64,000 nt of DNA from Octopus sinensis (lineage: Eukaryota), in contig NW_021831988.1 in the NCBI RefSeq assembly GCF_006345805.1, forward strand, positions 62,001 to 126,000, in the 5' to 3' direction. Within the stretch, counting starts at the first letter, position 1. The number at the start of each line of letters is the position of its first letter. The notes beneath the pieces are model-generated. The model ran no database searches and was not told the origin of the DNA. It saw only the letters and a program-made list of their open reading frames with translations. Positions 1 through 64,000 of this stretch are shown in pieces. The position numbers and the translations under genes were made by a program.

Positions 1-173
1 CGGATGAGCAAATTACATGGACAAATATGCCCTGAAATTTGCTTTTTCAAAATTTTCCGAAAATTTGACAGGAACCAAAAACAAAAAATTTGAGAGATTT
101 TACTGCATGTATTTTCATTTGAAGTCTACCTTACCAATCCTTTAAGCATTTCACTTGCCCAGTACTCATTCAT
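1..173 (-). CDS. 5' part of a hypothetical protein gene running off the window
   Basis: ATG at 173. Removing a 27-nt GT-AG intron (gtagacttcaaatgaaaatacatgcag) gives the open frame MNEYWASEMLKGLVSKISQIFCFWFLSNFRKILKK to the window edge. No homolog recognised. Confidence 0.4.
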
Positions 174-240
174 TTGTTAAATCAAACATAAAAACAGCAT
201 TTAGGAACAGAACATAATTAAAAACAACAAAATGACACAG

Positions 241-1620
241 TCAATTGGAAGATCCTTTATGCCGAACAAAATTCCGCTTAAAAAACTTTTTCCGTGAACT
301 AGTCGGTCTAGAAAAACGATTAAAATTGTTGGATGGTGAATCAACGTTGTTTGGCTGAGAAGACACTTCCACACGCTGGTCATCCATTCTTGTGAGATGC
401 ATTCTGTCAAATAACTCATTCAGCTGGGATATTTGGGGAGGTGACTTATTGAAGGAAGCAGGAGAGACCCGCTGGTCGTTGAGTCTTCCCCCATCCACCC
501 GCTCAATCAATTCTTCCAACGACTCGTTTAGTACAGGCACAGAATTGAGTTGACACAACCACTTGCTGGCATTCTCAATACCAGAATTAGTCCTCACACA
601 ACACTCGTGGTGTCTCTCCGCATATTTTATTGCATCCTTGACCAAACCAAGACTATGAAAACACTCGCTAATGACGAGAGACACTTGCAGTGCCCGCTGG
701 GGATCATCCCTGACTTGGGAATAAACTTTCTCGTACACCTCCAACGCCTTGATGTACTGCTCGGTCATCCAATATGAATATGCTAACGTCTCCATTGTTA
801 GTAGACGCGATGGCCAGTCAGAATGGGCGTGGTCGATGGCAGAGGAATACCACGGAATGGCCTCCTCGATTTGATCAGAGAGAAGAAAACAATTTCCAAT
901 ATTCACTTGGCAATCCGACACCAAAAACGAGTCCCCCGCCTTCCTGGCCTCCTCCAACCTCTGTTCATTAAATAGTCAAATCAACCAATTTATAATACTT
1001 CCTGGCGATGGGAAAGTGCCCGTTCAAATAAAAGCAGTAAGCCAGAAAGCCATGTGCATTCCCCAAATAATCCGAAGACGAAATATAATGTTTAATGTAG
1101 TAAGCAGATTTATCCAATAATTGATGGACTTTATTCTCCTCCAAATCCGGTCTTCTGGACATGATTAGATAGACTACTGCCAATGTCCAAAATGCCTTCC
1201 CCTTTAATTCCTTTCCATTTAAATGACTGCTATACTTTATTACGCAGTGAATTGGCTATTTTCATTTGAGAAGTCGTCAGGTCAATGGCATCGTCGAATC
1301 TGCCAAGTAGGCTGAGAACAGTCGCGACATTCCCCACTGCCTGTGCCTCCCCCATTCGATCTTTGATGTCCCTGTGAGTTATATTGAACGTGATACATGT
1401 TCAGAGATAAGTCCTTTTTGAATAAATTTAAGGAATCTTCATATTTCTCGAGATAAAAATAGGAACTTCCAAGGTGAGAATAAATTGAGCTTAAAAGCCG
1501 TTTATTGCCAGTACCAGCTTCTATGGCCTCTTCCAACAATTTGGCTGCTCCATTATAGTCCCGATTAACAAATCTTTGGGCACCGTGGAAGGCTAGTACG
1601 TCGCAGTTGGGAGAAGTCAT
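241..1620 (-). CDS. GPSM2: G-protein signalling modulator (Pins/LGN/AGS3): TPR repeats plus GoLoco motifs
   Basis: N-terminus CDVLAFHG..AIEAGTGNKRLLSSIYSHLGSSYFYL resembles LGN (CLELALEG..AVQVGTEDLKTLSAIYSQLGNAYFYL). Two GoLoco motifs: ELIERVDGGRLNDQR and ELFDRMHLTRMDDQR. Three 25-nt introns. Confidence 0.85.
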
Positions 1621-1964
1621 TATATTGAGTGCTTGGTGGGTACTATTTAAACCAATATGCACCACAACAACAAAGTAATATTATTTAGCGCTCGATATTA
1701 CTAATTTAAATAGTTTAATTACAAACAAGGCTTTCTATAATACCAATAAATAAAATCCAGACGTCAACGTCAAAGAAAGGGGAAAAAAGTAATTTGTGTT
1801 TTGCAGTTAACAAAGGAGTAATAAAGCAAAAGATTATATTAGATATAAAAGTGAGTGATTCGAATAAGTAATTTAGCGGAAGTAAAAAAAGTGAAAAAAC
1901 ATGACATTCAAAAGTAAGAAATCAATCAAAATGGAAGAATCAAAAAATCAGATTAAGTAAGAAA

Positions 1965-3003
1965 TCAGAATGCAAAAACCAAATCCATATTGACGCCCAG
2001 TTTCTTTAGATTTGGTTTACATGCAATGTTTATCATGGGGGAGGCCCACACAACAAAACCAAAACATTATCTGCTATTCCTGGACAGCAGTTTGCGATCA
2101 TATCCCCAGAAATATAACCAACACTCCCATTATAGTCCTCAACCCCCTCACCCACACTATCAACTGTAAATGAAAGTCTAAATCTCCTAGCAAATTGATG
2201 TTCCATAAGAACCAGTCTCTCCCTCAAAAGAATGTCATGAACAGTCTACAATAGCAAATATAAAATTACTCGGTTAGCAAACAAAAGGGTGAATTGAGTG
2301 AGGTCGAATTCATCTGCGAACGAGGCCTCGAGAATCTGGAACATGGGAGTTATTCCACTCCCCCCAGCAATCATCAATACACGCTTATAATGTTCTTTCG
2401 GGCATTTTTGTCTTTGAAAATATCCTACAGAATTATTAAAAATGTAAATTTAATTCGATAAAACTATTCAATTAACCTCTTCCGAGATATTCGATTTTAC
2501 CAAATGGGCCATTAAATGTCACTGAGTCCCCAACCTTACATTGGTCCAAATATTGTGTCATTTTCCCGCCGGCGGGAAATTTAGGGTGAACATTCGGGTG
2601 GTAAACCTCGGAATTAATAATATAAATACTTTAATCAACAGATCAAAACTCCCTTTGGTGTTGAAATTTGATACAGGAGTGTATTTTCGGCATACAGTCT
2701 CCCCCTGAATGTCGGCATGGACACAAAGACAATTTCCAACAGGGAGGCCAAGGACATGTTCAGTGGTGGGGAGTCCCACAGTCAGGATAATAGTATCAGC
2801 AGAGATATTCTATGTATTGGCTATGCTTGATATGCCTGTCTGTCTATTATTTTCAGATTATGTATGGTTGACTGATCTTTCAGAAGTTTCAATTCGTTTT
2901 TCTTGGAATATTTTAGAAATATATAAATGACGATTGACACAATAATTAATAATACAGACAAATATGTGCTAAACTAATAATAATACAACATCATGAAAAC
3001 CAT
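1965..3003 (-). CDS. CYB5R3: NADH-cytochrome b5 reductase with N-terminal membrane anchor
   Basis: Motifs [40 protein letters not shown] and CGPPPMI. Five introns of 27, 26 (GC-AG), 23, 52 and 24 nt. Confidence 0.93.
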
Positions 3004-3097
3004 GCTGCCCAATTAAATACCATCAAACTGTATTTTATTAAAATTGACAATTTTTATTAAATAATACCAAAATATTAAATTGTTCATTGATTTAAAG

Positions 3098-4504
3098 CAG
3101 GGGTGCGCAAGCTTTTTGGGTTTGCGGCCGCATAGCATTTTTTTTTCTTTCTCTTCCACGGCCGCACATTTTCTGCATTATTTTTTCGATATTAATATAG
3201 TAAATTTTTTTAATTATTAAAAGTGACCGCATAAGTTGCCCATTGTCATCGAGACCAAATGAGTTCTTAGACAGGATATGCTCTCGTTCATCAGGGACAT
3301 CATATTATTAAAATAAATAATTATTTCATGGACAAAAGATAAGAAAGAAGGAAAATTAATTAAAAGAAATGTATTATACAAGTTATTCTAAGTACGGCCA
3401 GGATCTTTGGTATTTTTTGCGAGCTTATTGAAATCCACTGGTAGGGTAGATATCATTATGCGCAAACATGACTCTAAGTTTGCATAAGTTATCCGAGATC
3501 TATATTGACTTTTTAAATATTTCATTTTGGAAAATGTAGACTCACATAATATGTGCTTCCGAATAAAACGAGAATATTTCTTGCCATTTCACGTAAATTT
3601 GGATAATCTGTCGCTGATTTTCACACATTCAACAATCTTCGCTTTCATTAAATATTTATCAAATTAAATCATTTTTTAATTTCAATAATTCAATTTGAAA
3701 TTCCAATGGCGCATTCTCTCCCCTTGGCTGAAGACTAAGCTATGGATAATGGATTTGGATGGTCGTGAGTTCGATTCCGAAGGAGGACAGTTTTCAATCC
3801 TGGGGCTAATTCTCGTTATCGTTCCCCTCCCGTGAGGCAACGAGTACTTCTGGCAACGACACAGTTGGAAATGGGGATCTCTTACCTTCCGGGCTTAGCG
3901 TGGCGTTACGGGGTCCACCATGTCAGTTGGAATTCCTTCGGATATGGCACACGCTCAGGAGGCACTTAATGCCTTCCGAAAAAGGACTCTTAGCTTCTCA
4001 GACCCTGGGACAATCGTCGTCTCAGGCCGATCTTGCGGGAAGGATTGAACCTTTCAGAAGGATCTCCCTCGTTGGATCGGCGATCACGGGATTAACTATA
4101 ATTACTGGCTTGCCCGTATTGGTCTTTAATAATAAATAATAATATAATAATGGCGCATTCTCATCGAAACAGTATGTGGTGCTGCAGTAATTGAAGTTTG
4201 AGTTCAATTTTTTTAAATTCGTTAAATCGCTCTTCAAATTGTTTCAAAATATAATCGACTGTAGTATTAAATGTATTTGGTGTAAGATCGTCATAATTAA
4301 TTATTTTGTCATCAATGAGATCAATGAGGTTAACCATTATATAAAAATAGAATTTTATTTAATATGAATATTTTTAATTATTATTTAGGGTTTTTCTTGA
4401 TTAATTAACACTATGAGCATTATATTTAAGATTAGTTGCTCGATGACCTAATTGTGCCCACGGCCGCACATTCATCGACTCTCGGCCGCACTTGCGCACC
4501 CCTG
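3098..4504 (-). mobile_element. Non-autonomous hAT (Buster/Charlie-type) DNA transposon
   Basis: Perfect 14-bp TIR caggggtgcgcaag/cttgcgcacccctg. 8-bp TSD atttaaag at 3090-3097 and 4505-4512. Decayed transposase C-terminus on the minus strand (CESTFSKMKYLKSQYRSRITYANLESCLRI). Confidence 0.92.
3719..4148 (+). mobile_element. tRNA-derived SINE nested in the hAT element
   Basis: 14-bp TSD aatggcgcattctc at 3705-3718 and 4149-4162. A-box-like tggctgaagact, B-box gagttcgattcc, GC-rich body and (TAA)n tail. Confidence 0.82.
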
Positions 4505-4612
4505 ATTTAAAGCAATCCATATTGGACATTTTAAATACCATTTTTAGAACAAATGGGAATCGTTAGCCAAACTCAAGACAAACAAATTAAGACTTTTATC
4601 AAACAAAACAGT

Positions 4613-5413
4613 TTAAGTACTTTGAGGTTGTTCGGTCTCAGTTGTATCAGCATCAGCGGTATTAATGAGAGGAGGGGGAGGACATGGAGTGTGGAGTAGT
4701 GGGGCTGACACAACAGGAGAAAGTGCAGTAGAGGATGGTAAAATGGGGGCAGTCTGTCCAGGCACAAAGAATAGACTGGTCGGAATGACTTTCCCACCAG
4801 CCAAAGTCGTAGCTAAGGGTATCCCAATCGTCTGATTCCTGTACTCGGCCAGCTGTTCTACCAACAAATTATTCGTGGCTCTCAGATCTGAAATTTGCTG
4901 CTCAATTTGAGTGACCCTTGCTCGAAGGTGAATATTCTCCTCCAAAAGTGACACTCTGAAAATCTCAAAACACCAACCCAACCTCTGAGACTTTTCATAG
5001 AGAAGAGTATCGACAGTCCGTTCATACTGATGGCGTTTGGCTGCCCCGAACTCAGATTCAGTGGAGACGGGGGAGTGCAATTCCATCATGTACTCTGACT
5101 TGGAGATGTGTCTGTATCGACATTTCCCATCCCTCCGACACTGTCCATTCAAGTAGTCCTTGCAGGGAGGGACATAGTAAGGTGGCTGCATGTGCTGCTG
5201 CCTATAATATGGATTGTAGCTGCCATATGCCGCCGGCAGGAGAGCTCCGCGAGGTACATGCAGGTATTTACAGCTTAGACGTGTGCATCTTCCGTTTTGA
5301 AAGTCGTGACAAATTGGAGTCATTTCGTGGGCTTCTGGAGGGTAACAGTATTCGTTCGGGGTTTGATTCTCTGTATAGTCGTTTGCAGAATAATAATTGT
5401 GATTTTGTTCCAT
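4613..5413 (-). CDS. ZC3H10: CCCH zinc-finger protein, ZC3H10-like
   Basis: Two CCCH fingers (CHDFQNGRCTRLSCKYLH and CKDYLNGQCRRDGKCRYRH) and the coiled coil LLEENIHLRARVTQIEQQISDLRATNNLLVEQ typical of ZC3H10. Probable 27-nt intron at 4956-4982. Confidence 0.75.
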   Translation of the reverse strand: MEQNHNYYSANDYTENQTPNEYCYPPEAHEMTPICHDFQNGRCTRLSCKYLHVPRGALLPAAYGSYNPYYRQQHMQPPYYVPPCKDYLNGQCRRDGKCRYRHISKSEYMMELHSPVSTESEFGAAKRHQYERTVDTLLYEKSQRLGWCFEIFRVSLLEENIHLRARVTQIEQQISDLRATNNLLVEQLAEYRNQTIGIPLATTLAGGKVIPTSLFFVPGQTAPILPSSTALSPVVSAPLLHTPCPPPPLINTADADTTETEQPQST

Positions 5414-5989
5414 TGTTTTGAAATATAAACGCCTTTTAAAATCAAATAAAGCCCACAACAAGGCAGTATATAATATCTAAAAAATCAATATTAAATACAT
5501 AAACACATTTTTAATTAATAAAATATACAACTCTATTAACTCAATTCTCATCAATTTCATTAAGTAAAATTATTATCGTTCAATTTAAAAATCCTTAACG
5601 AACCGGCCTTGTTCTGAGGCGCAGGCATTTCTTATTTGTTTATCCGGATTGCTCGTCAATTGTCTTCCGAAGTCGATCTTTGGTTCCTTGATGACGTCAA
5701 GTTTGGTGGACCTTTGTAGGTTCAAAAATGATGACACAAAAATTATTTCTAGATTTACTTCTATCGGACTCGCTCTCAACAAATTCAAAATCCATCAGAA
5801 TTTAAATCTATCTTCTCAACTTCAACTCTGTTCTCTTTCCTTCTTCTGAAAAGTGCGAGTTATTGGAATATGCAACTGGTGGCAACAAGTGGGTTTCTCG
5901 GGGGCTTAAAAGGAACTGGGATAACATATATTGTTTGCACATACTCGAAGATATCCGCTTACACCCCGACTAGTTTCAGTTGGTAAGTA

Positions 5990-6310
5990 TTAAATGTGCT
6001 TGTCAGCCACATTCGGCTGATTGGCTTAATTCGTAACTGATCTCGTCAGCCGATATGTTTCTGGACAACAAATCAGTCCGCATTGGAATTTGTATACGCT
6101 TTGGCATTAAGATTTCCTAGCCGCATAATTGTAGATGTGGAAAAACTCATCGACAGGAGGATCGGCTACACCCTCTCTCTTGTAGGATAATTGGACCCAA
6201 AGCTCTCAAACTACCCTCAGAGATTGGTTCAGCCATCTCTAGTACAAATCACGACGGTCGTGAAACGAGCTGGCTTTTTCAACAAATATCGTTCGCGATA
6301 TTAAATTAGC
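5990..6310 (+). mobile_element. CRE-clade (RLE) non-LTR retrotransposon fragment
   Basis: Decayed ADWLNS..FLDNKSVRIGICIRFG and GIIGPKALKL..ETSWLFQQISFAIL. Nucleotide similarity to the reverse complement of 52370-52490. Confidence 0.7.
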
Positions 6311-6389
6311 GAACAGTTCATGTTCTTCAATATTTATAACTACTAAAAAAATTTTTAAGCTTAAGACTGCTCGACTTATTCAAACCATA

Positions 6390-7190
6390 AATTAGTTGCA
6401 GCAAAAATATAACGAAAATGTCCGACCACGTGCTGTCTACAATTTAAAGCAAAAAGTCAATTTTTTTATTGGTACTGACACTAAAGAAATGCAGTCAATA
6501 AAAATAATGGTGGCATGTACCACATTCAAAATACAGAAGATGGTTCTTTATTATTTCATTTCAAACAAAAGAACAATTGCCAATCCTACAAAAATATCCT
6601 CCAGTTATTGTCACGGACTTGACATATAAAACAAATTCTAATTTAATGTTGCTATTAACACTTTATGGAGGCCTTCCTGTTTTCCACTCATACACCACCA
6701 GTGCAAAACTAATATATTTAATTCGGCTATACATCTTAAATAAAGCATGCCAAGAGACAGTGTTGACCCATTCTATAATAGTGGAGATTTATAGGAATGA
6801 AACTATACGGAAGTTTGAAGATGATGCAACAAATCATGCGAAATCAACCACCAAGAAATCACGGCGTTCTTTGATGTTTAGAAAAGTCTTTCAGAGTCAG
6901 TGAAATGATTATGAAATATAAGCATCTTTGGACAGAAACTTGAACAAGAACTTGATTACACGGAAGCATCAAGATGCTAGACCTGTAGACACATATTAAG
7001 CACAAATATTAATATCCATAAGCTTTAATAGAGTTTTCAATTTTCTACATAAATGTGAACTACATCATAATATTCAAATCAAAACAGAACAGGTTGAGAA
7101 TGCTAGAAACAATAATCTGACCAAAATGTTTAAATATACTAAGCCAACAAAGATTTCTATAAAAAAGAGACCAAATCAAAAGTAAAACTT
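6390..7190 (+). mobile_element. Mutator-like (MULE) transposase relic
   Basis: VIVTDLTYKTNSNLMLLLTLYG resembles the MULE first catalytic D motif (DxTYKTN). Upstream RAVYNLKQK. Frameshifted. Confidence 0.55.
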
Positions 7191-7612
7191 TAGAAAAAAG
7201 AAACAAAAAAAACCGATGTTTTTTTCTTCATTAAAGTAGTTCTTTAATATGAAAAATATTGTTAAAAATGCATACATAAATAACCTGAAAAAATTAATAA
7301 AGCTGTCTTGATGCAGAATGCAATCGTGAAATGATGAGGGATCACTGCTATTAAATATTCAACTCTATTTCAGGTGTGAATAGCATCCAGGAATAATGCA
7401 ACTCGTATAGAACAAAAATCCGCGTGATAAAATGGCCATCCAATTATTAAACTGGAAATTTACACAAGACATTGCTGTTTCCGCAAATCCTGCCAGGAAT
7501 GGTTATTTTGATGACAAATTACTTTTTGAGAACTTGACCGCATTGTCACAGAAACTATAAATCTGAAATTTCGTGTCAAAATAACGTCAAAGATTAAATT
7601 AAGTTAAAATTA

Positions 7613-8208
7613 TTAAAAATTATGTTTGTGGTATCCATTTCGTTCTTTTCCAAGTTTTTCGATGACAGCGATTGCGTTTCGTAAAATGCTTAGTTTGGTC
7701 TGAGGTTTTTTTATAGATATAAATTCGCCACAAATTTTCCCTAACTCGAAAAAAGCTGAATTTATATTTTTCACTCGATTCCTCTCTCGGTGGTTGTTTG
7801 CCAGTCTTTTGACATTATCAGACCAGTTTTTCTTGTTTTCTCTAAATCGCGTTATTTATACGAGAGACCTGCCAATATAATTTTCAGATTCATCACGATC
7901 TTTGTCATGTTGATATCCAATTTTTGTTATTTCTGAAAATAAAAAGGTCTTTCTTACCGTTTTCTGTAGCTCCAGAGTTTACCGTCTGAAAGTGATTTGT
8001 ATATTCCTACGAAACTCAAAACCGTTTTGGTACGCTGGAAGGATGATAATTTACTTCCGAAGTATTATAGTGGTGGTATCCCAGACAGTTGAATATGTCA
8101 TTATTCGAATACATGTAGCTTGGAATATATTGATGTCCCATCTACAGTCATGTCAATTCTTACCTCTTTGTGTGAGATGTGGCTGTAGTTGTTGGAGTTT
8201 TCGTTCAT
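7613..8208 (-). CDS. Class I bHLH E-protein (daughterless/E2A/TCF3-TCF4-TCF12 family), very short
   Basis: Last exon KRLANNHRERNRVKNINSAFFELGKICGEFISIKKPQTKLSILRNAIAVI matches the E-protein bHLH ([43 protein letters not shown]). Introns of 22, 27, 25 and 27 nt. Start codon uncertain. Confidence 0.85.
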
Positions 8209-10963
8209 CAAATTTCTAAAAAATATTTTCTTTAGGTTCAAATTTATTACTAAGTTAACTAAAAGAACATTTCCGAGATAATATATAGTCAACAGTAAGT
8301 ACTAAAACTGCCATGTCACCAGATCACGTCACATAACGAAGTTTCACTTGTCAAAACTAGCATTAGCTTTGTCAGTGTTAGACTAATTACTACACCTCTC
8401 TCAAAGTTCTTGAATTCTTAACTAATATGATTAAATTTGAATTAATGACTATCAGAAACGCGATAAGGATCCTTCACCTGTTGGCTGCTGTAACTGAACG
8501 GAAAGTGTGAGAAAGTGATTTTTATTCGTTAGAATATGTTCGCTGCTAATTGTCGGGTTGTCTGTCGCTGCGGGACATGCATTAAGGGCAGAAAGAATTT
8601 AACTAAAATTTGAATTGACGGCCAATTAACTCATTATTTCAGAAATTAAAAAATATAGTTAAAATCAATTATTATATTAGTGTCTTCATTGATTTTTTAC
8701 TTAATATAAAACTAAGAATACAATTTTTGCGAGAGAACCTCAAAAAGAAAACTGAGAGGACCAACGAGTAATTATTTGGAATTCACAAATAAAATTTATG
8801 CAGTTATATTTGATAATTGCATGTCTGTATGTGCACAGCATGTTTAGTAAAGCAATTGTTTATTGTTTTTATCTGTGAATAATATATTTCAAACATTTAG
8901 TCTTTATTCTTCTTAAAAATGTTTTTCTTTGAGAAATTCTAACATAAATGAAAAAAACTGCCGAATTGAAAATATTAATAAGGTTTGTCTTCTTTCCTGG
9001 CAACTTTACAGCTGACTCATCAAGTCACGACATCTTTTCTTGTTGTATTTTAATAAGCAAACTGACTCCTATGAAAGTCAACTGGCACTCCTAGTTTTTC
9101 GGTTATCGAATATATTACTGGATATATTCTGAACGGAATATCTATATTCAGTTTTGAATAGTCAGTTCGTAATGTTGTGTCTACTCCTGTTTTAACAGAA
9201 TTATTTAATGCAATTTATTGAATTTTATGTGTTTTTATTTTTCTGTAGTCTTCATTATAATAGAAATACTTAAATTATGTTTTTGAAGTCAGATGTTTTT
9301 ACTTATATCTAATTCTTGCGTTTTCTAATTATTAATAGTCAAACTAATCTTTTTGTGATAAAATATCTTTTTACAAATAAAAATGCATTTTTGTGAATTA
9401 AATGGACAGGTCGGAATATTCTGATTATCCACTTTGATGACTCAAATATCAACCGATCAGTGTCTGAGGACATAAATAACTCTTCAGATCTCATACCATA
9501 GTTTTTTGGCAATTAATCTTGAAGTTAGAACGACAACAAATTAATTCTTTTTATCATGGAGAATTAATTATACTCAATATTTCAATCTAAGTTGATACAA
9601 ATTGAATCAACGAACGTAGAAATTGTTAATTTAAATAATATGTCCGTCAAAACAAATGAATTTTCGACCCCGTCTAAAATTTGAAATGTGCAGACTCAAA
9701 GCAATTAATTTAGCCAACTAAAATAAATCTCATTTCTTGTTGTAACAAATTTCTGTGCAATGCATCAAATGACAATTCCAGAGCACAATTGTAAGAATAG
9801 TCATAGGAACTATCTGGTCTATCTAGAAAAAGCTTCTCGAAAAAACAAAAGGAAAATTTACTGAAGTTGGTGGCGCTCATACAAGAGGGCAACACCTTCT
9901 CCGAAAGTGACGGTTGTGATTACACTCGTTAGAGCAGGGGTGATGTCAACAGCGAAGTCTTGCAAGAATCCACGTTCCTTTCTTGGCAATAGTAACTCTG
10001 ATTCATCGATTTCTGGAAACAGTTCTTTTTGGTGACATAAATATGGAGATTGATATGAAGAAAATTGAACAAATAAATTAATAGTACGTTTGTGAAAAAT
10101 GGATTCTGATCTCAGGAAACTAATTTTGGTTTTCCTTAAAACTTATTTGCCCAAAGTTATCTTTAATAAAGGAAAAAATAACAAGAACGCTTAAAATGAA
10201 GAAATCTGCAAATTGAGAAAAGAAAAACAAAGATTATATAGGAAATTACCAAGATTTGTCGATGCCTTGAATCAACAAGAACTCAGAATTAGAATTTATA
10301 ATATTCAAAAGATCATTATTACAAAAACTAAATAAGAGGAAAATAAATCTTGGAGAAGCAAAAGTTGAATAAAAAGAAATATTAGTGATCCAGTTGATTA
10401 TATTCTTTTACTTGCAATGATTGAATAATCATGATTACATAAGTAGTAATATTTAAAAATTTTTAATCTGATGAGAAAAGACGACTGTTGAATTTTGTAT
10501 TTTAAAAGTATTAACAATAATCTTCAACATTCTTTCCGATTACAAATTCTTATATTTGATCAAATTTGATGTTTTATTTTAAACTAAATGAAAGTGTATT
10601 CACCATAAACAGATCTTATACATTTAATAGAACAAAAAAGTGAACAAGGTAGATATCAAAGAATTGTGGTTTCTTTTGAAAGTAAATTATAAATTGATTT
10701 GGAAGTACCTCAACCAATTATCATACAAACTAGAAATAACGACAGTAAATAAAAAATCAAAAACACAATGAATAACAATTACAAACTAATTACAATTATC
10801 AACAAACATCAATAAATTAAATTCCACTCGAATTGTCTGATATAATGATTAATAGAACTATAAACAAAAGATAATCCAAAACAATCATCTGTTGCCAGGA
10901 ATATAACCAACTGACTTTAACAAATCAAAAAATATAAATAGCCAAAATCAGAGTCAATAATAA

Positions 10964-11720
10964 CTAAAACTCTCCAGAACTGAAATCAAGAAGCCTCGGA
11001 AATTTGACTTTCCTTTCGGATAACAGACTCTGAGAGTGACTGAGCGTAGACATCATAATTCGAATATCGGGGTTGGGATATATTTGAAAATAATCCTGCA
11101 GCCCAGAAATGACATCACTGGCTAACTGGAGTGAGTCAATTAGATTAGACGACCTGATCCCGTCTGCCAAGATCCAGTAACTCGTCATATTCCTTGATGT
11201 GGAACGGTCTCTGGAGAACCAAAAGCATCAGAACGGACTGTGTCCTGCTCATCAAGTCACTGTCACGTTCACAAAGTCGACTCAAATGGGTGTGGATGAA
11301 CTCAAGTGATTCTTCCACGTTCTGTCCCCTCACAAGCTCAATCAATTCCTGAATCTACCACTCAGTCCACATGGACAAACCAAACACTCGCAAAGGATGT
11401 CCTGCCGCTGGTGAAAGAAGCCCGGACATTGCCTGATCAAGGACACTCTGGCACTCCTTAATTCCCCTTTGATGATATTTTCCCGAGTATTTTTAAATAA
11501 AAAGGTCATTTTATTATCCTGGTCATCCACTTGGCTTATTTTAGCTTCTTTTCTGAACTGCTCTGAAATATCCGCAAAGCCGGCTACAAAAGTATTAAAC
11601 TGCCACCCAACAAAAGCGGAGAAAGTTGTAAACCATTCGATTACATTCCCCGTTTGAATCCTTTGTTTTTACTTCCTTCAACCACAAGTCGTGATCAATT
11701 TGGACATGGTTATCGGGCAT
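10964..11720 (-). CDS. GID8: GID8/Twa1 CTLH-complex subunit (LisH-CTLH-CRA)
   Basis: LWLKEV..NRMVYNFL..GFADISEQFRKE, IELVRGQNVEESLEF and C-terminal KVKFPRLLDFSSGEF (human KVKYPKMTDLSKG). Introns of 28, 26 and 28 nt. Confidence 0.8.
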
Positions 11721-12223
11721 TGACTCTGTTGTTGTGGAAGCGTCAATTCTGCTTTACATTATTTTAACATTTACCGATTCCGTCTTCGAAGATGGGGGAG
11801 TCTATAAATCATCAGCTGATCACAATTCTGCAAAATAATAATAATAACAAACATAAACTACACTAACAAAATAAAAGCAAACTATTATTTATTTAAAATC
11901 AGTTAAATCGACAATTTTAACACACAGTTAATTCACATTAATGCTATAAAAAAGTAGAACTCCGCATAAATGACTGACATGGGAAAATTGGCATTTCTTA
12001 TCAACTCAATAGAGACCCCTAAATGAACACTGAACGGGAAAATATGAATATATGCTGCTGATTAGACTGTATTATGTCCAATTCCGCTCAGTTGCCTACA
12101 CGTTCTGATACTTTCAATACTCCCATTTGGTCTACAAACTCACTAATATTCACTGATATAATGGACAAATAATGAACAAATAGAACTACCAAGTATTCCA
12201 AAGACAGAAAAAACAAGAATAAA

Positions 12224-13179
12224 TCACTCATCATCCGAGGACTCCTCACGATGTCGAATAAACTCCTACAATCAACACAAACAACTAAACCTCAGCTAAA
12301 GACAAGGCCGCCTGCCTGTCATCCTCCGAGACTTGGCCAAACAATCCACCCGTCTCAACCCCAACATAACTCAACTCACATTCCACTCTTTTCAGCCTCG
12401 TCCGATCCCTCACCGAATAAATCCTACACATAAAACACAACAATCCAACACTTTCGCCGCCTCCCGAATAAGTTCGTCCTTCTCCATTCCCCCCAACTAA
12501 CAACTACCAATAACTACCCACGTTAACAAGAGCTTCAATCTCCGTCCGTGCTGCGTGGTGGTTCTTCCCAAAAGCAGTCCCAAAACATCGCTAAAATAAG
12601 GAGGAGGACATACATAGACACTCCCAGAGGCATCTACTGAACAACACGTAGGCCGACCGTGTTCATCCAGACCGGCTAAAGCAATATTTAATCCGAATGG
12701 TCTGAATGCGGAATAGAGGGTGTGGGCGTGGATATACATCGACATCCGAAGAGACAGAGTCTACAAATAATTGATATGGTCACGTTTATTGGCATTTCAT
12801 GACCGTTTTCGGCCATATATTCTCGACTTTGCTTTCTTCCGTAGTCGACGATGTGGTAGGCATCGGCTACCATTCCAGAGAAGGTCTGCTCGGTGAAAAA
12901 CTGATTCTACCATTCCAGCCGACTGGGTGATGTTAAAACATCTTGTTTCCTTCTCTGATTCATAAAGGGGGCCCTTTACGGTCTTGTCCACTGCAAAAAC
13001 AACTCCAGTCTTTCCTACGAGGCATACCACAGTGCTATGATAAGACAGGGTGACTATACTTGCTGTTGTCCACTGCCTTTTGGGCGTATTTCACCTGAAA
13101 GACGCTTCCGTCGGGGGCAAATTGAGAAGCAGACAAGTCGTACTATTAATTAATATATACGGCATACTCCGTCGTGCAT
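12224..13179 (-). CDS. PSMA3: Proteasome subunit alpha type-3 (alpha7)
   Basis: [49 protein letters not shown] and acidic C-terminus EESSDDE. Eight introns of 23-26 nt. Confidence 0.92.
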
Positions 13180-14329
13180 CACAACAAACAAATGTGATTT
13201 TATTAATCATAAATTAGAATTTTTATTAGCAAGGTTAAGTAAAAAGTTTTATTTTAAACAAATTGTTACTAAAACAGTTCACCACTAAGTATTCTGCGCA
13301 AATAGCCGGACGGCACTTGAAACTAATTACATCAATGAGGCAATTAATTCTTGTGCGTAACAAAACACTTGGCCTGATGAACCTTTTTCGGTTAGATCCC
13401 ACATTTGACAAAATACTTTCCATCATAATTTTATCGTGTACATTTTTGGATTCAATATTCAAAACTGTGTTTCCCTTCATTTAATTCTCAAATATGGCCT
13501 GAGCATCCACTCGGTTAGGATAAGAATTTTCCTAAAAGTAGACACCAATTTTTACCATTCTATTTTCGATGCTGATATGAGAATCAACTCACAGATGTTA
13601 AAACATCAAAGAAAAGAAACTGAAACTGACCAATTCGACTTAAATTTACACAAAAAAGCTACACCAGGACCTCGGCGTTTGAAATGTAAAACTACAAGAA
13701 AAAAGCAAAAGTGGAAAAATTAGAGGCACTAGTAAACCTGATAATTTTCTCACTTCTCACGACATCACAGAATCTATTCATGCAAAATTAAATATCTGCC
13801 TACTGTTTTTCTCAATGCTCTGTCTTATATCAAAAACCCTTTAGGAACACCATCCTCTGTTTTTTCGGCAACTTAGTCAATCTTTCTCTTGATATAGAAC
13901 TCATTAAAGAAAATGGGAAGCTCAATATTGACTTTGATGGAACAAACTACCGTACAAATTTAGCTGAAACTTTTCCCAATCGGATTCTTTAGCTCAATGA
14001 ACCTCTCAAAGCAGCAATTACGATTTCACCAAAGACGAATGAAATTCTTGCAAAAAGTGCAAAAATTAGTGCTTGTCATTAGTGATAAAGGATTCAGCTT
14101 CTAATTAAAAGCCTGACTCTTAAAACCACAAACTTATCCTATGGAATAATCGATTTTAGGAAAATTACATTCTGCAATACATGAATTATTTCTGATGTAA
14201 GTGTCATCTGCATAATGGAAGGAGATCAAAATTTCATTTCTTTATGGTTTGCATCTATGGAATTCATGTATGTTGATCAAACAGAAATATTTTAAAATTA
14301 TCTTTACAAAGTCGCCCTTTGGAGTTCAA

Positions 14330-15450
14330 ACTAGATATCCATCATTCGCGAATAAACGACGACGTATAGCATGAGCCAGTCACTCCCAGAGATCTCAAAG
14401 CGCTGCGCATGGTAGCGAAATCTCCGATGGTTCAGGAAAAGAGAACAAGTGGTGGACGGAGATTGGGTAGAGGTTGAACATCTGGCGATAGTTACACGTT
14501 CCTTTCTTGGCAGTCATGATTTTGATTCATCGATTTCCGATGGAGGTTCTTGGATTATTTGGTTCGGCGATAGTCTCCGGATGGCCCTTGTGGAGATAAA
14601 ATCGTCTATTAGAACCAATCTTTTTTTCCGTTTCCTAAAGGGATTTTCACCGAGTTCTTTCCAGATCAGCACAGGTAGCCGTATTTGCCTATTGTTGGCG
14701 GATTTGTGAAAATTGTGTGTCGGGTGGTAAGCAGCCGTGGAGTCATCCAAAATTGAAGTCCGCGCATTTCGAGATGGTCAGCGACGGGCAGAATTTTTGT
14801 TTTCTAATGGAGGTGATCAAAGGGGAAGATTTTAAAGTGATCATTCTGAACCCAGCATTCTGGACTCGTTGTAAGTTCTCAAGGGATGTAAGTGAGACGC
14901 ACGGAGACCAGCAGGGGAGGCATAATTCATTTTTGTTCGAATGAATTGTTTGTATATCAACTTTAAGCTTTCCTTGCTCGTCCAAAAGAATACCCCAAGA
15001 CTGCACGTGATGCGTTCAGCTTGTCCTGGTTTTAGTACATATCGTATTCAGAGAAACTCCGAGGTTGGCCTGAGCCTTTATGCACATGGGTAAATGTTTT
15101 TTCGATAGACATGTCTCATGAAATTCGTCTGATTTTGAAAGAGAAATTCCCCTGAGTGTTCTCCAGAATTGATTTGGTTTTGTTGTCTTGAGAGAAATCA
15201 TTTAGAACATCCTCCTTAGAATGAAGGGTAGGACCATCAAACTCTGCAAAGCAATCAGTCTCTGGGAGTGAAGTGTGGTCAGTCAGGGACATGATAGTCT
15301 TGACAATACATCGGTTGAAGACTCACTCGTACTGAGCTAAAAACTGCATTAGTAAACGCCAAAATCAACCAAAGTGATACAAAAAATTCAGCTTTGAAGC
15401 CATCTGATATAATAAATGATCTCAACAAATCTATTAAGGACGTGGCCATA
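14330..15450 (-). mobile_element. Decayed APE-type LINE, RT C-terminal region
   Basis: CLPCWSPCVSLTSLENLQRVQNAGFRMI is typical of the post-RT region (Y.spvWsP..LervQN). A related piece lies at about 9970-10030. Confidence 0.55.
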
Positions 15451-15559
15451 ACTAAAAAAATGCCAAGCTTTTACTTGGTTTGGTAGCTCTCCTAAAAAGG
15501 GGGTGACAGCCACCAAATAAATCAAATATAACCAGGGTTACCCCGGTTAATTCCCACTC

Positions 15560-16740
15560 TCTTCGATTGGAAACATTGATTGGAATCATTTCAATTTTTA
15601 TATGGCAATGAAATTGGCAAATGCTCGAGAAATAAAAATGCAAAATCGTGATGAGATTAATGGATGAACGAATAAGAAAAGTTACTATAAATTATCTGGA
15701 GAATTATGAAAAAAGAAGTTTCTCTTCTTATAGAAAAAATAGATTGATAAATGAAGAGCAGTCTAAACTTTTTCGTGAAAAAAGGAACATAAAGTAAATT
15801 AAAACGGTGCTGGGATCCACAAGATGCCATCCTTCTTAAACAGAGATTAAAATCGACTAAAAAATTATTAGAGAAATTATCTATGAACATAGTAAAGGAG
15901 AGCTAGAAAAAGAATGTTCTAAACTTTCTCATAAAAATCCGCATTTTTGGAATCTTTACTCAAAGTTCCGATAACAAAGGAGGGGAGATAAAACTCAGGT
16001 CAAGTGGAGGCAATCTAATTCCGAATGCTAAAGTACCTGAGAAGTTAAGAGAACAGCTAACTCTGATTCAAGAGGTGGACTTTTTGTCGGTGATTTCACG
16101 GACTATACAAAATGATATGTGTATGTGGGAAACGCCATCGCTTACTGAGGAACCATTATGTGAAGTAATTTATATGGAAGAAATCATGCTTGCAATAAAT
16201 GGATGTAAAAATAAATCCCCCGGTTGGGAATACATACCGATGATTATCTTCAAAAAGGCGAAAATGCCTTTATTATATGAACTATGGAAGTTATTTAATT
16301 CTTCGTGGAGTACCGAGCATGTCCCTAAAACGTGAAAGAGGACAATTGTTTGCATGATCCCGAATAAGGGCAAACCGAGTTCAGATCCTGGGAATTACAG
16401 GCCAAATAGCCGCATATGCTCAATCTTAAAAATTATGGAAAAAAAATATATTTAACAGACTATCAACTTATATTGAAGATAATCAATACCTTTTGCCAGA
16501 GCAATGGAGATTTCGACGTAAAAGGGGCACTGAAATTGTTTTCGCCACTAAAGGAGGCTATTTATACTGCACAAAGGAAAAAAAGAAAATTTCCCTTATG
16601 AAAGGAATTCCACAGGGATCTGTCACCAGTCCACTTTTGTTTAATTTTGTGATGTGCGACATTCCTAAAGTGGATCATCCTAACATGGAGATGGATTTAA
16701 AATCCAAATTAACCACCAAGTTTGAGGGATCTGTGTGATC
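15560..16740 (+). mobile_element. Decayed LINE (Jockey/CR1/I-like) RT fragment
   Basis: EEIMLAINGCKNKSPGWEYIP, DPGNYRP, EQWRFRRKRGT and GIPQGSVTSPLLFN, with frameshifts and deletions. Confidence 0.8.
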
Positions 16741-17229
16741 CATTGATAAATTATTGCATCATATAAGCAAATAGTGAAGCATGGAGCAATTTTTTTTTGT
16801 AGAAGGGACATATGGTGTGTTGTTTCACACTGCCCCAATCAGTAAAACAAACTCGATTCTTTCTCCTTGGGTTCGTTTTGGTTCTTTCTTTTTCTCCATT
16901 AATTTGTTAATGACGAGTTTGTAATTTATAAAATTAACTTTTCTATGTTAGCCCAATGGCCCAAATGAGGATGTTTGTTAAAGATGATGCAGAATACAAT
17001 CCACTGAAATCCTTCCTTGAAGGGCAAGATTGTGATATTTCGAAAGTTAAAAATTCCGACTAAAAAGAAAGCTGAAAATTTCTTATTGACAGAAAGTCAT
17101 ATCTGCAAAATATTAATCAACTTCACAAGCTCGTTATAGATTTAACAAACACAAAAGAAATGAAAATCATGGCTCAAGAAATCTAAGAAAAAAACCATTG
17201 TCAGCTTATAATTATTCTCTGAACCCAAT

Positions 17230-19160
17230 TCACAGTTTATTGAGCAGGATTTTTAATTCCATGTTTCCAAATTACGAATCATTTGTTCTTCTTTGACGAT
17301 CTAAGGATATTCGCCCTTAAAAACATTTAGTAATTAAAATGATGAAAGCGGTTGATGGATTCTTCAAAATTGTAGGTTTGGAGGTGAATTCAGAAAAGTC
17401 GGCATCAAATGTTAAATAGTTATTTTTTGTGAGATTTTGGAAGGATACAATGTATTGAGAAACAGATTCTTATTGAACTTTTTGTACATTTGCTTATATC
17501 CTGTCCATCTTACTATAAAACTCATAAACATGGGGAGTGAATCAGAAATGTGCTTTTCATAGGAAACAATTCAGGTTCAATGAATACCTCGAACTAAAAC
17601 TTATGCTCGTTTCCAACGCAGAACACCCAGAGACAATTATTACTAAGATCTGCTGAGACTCGTCGACCACATTCTACGGACCCCTCTGTTCCCGCTAATG
17701 ACATTATGGAAACATACTATCAATGTTCTGGGTCTTTTCGAAGGAGACCAGGAACGACACTAACACTAGTCATAAATAGCGACCTAAAGCATGCCGGATT
17801 GTCACTAGAAGATGCAGACAATCTATACCATTTTCAAGTCAATTTGTCTATTATGAACTTCAAATTTACAATTACTACAGTGATGCTGAACGACATAGTC
17901 AAGCGGAATCTCGTAACTGCCGGATTCCCATCACAGTTGGAACCGGTCGGCCTGGTTCGGAAGAATGGTAAACGTCCTGATGGCCTAACATCTTTCCCCT
18001 TTGAAAATGACAAGTCTCTCATCTGGAACGCAACTTGTACTGACACCTTCTCTTGTGGTCTTTCAAAAACTAATTCAATCTTAATAACAAGTGCTCTTAA
18101 TACCTTGTTTTACTATATTACCCTAACTAAGCCTGTGATTCGATTGTTATATTACAAAGTATTCACCATACTCCGAGGAGTTTCTGCTTGGAGTCTCTTT
18201 ATACCTAGGTTCATCCTGCTTAACAGCGTCCATAGCAAAATCGGCGACATTGGAGTGCTTGCAAAATACTTTCGGGCTCATCGATCAAGAATTTGGTAAC
18301 AGAACGTTTCGGCTGCGCTTGGATTCCTTGCTTCGAGCAGTAGCATCGATGATCTTAAGCCAATTCACTTGCGGAATTTGTTTTTGTCTGAAATTAGTAC
18401 ATCCGAAGACCATTGTCAATCACCTGCTTGTGCACAGAAATATTATTGGGCTGTCAAGTGACCCATAATTTTTTCTTTTCAAAAGAGGTTACATAATGCT
18501 CTCGTCGTTGAAAACAGATTACTATCTTATACGAAAAGCATAACCATGCTTTCGAACACAAAGTTAAATTCGGTCAATTTGTTTCGTGCTATAAATAAAT
18601 ATGCCATTTCCTTATACAACTATAACATTGGACTTAACAATATGAATTAAGCCTTATGAATTTGATATACGACAACTTATCAATATTCAGCCTCATGAAT
18701 TTATTGTATCGACCGACAACTTCTAACGACTCTCAGGCTGCATCTCAAACCTGAAAATAAATAAAGGTTATACCTAAACCTAAAAATCTTTGGGGAGGGG
18801 ACTTGCTTCGGTTTTTTTCAAGAGTGAACTGATGCTCCTCCAGTTCCAGAAAAGTTTAGAAAGGCAGTCAGTATGCTTACGAAGGACCGGAATTCTGCAA
18901 GTGATAAAAACAAATAAATGGCAGTTAGCTACAATTGGAGGTCCAAGTATGAAACTCTCGAAATGAAGAATATGGATGTTAGCTCACCAAAAATGCTCTA
19001 AAAATATTTGCTTGAGAACATTAATTGTAAAATGCTACATTCGGTGTTTTTCAAATGTATGGAAGAACAAAATATTGACCTAACCACGTCCTAAGAGTGG
19101 TTATCTAAAGGAAACAACGGTCCATGTAGTGTGGCATTGTACTGTCTCTTCTACGACATG
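17230..19160 (+). mobile_element. R4/Dong-like RLE retrotransposon relic, interrupted by other fragments
   Basis: FDDLRIFA..FFKIVGLEVNSEKSASN, FRAINKYAISLYNYNIG, RLYL..GEGLASV..SELMLLQF and EWLSKGN. Confidence 0.7.
17875..18060 (+). mobile_element. CRE-clade RLE domain fragment
   Basis: [55 protein letters not shown] is the PD..D restriction-like endonuclease motif of CRE elements. Confidence 0.8.
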
Positions 19161-19229
19161 AATTCAATTCACTTTAGATAGCAATTAAGATAAGGCTTAT
19201 TTTAGAGATTTAAAAAATTATACTTAATG

Positions 19230-19655
19230 ACGATACTTGACCGCACTATACAATGCAAGCTGGAGATTTGGATACGTACCAAACTCTTGGAAAAAGTCAA
19301 TCGTACGTATGATTCCAAAGCTTGAAAAATGAAGGACCATGCAGAGAACTATCGGCCAATAAGCCTAATATGCTCCGTCTCTAAAATTATGGAACAAGGC
19401 TTTTGAACTTCGTAGAGGAATCAGGTGCACTTGCAGGAGAGCAGTGAGGATTCCGACGAAAAAGATCCTGCGGAGATTGTTTCGGAGAACTCAAAAAAGC
19501 CATCTCGCTTAGTCTTGCAAACAATATAGCGACTATTGCTATCTGCCTTGATGTCTCAAAAGTTTTTAACAGCGTATGGCACCTGGGGCTCTTTAAAAGT
19601 GTCGCCAGAATCAAACCCGGGTCTAGAATGATCAACTTATTCAAAGGATCTTGCT
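19230..19655 (+). mobile_element. LINE RT fragment
   Basis: ENYRPISLICSVSKIME, EQ*GFRRKRSCGDC and AICLDVSKVFNSVWHLGL. Confidence 0.8.
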
Positions 19656-20027
19656 GACTGTTTTATTTTTGCTATTTTGGATTCATTTCCAAGCATCACA
19701 AAAATGATTGCAGTGGACTTATTATTTCTCTGCAATGTTGTCAATTGTAGCAATGATAATTCAAACATTTATTGCCACGTCCAGATTAGTTTCAGAAATA
19801 TCATATAAACCAAAAAAAGTCCACATATTACTATTTCATGGAGCTTTTGAGCCTAGTTGTCGAAGAACTGAGTTTTTAGAAGTATATAATTACAATCTTC
19901 ATATGTTATGAAATAAAAGAACTTTACAATTTGATTGCGCTGATGTTAAAAACAACTTAGAATAAATACCTATAATTATTATATTAATAATTTTATTATA
20001 ACAAAATACACAATTTTAAACAGTCGA

Positions 20028-21144
20028 ATGTGGTTTATATTGTTATCTCTATTAAATCACGTTTTCTCAGAAAATGTACAAAATATCAAACTGATACTTA
20101 GATAACCGTAAAGAGATATGACCCCACAAACGAAAGCTCCGCCGTCTTCATAAGCTACGAATCTGGGAATTATGTGGTCACATATGTCGTCAGTATATTG
20201 AACGGTCCCTCCGTTATGACGATGAACAACACCAAGGATAATCAACCTGCCGAAAATCATCCTCTCATCATCTCAGAGACACTCCAAAATTCAAAACACC
20301 TCAACTTCTTTTTAGGATTTGTCCTCTCTCAAATTGTGGACAACGGGACTGATAAAAACGTGACTTACTCCTGTGGGGATATGGATTGGCGGATCAACTC
20401 ATCGATGTGTCATTCTGGCCCGGATCCCTGCTTTATTGCTATCACATCGGGCAGTTTCAGTGTGATGGTCACCCTGAATGGAGAAGAGGACAAAAATTCT
20501 TATCCAAACCTCAAATTATCCCCCAAGAAGGTGGGAGTGGAGATGATCGCGGAGAATTATTCGAGCATGTTCAATTCGTCGAATTTGATATTCGAGGTGA
20601 CGACTTTCTTCCAGGAAATGGTGAGTCCTGAGCTGAGTAACTATCGGGTCATCAACGACATTGCCATTCCTGGAGTGTTCCACGTTTGTCTCCTATTTAT
20701 TGTCAGTTTAGTCGCATTCTCTCATTTCCTGATCCCAGAACTGACCAAATATTTATTATGTGGCCTAAAATATATTTGTCGTCACCAACGGGTGGACAAA
20801 ATGGTAACTTGGTGGACGTGAAGAGTCTTGTGGGGACCACTCTGTCTGGTCCAGTGCAAATGGGGGAGCCTTTTTTTGCGAGTGGGCCGATCAACGTTGT
20901 GGGACGTGTTCTGAGGGTTCCCTTCTTAAGTGAAGACTACCAGAAGAGTAAATATGTCTCCTGGTAGTCCCTGGTATTGGACTTTGGTAGGACTTTTACT
21001 GTCACGATCGGGAGGGCTACTCCGGAGAATATGACTTGGATGTACGTGATTATTGGATCCGTCCTTGCATTGCCTCTCTTGGCTGTGGTGGGGTACGTGG
21101 TTTACTTCCGAGTGAGGATGGGAGGGTATTCCATTCTTTCGTGA
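20028..21144 (+). CDS. GLMP: Glycosylated lysosomal membrane protein (NCU-G1)
   Basis: Signal peptide, many NxS/T sequons, NDIAIPGVF, YQKSKYVSWTFTVTIG, C-terminal TM helix and GYSIL (GYxxL) lysosomal sorting tail. Introns of 26, 23 and 27 nt. Confidence 0.7.
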
Positions 21145-21224
21145 TATTCTAATTTCTCATATTGTCAGATTTAACGTTTAATACAGGAATAAGGCGTGAA
21201 TTAGAAGTTAGATTAATTAAATTT

Positions 21225-21640
21225 TCAATTTACTGGTCTTGGGCCTCCCTGAACAGCACCATCATCTTTCGTGATCCTCTTGCTATTATTTTGTCCTTCC
21301 TCAGAGTATTCGTTTTTTGTCACCTCATCATGTCTCCTCTTCATCGAGTTGGCTCCCCTTTGGTGAGTGTTCCACACTGCATAATCTTTGTTGAGAATCA
21401 ATGCTTTAGTCATTACGTCTTCGAAACCATGTTTATATTCTACGAACATTCCTTCCAACGTCTTCTTTAATGCAATCGTTTGGATGTATGCCAGAACACT
21501 GTCTTTAATGCCAATCAAATCCATGTATATTTTAAAATACTTGGAGGTGATTGCATCCCAGGTAATGACAATCGGAAGTATTTTGACTTTGGCTTTGTAA
21601 ATGATTTCTAATTCACTTGCCAGGATATCATATTTATGAA
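21225..21640 (-). mobile_element. R4/Dong-like RLE retrotransposon 3' fragment
   Basis: KYDILASELEIIYKAKVKILPIVITWDAITSKY..LAYIQTIALKKTLE is the C-terminus of an RLE domain. Confidence 0.75.
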
Positions 21641-21839
21641 ACATTTAACTAAATAATCATTTTATGAAATTTAAAATATTTTTTTACGTTTTTCGTTAGA
21701 TAAATTCGAAAGTAAATTTTTTTTTGTATTAGTTAATATTTAAATATATTTAACGACTATTTAAATAACGAAACTTGAAATTTTTGATAAAATTTAAAAA
21801 AAAATTTCTCGCTATTTGTTTGTGGTAAACCATGTGTCC

Positions 21840-23050
21840 GAGGGTGAACAATATGAAGAAAAAGAATAAAAAATTATCAAATTCAACAAAAACTAGAAAT
21901 TATTGATTTCAAAAAAATAATCCTGATGTTACTCAGGAAAATTTGGCTCAGTGGTTCAATATACTTATTGGAGTGATCAATTCCCCGTTGAAGAAAATGC
22001 AATTGGATGGATCAAGGCATCATAAACGAAAAAAGAATATTATATTTAAAAGTTGTACTGTTAAAATATATGAATCACTATATGCATGGATTCAGAACAA
22101 ACGTTTCTGTAATCACACCATAACTAATGAAATGGTACGCGAAATGGCACTCATCAAGGGCTTCAGGAAAATTTTCTAAATAATGAATAACACTGTTATT
22201 ATGCACAAATATGAAAAGAGATAAAGAGCCTCCGTTGGTAATCGGAAAATTAAAAAATCCTCATGGCTTTAAGAATATAATACAGTGAATCCTCGCAAAT
22301 GGCCATTTTTGGTACATAGAGATTTTATGGCCAATTTAGAAAAATGGCCAATTGAAAAAAATCAATATTAAAAAATAAATAAACACGTTTAAATTTATAA
22401 AATAAAATTCAATCCCTAATTCCTTTTTATTTGCTCTTTTTACATTTTCTTTGTATTTTCTTATTGCAGTAATCAGCGAAACATCATTCTCATTTTCTGC
22501 ATTACAGTAAAGTTGCCTTTCTATTCTAGTTAATGTCTTTGCAATATCTTGTGGAATAAATGTGAGAATCTGTCAGCCAGAAGCTGACACGAAACACTGT
22601 CATTTTCTTCTTGTAGTTATAATTGTGTGTTTTTTCAAGAAAGTGAGCCGAGTATAACGTCCACGAGAAATTTTATAAGACATGTGTTAAAAAAATAGTT
22701 TATTTTCTAATTAAAAAAATAATAATTCAAAAATTGGCCAATTTGAGAATTGGCCAATTTACTAAGAAAATTAATTTTTTTCTTAGTAAATTGTGAAAAA
22801 TTGGCCAATTTAAAAATTGGCCAATTTGCGAGGTGGCCAATTTGCGAGGATTCACTGTATGAATAATCTGGGGATTCAATATGAAAATAACAATAAATCT
22901 TGGATGACCAGTTTTATTTTTAAAAATTGGATTGAAAGGTTAAATGAGTGTGGAAAATAGACAGTTTTTTCTTTTTTAGATAATGCACCAGTCCAGAAAA
23001 TTAAAAAGAAGGAACTTAAAATTACCGATTACATGAAACGTTTTTAATTA
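21840..23050 (+). mobile_element. Tigger/pogo transposase relic (host of the MITE at 22283)
   Basis: HTH-like VTQENLAQWFN and LYAWIQ..ITNEMVREMAL. After the MITE: IQYENNNKSWMTSFIFKNWIERLN..LDNAP. Confidence 0.7.
22283..22857 (-). mobile_element. pogo-family MITE (deletion derivative of the element at 42883)
   Basis: TIR cagtgaatcctcgcaaat, TA TSD and internal ttggccaa repeats. Near-identical to both ends of 42883-44102 in reverse orientation. Confidence 0.92.
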
Positions 23051-23714
23051 AAAAATTTTTTTTCGTTAAATGAATAGTCTACTGTATCACTGTGAAATGG
23101 CGATGTGTGTCTGACTTTTAGAAATAGACTACGGGTACAAGATAATATGTCACATGGGCCACGCGATACCTATGGGCAGCCTGTTACATTGACCTTGAAT
23201 TAAGATTAACTTCAATTAATTTCATTTTATTAATAAAACCACAAAGAGTAAAATTTTGTTAACTATTTTTTTAGTCTGGTCATTAGTAATGTGACATAAT
23301 ATGCGAGTAGCTTTGTTGAACATAGAACCTGACATAAGTAAAATTATTCTGAACGAACAAGATCAGAAATCTCACTGAATTACTGCTAAATTGTCTGTTA
23401 TTTTGATAATTTTCATGTTTTTTTATCTAATAAATATTCGAACCTGCACCCGACAAGGCCAAAAATTGTGCGCCTATAGCAAAAAAATATTTTATTTAAG
23501 ATGGTCCCCACAAAATTTTATAATGCAAAAGTGGTCCTCAATCTAAAACAGGTTGGGAACCGCTTTGCTAGATCTAGTTTAAATGGTGTACTTCATAAGT
23601 ATTTTATTTGATTTTAATAATGAAAGAGGACAACTAACGGAGATGTTAATCGGATTAACACTTAATATATATTAATACGGAATGGTTTAAGTATAATCTT
23701 CTAAGTTAACCTGC

Positions 23715-24148
23715 ATGTTCTCTTACATATTTTTGGCGATTTTATTTCATTTTATGAACTCTTCAAATGTCACAAATGTTAGGAATGTCACGAATATCCC
23801 AAATGTCACAAGTGTTACAAATATCCCAAATGTCACAAATATCCCAAATGTCACAAATATCACAAATGTTACAAGTATCACAAGTGTTACAAGTATCACA
23901 AATGTCACACATTCCAGAAATGTATTAAAAATGTTGAAAATAATACCATTTAGACAAATTTTGCGACAACAACTCAACTTTCAAATTTTTCTTCAAGATC
24001 TGTAGCCAATAAACCCACTAAAATTGCCTTCTTAACTATTCTAGGCTTAATGGTGCTAATTCCAATTGTTGGCATTATTTTCATATGCACCAATCAACTA
24101 AAATTCAAAGAATATTCAAAAGAATTGAAATTATCAAATAAATTATGA
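23715..24148 (+). CDS. Small type-I membrane mucin-like glycoprotein (orphan)
   Basis: Signal peptide MFSYIFLAILFHF, then NVT/NIP/SIT tripeptide repeats, a 32-nt intron, a TM helix IAFLTILGLMVLIPIVGIIFIC and a short basic tail. Confidence 0.72.
23766..23909 (+). repeat. 9-nt coding tandem repeat (aatgtcaca/aatatccca/agtatcaca)
   Basis: About 16 degenerate 9-nt units visible directly. Confidence 0.9.
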
Positions 24149-24434
24149 AGTTTATTTACAATTTAATTATTCTTTGTACTAATGGTTTTTACTTTTTCTG
24201 GTCAATATTTAAAATGTATTCTTTCTAGAATATCTTTTTTAATGTTTAATATATCTATATCAAAGAATCAGAAATGGAAATAGCAATAATTAAAATCCTG
24301 ACAAATTGAAAAATAAAACTCTAAATCATTACGTAATCCGCGCTTTAATTAATTTGCTATCATACAATTTTATTCGCCCGGATTCTTATTAAAATTGTAA
24401 ATTAAAAATAGATATAATGCAATGTGGCGAAATA

Positions 24435-26722
24435 CTGTCTGTTCAAAAAAACGTGACCACTTGAAAATGTATGTTTTTTTTAATTTTTGAAAATTTCCAA
24501 TAAATACTGAATTTAGAATCTTTTTATTTACATGATTGATTATTTATTATCACGCGCAATGGATGAAACGCGTGCCTTAAGTGAAACGCCGTGACCTTGA
24601 GAAAACCACGAAAAATCTCGAAATAAAATTAACAATCCTTTGGTGAAAACAAGAATTGAGAGATTAACAATTTATTTAAATAATGGCTAGCCATTTTAAA
24701 ATTACCAAAAAATTAAAAATATTTTAACCTGAAATTTTACCTGTCTAAATTTTTTAACTTGTGATTTAAATACTATTTTTTATTTCCATCTTGATCTTTT
24801 ATTTTAATTCTATTATTTGAAATTAAATCTTCAACAGTAAAGATTTGTTGATGATAAAAAGATTCTAATTTTCGCTTATTTGTCCTTTGATTTGTATCAA
24901 AATCTTTTTTCAGCAAAACATTATTTCCAATTGCAATTTCTTTCAATGCTTTTGAAGAATTTTTTTCCATTCTTTCAAGATATTTGTCATTTATGATAGT
25001 TTGATTTCATGTTCTTTAATTAATTCATCATATTAAAATAAGAAATGTTATATCCTCTTGTTCGGAAAAAACCATAAATGGTGACATATTTACAGAAGAA
25101 TGAATTGAAATATTGTACTGATATACAATTTTTTCCAAAACATCCACCCATTTTTTCTTATTGTCTGTGAATTCTTTTTGAATCCATCTGCAAATGGTTT
25201 GATTGCAACGCTCCACTTGTCCCTGTGATTCTGGATGTCTTGGACGTTCCCTTTTATGAATTATTTTAAATTCTTCGCATAATGACTTTATTTCTGAATT
25301 AACAAATTCTGTTCCGTTGTAAACTGTAAAATTTTTGGTGGACCATAGGAAAGAAATATAGTTTTCAATGATTCCGAAACTGTAACTGCTTCTTTATTTT
25401 CTTTTTTTTAGCAAAACAAAATTTTGAATAAATATCTATGACATTCATAAGATATTTATAGGAATCATTTATATCTGAATAAAACGAAAGATCGACTAAA
25501 TCAACTTGATAACTAAAAATAAACTATTGAATGAACCGTTCTCTAGGTTCTTTAATTACTATGTTGACTAGTGGATATTTTGTCTTTAAGGGCTGACTTC
25601 GCTGACATTTGTGGGATAATGATATTACATCCCTAATTATGTTTTGATTGATTATGCAAAAATTATTTTTGCAATACTCTTCTATTTTATTAAATCCATA
25701 GTGATAAATTGAATGAATCCCTTCACAATGCAGTTTCATGGATTTAAAATCATTTGAGGCAATTACCAATAGCAAACTTATCATTAGATTTAATAGTACC
25801 TCCAGAATTTACGAAATTTCTACATTTTTTGAGAAAACGAAATCTTTTTAGTCTTGAAAAATCTTCTGAATTATTTATTAAAAAATCAAGAATATTCTTA
25901 TATTCCTGATCATCCTTTACAATGTTGGCAAATCACGTTCGATAATATTATCTCAAAGTGCGAAATCATCTTTAATATTGAGTTGATAATTGTCAAGAGC
26001 TTAATTGAAGGTTAAATTCAAGGTCACAGTGCTTCAAGACGATATGCCTTTTTCACCTGCACTGGGTTCTGGTAGTCCAAAAAAGCTTCGTCTAAAGGAG
26101 TAGGTTGGCTCGTTTTTATTGATGGGATTATTTCTACATTTTTTGAGAAAACTAAATCGACTGCACAAAATTTAAATTAGTTCGCGGAAGAAATGAGTTT
26201 AGCTGAGTTCTAATTAATGCACGATAACGACCCAAAACATACAGCTCGACTCACAACTAAATTTCTGGAAGAAAAAGGAATTAAAACAATCAATTGGCGC
26301 CCACAGAGTCCATGTCTTAATCCAATCAAGCATGTGTAGGTCTATATAAAGTTTCGACTAGGTGAAATGAGAAGGCTAGATAAGGAGAAATTAAAGCACG
26401 AAATTATAAAACTTTAGAATAATCTTCTCTCTTAACTAATACAAAATTATGTTTTGAGTTTCTACAAACGAGTTTTAAAAGTCTATAAGGCAAAAGGAAA
26501 ACATATTCAGTATTAAAACATTTGCGGTCACGCTTTATTCAACAAATAATTTTTGGAATATGTTTTTAAGTTGGAAATTTAGCCGACAGTGACAAAAATA
26601 CAAATTGAATTGTGTAGATACAAAAATTTTAAATTTTGTCTTCCTTGAAAATTTTTAAAAAGGAGTTTCAAAAATTTTAATAAAGATACATTTTCAAGTG
26701 GTCTCATTTTTTGAATAGACGG
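24435..26722 (+). mobile_element. Tc1-family transposon (decayed) containing a nested integrase element
   Basis: Imperfect ~37-bp TIRs (ctgtctgttcaaaaaaacgtgaccacttgaaaatgtat) and TA TSD. Transposase C-terminus at 26040-26515: HDNDPKHTARLT..WRPQSPCLNPI. Confidence 0.85.
24582..26036 (-). mobile_element. Ginger/TDD-like integrase DNA transposon (decayed)
   Basis: rve integrase: HYGFNK..CQRSQPLK, *NGTEFVN and GRPRHPESQGQVERCNQTI. Inverted termini tgaaacgccgtgaccttga/tcaaggtcacagtgcttca. No RT or LTR seen. Confidence 0.72.
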
Positions 26723-26815
26723 TATTCCCAAAGAGGATAATTTTTTGTAACAAAAATTATTAAAACTAATTACAACTGTTATCTTTATTTTTTAAAAGAA
26801 CATTAATGTCAAAAT

Positions 26816-27230
26816 CTACTTATTGCTAAATCTCTCAATTTTCATTTCAGCTTCCGCCAACTAAAGTTTATTAGACATGAAATACCATATCAAGGAGAAT
26901 TTCAACTTTAACTTTAAGAAGGTTATTTTCTTTAACCACCTTTGCCATTTCGTTACAAAGTTTTTGGTCGGTTTCGAAAGAATTTGCACCATCGGGGATT
27001 GCTATGACAATCAAAAATACAAAAATAGAACTTGCTCTCCAAAGACCGTCCTCAAAGCGAACCTCAGTCGTTCCGGAACGAAGTTTAATTTCATTTATTT
27101 CAGGGCCGAGTTCGTCACGCAATTGACTAACACTGTGGGTCCGGTTTAATGAAGAAAGTGAAGCTGATATTTGTTTTCGATCTTGTAATTTTCTAACGGA
27201 GAATTTGTCACTTCCTAGAAGGTTGACCAT
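26816..27230 (-). CDS. CBY1: Chibby homolog (basal body / beta-catenin antagonist)
   Basis: SASLSSL..ELG..RFEDGLW..ENNLLKVKVEILLDMLAE matches Chibby (SASLSNL..ELG..KFENGQW..ENNLLRLKVDILLDMLSE). Introns of 30 and 25 nt. Confidence 0.88.
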
Positions 27231-28299
27231 GGTCGAAAAATAGTTGTCTTGGAAATATTAAAAAACATTAAAAATTCAATATCTTAAATATATTTAATAA
27301 TTTTTTTAATTTTAAAAAAATTGTGATTTTTTAGGAAATAATAATTTTGTATAAAGGAAATTAAATATAAGATAAACAAATTAGCTAATAGCATGGTCCT
27401 TCCTGTCGAAAAATTGACGATTCTTTTTTAGAAGAGAAGTTTAAACTCATTTCTTAATTTCGTCGGAATTCTTGGCTGGCTTCCTGAATGTGCGTTGATC
27501 CGAAAATAAAAACTGAGAGCAATTAAAGTTCTATTAATCAATTAATTTTTCAATTGCATTGCTAATTAAATTTAAAAATAATGACAAGTTCAAAACTGAA
27601 AAACTGAACAAAAAACTAAATTTCACTGTATCTGCAAGATCAGGTTGGATATGTTCATTAAAAAATATAATTTTTGAATTTGTTTGTTTTTTCATAAAAA
27701 AGAAACCCAATATTTGAGATTAACATAGAACTTTAACATATACGACACTTCAAAAATGAGAAAATATGATATTTTATCTGAAAAAGAAGATTTAATACAC
27801 TATAGTAATGTGAAAATAGATGGGATGCTGGGACTTGGAAATATGTAAAATCATTAAATATAAATAAGAAAACATTTAAATATAAAGAGAGCATGATTGT
27901 GTCGTAAAACAAATCCGTGGAACAAAGACTTGTAATTTGACCACGCTATCAAAGTATTAGTTCGAAAATCAAGATGAGACTAGCCAAAAGAGTTAAGGTG
28001 TCTATAACACACAAACTACAACTTTTTTACTTTGCTTTCAGAAATTTTCAATGATAAATTAAAAAAATAATGAATCAACCTTTTCTAGATTTAAATTGTT
28101 TTTATCATAAGATTTTATCTAAAAAATTAATAAAAACCATTAAAATCAAAAAGTGCCACCCCTTGTTCACTTTGAAGGCTCGGGACTTAGACAAATAATT
28201 AGATAATTAGTTTATTTTTATTAATAAAGGGATGTCGGTATTTCAATAAATCCAGAAAATTTGAGTATATTTCAATCAACAAATATCTAGAACACATTA

Positions 28300-29880
28300 T
28301 CTTTTCCATCCAGCCTTGTTCCTCGCGCGAAGAGAAGGATACTACACCGAAAGGAAGATATAAAGGACAATACAACTCGACAGTCAACAAACTGTCTATA
28401 CTTCAACGAGACTTAAGATTCAAAATGAAGACCTGCGATCTTGAACAGAAACCCAAACTAAGAAGACTGCGGAACCAAATTCAACACGAAATCAAGAAGA
28501 ATGTGGTCCAATTCTGGTCGGACTTCCTGGACCAGCGTATAATAGAAGTGAAGAAGCTACATTCAGGTGCAAAAATGTTTATGGCTGTGCGTTTACTCAA
28601 ACAGGGATCAGCTAAAACCAGTCCAAAAATTCAAGACGAGTTTTTTATTTTGTATTGGACGTCAGACGCTCAGCTGAACTCATAGCCCGACACTTTAGCA
28701 ATCAGTTCAATCGGGAGGATACTTCATTACTTTCACAATTCGAAAGACAGCCTCGTTCACTGAAAAATATGTTTACAGAGTCCGAGATTCGCTCAGCAAA
28801 GCTTCGACTGAATAACAACAGAGCAGCGGGTTATGATAATATTTGCGGAGAGTTGCTGAAATACGTACCGATTAAGCTTGCAGAAAGGATAACCTTTATA
28901 TTCAATGAGATATTTAGGGCTCATTGCCCAATTGAACTCACGATGGGAGATCTACTTCCTTTGCAAAAACCTGGTAAACCTGCAAGTCCAATTAAAAACC
29001 TCAGGCCAATCGTGCTTTTGACCACGTTGCAAAAAACCCTGTCGATTATAACATTGAATCGTATATCAAAATCAGTTGATCAATACCTGTCGCAAGTCAA
29101 AGCGGATTCAGACCGGGAAGATCAATCGCTGAGATAGTATGGAGTCATCGGTGGCTTATCGCTATATGTCAGAACTACAAAAAAACGATGCACATTTTTG
29201 GAGTTGACCTATCAAAATCGTTCGACAGTATCTACCGAGATAAACTACTGCGGGTTCTCGAGGATATTGTTGATGAAGATTCCTTGAGGATTGTGCGTTT
29301 TCTGCTGGCTGATAAGAGCCTTGTAGTAAAAATGAGGAGAAACTATTCAGATAAATTTCCCAACGGGATTGGTACTCTGCAAGACGATTCTATTTTGCCA
29401 GTCCTCTTTGTAATTTATTTGGAAGCCGCGTTAAGGGATGTCAGAAAGGAATTGCATCACTTAATCATTTTTTGGAATTAATATACCCTGACGACATCGA
29501 TTTTGTATCTGAGGATGTGGAGATTTTAAGAGTTGTAGTAGACAAGGATACAACAGTTTTGAAGTGGTGGTCCCTGAAGATCAATTCGGAAAAGACTGAC
29601 TTAATTCGATTGAGTGGCTATCGACTCGGAATGACGAGAAGTCGAGGTTTACTAAAAGGCTCGGATCGTTTATGAGCGATGCTGAGGACATTCCTTGAGA
29701 AAAATGTTGGCGTCTTGTGCATTAAAAAAGATGTGGACTATCTGGACACGCCGAAAACTTATCTCTCTAAATCTTCGGACACGCTTGTATAATGCGTTCG
29801 TACTACCAATCATATTATACAACTCGGGTGGGGAACATTGAAAACGGACCTTGATAGACTAGACTTTTTTCATTGAAAAA
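28300..29880 (+). mobile_element. RTE-clade LINE RT, frameshifted
   Basis: LNNNRAAGYDNICGELLKY, PLQKPGK..NLRPIVLL, VDLSKSFDSI, YPDDIDF and RLYNAFVLPIILYNSG. Confidence 0.85.
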
Positions 29881-29959
29881 AAAAATTGGATTGAATTTCG
29901 AGGTCGACAAAGACGCACGCTTCCTTTCTGTTTAAGAGATGATTACGCGAAAATTAGCA

Positions 29960-30360
29960 ACCGATTCAAAACCGGGGACGATCTTGAGGACATTCGCAAA
30001 AATTATGTTCCATTTTTGATTTATGACCATTTTTGATTTATGTTTTGGATCGTTGTCATCGTAGAATATCCATTGTTGTGTTACATTTAATTTAGGGACC
30101 GAACGAAACAGGCATTCTTCCAGGATTTCGCAATATTTAAGCGAATTCATTATTCCATTTATTAAAAATAATTCACCGACGCCTGTTGATAAAAACAGCC
30201 CCACAGCATGATACTTCCTCCCCCGTGCTTTTGGTGGGTATGGTGCATTTTGGATTATACGCCTGATTGGATTTACGCCAAATTGAAGGCGTGTAGTTCA
30301 GTCTGAAAAGTTGTATTTTTGATTCACCTGACCATAAAATATTGTTTATGAATTCATTTT
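29960..30360 (-). mobile_element. Tc1 transposase fragment
   Basis: KHGGGSIM..GVGELFLINGIMNSLKYCEILE..YDDNDPKHKSK. Confidence 0.8.
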
Positions 30361-31669
30361 CTTTATGTTAAAATGTATGGCGTTCCATGACTTATTTGCT
30401 CCACTGTAGTGGTACATTTATGACGCGGAATTAGAAATTGTAAAATCGCCCAGTAATGAGACAGATTTTTTTCAGAGATGGAGAAAGCCGCGTGGTTTCC
30501 AAAGTCACTCAAAGTCTATTAAGCCGTAGAAGTAATGAAATCAAGCATATCTGAGTTAAGTGAAAAATTATTCAGCCTAAATTTATAAATCGTAAAAAAA
30601 GAAGTAAATCTATCTTCTTAAAATAGTGGATTGTCTAACATTTTAAAAAACATTCTTTATCGGGCTATTTGAATATATTTTAGAAATTTCAGTTTTGCCG
30701 GAATTGGAGCTTGTTTGAATCCTGTATTTCAGTCAAGAAGATATTTTGTTAACATACTTAACATACTTAATGGACCTATAAGCAGTATACAAAGGCTGAT
30801 TTGAAAGCATTAATAGTACATCGAAAATAAAAAAAAATATAAAAACAGTATTAAATAGCGCCGTATGCGTAGACCTAAAAAATTCTACACGAAATAAAAT
30901 AAGGGCATTGTTATCTGCATTGACGTAGAATAACTATTAGATAATTTTTATTTGTAAAGATGAACAGTAAAATTTAAGTTTTAGAATATTTTAAAGACAT
31001 TTGTAATTGATAGGTAAAAGTGAGCCAGCTTGATCAAATTTGCAGTCATGGAATACTGGGAAGGGATATTAAGCTTTATGACCTGATTATGAATTTTATT
31101 CTCATGCATTTATGCAAGAGATTAAAAATGAAAAGTCTAAAAGTATTTTTCAAGAAAAAAAGTATTTTGGTTAAATATAAGCATGGTCTTTATGGAATTT
31201 GAAAACGTGATTAGGGATATCCAAAGAAATTATGACGACTGGCAATACAAATAAATGACTTTAATCAACAGGGCATCCAGCGATTGACTGTTTAGCAAAT
31301 CTGAATTCACTAAGGAATTCTTGAGTTTGAATAATTAAAAAAATCAAATCTGAATTTACTAAGAAAATCTAACATTTTTGATACCTACTTCATGTGTGAA
31401 ATCGTCTTAACAACATAGTACGCATTTTTGTGGGAAGACATTCCTGTGTCTTTCGCCGCACCCATTTTGCTAGATTTACTGTTTAATGAACGATCATATC
31501 TAGAACTTCAAATTAGCCTACTATATTCGAAAAACAACAATATCTCTGCCTTTGAAGAAAAATTCGATTAAAAAAATCCCCCATAAATCATAACCACTGC
31601 CTTCTTATGCCTGTAATATTTCACTTAGTGTTGATAAAATTTTTTAAAATCAATGTCAAATAATGTAAG

Positions 31670-31915
31670 TAGGTGGTCTCTTTTGCTGTTTTCCCGAGTT
31701 CTGCAGCCTCTACTGCAAAACAAAAAAAAACTGCCAAATATGAAAATCTTAGACAACGGTATCGCCTCGTTCCAATTGTTGTGGAGACATCTGGAGCGAC
31801 ATTTTTCATCAAAGAGGTCATAAGAAAAGTCGCTATACTACGGGGGAGCCTTGGAAAGTGTTATGATTGTTCCAACAAATCGAAATAGCTGTCGTTTACG
31901 GAAATGCACACACGA
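31670..31915 (+). mobile_element. CRE-clade RLE 3' fragment
   Basis: AAST..KTAKYENLRQRYRLVPIVVETSG..LFQQIEIAVVYGNA. Confidence 0.65.
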
Positions 31916-32049
31916 TCAAGCGTGCACCGCATTTGCCTTTTGACAGTGCTCTTTTTTTCACTCTTTAAATAAAATAATGTCATTTGAAAAAATGATATTA
32001 TTTCACCCGAGTAATGTGGTTTTCGAGTAATTATGTTCAGATTAAAAAA

Positions 32050-32250
32050 CACTAATTTGAAATAATTTAACTATCATCTCGCGAGGCGCTCGGCCCGCAA
32101 AGCCACTCCCGCGGATCACGGCGATAGAGCGAAGGGAGCGGAGAGTCTTGGGGCCAAAGATCCCCGAAGACTCCAATGCGATTGATATGAAAAAGGGAAT
32201 TCGAGAGATGGCCGTACTTAGAATCTTGCTATCCTTGGCCAGTTTCAAAA
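32050..32250 (-). mobile_element. CRE-clade RLE 3' fragment
   Basis: FISIALESSGIFGPKTLRSL..LFQISV. Confidence 0.55.
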
Positions 32251-32690
32251 TGTGGTTTTTAGTCAGTAATAGAGAATTTGTGGGTAATCTAAAATAGAAC
32301 TATTGATCAAGTATAATCATAGAGTTAAATTAGCAATTGTTTAATAAACAATTACATAATAAGCGATTTTCAATAAATATAATTTAAATTAAGGGTGTTA
32401 AATCATTAAGAATTAATCAAAAAACACGTTTAAATATTGATGATTATAATCCCTAGACATTGATCTATCATGTAAATAATAAAAATTAATCGAATTACAT
32501 TATTTAAAGTCAAAATCAATTACTTTAATAATCAAGATACCATTAAAATTGTCTCAAATCAACATTATTTTATCCTAATCTATTCCTAATTAAAACAATC
32601 AAATAGAAACCAAAATAAAATTAAAATCAGCCACTTTATATCCAACTTCGAGACTCAAAAGATGTTCATGGAAAGTTGAAGGCGGTGACT

Positions 32691-33762
32691 CTACTGGCTC
32701 CTCCAGGAGCCAGATGTCTGCGCCTGTCGCTGTCCTCTCTTCGTCCTTCCCGGTCTGATATTCGTTATGTATTGCCCCACTGAAGCACAGTCAGATTTAG
32801 GCCTCGGTTCCTCGTATCCCTGATCACTCCGAGTACTACAAATAACTAAAACCACACAAACTCAGAATCTGGCTGAGGCTGGGCGAATGTAGTCGGTCTA
32901 AAAAACTCAGGAGGACAGTGAAAAGGATAGGGCATTCTGTTTCCCACTGGAATCACCACCGGCTGTCTCTGCCCACCCATATTCGGCATCATTGGAATGT
33001 GTTGATGTGGAATCATAGGCATAAACCTCCCCACTTGAAAAATCAGTGGATTAAACACAGCCGGAATTGGGTACCGCACAGGAGTCTGAGCATAGAAACC
33101 ACAAAAAGCACCACAGTGGGAACCTTCCTGCTTGTATTGAGAGGAGTAGTCCTATGTCGAAGTCTCCCTTCATATTCTCTCAATTTAGAGACTATTTGAA
33201 TAGCAATTGCTCTATTGTCGCTATAGATATGCCATTTCTTATCGCCCTTGACCAATGTCTTGCATTCCTCAGAAGTAATTTCCAAAGGAGTTAGAATTTT
33301 ATCCCACAACTCCTGTTGTGTGTTTATTCCCTCGATATCTGGCAGATCCACAATAAAATCGAGAGTATATCCCTTTATTCGGAGACATTCAGAATCCAAA
33401 AGCAGAAGAGGGGATTCTAGGACAGTCTTTAAGACTATCTCACTTCTAACAGCCTCGGCAATTTCGCTGTGTTGAGCTTTAAGATTCAGCATTTTGTTAA
33501 AGCTGGCAATTATAGAGATTGGAACATATCCATCCTGGTCCATTATATTCCGAAGGTAACGATCATGGGAAAGATTCTCGCTGAAATTGTGTTGTGGGGT
33601 ATATACTCTGAGAAATAGTATTCTAGCTGATTTTGAATCGATTCTTCCCTAGTTCTTGTAACTGAGGATGTTGATGAATGATGGACGTCAGAAATATTGG
33701 AGGATACATCTAACTATGACCCAGGTATAACAACCGAATGTGGGGTCATAAGTAGCTTCCAT
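32691..33762 (-). CDS. LARP4: La-related protein, LARP4-like (short)
   Basis: La motif [38 protein letters not shown], followed by an RRM-like segment and a Pro-rich tail. Micro-introns of 25-29 nt. Confidence 0.7.
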
Positions 33763-34031
33763 TAGTTTAGGGTTAAATTAACAGATATAACAGTATTGTG
33801 GTGTAGCAAGCAAGCCTACAAGTTGCGCTCACACGTGTAATATTTATTTATTTAACTTTTATTAATATTTTATATATTAAATAATAATTAATTAAATCAT
33901 ATTCCATTTTATTGAGCAATCAAAACAAATATACTCTTAAATAAATCTTTTAAATACATATAACAACATAAAGGAAGTATAATTTAGTTTTAATTCGAAT
34001 ATTATTCAAATATGAATAATTATTTTTTTTA

Positions 34032-34125
34032 AGAAAACAATCTTTATCAAAACAAAGAGATAGTTCTTGCCGCTGGAACTTAACGCTTTTCTTTTATCTC
34101 TTTGTTTTGATAAAGATTGTTTTCT
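34032..34125. repeat. Perfect 31-bp inverted repeat (foldback)
   Basis: agaaaacaatctttatcaaaacaaagagata (34032-34062) and tatctctttgttttgataaagattgttttct (34095-34125), with a 32-nt spacer. Confidence 0.9.
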
Positions 34126-35999
34126 GAATAATTATTGAAAAATAATCCTTATTGACATATTTAATTGATTAAATGTCCCCAAAACAACAATTCAAATCAA
34201 TACATTTTCAAATTCATTTATTTGTTTTAAAGTAAAATAAAAAAACTTATATTCTTGTGCCGTCCTTTCCTCAGTTGATTCCACGTGTCCAAACATTCGG
34301 GGTACACTTTGCCTTTGTTGCTTTCGAATAAATTCATTGATTAAAGGAGTCATAAGCACCAATAATATATCAAACAACAATATTTTAAAATTTTTCTGAA
34401 TTATAAGAGATATTCAAATATTTCTCAAATGACAAAATGAAAAAAATTAGTTTTTTTTAAAAAATGGGACTTTGTCTGTCAAGGAAAAGATTTTCCGTGA
34501 GGATTAGGACTTTTACAGCTAACTTTAGATGGCAAGAGACCAATATAGTTCTTCTTATAAGGCAGGTTCGTATTTTCAGCTGTTTTGAAGTAGTTAAAGA
34601 GGATTTCTGATATGCTGTTAGCAGATTTGACATATCTAATGAGCCGTATTTGTCAATGAGAATGTCATCGATAGGGATTGGGCTATAATTTTTAAAATCC
34701 TTGATAGTTTCAGTCAAAACAATTAGGACATAAAAATTGACCACGATTTATTTCTACACATTATGATAAATTTGAGCTAATTAGTAGAAACGGTGGTTTA
34801 GTGAGTCGAATTTCCGTCCCCTGAGTCCGTTTCAGAGAAGACTAAATAGATTTCCGGGATTTCTCTTTCACAGTAGGAATCTTTTTATCCACTCTGTGGA
34901 AAATGAGGTTAACAAGATTAAATGTTAATTTTAGCATATAGCGGTTCGTTCCAATTTTCTGGTACTGTTTTCAAAAGTATTACGTTTCAGGACTAAATAT
35001 AAAATGGGATGGATAATCGTCCCAAAAAACAAATAGAAAGATTTTTAGATCAGGATTCCGACTCCCTAAAAATCACAATCTGCTGCAATCTCCTTTCTTT
35101 TTGAGACTTTGCAGTAGGTTTTTATGAGTCGAATCTATTGTGAGAGCTAGGCAACAAATCCCTGATATTTTTGAAGGGATTGACGGTAACATCGTTTGCT
35201 GGAATTCGGAGGAATGCAGAATTTCCCAAAGCAATGGAGAACAGTTCAAAGGATCTTTTTAGAGATCATCAACATACATGAGAAGATCTGTCCGAGTGTT
35301 TAAAAAAAATGAAAAGTTACTCATAGCCATATCAAATAAAGTAATGCTCTGAAGAATTCTTCTTTGACTTGTTTGAAGTAAAATCCAATTCAGAAATGAA
35401 TGAGTAACAATTTTAAAATAAGTTTAAATATTACTCCTCATCGTTAGGAAGGAGCACAAGATTCTTTTGAGATACAAAGACCTTTGAGATGTCAGGGTAT
35501 TAAGGGACCGACGCCTAGTGGCACATCTCGCGCATTTCTTGCCTTTTAAAGTCCGAGAAATACAGACTTTTTTCTCTTTTCTATTGTGCCTTAAAGTAAA
35601 GTTTTCCTGGAATTGCCGAACCACTACAAACTTGATTCGTTCATTCAAGGAGAGTTCGTCGATCCCCGATGATCTCTCTAAATTTGCCCGAAAACGTGCA
35701 TATGTGACTTGAAGATTTTTTCTACTAGATATTCCTGGAAACAACATAGGAAATCAATTTAGAGGTCCTTACAGCCTTCTTTCTAGCAAGATCTAGTTGT
35801 GAAATTTTACCAAAGTTACTTAGTAATGATTGGTCAACTCCCATGCTACTTGTCTCCAAGTTGAACAAGGAAAAGACCAGTAAATCCTAATTGGCGTCAA
35901 TTAGTCCATTAGGTTGCATATCGAGGTTGTAAGCGAATCATCTCTTATAACTGTCGTGCTCCGCCCCTGAGATACAGAGATGCCTTTGACAATCCGATG

Positions 36000-36535
36000 A
36001 TCACCTTAGATCGCCTAGAATAAAATTTCTGAATGCCTATGCGGGGAAGAATGTATGGAAATTTAAAGGAACACAAAAACATCAACTGAATCCGATTGTT
36101 ACTATGATCAGAACAAAATATACTCAAAAAATCGTAGAAGATATCGGGTTGAGTCAATTAAAAACCGTCTGAAGTTGAAATTGACAAGATCAGAAAACTG
36201 AATAAGCGCAATCCTAAATTCTAAAAAACATACCAACGTTTTAGCAGAAATGGGGCGATAACACAAGAAGAGGTCAAACAGGAAATTTCTGTTTAAAGAA
36301 CAAGACACCTAGTTTTGATTACATCCCTCAGATATTGTTAAAGAAGGCCACAAAAATTTTGATATGAGCGCGGGCTATGATGTTTAACGTCAGGTAGAAG
36401 TTTGGAAACGTTTTATCAGCGTAGAAACATACGATCGTTCGAATGGTATCAAAACAGGCTAAAGCGACACTGCTAGCAGTGAACTATCGGCCAATAGCCT
36501 CATTTGTGCTTTATCAAAAACAATAAAAAAGATTT
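36000..36535 (+). mobile_element. LINE RT N-terminal fragment
   Basis: ITQEEVKQEI..KNKTPSFDYIPQILLKKA and NYRPI..LICALSK. Confidence 0.65.
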
Positions 36536-36566
36536 TCTTTTTTTTGTGGAATTACCAAATTTGCTT

Positions 36567-36970
36567 TCATAGCTACTCCCGTCGTTTACTCGTGCTTAAG
36601 TGAATCTCTTCACGCTGACATTCAGGGAACTAGGCAGAAATCACACTGCGTCAAAACTGTTTACCAGCCTTTATCTATTGACCAGAGGCTACTAACCTTG
36701 GAGACCTGTTGCGGTTTTTAGTATCGCCAAAGTGATTGTTAAACTGTAACAAGTGTTTTATAAAACGTCGGGGGTACACTGGACATAGCAAAAACTTCAA
36801 TGCTCTACAGATAAGATCGTAACAATCAACAACTTTTTTGCTCGCTAAATTATTTCAAGAAAAGTCGACCCTTTATAAGAAAATATAACTCTTTCCAGGA
36901 CACCTGCAATCTTAGATTGTTACAACAGGGTCGCCGCATATGTTCAAAATATTAACTTCGTTTTTTTTCG
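36567..36970 (-). pseudogene. Decayed 28S (LSU) rRNA fragment with internal deletion
   Basis: Plus-strand tactcccgtcgtttactcgtgct..ctgacattcagggaactaggcagaaatcacactgcgtcaa and ccagaggctactaaccttggagacctgttgcgg are reverse complements of conserved eukaryotic LSU core segments. Confidence 0.8.
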
Positions 36971-37619
36971 CACACAGACTTTATTCATCTGTCCATGTCA
37001 CATATTAGTCTTTAGTCACCATTTCGTTTTTCTATCTCGTTGGATATTTTAATCTTTGGAGAAAAAAGATCGATATCTTGTATTTTAATATAACTTCACA
37101 TTGTTCTCTTTTTTAACATGTTAGTGAATCCTCCAACGTCGACAGTCTAAGAGAGGAAAGTCTAGGTTTTGATTCTCGTGCTTCCCAGCTATTACGAGAA
37201 CAGATGAGACAAGCTAACATAATAAAATGTCCTATTTTGCAACTTAATTAAATCATTTCCGTTTTCGAATACGCCATTGAAAACAGTTTTAAAGTAATTA
37301 AAGTTTTCTGGTAATTAATTACAGCGGAATTAGCAAGGCAATTTTTTATACGTCTTTACAAATAAAATTCTTGCTTCCTCCTGATTCATAATATTATTTT
37401 TTGCAGAAAAAGAATTAGACTTTCCATTAAGAATATAAAATCTGGCATATAAAAAACAATTATAAAAACACACAAATAAAACAAATAAATATAAACCACT
37501 GATTTTTCTTAGTACTAATTCATTTTTTTCTTATCTATTTTCTATTCCCGGAGGAAAAAAAGAAATCAAGAACCTCAACGATACCATCACTAAGAAACTC
37601 AAAGCATCTCACTAAGAAA

Positions 37620-38370
37620 CTCAAAGCATCTCTATTCAATTTATACCTATCCGATATTTCTAACCCTAAAATGGAAGAGTCGATCATTCTCTCCTATGCC
37701 GACGACCTACTCATTGGATTACGTGATCAAGACCTCTCGAAAGCTTCCAAAAGAGCACAAGATCTCTTATTACAAATTCGAACTTGGCTATATCTAAACA
37801 GGATGAACATCTCCCCCAAAAAATCGTCCACTACTTTATTTACGTCGCACAAGAGACTCGGAAGCCGTACTGTTGATCTTTTTCTGGACAACGAAAAGGT
37901 CCCATTCACAAAGAACCCAAAAATTCTGGGGGTCACTTTTGACACCCACATGTGTCTTACTTCCCATCTAGAGAAGGCCATCGAATCCAGTCAGAGAAAG
38001 ATTGGACTAATCAAATTGATATTTGGCGGACTAAAGAAATTGTTCCCGGCTCTCGGCACTCTCTACAAGCAATTCATCGAACCGACAATTGGCTATGCCT
38101 GCGCCGCATGGGGTACTGATCTCTCATGGTCTAACCGCCTTAAAATTGAGACTACACTATGCCGAGCCGCATCTAGCCGAAAGACCAAGACCTTAACAAC
38201 CAGAAGCACATCACCACGATTCAATTCCTCACAAAAACTGTTCCCCGCTCGTCCCGCACTTGCGTTGGGTCCAGAGTCCAACATCGGGAAAAGCTGAGAA
38301 AGATGTTGAGGATTGTTGGAATCACCTAATTAATTACCCTAATTAATTGTTGGTGATTCTTGGGTTAAAT
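37620..38370 (+). mobile_element. 5'-truncated LINE (RT YADD to 3' end)
   Basis: SYADDLLI, KILGVTFD and LYKQFIEPTIGYACAAWG. 3' hairpin gaatcacc..ggtgattc and A-rich end. 22-bp tandem duplication near the 5' junction. Confidence 0.85.
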
Positions 38371-39119
38371 AAAAAAATAGAAGTCAGCCAATGAAACATA
38401 AATAACTTTAATACATCGTGCAACAATATCATTCAAATCCTGCATAGTTTTTTTATAATACGGTGACTGGTCAATTATTATGTTATCCGCTTTGTCAGAA
38501 GTATCAGTATAAATTCGCGGAGTTTTCATGGAACATTTCTTTCTCTTCACCCGAGTGATTTTCTTTCGAAAAAAGATTACGGATTCCTCCATAATGATAA
38601 AATTCGTCTAAATAAATAATTCGAAATCAGCAAACATGCATTGTGGACGTTTCCTTCTCTGTCCCTGTGAGTAATAATATGAAGCTTTAGAAAAAGATCG
38701 AATACAGCTTGTCGGTAGCCAGGTTCCTCAACTATATCAGGTTTTCTTATTTGCAGTATCACAAGATTAGTCGCTTTATTCTGGCGTGTTATTTAACATC
38801 ATTACCAAATTTTTTAAATAAACATGCATCTTCCTTGTATAAATATTATATCGGGCTTATTGATATTGAACATTGTGAGTTTAAGAATATTAATCAAGGC
38901 CCGACTTTTTTATTCAAATCATTTTACTAAATATTGATTTCCATACATATTTAGATCCAAACATTGATATATTCGTACTCCAAAACATGCTTCAAATTGA
39001 TTAATTAAATCAGCAATTATAGATATGTATTCTTCATAAGCAGCGCCTTCATTGTTTTCATATAGTGAATAAAAATGAGATTTATCTCCCCATTTAAGTG
39101 AAGTCATCCATAAATAGAA

Positions 39120-39835
39120 CCGAAATAACCACCGTCGAACATATGCCAACTCGCAAAGATGAGAAGTGGCTAAACGTCCGAAAACTCGGATCTCTTGTTG
39201 GCGATTCCGAAGATATTACCAGACAAAAAATATTATCAACAATTGCACTTAAAAAACTTCAATCTATCTGGATGAGAAAAAATCAAATTTTGACCAAGAT
39301 GCGCCTACGATTATATGATGCATTTGTCCGATCTGTCCTCACGTACAACGCAGGTACTTGGGGAACATCAAAGAAAAACATGGAGCAACTTGACTCTTTC
39401 CACAGGGGTCAACTGAGAAAACTCCTCGGCTATTCGTGGCCGAAGAAAATATCAAATGATAAATTATACAGGTTAGCTAACTGTGGGCCTATAAGTCTAA
39501 ATATACTTGAAACCCGCTGGCGCCTGTTTGAACATATTTTACGAATGAAGAAAGAAACACCTTGCAATATGGCCATGGAAGAATTTTTCGGCCATACTGA
39601 ATACTCTAAATATAGAGGACGTCCAAGGGACTGTCTTCCGGGAATACTTACGAAGGAATATGTTATGATCGGAGGCCGATTGATGGATGCAGACGATCTG
39701 GACGAAATCGGAAAGAGGGCAAGACGACGGAAGGGATGGAAGGGGCTAAGGACAAGAATAGTTAAAAACATGGCACAGGCGAAACCATAAATTTTGTTTA
39801 CTGGCAACGCGAACGTGCATTAACTAACTAACTAA
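39120..39835 (+). mobile_element. 5'-truncated RTE LINE with (TAAC)n tail
   Basis: KLGSLVG..RLYDAFVRSVLTYNAGTW..LDSFHRGQLR..RGRPR, followed by taactaactaactaa. Confidence 0.88.
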
Positions 39836-40500
39836 TGAATTTGACCGAATTTGTCATCCATCACCAAAACACCTCCATCTGTTGACACATAAATCAATTT
39901 CGAAAGATCAAGACTTGTTTCTTCAAGAACTCGACAAGATGCTTGAAATATGTTCCTTCTTTTTGCAGAGGGGTGAAGTGACGATAATGACAGGAATTCT
40001 TTATAAATAGTAAAATTCGGTAAAAACTTTCTAAAAAACAAATAGTTGTTCTGCATCGCTTATATCTTTGGAACAGTCAAGAGCCAAGGAGTAGTAATAA
40101 ACAAATTTTTTGCAGCACTAATAATAATTTACTTTAACAAATTACAATATAAGCTGGTTCTAATATTAATTTTATTTTTCTCGTAACAGTATCATTACTT
40201 AGTGTTAATTTTCTAGCAATGTCTTGTATTGTATAACATTCATTGGCAAATATCTGAATTGTTTCCTTGAATAATTCGTTATCATTATAGGGCTTCATAT
40301 GTGATTTAATCAAATGGCATATTTTCAACGAAGCCATTGTTGTATCATTGTTAGTTGGCCGCATATACCAATCATCAATTATTTAAAACCGCTGCTATAA
40401 AGACTATGCGCTAGGAATAGTAAATATACTGATCATCAATTATTATAAATTGATTCGTTTTTTTCATAAGTTTGTATTTTTCAGATTTTAGATGTACAGT
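39836..40500 (-). mobile_element. hAT (Buster/GTF2IRD2-like) transposase relic
   Basis: ASLKICHLIKSHMKPYNDNELFKE..LSNDTVTRKI and LDLSKLIYVSTDG. Confidence 0.7.
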
Positions 40501-40659
40501 AAAGTCTCTCAAATCCGGCTCCCATCTGATAACTGCAAGAAAAATATATTTAAATGGAAAAATCCTGATATCCGCCACAAATAATCAAAGATTTTTTTAA
40601 TCAATTCGGAAATTTTGACGTTAATAGAGCTATTGGTTTAAATGAAACAAGTAAGGCCC

Positions 40660-41030
40660 TTTTTTTATAGATTCTGTCATTCTTTATAACCGCCACATTT
40701 TTAGAAGTCTTAATTTTGGCAGATATAAAACTTTAAGTAGTTGTAACTGTTTGTTAGAATAGTACATTTACAAGATTTTTGTATTCACTGTCAATTTTCA
40801 CAAAACCTAAAGATTGAGACTATAATGATATAATAAAATCTATTCGGAAAAGCCATTTTTTAGTTAAAGTTACATTAAAATCTGTCTCATAATGAATTAT
40901 TTTCGTTTTTAATTCAATGTTAAATTGAAGGTCATTCTGTCAAGTATGTAGAATTTACATACTATCATTGTTATGTGATTATCTACATTGTAGATTATCT
41001 ACAATCTGTTCCTTACCAAACATAATGATT
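40660..41030 (+). pseudogene. Decayed tandem duplicate of PRCP 5' exons
   Basis: acaatctgttccttaccaaa(a)cataa occurs at about 41001 and again inside PRCP at about 41608. Upstream NSTFTRFLYS resembles PRCP NDTFSLRYLYS. Confidence 0.45.
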
Positions 41031-41205
41031 TGAGATTAGTTAGATGGTATTGCATAGCCCAAGAGGGTTTTGATGGATTAAGGCATATTGTTAATCGATC
41101 ATTAATTATTCAATTTTAATTTTGTTATTTTAGATTTAGGTTTAAAATTTTTAATATTACATGTTAACCATGATAGAAATAAAATTCACAAATTGATAAA
41201 ATTTA

Positions 41206-42800
41206 ATGTTTTCATTTTTAATTTGTTACTTTTTTTACAATCAGTACTACACAAGGCAAACCTATGTCGCTAGTTTTCAAGTACAAAATAAATCTGCAGA
41301 CGTTCCAATGGAATATGAAGAAAATTTTTTCATAACTCGAGTATTGTTGTAATTGGATCTGTTGTTTAGGTTGATCATTATGGTTTCGAAAACAATGACA
41401 CATTTTCTTTAAGATATCTTTATTCAAATAAGTATTCCAGACCAGGAGGACCAATTTTTTTCTATGCTGGAAATGAAGGTCCCATTGAGGATTTTGTTCG
41501 AAATACAGTTTGTTAAAAATATCCGTAAATACGAATCAGGGCTTTATTTGGGAATATGCTTCCGAATTCAACGCAGAAATTCTTTTTGTAGAACATCGTT
41601 ACTATGGACAATCTGTTCCTTACCAAAACATAACACGAGTTTATTTATTTTATGATGGTTAGAATGATGGGGAATTGTTGAACTATTTAACTGTGGAGCA
41701 AGTAATGTCTGACTATATCGACCTCCTCTCTACATTGTACCCCAACAGACCAGTCATTGCAATCGGAGGATCATATGGGGGGATGTTAGCAGCCTGGATG
41801 AGGATGAGATATCCCGATATTATAACAGGGTTTACTAACGTATTCTCAAAATAGAGCACTTGCCTCATCAGCGCCCATTTACCAATTTGAGGAATTTTCA
41901 GACTGTACGGGTCCCTATAATACGGTCACCTCAAGTTTCGCCAATAATTTTCCCGAATCAGCAATAAACATCAGGAACATGTGGGACACGTTTGATTCTC
42001 GTGGTGATATACAAACACAATAATTTATAGATAATGAATATTTAGAATTTTTGTGGCAGAAATTGCAGTTATGTGATTACAACGGCAAGAGCGTTTCTGA
42101 TTTGATGTATTTTTTGAATTTGATATTTTTCAATTCTGCAATGTTGAATTATCCAACACCATCGAGTCTTATGCTGCAATTACCGGCTTATCCTGTCTAT
42201 GTACTCCTCGCTTTACATATTCTTAGTGGATTTCCAGTTTCTTTTCAGTTCCTAATATGACGAAAGATGATTACATCCAAGCAATCCAACTTACACTGGA
42301 TCTTTATTTTAACTATACCGGAGATAGTCCCAACTGCTACAACTTAATGTCCGTGAATGGAGACGTAGGTGATTTCATGTGGGACTACCAGGTCGTCTTG
42401 TTCACTTAATTCTTAGTATTGTACGGAAATGAACATGTATATTTGCTCAAGGGAAAGTCCAAAAAATATGTTCCCGCCGGAAATATACAACAAAACTGCA
42501 GATACCGAATGGTGCCAGAATTACTTTGGAGTCACTCCAGATCCCTCTTGGCTTCCGAGAGAATTCAACGATATAAACTTGACATCTTTCAGCAATATAA
42601 TCTTTAGCAACGGAGAATTTGATCCTTGGATGACTGGTGGAGTACTAGAAGATATTAACGACAGCGTCGTGTCAATTTTTATAGAAGGGGGAGCTCATCA
42701 TGTTGATTTGAGGACATCGTCGCCAAATGATCCTCCTAGTCTGATTAGGGCAAGACAGAGGGAATTGGAACTATTTCGTCAATGGATTGATTCATACTAA
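41206..42800 (+). CDS. PRCP: Lysosomal Pro-X carboxypeptidase (peptidase S28)
   Basis: GGPIFFYAGNEG, EHRYYGQS, catalytic GGSYGGMLAAWMRMRYP, SNIIFSNGEFDPW and GAHHVDLR. Introns of 24-32 nt. Confidence 0.92.
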
Positions 42801-42882
42801 CTAATAATAACACTTAACTAAATATTCGTTACTCGATTATATCAAAAAAATGGTTAATAAAATACAAATTGGCTGCTATATA

Positions 42883-44102
42883 CAGTGAATCCTCGCAAAT
42901 TGGCCACCTCGCAAATTGGCCAATTTTTAAATTGGCCAATTTTTTCACAATTTACTAAGAAAAAAATTAATTTTCTTAGTAATTATTATTTTTTTTAATT
43001 AGAAAATAAACTATTTTTTAATCACATGTCTTATAAAATTTCTCGTGGACGTTATACTCGGCTCACTTTTCTTGAAAAAAACACAAATTATAAACTACAA
43101 GGAAGAAAATGACAGTGTTTCGTGTCAGCTTCTGGCTGACAGATTCTCACATTTATTCCACAAGACGATCTCGAGAAAGACGATCAATAATCTACTGCTT
43201 AATAAAGACTCTATTTTACGGGATTCGAAAATCTATCAAAATTCGTATAAAGCTGCTCACAAACCAAAATTTCCTACGCTTGAAGAAAAATTGATCGAAT
43301 GGATGGATACAATAGAGTCTAAAGGTATTAATTGAAAACCAATTTTTAGGTGGTTTTTTGAATGATTCCTTAATATCGTGTAAGGCTGCGCATTTTGCCG
43401 AAGAGCTACAACTTAGTAACTTTAAAAATTCTAATGGATTTCTGGCAAAATTCAAAAAGAGACACGGTTTTAGAATGCTAAAATTACATGGAGAGATGCG
43501 AACAGATAAAGTAGTTGACATTAATTCTTTTCGTGAAGAATTTAAAGAAATTTCTAAATCGTATAAGCCTGATCTAATTTATAATTTGGATGAAACTGCA
43601 TTATACTACAAGCTTATTCCATCGAAAAGCGTATGCAGAAACCGATTCCAAGGATACAAAAATTTTAAAGACCGTGTGTCTATTATGCTTTGTTCAAACA
43701 TGACCGGAAGTCATAAATTGAAACCTGTGATGATTGGAAAACCAAAAATGATTGGAAAACTTGTTTACAAGAGGATCAAGAGTCTGAAATTAGCGACGAA
43801 GAGACAAAATCATATATCCACTCGATAGAAAAGATATTGCAAAGACATTAACTAGAATAGAAAGGCAACTTTACTGTAATGCAGAAAATGAGAATGATGT
43901 TTCGCTGATTACTGCAATAAGAAAATACAAAGAAAATGTAAAAAGAGCAAATAAAAAGGAATTAGGGATTGAATTTTATTTTAATAAATTTAAACGTGTT
44001 TATTTTATTTTTTAAATATTGATTTTTTTCAAATTGGCCATTTTCTCAAATTGGCCATAAAATCTCTATGTACCAAAAATGGCCAATTGCGAGGATTCAC
44101 TG
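42883..44102 (+). mobile_element. pogo/Tigger element with internally deleted transposase
   Basis: TIR cagtgaatcctcgcaa and TA TSD. CENP-B HTH (FPTLEEKLIEW..FKNSNGFLAKFKKRHG) and IYNLDETALYYK. The second half of the DDE domain is missing. Confidence 0.92.
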
Positions 44103-44166
44103 TACTTTGAATATATTTCGGAATTATTTTATCATAGAAACAAGAATTGAAAAAAAATTTAAAAAG

Positions 44167-45977
44167 TCACTCATTTAATAAATCGAATTTGTCGAGATAC
44201 TGTTTGGTTAATGTGCTCATATTTCCTGCCGATATTCCGTAATAAGTAATATCTTGAATTGTAGATTCATTCTACATTAAATAAATCAATTTCAAACTGA
44301 AATTTGGTTTGAATAATTTGAGGGGTTCTCGCTCTGCCGAGAATCACAAAATTGATTTTTCTTGTTTTCACGAATATTTCTATGGTTCTCAATAGTTTTA
44401 GTTTCTTGGTTAATTAACTGTCGTTTTAATTTGTTTTGTTCGATGTTTTCTACTTTTTTCTTTGAATGTTAAATTTTATGAACTACAAGAAGGTGTTGGT
44501 AATATTCCGTTTCTTGCTCTTTTTCTTGTTTTAATTTTAACCTTTCGGCATCTTTTTGCGAATCGTTCTTAACAAAAGGCCGAATATTTGTCAAGAAATT
44601 ATCTTCAAATGTAGTACTGTGTATACTTGCTGTTTTATGCAAAGAAAATCTATTATTAAATCAAACTAACATACTTTGAAAGGTTTTCAGTGACTGAATC
44701 TGGGTCGAGTCCAATAAAATTGATCAAACAATTCCAAAAATCGTCCCATTTATACATTTTGTTGCTTCGATTTATTTCTCCAGTACATATATTGTTGCTG
44801 CTCAATGTTGAGATTTCTCCAAAACTTGAAACTTTGAAATCTCCCTGCCGATTAAGTTTTGATTTTAACCATATTTTGCGGTAGCGGGATCTCCCTTGGA
44901 AAAGGTTCTCGGTTATATTTTAGACTTTTTTAAATAAATATTATTACCTAGTTTTTTGATCTAAGAAAAGGGTGATCTGGGAACGAGAATCATTCTATAA
45001 TTTTGCCAAATTACAAAACTTTTGAATTTTGAATAGAAATATTGCCCGTATACAAATTCCAGTCAGACTTATCAGGTGACAATGAACGTTCAAAACATTC
45101 ATAAAAATATGGTCGAAATTTCCGGTCTCGAAACTGAAACAAGACAAGTAAAAATGGACTAATAAATTCAAAGTTTTGAAAAAATACTCTTTGGATTCAG
45201 TGTTGTGTAATCGCCAATTTGTATATTTTATCAAACTCAAGTAAACATCGACATCCTCGGGAGTAAATTTTGAAACTGTCCACCTTAAATAGACTTAACT
45301 GGAACTTACAATCCAATAATAGGTACACGACGACTTTGAGGATCAGAAGGAAGCATCATTATGACTCGGTTTGTTTTGGAGGGATCAGTTGTGATAAAAC
45401 TAGACAATACGACTTAACCATACCCAAATGACAGTTCTTGGGTGATTGAATCGTCTTGCAGTGCTCGGGAAAGAGTTGTATCGAGTATTAACAATGGCGA
45501 CAGTTCTTGGACTGTAAATTCTTTAGAATAAGTCCAGACAAATATTTGTAAAGTTCCAAAGTTTTGCATTGAGGAGGAAAATGAAGCCGAAATTTCAAAA
45601 ATTTCACTCAAACTTTGTTTTTGCAAGTCTTTTAAGTTTATTTTGGGTTGGTTGTGAGTCGAAATGAACTTTTGGTCAGAATTTATTATTTCGAGAATAA
45701 TTTGTTTACTCTTATTGTTGATAAGATTGCAATTTTTGAATAAATCATACTCCAAATGAATTATAATGTCCTTAGTATTGGTCGCAGAAAAAGTCGCCTC
45801 TAACCGCAAGTCGTAGTTAGTTTCATTTGGCTGTATTTTATTCAATTTTTTAATCAGATTTTGGGAGATTTGGACAATAATATTTCTACTCGCATTTTAA
45901 AATGTTCAAAAGTACCTATCAATTATACTTTGAGATATTTTTATCGCATTTAAGTATTTTAAATCACATCTCAACAT
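44167..45977 (-). CDS. STIL: STIL/SIL centriole assembly protein, miniaturised (about 500-520 aa)
   Basis: Spliced product contains TTLSRAL..SFGFITTDPSKTNRVIMMLPSDPQSRRVPIIGLW (human [38 protein letters not shown]) and ends GISAGNMSTLTKQYLDKFDLLNE (STAN motif, human [20 protein letters not shown]). About 10 micro-introns. Confidence 0.8.
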
Positions 45978-45988
45978 GCTATGATGCA

Positions 45989-46001
45989 GTTGCTTAGTAA
46001 C
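45989..46001. promoter_or_regulatory. Candidate RFX X-box just upstream of the STIL start codon
   Basis: GTTGCTTAGTAAC fits GTNRCN(0-3)RGYAAC and lies 11 nt upstream of the predicted ATG at 45977. Confidence 0.45.
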
Positions 46002-46039
46002 CAGAAATCAAAAAATTGACCAATTAGACAAACAAGGAA

Positions 46040-47072
46040 TTTCACTCAGGAAAATGCCTTATCTCCGTAAACTTGCTGAAAATATTATTATTCCTTCTTT
46101 TAAAATTTTGTCAAAAAAATATTCTGGAGAACAATCCTTCTGAGATTATAAAAACTTGCCTCTCAGTAAGGATACAGTTAATAGAAGAATTGATGAAGTG
46201 GCCATACAAAACGAGGACGTAGAGACAAATTAACTTTTCACTTCAAATCGATGAGTCGCTAATTTTAGATAATTAATCAGGTTTGATGTGTTATGTCAGG
46301 TACAATCCACGATGGATAATCAATTCATTTATTGTCAACATAGTTGAGTGTCCAATTCATTTGCGGAAAAAATTAATTCTTTGACCAAGAACACGACCAA
46401 GAACACGAATTCAGACACGAAAATTGTGAAATTTCAAAATTTTGGCAAAATAAAAATATAGAAGAGAATTTTTTTAGTTTTTGAATGAAATAACTCCTAT
46501 TTATCATGTTTTCCCTCTTATTTAGCCGAAAGGAAATCAGCCAATTAAAACAAATTCTACTATGGTGAAAAATACGTTAAATATATGTAATCGTGGAGAT
46601 ATTCGACTCAATCTGAAATGTATAAAACCAGATTATGAAGCTCTATAAAATAAACATCATTCAATGGGCACATTAATTAAATTAAGCCACGCGAGGTTTC
46701 GTGGCTATTGCAGCGGATATCCATCGCCATTCTCCGTGGCAACACGCATGCGGTACTTTCCGCAGGAGGGTGCGTGCTTTAGCCCCCCGGAATTTCCCCT
46801 CTGTACATTCCTAACTTAATTTGTTTTCTCTATCTTAAATAATTAGATTGAATAAATCATACTCCAATTAGATTAAATTAATTGTCGTATTTTTTTCAAT
46901 TTTCATTTCTTTCATAAGAAAATTAACTATTGATTCAAATTTTATAAAAAATTTTTTACATTAATACATTATTATTATTACATCACAACGATAATTATTG
47001 GGCAATGAAATATTTGGTTAAGTGATAAAAGCTCAAAAAGGGCGACAAGTAAAAAAGGTTGAGAATCACTAG
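46040..47072 (+). mobile_element. hAT Buster-type relic
   Basis: LPLSKDTVNRRIDEVA..FSLQIDES..LMCYVRY, C-terminal RGDIRL..KPDYEAL and 3' TIR-like aggttgagaatcactag. Confidence 0.7.
46686..46812 (-). mobile_element. Short GC-rich insert, probably the 3' end of a CRE-like retroelement
   Basis: Minus frame NVQRGNS resembles the RLE C-terminal QRGN motif. Terminal hairpin gccacg-aaacctcg-cgtggc and a TAAT-rich tail. Confidence 0.45.
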
Positions 47073-47288
47073 TCGAAAGGATAGTCTGTGGATTACGAAA
47101 AAGTCAATGCTGATAATCACAACCAATCGACTTCAATAAAGAAGTTTCAAAGATTATAGCTACCAAAGTTGTGAACTTATTTCCCGAATTAATCAACTCG
47201 GTATTTCCCCAAGTATAATCACGTCACAATCAAGTTAAAAGAAAATAACCAGATTAGAAATAAATTTATTAACTAGACCAAATATTAA

Positions 47289-48867
47289 CTAGAATCGCTG
47301 ATTTAAAAGAATATCAATGGCCATATTGATATCTCCAGAAACACGGTCAAGAACTAGAATAGCCAGACACAGCAACCTTGAATGTTCATCTCAGTATTAA
47401 TAAATCCCATTGCCGCAAGTTGCTGTAGTTGTGATGCATATCTCTCGCGAGGAGGCTGAGTAACGACGGGCCGAGATATATTCTGCTGTCCACTGTTAAA
47501 TATTGCAGACATGTCAGTAAGGCCACTCACAAACTGAGGAGCCTCGGCTGCCAATTCCTGCATTCCTTCCTGAACTTTAAGAAGTGCAGCCATAGCACGA
47601 GGATTGGACAACATTTGCTGAACAGTCGGATTCCTCATTTGTTGAAGCATTATCGGCATATTGTTTATAATCTGTTCTTTTAACTGAGGATTGGAGGCTG
47701 TGGCAGGCATAGAGTCGACCATATTCCTCAGCATTTCAGGATTGGACGAGAATGACTCCAACATGGACGACATGTAAGACGACTGCATCATATTTCTCAT
47801 AAAGTCAGGATTCTCCATTGCCTGCTGCACAAAACTCTCCAATCCAGCATTCCCCACTCTCCTATCTTCAAATATTAAGAAATAAACACAACCCGACTGC
47901 TGACTGGTGTTCGGGGCAGGAGTGCTTGCCCACAAATTCGGCAGTGGCTGGTTCATTGAATCTCCGGGGACTGTTGGTGGAGGAATGTTAGTCTGAGACT
48001 GTCTCTGAGAGGACATTTCTGCCACTGCCTGTCTCATTGGTTCTTCAACATCGGCATACATTCTCTGCAGTTCCCCCATTCCACCAGGAATATTCTACCC
48101 TCATCAAATAAACCCAACTTCCAAGTTTGACAAAGATCGGTCGTAATTTCTCATCATTTCTGCCAACATTGAAGGATTGTTGGCCAATTCCAGAGTTTCT
48201 CTCATCATTTCCGGATTGTTGATTGCATGAGCCAAATCAGGGTTGTTCTAAAAAGTCAGATTAGTGGATTACGTCGAGGATTTCCCTCAGTTGGGGATTC
48301 GTCTGCATTATCGACTGCAAAGTCTCAGGGTTGCTGAACAAATTCTGAACCACTGGACTTTCCATTAAATTTCTGAAGGATTCGGGGTTTGCCATCAGCT
48401 ATGAGACTCAAGGGGGACAAACTGACCTCTCTAGTCATTCTTTGCTGTAATTCTGAGAAATTGTGAGACCCGAAACCCATATTTTGTAATCCTTGGACTC
48501 CTCCCAAATTTCCAAGATTGAATGGAGAATTTTGGACGTTGGGGGGCTGTGTTGTGGAAGGATTTGGTGTCTGCTTTGGCTGGGAATTGGACTGAGATTT
48601 GATCCAAATTAGAATTGTGTCGTTGTCGGCTACTCCTGAAGCACTGACGGATTGGGCATCTTCTTTGAGGACTCGTCCTTTGTGAATTAAGACCACCATT
48701 GGGAAAGGAGCTGAATATTTTTCTGAAAGGGTTTTTCGGAGCTGAATTGGTTTTAGTATTTATATTACCTCTCCTATTGACTTTTGAGAATCGAATTGAA
48801 TGTTCGAAGGTGGAGAAACACCACATTTTATATTAATAGAAATTGTTGAACCACCAGAAGCTTCCAT
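47289..48867 (-). CDS. UBQLN1: Ubiquilin (UBL-STI1-UBA)
   Basis: [18 protein letters not shown]1 repeats ([51 protein letters not shown]) and [17 protein letters not shown]. Six introns of 23-28 nt. Confidence 0.93.
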
Positions 48868-49313
48868 TACGATAGTCGATTAATATTTATTTAATTACAT
48901 TATTATGTTTAAATTAATTTAATAATAATTTTACAAATTTTTTATTAAATTATCAATAAATTAATATTAAATTAGATTAATGACATAATTGAGACTTTAT
49001 TTATTTTGGTAACACATGTGGTTTAGTGAGCTAATTAGTGACGTATGTAATATGCCACCAAAAGCTTGTTAAAAATATACAAGTTGTCTTTTCATTAAAG
49101 TTTAAGATTTGTTATCTCATATCCTATTTACTGATTTCTTCCTGATTTATATTAATCAATATAACAAGGAAATTGTCTGACATTTATTAAATAAAGGAAA
49201 CAAATTTTTATGTTCATCATTCGAAATACCTATTTGGAGTTTAAAATGTTTTGTTGGCTTTAAATAAACTTTTTGGTTTTTTAAAAGGTGTTTTTCTCAC
49301 TAAAATTTTTCTG

Positions 49314-49550
49314 TAATTGGTCAATTGTTTGATTTCTGGTTACTAAGCAATATAGTTTAGTATGTTGATATGTGATTTGAAATACTTAAACAAGTTATCA
49401 ATTTAAAATTGTTAGCATAGAAAAAAATTTAACAGTATAATTGATATTGAACATTTTAAATGTAAATACAAATATTATTGTCCAAATCTCTCAAAATCTA
49501 ATTAAAAATTGATAAAAATACATTCAAATAAAACTAACTGGGACTTGTTT
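49314..49550 (+). pseudogene. Inverted partial duplicate of the STIL promoter and first exons
   Basis: taattggtcaattgtttgatttctggttactaagcaa..aaatattattgtccaaatctctcaaaatctaattaaaaattg..aaactaact is colinear with the reverse complement of about 45800-46026. Confidence 0.8.
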
Positions 49551-50622
49551 GGAGTATTCGAGAACACTGACACTAACAATTGTGGACACAATTCATTAAA
49601 AGAATTGTGTAAAAAACGATTTTATTTTGTTAAAAGAGATGTTATTCGTCGGGTGTTAAGATATCACGATATATGCCAGTCTGCAGTCGAGTGATCAAAC
49701 AATCCTCAAAGTCAGGGGTAGTTAATCGATTTCAAAATTGACGGTTTCGAATAATAAAAAGTGGATAAAACACATTTGAAAAGCTTTGTTTTCTACAATC
49801 AGAGTCATTCATCCACTTTGCATTTTTATTTCCAGATTTAGTCCATTCAAAAATATTTCTGATTCAACAATGTTGTTGAAGCATATGTTGAAGAAAATTT
49901 AAAAAGTTGTGATATGGAAGAATTGCAAGTTGTAGAAAAAAGATAAAGAGCAAATCTCCTCGTCCCACCTCTACACCAATCTCCTCATATCCTCGGCTGA
50001 CCTTATCAAGACTGTTCACTCCAACGGGATAGAGGGGACTGTTATGGATTATAAAATATTTATTTTTGTATTTATTTTGATTTGTGTTATTTAGATTGTG
50101 TCTCGTCAGAGGATTGAGTTATTGAGTCACGTGGAAAAGAGGAAGGTCAGTGAGGTCATTTTTCGGGTTGTGAGTTGTGGGGGGAGTTCGGTAAAACAGT
50201 CTGAAAAGTTCATTGACTCTCTGCTCAGTCAGCGCACTACTCACTCAGACTGTGTTGAGATCAGTTTTTCACAAATATGCTAAAAAATGGCCTTTTATTG
50301 CCTAAATCTCTCAACAAACTTGATTTATGCTGTGATTCGGCTGTTTGGACTGTGAATTTAACAAAGACGGCACTTTATATGTTTAAATAGTAGTTATGTC
50401 ATCAATTGGATGTTTGTGTTGATCAAAGGATGATGTTACAGTGGACTTGTTATATATTCAGAGTTTCTAAAGTAAAGAGGAGAAGCTAACCCAAATAAAC
50501 TGGAATATTTGTCCAATCACCCGTCAATATTTGCCCGACCCGGATAATTAATGAAAATTAAACAAGGAAATTATTATTAAACCAGGAAAGTGAATCCAAA
50601 TAGTAATTCATTAGTTATTAAT

Positions 50623-52240
50623 TGTCGTATGTCATAGCGTCCGGGCTGTTGATACTGTCCGGGCTGATGAGAATCAAATATCGATTATTTAAAGTTATAA
50701 TCAAATTCTTCATTTTTTGAAAATTTTCATTTGCACTCTCTATTGCTTATGATGTTTGATGATCTAATTCAATTTCTGTACGAGAAAATCCCAAAACTAA
50801 CATTAGTTCTACCCAAAATTCGAATCCAAGCCCTAACCATATTTTGACTTTAAACCTTAACATCAGCCAAACCTAATTTAAAACCTAACACAAACTTTTA
50901 TTCTAATTCTAGCCCTAGCTGTGGATCAAATCTTATTAATAATAAACAAGTGTCCCAAGACTAATTTGACTCACTTTATGATCCCGACCTTAACACCAAT
51001 CCTTTCCCTAACGCAAACCCCAACTGATTATTAAAAATTTTATTAAAGGAAGCTATCAGAAAATTTTTTTTATCCGGGATTTTGCGACCTTTTTTGTTTC
51101 TTCGGTGGAAACGCCCTTAACAAGAACAAAATGCTGATGTTCTTCAATAACGACATATTGCTCTTTTTCAAAAAAAACTTTCCAACTCATGTTTTTTTGT
51201 ATTCACGTTGTTATCAAAATCAGATTTGATAAAAACAGTATCGCCGATTTTTATATGCGTTTTTTGGAAATTTTTATTGGCGTTTTCTTTTACTTTTTTC
51301 GGTAATTTTTTAAATGCTCCGACGTTTGATAATCTGATTTAATAAATAATAAATAAAATAAATTCAATTTCAGTACTTTCAATAGGACAAATTCTTGGAA
51401 TTTCATCCTCCGATGAATACTCAGTTCTTTCGAATGATGATTCGATTTCTTTATTATCAAACAAAGAAACAGTATGAAATCCCGAAGTTCCAAAAAATAA
51501 TCTAAAAATAAAATTTACGAAGCAACCTAAAAGGTGACTTTCCGGTAGCAGGATGAATAGTCGTGTTGTATTTATAGACAGTACTCTTCAAAATATCAAT
51601 CCAATGATTGGATTCGGATTGAAATATTGTTTTTGCTAACCAACGTTTTAGCGTTTGATTATATCGTTCTACCTGCCCTTGTGATTGAAGGGTGTCTTGG
51701 TCTTCCATGAATCGTCTTTATCCCCCAATCACGTAATAAAAATGAAACTTCAGAGTTATAAAACTCTTTTCCATTATCCATGTGTAAGGCTTCAGGTGGC
51801 CTAACTGAGTAAAACAAGTCTTCAAAAGAATTTCTTATATTTTGAGAAGTTTTACTCATTAAGGGAAATGACCATGTAACAATCAATTATATTAAGAATC
51901 CATTTATATTCTCTATTATTAGAATATCTCTGAAGATCTGTACAATCCGCCATAAATCTTTCGAATTTATGTGAAACGGTAATCATTTGAATATCTTCGC
52001 ATGTCTTTAGACTGTTGAAATGGTTGCAAGAATCACAAGTTGATATAAAATGGCGAATAACTTTTTGATTTATACCAATATATTTTTGGGAAATTAAATG
52101 GCACATCTTGGAAGTTCCAGGATGTCCGATAGAATGTTCTTTAGTTAAAATTGAATTAATTTTGGATTCTTGAAAGGAACAGACAACAGTACGAAAGTTT
52201 CCATTAAGTGCAAGAATTACATACGCTATGACATACGACA
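50623..52240 (-). mobile_element. Ginger2/TDD-like integrase DNA transposon
   Basis: Perfect 18-bp TIR tgtcgtatgtcatagcgt and 5-bp TSD ttaat. HHCC zinc finger (HSIGHPG..CDSC) and rve core (LHMDNGKEF, GRPRHP, QGQVERYNQTLKR). Frameshifted. Confidence 0.88.
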
Positions 52241-52349
52241 TTAATTAATTACATGGAATATTGGTAGCATCCATACAATATTTTTTTAGTGTTAATTAAT
52301 GGAAACAAGAAAAAAAGATAAGTTAACTAATTTAGATGAGTCACCGAGC

Positions 52350-52925
52350 GGATGGACAGGCAATTTCCACGTAATATCGCGAACGATATCGGTTGAAAAA
52401 GCCAGCTCGTTTCACGTCTGTCTTGACTCCTCCTCGAGATGATTAAACCAATCTCTGAGAGGAGTTTGAGGACTTTGGGTCCAATTATCCCACTGGTCTC
52501 AAAAGCCAGAGGTATCGGTCAAAGAGCCATATTTTGCAGTTTTCCTAGATTCGGCAAGGCCAGATGCAGATCCAGGACGAGAAGCGGAGTTAACTAACGA
52601 TGATGAGAAAAATGAGTCTACGCAGGTAACACCCCACACGAATGCCATTCCCTCCCTGAACGGGAATAAAGTCAACCTATCAGGGCGTTTTCTGTCCCCA
52701 CAGTCTACCTACCAGTTCTAACATTGAGGGGAATCCAGCGGCGTTAAGCGCACGCTTCACATCATTTAATAAGGCGTGCCTGGGGATCCTGCCGGCACTG
52801 AGGTGACAAGAGAGTGGGTATAACCTCTCCTGTCGATGAGTTTTCCACGTCTGCAATGGTGCGGTTGACAAATCTCCATGCCAAGCCGTAAACAGATTCC
52901 GATGTGGACTGATTCGTTGTTCAAT
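52350..52925 (-). mobile_element. CRE-clade retrotransposon 3' part
   Basis: [54 protein letters not shown] and WLFQPISFAILRGN. Confidence 0.8.
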
Positions 52926-53309
52926 ATTGACGGCAGTTTTTATTTACATTATCGTATTTAAAGTGCAAGTGTGCGTTTTGATCAAATCTTATTACAGAAA
53001 ATTTCTAGAGCATTTCAAACGTGAGACTTTTGTGCATATCAAATTTGGTAAAATCGCCGTAAAACGATGTAATGCCCTTTAGAATCATACTTGCAAGTGT
53101 CGGGAAAGAAAACACAATTTTATAATCACAGTTAGTCACTTCCGAGGATAAGAAAGTACAGTTATCTCCCAAAATGACTGAAAAGACAAATAAAATATAG
53201 GTCAGCATTTGAATGAATTAATTAGGAATATTATATTATATTATATTTGCAACATACGTAGAATCATATTAGTTATATTTTACTCGTGCAGCATTAAAAA
53301 CAATCCTTT

Positions 53310-54000
53310 GAACCAGCCTCCTCCAACCTCCTCTGTCGTGAGCGCGAGTTTCCTCAGCTCGTCAGATCCTCACCACTCCTTAGCCTTTTCTTCACACATT
53401 TCAGGTCTCCGTCAAGTGTTCGGCAGCCCGAACACGTGGGACGTCCACGGAGCTCGATCCCTCTTTCAGGAAGTAGCCCTCCATGCTATGTTAGCTGGGG
53501 CAAGCATGTCCATTCGTAGAATATGGCCAAATAACCTCCACCGCATATTAACGATTTCCACACTCAGAGGGCCAGTTCTGCATCTATGTATAGCGATTCC
53601 TGGTTGATTCTTATAGGCCAGTTCAATCCCAGTAGGGATCTAAGTTGCCTGCGGTGAAAAGAATCGAGTCCACGTTGTTCAGTACTAGACATTCCCCAGG
53701 TCGCCGAATTATATGTCAGGATTGGTTTTGACAAAGGCTTTACATCCTCAGACGAAGTGACGTACAGAGTCGTCGTTTGCCGACCTCTTTCTTTATCTTG
53801 TTCATCGTGGGCCAAGCGAGAGCCTTTCTTCTGACAATCATATGGCCGTCCCCAAGTAGAGAACAAGTTTGTTCGTTTTGCGCCAGGCTTCACTTGAGCT
53901 GCTCTCCATCCTCATGATTTCAACGATGTCGGTTTTTCCAAACGTTCATTTTAAGGAACCATCTGTTCAGCTCAGCAGGTGCCACTTCAAGGAGTCGAAG
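53310..54000 (-). mobile_element. RTE LINE 3' fragment
   Basis: KPILTYNSATWGMSSTEQRGLDSFHRRQLRSLLGLNWP and RWRLFGHILRM. Confidence 0.8.
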
Positions 54001-55237
54001 TAAGGCAAGTAAGGAATTAATTAGGAATAAAAACTTTATTAGAATTGTTAGAAAATTATTGAGAAAATCTATGAAGAACCATCTACCAGAATTAAAAACA
54101 GACGAAACTGAATTAAAAAATCAGTTACGATCTATATAACATTCACTTAATTGTTAGGACTATTCAAGAACGATTGTTTTTGTAGCAAATTTTAAAAAAG
54201 ATGTCAAAATTAGTTAACAATGTTTAGCTCCAATTGTAAATAGAAAATGGCTCTTCTTCGCTTTATAGCTTCATGGTTACCAACTAGTCTTGCCAGGGAA
54301 CTCAATTGGACGGACGGTGCTCAATTATAAAATAAATCTTGAGTTTTCATTATTCCAATCGCGAAGATTCCAATATTGTATAGTTTTTGTCATTTCAGGC
54401 TACGTATTGTTCTGTCTTAAAATATGCTATCAGAAAGAATGCGGTTACAAATCTAAATTTTAATCATATCGCTTATCCAATTTCAAAAATAAAGTTGCGT
54501 TTAATTGTGGATAAAAGTATCAAATCATAGGTGTCCCTAACGGTTTGCCGAGGAAATAATGTAAGTGTTATTTTTATTACAAAAAATAGAGAGTGACCAA
54601 AAAAAGAATTCCCCGTCTCTACAAAATATAAAAGGTCACTGAAAGTTCATATTCTTTCTCCTCTGACGATGAGTCTACACATGCAAACATATAGCTCACG
54701 CAAATTGATTACCCAGAATGGGCTTCAACCTCCAATCGGGCACAGCTCATTTAGAAAGTCCACAAACGAGAAACAAAAATGGCTCAAAACTCCACAGACG
54801 CGCGATCTGCTCTTCCACAGCCCCCAAAGACGTTTCATTGGGGATCCACGTTGATTCATTTGGTTTAATCCACATTCTTTTAAAAGAATAGTACTTTTCA
54901 TTAATTATCACTCTTTTAAATAGTCATTTATTTGAATGTGTCGATCGTCTCATTTCCAACTCTCCTCTTTTGCTACTCCAGGATAAAAATGACTTTATTT
55001 GGTCGTTTTGTGACGACTTTGTTTTCATCCCCAGGAGACAGTCCAAGAGCCTCTCCAATTTAAATAGGAAATGTTGAGTCAGCAACACCACTACATCCCA
55101 GATATAATGTGTTTGTCATTGACATTCTGCAAGTCACCGCCTTGTGTAGTCTATTGATCTTAGTTGGACTGATATGTTATTTATATTCCTTATTTCATTC
55201 ATTTTGAATATTACAATGGGTGACAGATGCTATCAAT

Positions 55238-56001
55238 TCAGAAAGAATTGATTAAACGTTATTTGTCGGAAAATAACAAAAGTAAAAATATAATGGGGTC
55301 ATCAAAAATAAACTAGACTTGTCCCTCAACTTATGAAACTGAACAAAATCCGAATGAATTGCCTTAAGAAGACACTGCTCTCCAGTAATAATCCTATACC
55401 TGAATCCTGCAATCTGCATAAACCACTCCCACCAGGATATCTTTTAATAACACATACTCAAACACCTTTATAACACTCGGAATATTACTACAACTCGCCA
55501 TTTCCACATATTTCCCCACAAACACTCCACTCTTTATCCCAATTCTACCACGGAAATTTTCCACAAGTGACACCACTCGCACAAATTTCTCGACAGGTCC
55601 AACCAAAAGGTCACTTTCACTACAATTCGACGACCTTTCAACGAGACACTCCAACAAATCTAAAAATTAGCCAATTTAATACCAACTGTTCATTATCAGG
55701 CATATTGACCCTTTAAACTTATCGAATTGAGCATGCTGTTTTACTATAATTGCACTCGGTAGACTGCAATGTTCATTAAATAGACAAAACTGGTCACTTC
55801 TTTCCCCAATAAGCATTAATAACAATTCTACCAAAGAAAAAGACAGCAACCACAAAGAGCTAAGTTTGACGACCTTCTTCTAAGGAATATAAAAACATAT
55901 TTTACTGAAGGGATCTCGGTTATTAGTTTACTGTGGACAGTCTTGGGAAGATTACACTCAAAATGAGCAGAAGACCAAATCAACATGAGTAAATAAATCA
56001 T
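55238..56001 (-). CDS. Hypothetical protein (micro-intron gene, no homolog recognised)
   Basis: An open frame is restored by 22-27-nt GT-AG introns and includes the 55394-55657 ORF. Exact exon structure and ends are uncertain. Confidence 0.4.
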
Positions 56002-56275
56002 TCATAGACATACCATGCAATAAATTATATACTTTTCTAACAATTTTTTTCTATCACAACTCATTCGATACAAATCGCTTTGTAAGTTGAGTGCAAAATT
56101 GTTTAAAATAAAAACATATTTTACTGAAGGAATCTCGGTTATTAAATTTAAAATAAATATTGAAATAAAAAAATTTATAAAAATGTTTTTAAAATATTAA
56201 AAAACTAATTTGTTAAATATTTATTTTTAAATTATATTAATTCAAAAAAAATTAAATAGAGAATTTTTTCATATA

Positions 56276-57605
56276 ATGAGGTGTGTGCGTTAACAAAAAA
56301 ATCTAGTTTAAATTAGGCCAAATCCACATAACTATGAAAGACTTGCAAAATTTTTCTTCCACTAATCTCGACACTTTAAAACATGTAAAGTAATTATTAA
56401 CAAGTAAGCTCTCCACTCTCCACCAAGATGAAAGAATAGACATATATATATCAGATTACATCAAAGCCAAACACAATTTGCAGTCCATCGACTCCCAAAT
56501 AACGAGTACCACCACAACAAGTCCCCACGTACTTAATCACCCAGCAGGCTTGCTCAGGGAACTCTCACACGACTTGAGAAACATGAAAGAAATTGATTCT
56601 TTGATGTCCACGTCTGTCGAACTGTCAGAACTGCAAGACGATTTGCTCATTTCGACAATGCGGGCACTTCTGGTGGAAATTGTGACACAACGAGACTCCA
56701 CGTGTCTCCACATCACTGCCCTTTGTCCCGATTTTTCAGAATTGTGTATTTTTCCCGCCAATTTATTTGAAAATGATGACGTCACAAGTCTGAGTACAAT
56801 TTCAGAGGAGGTGTTATTGGATGAGTTTTCCGAGCAGAAGGATGAGCCATGTGAGAGGAAAGGGGAAGAGAAATGGTCAAGGACTGGCCTGAAAGAACAA
56901 ATTGTGAGAATAATCCAACAAATAGCCAAAAGTGAACTCAAATTGGACAAAATTGTACACATTTTTGAGTCAAACTACAATTTGTCTGAGGATTTGAAGA
57001 ATGTGGACGAATTAATAGAAAGTCTAATGCTCATTCCAGTCCCCCAAATGAGGACATGTGTCAATCCCACAACCCTCCTTAAACTCCTCCTCATTCTCTG
57101 TGCAATAAACTGTCGACTCCACGACCTGGACTTGCAGAGTATTGCCCAATCGGTAGCCTAGACATAAACACGGCCACTCTGAGTGATATTGTGGATGTGA
57201 TGCACCACGAACTGTGTCTGTCCAACACTCTTCTCCTCCTCTTCCAATACTGCCTCAGACTGGAAGAAAATAAGCCCTCTGTGTTGCCCACTCTCCCGAC
57301 GACAGTAATCCTGATTTAGACACGTGTTCAAATATACTACAGGAAGTGAGTGAGCTGTACCACAGAGAGCCCTCCCTTTTAGAACAGTCGATGAGTATTC
57401 TTATCATGCAACGACTCTACCACTACATGAGAGAACATGTGTCGGTAATGCCTGTAATCACACTCAGATGACACTCCCCTCCTTCAGACAGACAAATGGG
57501 TGGACTACATGTGCAGTGGTGTCCATTCTGGTTGTTATTCTCTGTTTGTGTTTGTGGAGGTGCAGTTGCTTTAAACTCCAGAGGTTTGGGGATAGGCCTC
57601 AATAA
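56276..57605 (+). CDS. Hypothetical helical protein with C-terminal transmembrane segment
   Basis: Long exon (ORF 56478-57161) joined by 22-24-nt introns. Ends AVVSILVVILCLCLWRC..DRPQ*. Confidence 0.6.
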
Positions 57606-57653
57606 ATATTACACAACGTTGTTTATAGCCCTTATTAGAGAGTTAGGCCACAA

Positions 57654-58599
57654 TTAGCGTTTAGCACGACAAATGACGTCCCCGTTCTTGAATATGTCAT
57701 CGTACAGAAACGACAGGAGTCCCGCACCGATTTCGGGGACTGCATACTTTGTGTTACGGACAAAGTCCTCCTTGGTCATTTTGATGCGTTTGTGGGGGTT
57801 GCCCAACTCGATGGACAGAATTATGAGGGAATAGCAGGCAATGAATATCTTATCTATCCATACAACCAATCCAAATACCCTCAGACAGTCCAAGGGAGAG
57901 ATTACAACTGCAAAAACGACAGGCAAACTTGAAAATGAGGTCATTGAGCCAGCCATTGCAGCCAATGGGGAACTGCAGACCCGAAAAAAAGTCCCTCATG
58001 GCACTGGGGAGAAGCTGGCCGGACAAATCGAGTTGCGTCATAAAACAATCCAATACGTCCGGCCTAAAACGGGCCACTTATAGGCAACCTTCCGACGAGC
58101 AGCCAGAGTTTAGGGAAGCCACGAATGGACGACCTAAGAAGGAAGCGAGCAATGCTCTTAGCGTCATCAGTCAGTAGGTTCCGGGAAAACAGGAAATCGA
58201 GTCCCTGGAATAGTGGAGGGGAGTACAGCGTTGGGACTGGTTTGGAGGAGTTCGACTCCGTGGCACAGGTGGAGAAATATAGTTCGATGGGGGGTGTGTT
58301 TGCTACAATTTCCTTCGCATAAGTGGCCAAAAAAATTGTAGCAAACCCTGGCTTATATGATGACTAGTAAATGATTACTGTTGCCATAATAGGTTGTCCT
58401 GGGGGAATTGTCGCCATATGCGCTCGAGAGATACCAAGTCCGACAGCTGCAGGTAATTGAATATTCCAATCAGGGCATTCACAGGCAGGTTTTCTAACCC
58501 GCATCGAGGCTTCTTTTTCACTCCGAGGGAGCTGTGGTGTTATATTATTGGAATAAACCGCAATCCTGGTCGGGAAATGCCTTTTAGATTAATTCCCAT
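57654..58599 (-). CDS. FBXO8: F-box only protein 8 (F-box + Sec7)
   Basis: F-box LENLPVNALIGIFNYL..DNLLWQ and Sec7 LPSAMRDFF..LIFKFACRFCSCN..CYSLIILSIELGNPH..KMTKEDFVRNT..LYDDI. Confidence 0.88.
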
Positions 58600-58866
58600 A
58601 ACAACAAAGATTAGTGAATTATTTTATTACTAATAATATGTTAAGCTATTTAAAATAATAACAAATATAAAAATTTATTATAAAATTAATATTTTAAAAT
58701 AAAAATTTTTTAACCAATAATAACCATGTTGTTCTTTAATTTTAGATAAACCAACATTAGTTTTTAAATAAATCAAGATTTTATTTTTTAGTCAGTTAAA
58801 CACGAAATATTTAATTTTCCTATGTAATAATTACTAATTAAAAATAAAATTTTAAATAAATAAAGA

Positions 58867-59474
58867 ATGAGAAGTATATCGATGTGGTGCACAAATAGAA
58901 TCCTCATTTTGATGCATACAAGACATCTCTATGTCACCGAGCCTCCTGTCAGAGTATCATTTTGTAATCCCAACAACTCAGATCAAATCAGAAGGGGAGG
59001 AATACGACAAACTGTGTTTTTATGCATCAGGGTACGACTATCCCACTGTGGTCTCATATTTTAAATATATGAACCATTTCTTCACTTCAGTCAACGCCTC
59101 AATATCCAACAAGTAATTGGTAATATTCAAGCTTAGATATGCCGTCCCTTCTGAGAAATATTTAATCAAAAGCTACGAGTGGGGATCTCTGAAGAATAAG
59201 TCTTCTTACAATCTGACAGTTTATAAAAAATGCATTGAGGTTGGTCAAATGTGGAAATGGGCAGGTAAATCACGTGTGTTCGACTAGACTTGGTTTATAT
59301 CTCCAATTTCTGTGTTGCAATTTACCTTCGGGGGTCAAATTGAGTGTGAATTATGTTTTTTTGTGTTGAATTAGTTTTTAGTTTAATGAGGAGGACGATA
59401 AGTATCGATATATTCCGGATACTAAATTGGAACACCTCAAACAACAATTGCATGAAATTGGAAAAAAGAATTGA
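58867..59474 (+). CDS. MRPL48: Mitochondrial ribosomal protein L48
   Basis: GYDYPTVVSYFKYM..KYAVPSE..NLPSGVKLSV..RYIPDTKLEHLKQQL. Introns of 28, 24, 25 and 27 nt. Head-to-head with FBXO8. Confidence 0.75.
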
Positions 59475-59579
59475 TTGTGGACATTTAAAAAATATTTATA
59501 AATTTTATTTAAATTAAATTAGAAAAAAATAGTTTAAATTTGAATTGTTCAAGAAATATATAAAATGCTTTTTCTATAA

Positions 59580-60890
59580 ACTGGGGGAATTTTGACACAT
59601 TTCTAACCATTACTCCCCATACGGAAAACGTGTTGACGAATAAGAACCTAAACTATCTTAAAGCATTTCTTGGAAACTTGGAAGACGCCAAAGGAACTTA
59701 CGGATTAGAGTGTCTATACACCCAATACATTAAACCGACAATTGGTTACGGATGTACAGTATGGGGAAGCAATCTAGCATATACAGTACGACCCCGCCCC
59801 AATAGAAAAGTGCCCTTAAATATAGAGGGTGCCCCTAAGATAGAGGTATATATAATTTTTACATTTTAAAAGCAAATATCTGTATTTTTAATAATAAAAT
59901 ATGTTTTTTCGTATTAAAAAAGAGGAATTTATTTATTCTATGAAAAATAATCAGTTATTTTGAATCCAGTATTATAAAGTTCGATGCAATTTTTTTTGCA
60001 ACAGTTTTCAAGAGAAATTCTGAAACTGAAATCCCATCTCCTCTCAAATTTTTAAAAACTTCAAAGACGAATCGATCAATTCGAATAGAAAGATCTGATT
60101 CAAAGTTCTTAAACGAGTGTTCATCAGAGCACGTTTCTGCTTTTGAAAATCCTTTTCCAATTTCTTTTTAATTTTTGAGACAGTTCCTTTCCCAATATTA
60201 TACAAAATTTAAATCTATTTTAATTATAAATACAAAATAAATATTATTTTAGAAGATCTAAAGGATCTTAAAGTATGAATTTATTCGTTTTTAAATGAAA
60301 AAAAGCAGGAAAGATTAAATAACCAAATTTTTTGTCGAGGGGTGTAAAATCGACAAATTTTTCTTTCAGAAATATCTCCTTTCATTAATGATTCGGAAAT
60401 CTTTTGCTTCAAGTTCCGACTAAGCTTCGCTGGCATGCTTAAAAATATTTAAAAATTAATTAAATAAAGAATAAAAATGAAATAATAAATTTTAATATTA
60501 TCGATTGAAAAAGTGCTTCAATAAGCGGAGTTTCGTATTTCAAATTTAAGCTTCTTATTCGTCAAAAAATATACAAAAACTGAGAAATCATTCAAAATAA
60601 TTTTTATTAAAAAATCGCCCCAAAAACAGAGGGTGCCCCAAGGCCGGGGTTTTATTGGGGCGGGGTCGTACTGTATAAATGTCAAAAAAATCGACAATAT
60701 TCAAATAGAAATTGTAAACCTCCTAGTGAATGTCACGGAAAACATAATTCAACCAAGGGGACTAGAAGAAATCGTGAAAGAAAACGGTGGAGACCTCAGG
60801 AAAAAAGTCCATGTTCGGGATCCCTGACTTCTTAGACCATGCGCTGTAGAACACAAAGAAAAGATACGAAGGTTTTTAAAAGAGGCTGAA
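59580..60890 (+). mobile_element. LINE fragment split by a pogo-like MITE
   Basis: LYTQYIKPTIGYGCTVWGSNLAY reads on in frame as INVKKIDNIQ once the MITE is removed. Related to the LINE at 37620. Confidence 0.7.
59784..60673. mobile_element. Non-autonomous Tc1/pogo-type element
   Basis: 21-bp TIR cagtacgaccccgccccaata/tattggggcggggtcgtactg, TA TSD and subterminal agagggtgcccc repeats. Confidence 0.9.
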
Positions 60891-60970
60891 ATAGTTAATT
60901 ATTGTTATGACGATGTTTTTGGTTCTAATAAATAAAATAAAAACATTTAAACAATAAATATTTTTAAAAA

Positions 60971-62592
60971 ATGTCGAGGTTGTACCAAGATGTATACAAT
61001 GCATACGAAGTCAACAGTGACCCCAAAATGTGCCGATTGCTACTAAAACTGAACCAAGATATCCCTACCAACGGAAAGTATACCTCAAATCAAAGTAGCC
61101 CATTTAATATGAGACTTTTTAATTCCTTCATAAATGATGACTTCATCTCCGACTCACTCAAACATTTCAACAAACTCGAGTTTTTATTTTATTTTTACAA
61201 CCAGACATTTCAACCAAGTGGAGTTGGCCAGTGAGCGAGATATCCGTTCTCTGTCCGCCTATGACCAGAACCTTCAAGACAAGGAAGAAAAAATATCCTC
61301 AAAAATCATATTTGACTTGATTAAAAAAGAACCCCCAATTAAATTAGTATTTTCAATCTGACTATTTTAGAATAAATCTACCGAGACTTCAACGGTCCCT
61401 ACTGAAGAGGGATTTTTGACTGCCAGACAAATGATGGAACCAAAAAATATTTCTTCTCACAAAAAACCCCAAAAAGCGAGTGACCCCTCAAATAGTGACC
61501 CCGTGACTAATCGACCCCCCATGATCGACTCAAAAATTGTCCAAATGATCGAAAACGAAGTTTGGTGGTGAAAATAACGAGATTATATTCCCTTCAAGTC
61601 ACGTGGGCTGGGATGACGTCATCGGTCTGGCACAAGTAAAAACAAAGATTCAAGAACTTATAATTTGGCCTATTTTACGACCGTATTAGCCAGTGGTGAT
61701 GTCCCAGTGATTTGTTTGTGGGACTGCGGGGACCTTCGAAAGGTCTGTTGTTGTTCGGTCCTCCGGGAACTGGGAAGACGATGTTGGGGAAGTGTATTTC
61801 CAGTCAGTCCAAGTCGACCTTCTTCTCAATAAGTGCGTCATCCCTTGTGTCGAAATGGGCAATGATTGTATGTGAGGGTGTAGTACGGGGAGAGCGAAAA
61901 GTTGGTTCGCGGATTGTTTATGGTGGCCAGAGAAAGACAGCCGTCAGTCATTTTTATAGACGAGATTGACAGTTTGTTGATGAAGAGGAAGGATGATGAG
62001 AGCGAATGTACTCGGAGGATTAAGACTGAGTTTCTTGTCCAATTTGTAAGTAGAATAGTCTTATTTGGCAAGGATGGGTTGGGAAATGACAGTAAAGAGA
62101 TGATTTTGGTGATAGGGGCTACTAATAGGCAATTATTCGGATCTGACTTGATAGACCACAGGACTTGGATGAGGCTGCCCGTAGACGTTTTGTGCGACGA
62201 ATGTATGTGCCCTTGCCCGATAGTCAGGACAGAATGGAATTGGTTTCAGTCCTTCTGAAGGACTATGACAATTCCTTGGACAATCAGGACCTTGAGGAGA
62301 TTGCCCGACGTTCAGAATGTTGTGGTATTTGAGTTATTAGTAGACTTTTCTGCTTCGGATATTACTGCGTTGTGTCGTGAAGCAGCGCTGGAGCCACTAA
62401 GAATGCTTTCGTCGGATCAAATAAGGAATACTTCTCGTGAAGAGGTATATGAGTAGGATTAGTTGGGAGATCAACCCGATCACTATTTCACATTTCAGAA
62501 AGGCATTCCAGGACTCTCGGTCTTCAATTTGCGTTGAGAGTTTAGCTCAGTTTGAACAGTGGAATGAACGATTTGGCTCGTGCCACTCCTAA
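60971..62592 (+). CDS. FIGNL1: Fidgetin-like 1 AAA ATPase
   Basis: [67 protein letters not shown] and C-terminal WNERFGS. Nine introns of 22-27 nt. Confidence 0.9.
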
Positions 62593-62949
62593 GATATGAA
62601 TAGTTTTGTTTCTGACTGTTTTCAGTATTACAAATACAATTAAATTTTGCACTCGTACATATATTAAGCAATTTTTGTTTTTCTGCTGTTTTTCAGAACT
62701 AATGAGGGCGCCGTGTGTGACTAGTGTTCAGTAAAAGGGTTTTAAAATGGCTTTTTGATTAAATATATGCATAACGAGTGCAGATGATTGCAATCTAAAT
62801 TACTGTCTTTACTTCTTTTAGCAAAATGAACTGAGGTGTTAGTAATGGTCATAGACAGAAACGGCTCATTGTTCTGTGTATTCGTTCTATCTTATCAGTG
62901 GAGGATCTAATTTATAATAAATTCATTAGATACTGTTTTTTTATTTCCA

Positions 62950-63730
62950 TTAGTACCCATATTTGCTGCCGATAGCTGACAGAAATTAAGAAAATAAAGC
63001 TGATTTAGGTTTTTTAAACTACAGTATAACCCATTTAAACTCTGCTCTGGACCGACATTATTGACCGGTGTAGAAAAGAGGCAGCATAATGAACAAGTCA
63101 TTAAATTTACTTATTACAAAAGAACGAAACATGAAAATTAATAAAAATCTTTCAATAAAGATTGCCCATATTTAACTTTGATGTAGCAATCGCTTATTGT
63201 TCGAACGAATTATCCTGTTTATGGGCAAGTGTTATTCAGAATTACTCTAGCTAATTAGAGAATCCGTTATTTTCCCAATATGAATATTTACATATTTTCT
63301 TTATCGGCATCAGTCTCATCCACAATTAAGCAAATCTTTTTATTAATTAACAAGCAGATTATCTCATCGATATGTCGTTCGGCCAAAATTTTGACATTAT
63401 TTCGACATTTGGATTCTGAATGTAACTCGAATTGCAGGATTCCTTAGTTTATATAAAGCAATATTTGTTGAAACAAATGCTTCAGTCAGATTTAGTTAAA
63501 AATCATTCGTATCAATAGTATTGGGAAGAAACGTTTGAATCGTCTTTTTGGATTCTTTTATATGTGAAATATGTTGTTGCGTAAATCTGTATTTTTAACA
63601 ACCGTTTCATATCGTATTTTACACAAATATCCCATAAATTATGATATAATGCTCCATTGGGGATAATCGAAAATTCATTTAGAAATTCTTGGATAAATCA
63701 TTCGAGTAGATAGATTTTTTCGACTTTGGA
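62950..63730 (-). mobile_element. hAT transposase relic (CGGBP1-like group)
   Basis: LTEAFVSTNIALYKLRNPAIR and KKICLIVDETDADKRKYVNIHIG, with many stops. Confidence 0.6.
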
Positions 63731-64000
63731 ATCACAACAACAATCCAATAATTAAAAATATTAAATTTAATATTTTTACATATATATTTAAAATCTTTAA
63801 AATGAATAAACTACACGTTCTACAGTTGTTAGCATGGTGGAAAATCGAAAACGCCTGTCATTTTTTCAAAAGAAGAAAATACTCGAATTTTATCATAAAA
63901 ATAGACATTACACACAGCGCGATTTATCCCTTTATTTCAATGTTTCTCTGGGCTGCATAAACAAAATTTTGAAAAATTCTGAAGGAATACTTAATGTTCA

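What the first reader, a model, noticed from the sequence alone, without database searches (positions are those of the whole stretch)
241..62592. ~25-nt introns in nearly every gene with almost no splice-signal content: candidate ruler-type spliceosome
Seen: about 80 introns inferred by restoring conserved protein frames are nearly all 22-32 nt, most often 25. Examples are PSMA3 (25,25,25,23,23,25,26,25) and FIGNL1 (25,24,22,25,25,27,26,25,25). Many lack a polypyrimidine tract or an obvious branch motif, e.g. gttggtcaaatgtggaaatgggcag in MRPL48 and gtatagcagtcatttaaatggaaag in GPSM. Known: among animals, introns this short are reported for dicyemids, and they are too short to hold U1, U2 and U2AF side by side in the canonical way. 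Inference: splice sites are set mainly by distance, implying a modified spliceosome.
Basis: partly seen in the sequence, partly recalled or inferred. Interest (0 to 1): 0.75.

Follow-up and report, generated by a model that had tools for sequence, protein, structure and literature searches.

The report
Dicyemid parasite's 25-base introns
The genes here are split by gaps of only 21-30 bases that are almost certainly introns; the DNA likely comes from a dicyemid (a tiny cephalopod kidney parasite already known for such introns) assembled along with its host, and the introns are likely cut by an ordinary spliceosome that uses minimum distances to choose the intron end but still needs weak sequence cues to tell introns from exons.

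Summary
The tiny gaps are real. Alignment blind to splice signals gives 21-34 nt for 69 of 70 homology-fixed introns, and a gene model started from a flat length prior converges to 22-30 nt, mode 25. The window is not host DNA: it lies on an unplaced contig of a 2.7-Gb mollusc assembly, and RPS13 points to a dicyemid other than D. japonicum. Such introns and weak splice logos are published for dicyemids, and this scan found them before on other contigs. The ruler idea is half right. AGs up to 20 nt from the donor are ignored, and the first AG from 21 nt on is used in 64 of 69 introns. But a degenerate branch-like A sits 16-21 nt from the donor and 6-9 nt before the end. Exons hold about three same-length GT..AG decoys per true intron, and the strongest decoys are depleted. 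U2AF35, U2AF65, SF1, SF3B1, U1-70K, U1C and Prp8 are present; the parasite's snRNAs were not located. GC-AG donors are about 2-3%. No RNA evidence was obtained. Verdict: a known phenomenon in another species, with a sharper geometric description.

The parts
239..1620 (-). GPSM/LGN-like gene (TPR + GoLoco); introns 1372-1396, 1211-1235, 961-985 (25 nt each)
   Evidence: Pfam TPR and GoLoco, atlas GPSM clusters, model posteriors 0.99-1.0
2033..2900 (-). NADH-cytochrome b5 reductase-like gene; intron 2246-2269 (24 nt); 5' end approximate
   Evidence: PDB match of exon 2639-2809, E 1e-8; model
2810..2835 (-). 26-nt GC-AG intron in the b5 reductase gene (inferred by eye; restores the frame)
4613..5413 (-). 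CCCH zinc-finger gene; one possible in-frame 27-nt intron 4956-4982 (posterior 0.56)
10964..11720 (-). unnamed gene with introns of 28, 26, 25 nt
12224..13179 (-). Proteasome alpha (PSMA3-like) gene; introns 13143-13167, 13035-13059, 12886-12910, 12761-12783, 12591-12613, 12497-12521, 12424-12449, 12266-12290 (25,25,25,23,23,25,26,25 nt, all GT-AG)
   Evidence: model posteriors 0.82-1.0, open 253-aa frame; weak Pfam Proteasome hit
20216..21144 (+). NCU-G1-like gene; introns 20684-20706 (23) and 20964-20990 (27)
26816..27230 (-). Chibby-family gene; introns 27002-27031 (30) and 26861-26885 (25)
32599..33762 (-). La-domain (LARP-like) gene; introns of 25,26,26,26,26 nt
41464..42800 (+). S28 serine carboxypeptidase (PRCP-like) gene, 5' part incomplete; introns of 28,24,25,27,26,25 nt
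42880..43120 (+). end of a Tc5/pogo-type element; used as a marker of the parasite's contigs
   Evidence: 45 matches, all on unplaced contigs, none on C1-C30; Pfam HTH_Tnp_Tc5/DDE_1 just downstream
47289..48832 (-). ubiquilin gene; introns of 28,25,24,23 nt and one of 24 or 27 nt ending at 47866
56334..57605 (+). unnamed gene; introns of 24,23,23,23 nt
57654..58504 (-). Sec7-domain gene; introns of 27,25,25 nt
   Evidence: posteriors 0.95-1.0
60971..62592 (+). FIGNL1-like AAA ATPase gene; introns 61180-61204, 61347-61370, 61560-61581, 61683-61707, 61859-61883, 62046-62072, 62129-62154, 62319-62343, 62445-62469
   Evidence: signal-blind and signal-aware alignment agree on seven; first two from the model
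61859..61883 (+). 25-nt GC-AG intron in FIGNL1
   Evidence: homology; forcing GT-AG only costs 75 score units for the gene; the ab initio model prefers a shifted GT-AG pair (0.68 vs 0.30) that breaks the conserved motif
62129..62154 (+). 26-nt GC-AG intron in FIGNL1 with a canonical-looking branch pentamer, A at +18
   Evidence: posterior 0.97

Best explanation
The window is likely dicyemid DNA co-assembled with a cephalopod host, and its 21-30 nt gaps are likely ordinary U2-type introns shrunk against two minimum distances. Shown in sequence: the length peak, GT/GC..AG ends, neglect of AGs up to 20 nt from the donor, use of the first AG beyond about 21 nt, an A enriched 16-21 nt from the donor and 6-9 nt before the end, and genes for U2AF35, U2AF65, SF1, SF3B1, U1-70K, U1C and Prp8. 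Inferred: that A is the branch point; a lariat loop under about 16 nt and a branch-to-AG span under about 6 nt are not tolerated, which sets the 22-nt floor; the 3' site is the first suitable AG after the branch; deletion pressure pushes lengths to the floor; U-richness, YAG, the exonic AG before GT and the weak T-n-A-Y-T motif together mark introns, and selection removes strong look-alikes from exons.
For: Window on 280-kb contig C8459 of a 2.72-Gb assembly whose chromosomes carry molluscan haemocyanin arrays. Window repeat only on unplaced contigs; 13 host loci share nothing with 982 kb of parasite contigs. RPS13 has the three intron positions and peptide motifs of D. japonicum; 0 of 120 database RPS13 hits carry the two motifs tested. 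Gold set of 70 introns, 69 at 21-34 nt. EM from a flat 10-60 prior gives 22-30, mode 25, about 1900 introns. Out-of-frame internal AG observed/expected 0.91, 0.66, 0.87 at <=20 nt, 0.28 at 21-23, 0.08 at 24-30. A peak moves from +16 (22-nt) to +21 (30-nt); two-sided model LL 485 vs 283 (5'-anchored) and 322 (3'-anchored), shuffled 100/77/76; A in the double window in 89% of introns vs 62% shuffled, 58 of 69 in the gold set. Strong exonic decoys depleted to 0.74, 0.63, 0.46 of synonymous shuffles. 27 of 34 Prp8 gaps sit at host intron positions, host median 1411 nt.
Against: No transcript or lariat data, so splicing and branch use are inferred. The parasite's U1, U2 and U6 were not located, so altered snRNAs are not excluded. 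5 of 69 gold introns skip an AG at 21-24 nt, so first-AG is not strict. The large intron set is ab initio; only 30 of 55 homology introns reached posterior >=0.8 in it, and the decoy classifier partly reads intron-versus-codon composition. The free branch model has more parameters. The RPS13 contig shares only 69-75% repeats with the window's contig set in the 10 kb held. Taxon rests on one gene compared by eye plus host context, not on a tree.
Confidence: 0.65

Rival explanations
1. True ruler spliceosome: a modified U1-U2 bridge measures a nearly fixed distance from the donor, picks whatever nucleotide lies there as branch and the nearest AG as acceptor, with sequence largely irrelevant.
For: Length alone picks the acceptor in 67 of 69; positional consensus only about 1.15 bits; GC donors 2-3% vs 0.37-0.86% in five model species; TG is the commonest non-AG end in a relaxed model, 11 of 1787 expected counts; SF1's U2AF-binding motif has Phe in place of Trp.
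Against: The A position slides from +16 to +21 with length rather than staying fixed; lengths span 22-30 and vary by gene (Prp8 mostly 25-31); about three decoys per intron in exons must be rejected by sequence; U2AF35, U2AF65, SF1, SF3B1, U1-70K, U1C, Prp8 are intact.
Confidence: 0.2
2. Lengths reflect mutation and compaction only; recognition is by diffuse U-rich intron versus GC-richer exon composition and exon-side cues, and the A peak is a by-product.
For: Introns 32% GC vs exons 44%; composition alone gives AUC 0.80; length correlates with intron GC (rho -0.19) and with neighbouring introns (rho 0.18).
Against: Sharp floor at 21-22 nt and sharp AG depletion from 21 nt; A peak with G depletion is positional and exceeds shuffles.
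Confidence: 0.1
3. The contigs come from another short-intron parasite (for example a myxozoan), or the gaps are assembly errors in host pseudogenes.
For: Myxobolids have 22-27 nt median introns; no named dicyemid protein was returned.
Against: Host is a mollusc; RPS13 motifs match D. japonicum; gaps end in GT/GC..AG and fall at host intron positions while the host has its own separate Prp8, SF3B1, U1-70K, U2AF genes.
Confidence: 0.05

Closest known systems
Dicyema japonicum ultra-short introns (PMC13644364 whole text and parts of supplement; PMC6736024 passages)
   Same: Median 24, Q10 22, Q90 32, minimum 20 nt in 29,387 introns; reduced 5' and 3' logos; weak A stretch that moves away from the AG as introns lengthen; same RPS13 intron positions.
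   Different: Here mode 25; RPS13 introns 27, 26, 25 vs 24, 24, 24 and about 81% identity over a 90-aa exon (hand count), so another species; +3 is A or T equally (40% each) rather than 'GTa'; GC-AG share, AG floor and decoy depletion were not found in the passages read.
Dicyema sp. and D. acuticephalum introns (PMC6543705, PMC2222250, passages)
   Same: Median 27 nt; mean 26.2 +/- 1.9 nt in 16 introns confirmed by cDNA versus genomic cloning; ancestral positions kept.
   Different: Species identity of the present contigs not determined.
Myxobolid (Myxozoa) short introns (PMC13644364)
   Same: 22-27 nt medians, weak signals, U2AF1/U2AF2 retained.
   Different: Cnidarian fish parasites; convergent. 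Their U2 was found and is canonical; here U2 was not located.
Stentor coeruleus 15-16 nt introns (PMC9505925, passages)
   Same: Tiny introns, positional branch A without strong consensus, retained spliceosome.
   Different: Branch A almost invariant at position 10/11 and two lengths only; here A is present in about 85-90% within a sliding window and lengths span nine values.

Membership tests
U2-type spliceosomal introns | GT/GC..AG termini | tested here: met
   67 GT-AG and 3 GC-AG in 70 introns where blind and signal-aware alignments agree; allowing any dinucleotide changed no FIGNL1 intron
U2-type spliceosomal introns | Removal from mRNA | not testable with these tools
   No RNA run listed
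U2-type spliceosomal introns | Branch-point adenosine near the 3' end | tested here: inconclusive
   Positional A enrichment with T-n-A-Y-T context; lariats not seen
U2-type spliceosomal introns | Polypyrimidine tract | tested here: not met
   Only T at -6/-5 (54%, 50%) over a 42% T background, and Y at -3
U2-type spliceosomal introns | Major spliceosome proteins present | tested here: met
   U2AF35 and U2AF65, SF1, SF3B1, U1-70K, U1C, Prp8 84% identical to host, all on tiny-intron contigs
U2-type spliceosomal introns | U1, U2, U6 snRNAs with canonical pairing regions | tested here: inconclusive
   Only host copies or pseudogenes surfaced; host copies crowd the lists
Dicyemida | Found in a cephalopod host | tested here: met
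   Host chromosomes carry molluscan haemocyanin in runs of seven units; reading seven units as octopod-type is recalled
Dicyemida | Sequence affinity to known dicyemids | tested here: met
   RPS13 motifs and intron pattern shared with D. japonicum; one gene, compared by eye
Dicyemida | 18S rRNA or multi-gene phylogeny | not tested
   No dicyemid reference sequences were available to the tools
Fixed-length ruler introns (Stentor type) | One or two lengths and an invariant branch position | tested here: not met
   Lengths 22-30; A from +16 to +21
Myxobolid Myxozoa | Fish or annelid host, cnidarian affinity | tested here: not met
   Molluscan host; RPS13 matches the dicyemid row

The most novel reading that the evidence does not exclude
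Dicyemid spliceosomes place the branch point by geometry: U1 and U2 dock side by side on a 16-19 nt loop, so position outranks base-pairing, which lets GC donors run at three times the usual rate and occasional TG acceptors through; SF1's Trp-to-Phe change and altered snRNAs would be the adaptations. This assembly would then hold a second long-contig dicyemid genome in which to test an animal spliceosome at its steric limit.
Probability: 0.2. Interest if true: 0.7.

Novelty: new member of a known kind. Interest (0 to 1): 0.33.

Why it matters
Ultra-short animal introns are published, but how they are recognised is stated as open. The data here give testable numbers: a floor near 16 nt from donor to branch, near 6 nt from branch to AG, first-AG choice, and selection against look-alikes in exons. 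They also show that many unplaced contigs of this host assembly are a parasite genome, which would mislead host annotation and offers a further dicyemid for comparison.

Tried and rejected
No RNA holder was listed for the window. PSMA3 homolog search returned nothing. First EM run diverged through a normalisation error of mine and was redone; one search had a bug in the long-intron term, fixed. CpG observed/expected did not separate host from parasite (0.44-0.82 vs 0.73-0.98). An early guess of a myxozoan in a fish assembly was dropped. Parasite snRNAs: family and pattern searches gave host copies, host pseudogenes or chance matches; Rfam on the whole 280-kb contig found no snRNA. The U2AF family search gave no answer; U2AF was then found with host exons. 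Rows dropped: duplicate AAA loci L043, L044, L046 and the poorly aligned L036; 12 of 55 AAA introns where blind and signal-aware alignments disagreed; Prp8 gaps over 60 nt (missing host exons in the reference) and two short Prp8 gaps without blind agreement; the 46-nt intron in the 69-intron tests. Non-AG acceptors: TG 11, GG 8, CA 6, CG 6 of 1787 expected counts, too near the noise to call a class. Model-called 'introns' in LINE relics (28425-29792, 37954) are treated as likely frameshift artefacts.
Full report
Observation. Both quoted introns are in the window. A spliced aligner with no splice-site term and any gap of 10 nt or more placed gaps of 22,25,25,27,26,25,25 nt in FIGNL1, identical to the signal-aware result. 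Over ten AAA genes, 43 of 55 short introns agreed between the two modes. Prp8 aligned to the host's own Prp8 added 27, giving 70 introns: 69 at 21-34 nt, one at 46, mode 25, 67 GT-AG and 3 GC-AG. An HMM trained by EM on 982 kb of related contigs, starting from a flat 10-60 nt prior and no positional intron model, converged to 22-30 nt, mode 25, about 1900 short and 59 long introns.

What the DNA is. The window is at 62,001-126,000 of a 279,572-base contig in a 2.72-Gb assembly with chromosome-scale scaffolds. Those chromosomes carry molluscan haemocyanin arrays. A window repeat matched 45 places, all on unplaced contigs; 13 host loci had no BLAST match to the contig set, whose members share repeats with each other. 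Host and tiny-intron versions of SF3B1, U1-70K, Prp8, U1C and U2AF exist side by side. RPS13 on the tiny-intron contigs has three introns (27, 26, 25 nt) at the positions of the three 24-nt introns of Dicyema japonicum in the supplement of PMC13644364 and lacks the same others. By my hand count 73 of 90 residues of its long exon match D. japonicum, against 59-71% for the 120 database hits listed, none of which has the two motifs tested. The four RPS13 loci on two contigs (two read, near-identical) and single loci for SF3B1, U1-70K and Prp8 suggest one species. Inference: a dicyemid other than D. japonicum, co-assembled with a cephalopod.

Signals. In 1097 confident introns the donor is exon AG (A 51%, G 46%), GT, then A or T (40% each); +5 G is 26%. 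The acceptor has Y at -3 in 80%, G in 4%, T at -6/-5 in 54/50%. Positional information beyond GT/AG is about 1.15 bits, length about 2.6 bits against a uniform 10-60 range. An A peak lies at +16 in 22-nt introns (59%), +17 in 23-24, +18 in 25, +19 in 26 and +21 in 30-nt introns (79%, n=19). A latent-position model gives T-n-A-Y-T with G avoided; it fits better with both distances free (LL 485) than anchored 5' (283) or 3' (322); shuffled interiors give 100, 77, 76. The free model has more parameters. An A lies in the double window in 89% of introns, 62% of shuffles and 59% of exonic decoys.

Is it a ruler? Out-of-frame AGs inside introns are near neutral up to 20 nt from the donor (0.91, 0.66, 0.87 of expected), then fall to 0.28 at 21-23 and 0.08 at 24-30. 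In the homology set the first AG at >=21 nt is the acceptor in 64 of 69 and the length prior alone is right in 67 of 69, against 41 of 69 for the first AG at >=10. The five skipped AGs lie at 21-24 nt. So distance chooses the end. It cannot choose the intron: 191 kb of confident exons hold 3105 GT..AG pairs of 22-30 nt (16 per kb, against about 5.7 true introns per kb), and cross-validated AUC is 0.65 for length, 0.88 for the 5' context, 0.87 for the 3' end, 0.96 for these with the A window. Part of that power is U-richness versus codon structure. Against synonymous-codon shuffles all decoys are at 0.93 of expected, but those scoring above the 10th, 25th and 50th percentile of true introns are at 0.74, 0.63 and 0.46, which fits selection against cryptic introns.

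Machinery. On tiny-intron contigs I found U2AF35 with both zinc fingers and UHM, and U2AF65 with RS region, ULM, two RRMs and UHM; SF1 on the window's own contig with helix-hairpin and KH regions; SF3B1 with ULM repeats and U1-70K; U1C; Prp8, 1723 of 2044 aligned residues identical to the host's, with 27 of 34 gaps at host intron positions where the host median is 1411 nt. SF1's ULM has Phe where a Trp is described as critical; I recall that budding yeast BBP also lacks it, so this is a lead only. The parasite's snRNAs were not located. GC donors are 2.2-3.2% in the model, 3 of 70 by homology, against 0.37-0.86% in five model species; they have exon AG more often (43% vs 21%).

What is known. 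PMC13644364 (whole text; supplement searched and part 62 read; logos not visible) reports median 24 nt in D. japonicum, reduced logos, a weak A stretch that moves away from the AG in longer introns, and canonical U2 and U2AF in myxozoans, and leaves the mechanism open. PMC6543705, PMC6736024 and PMC2222250 (passages) report 27, 38 (mean) and 26.2 nt. Stentor (PMC9505925, passages) is the fixed-position extreme. PMC12239612 (passages) shows parasite genomes recovered from host assemblies. 'GC-AG' does not occur in PMC6543705, PMC6736024 or the searched supplement; searches showed no listing on an AG floor or decoy depletion in dicyemids, but subscription papers such as Ogino 2010 (seen only as a citation) and unseen supplementary figures may hold this. 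Earlier notes of this scan reached the same identity on other contigs; one gives a fixed 16-17 nt branch distance, whereas my data show it sliding to 21.

Verdict. Real and ordinary for the lineage. Interest 0.33.

Noticed in passing
G000 unplaced contigs (e.g. C1794, C6303, C8459, C8597, C8695, C8697, C8703, C9497, C9547): A substantial dicyemid-like genome, with contigs up to 1.29 Mb and several near-identical haplotype copies, sits in the host assembly.
   Followed up: partly
L010:3780-3990 (-), C8459 about 28 kb upstream of the window: SF1/BBP gene whose U2AF65-binding motif ends in Arg-Phe instead of Arg-Trp.
   Followed up: partly
L214, L216, L217 (about 1665-1732 onward) vs L215: Four U2AF35 loci; three diverge from the intact one inside the gene, two sharing one insert and one carrying a LINE-like sequence.
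   Followed up: no
window 2810-2835, 61859-61883, 62129-62154; L035: GC-AG introns at about 2-3%, a few times the rate in model species.
   Followed up: yes
C9547, C8597; window 47866-47892: Four candidate GT-TG introns of 23-26 nt at posterior above 0.6; the ubiquilin intron could end at TG (24 nt) or AG (27 nt).
   Followed up: partly
L167-L169 (Prp8), C1794: Intron length varies by gene and region: Prp8 introns are mostly 25-31 nt and AT-rich; length correlates with neighbours and falls with GC.
   Followed up: partly
L012:3711-4808 and L010:4852-6153: A ligand-gated ion channel (nicotinic-like) gene and a voltage-gated potassium channel gene on the window's contig, the latter with an Rfam K_chan_RES match, in an animal said to lack nerves.
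   Followed up: no
L001:1501-1694: Host U2 snRNA has an extra A just before the branch-pairing region relative to the motif I recalled and to the myxozoan U2.
   Followed up: no
L029, L030, L031, L032: RPS13 is duplicated on each of two contigs (inverted on C7758, direct on C10384).
   Followed up: no
window 22730-22860, 42880-44100, 28425-29792, 37500-38300, 39100-39790: Tc5/pogo-type element ends and LINE relics fill much of the intergenic space; about a quarter of the fetched parasite DNA is repeated.
   Followed up: partly
window 23760-23920: Short degenerate tandem repeat (about 9- and 18-nt units) in an open frame; not examined.
   Followed up: no
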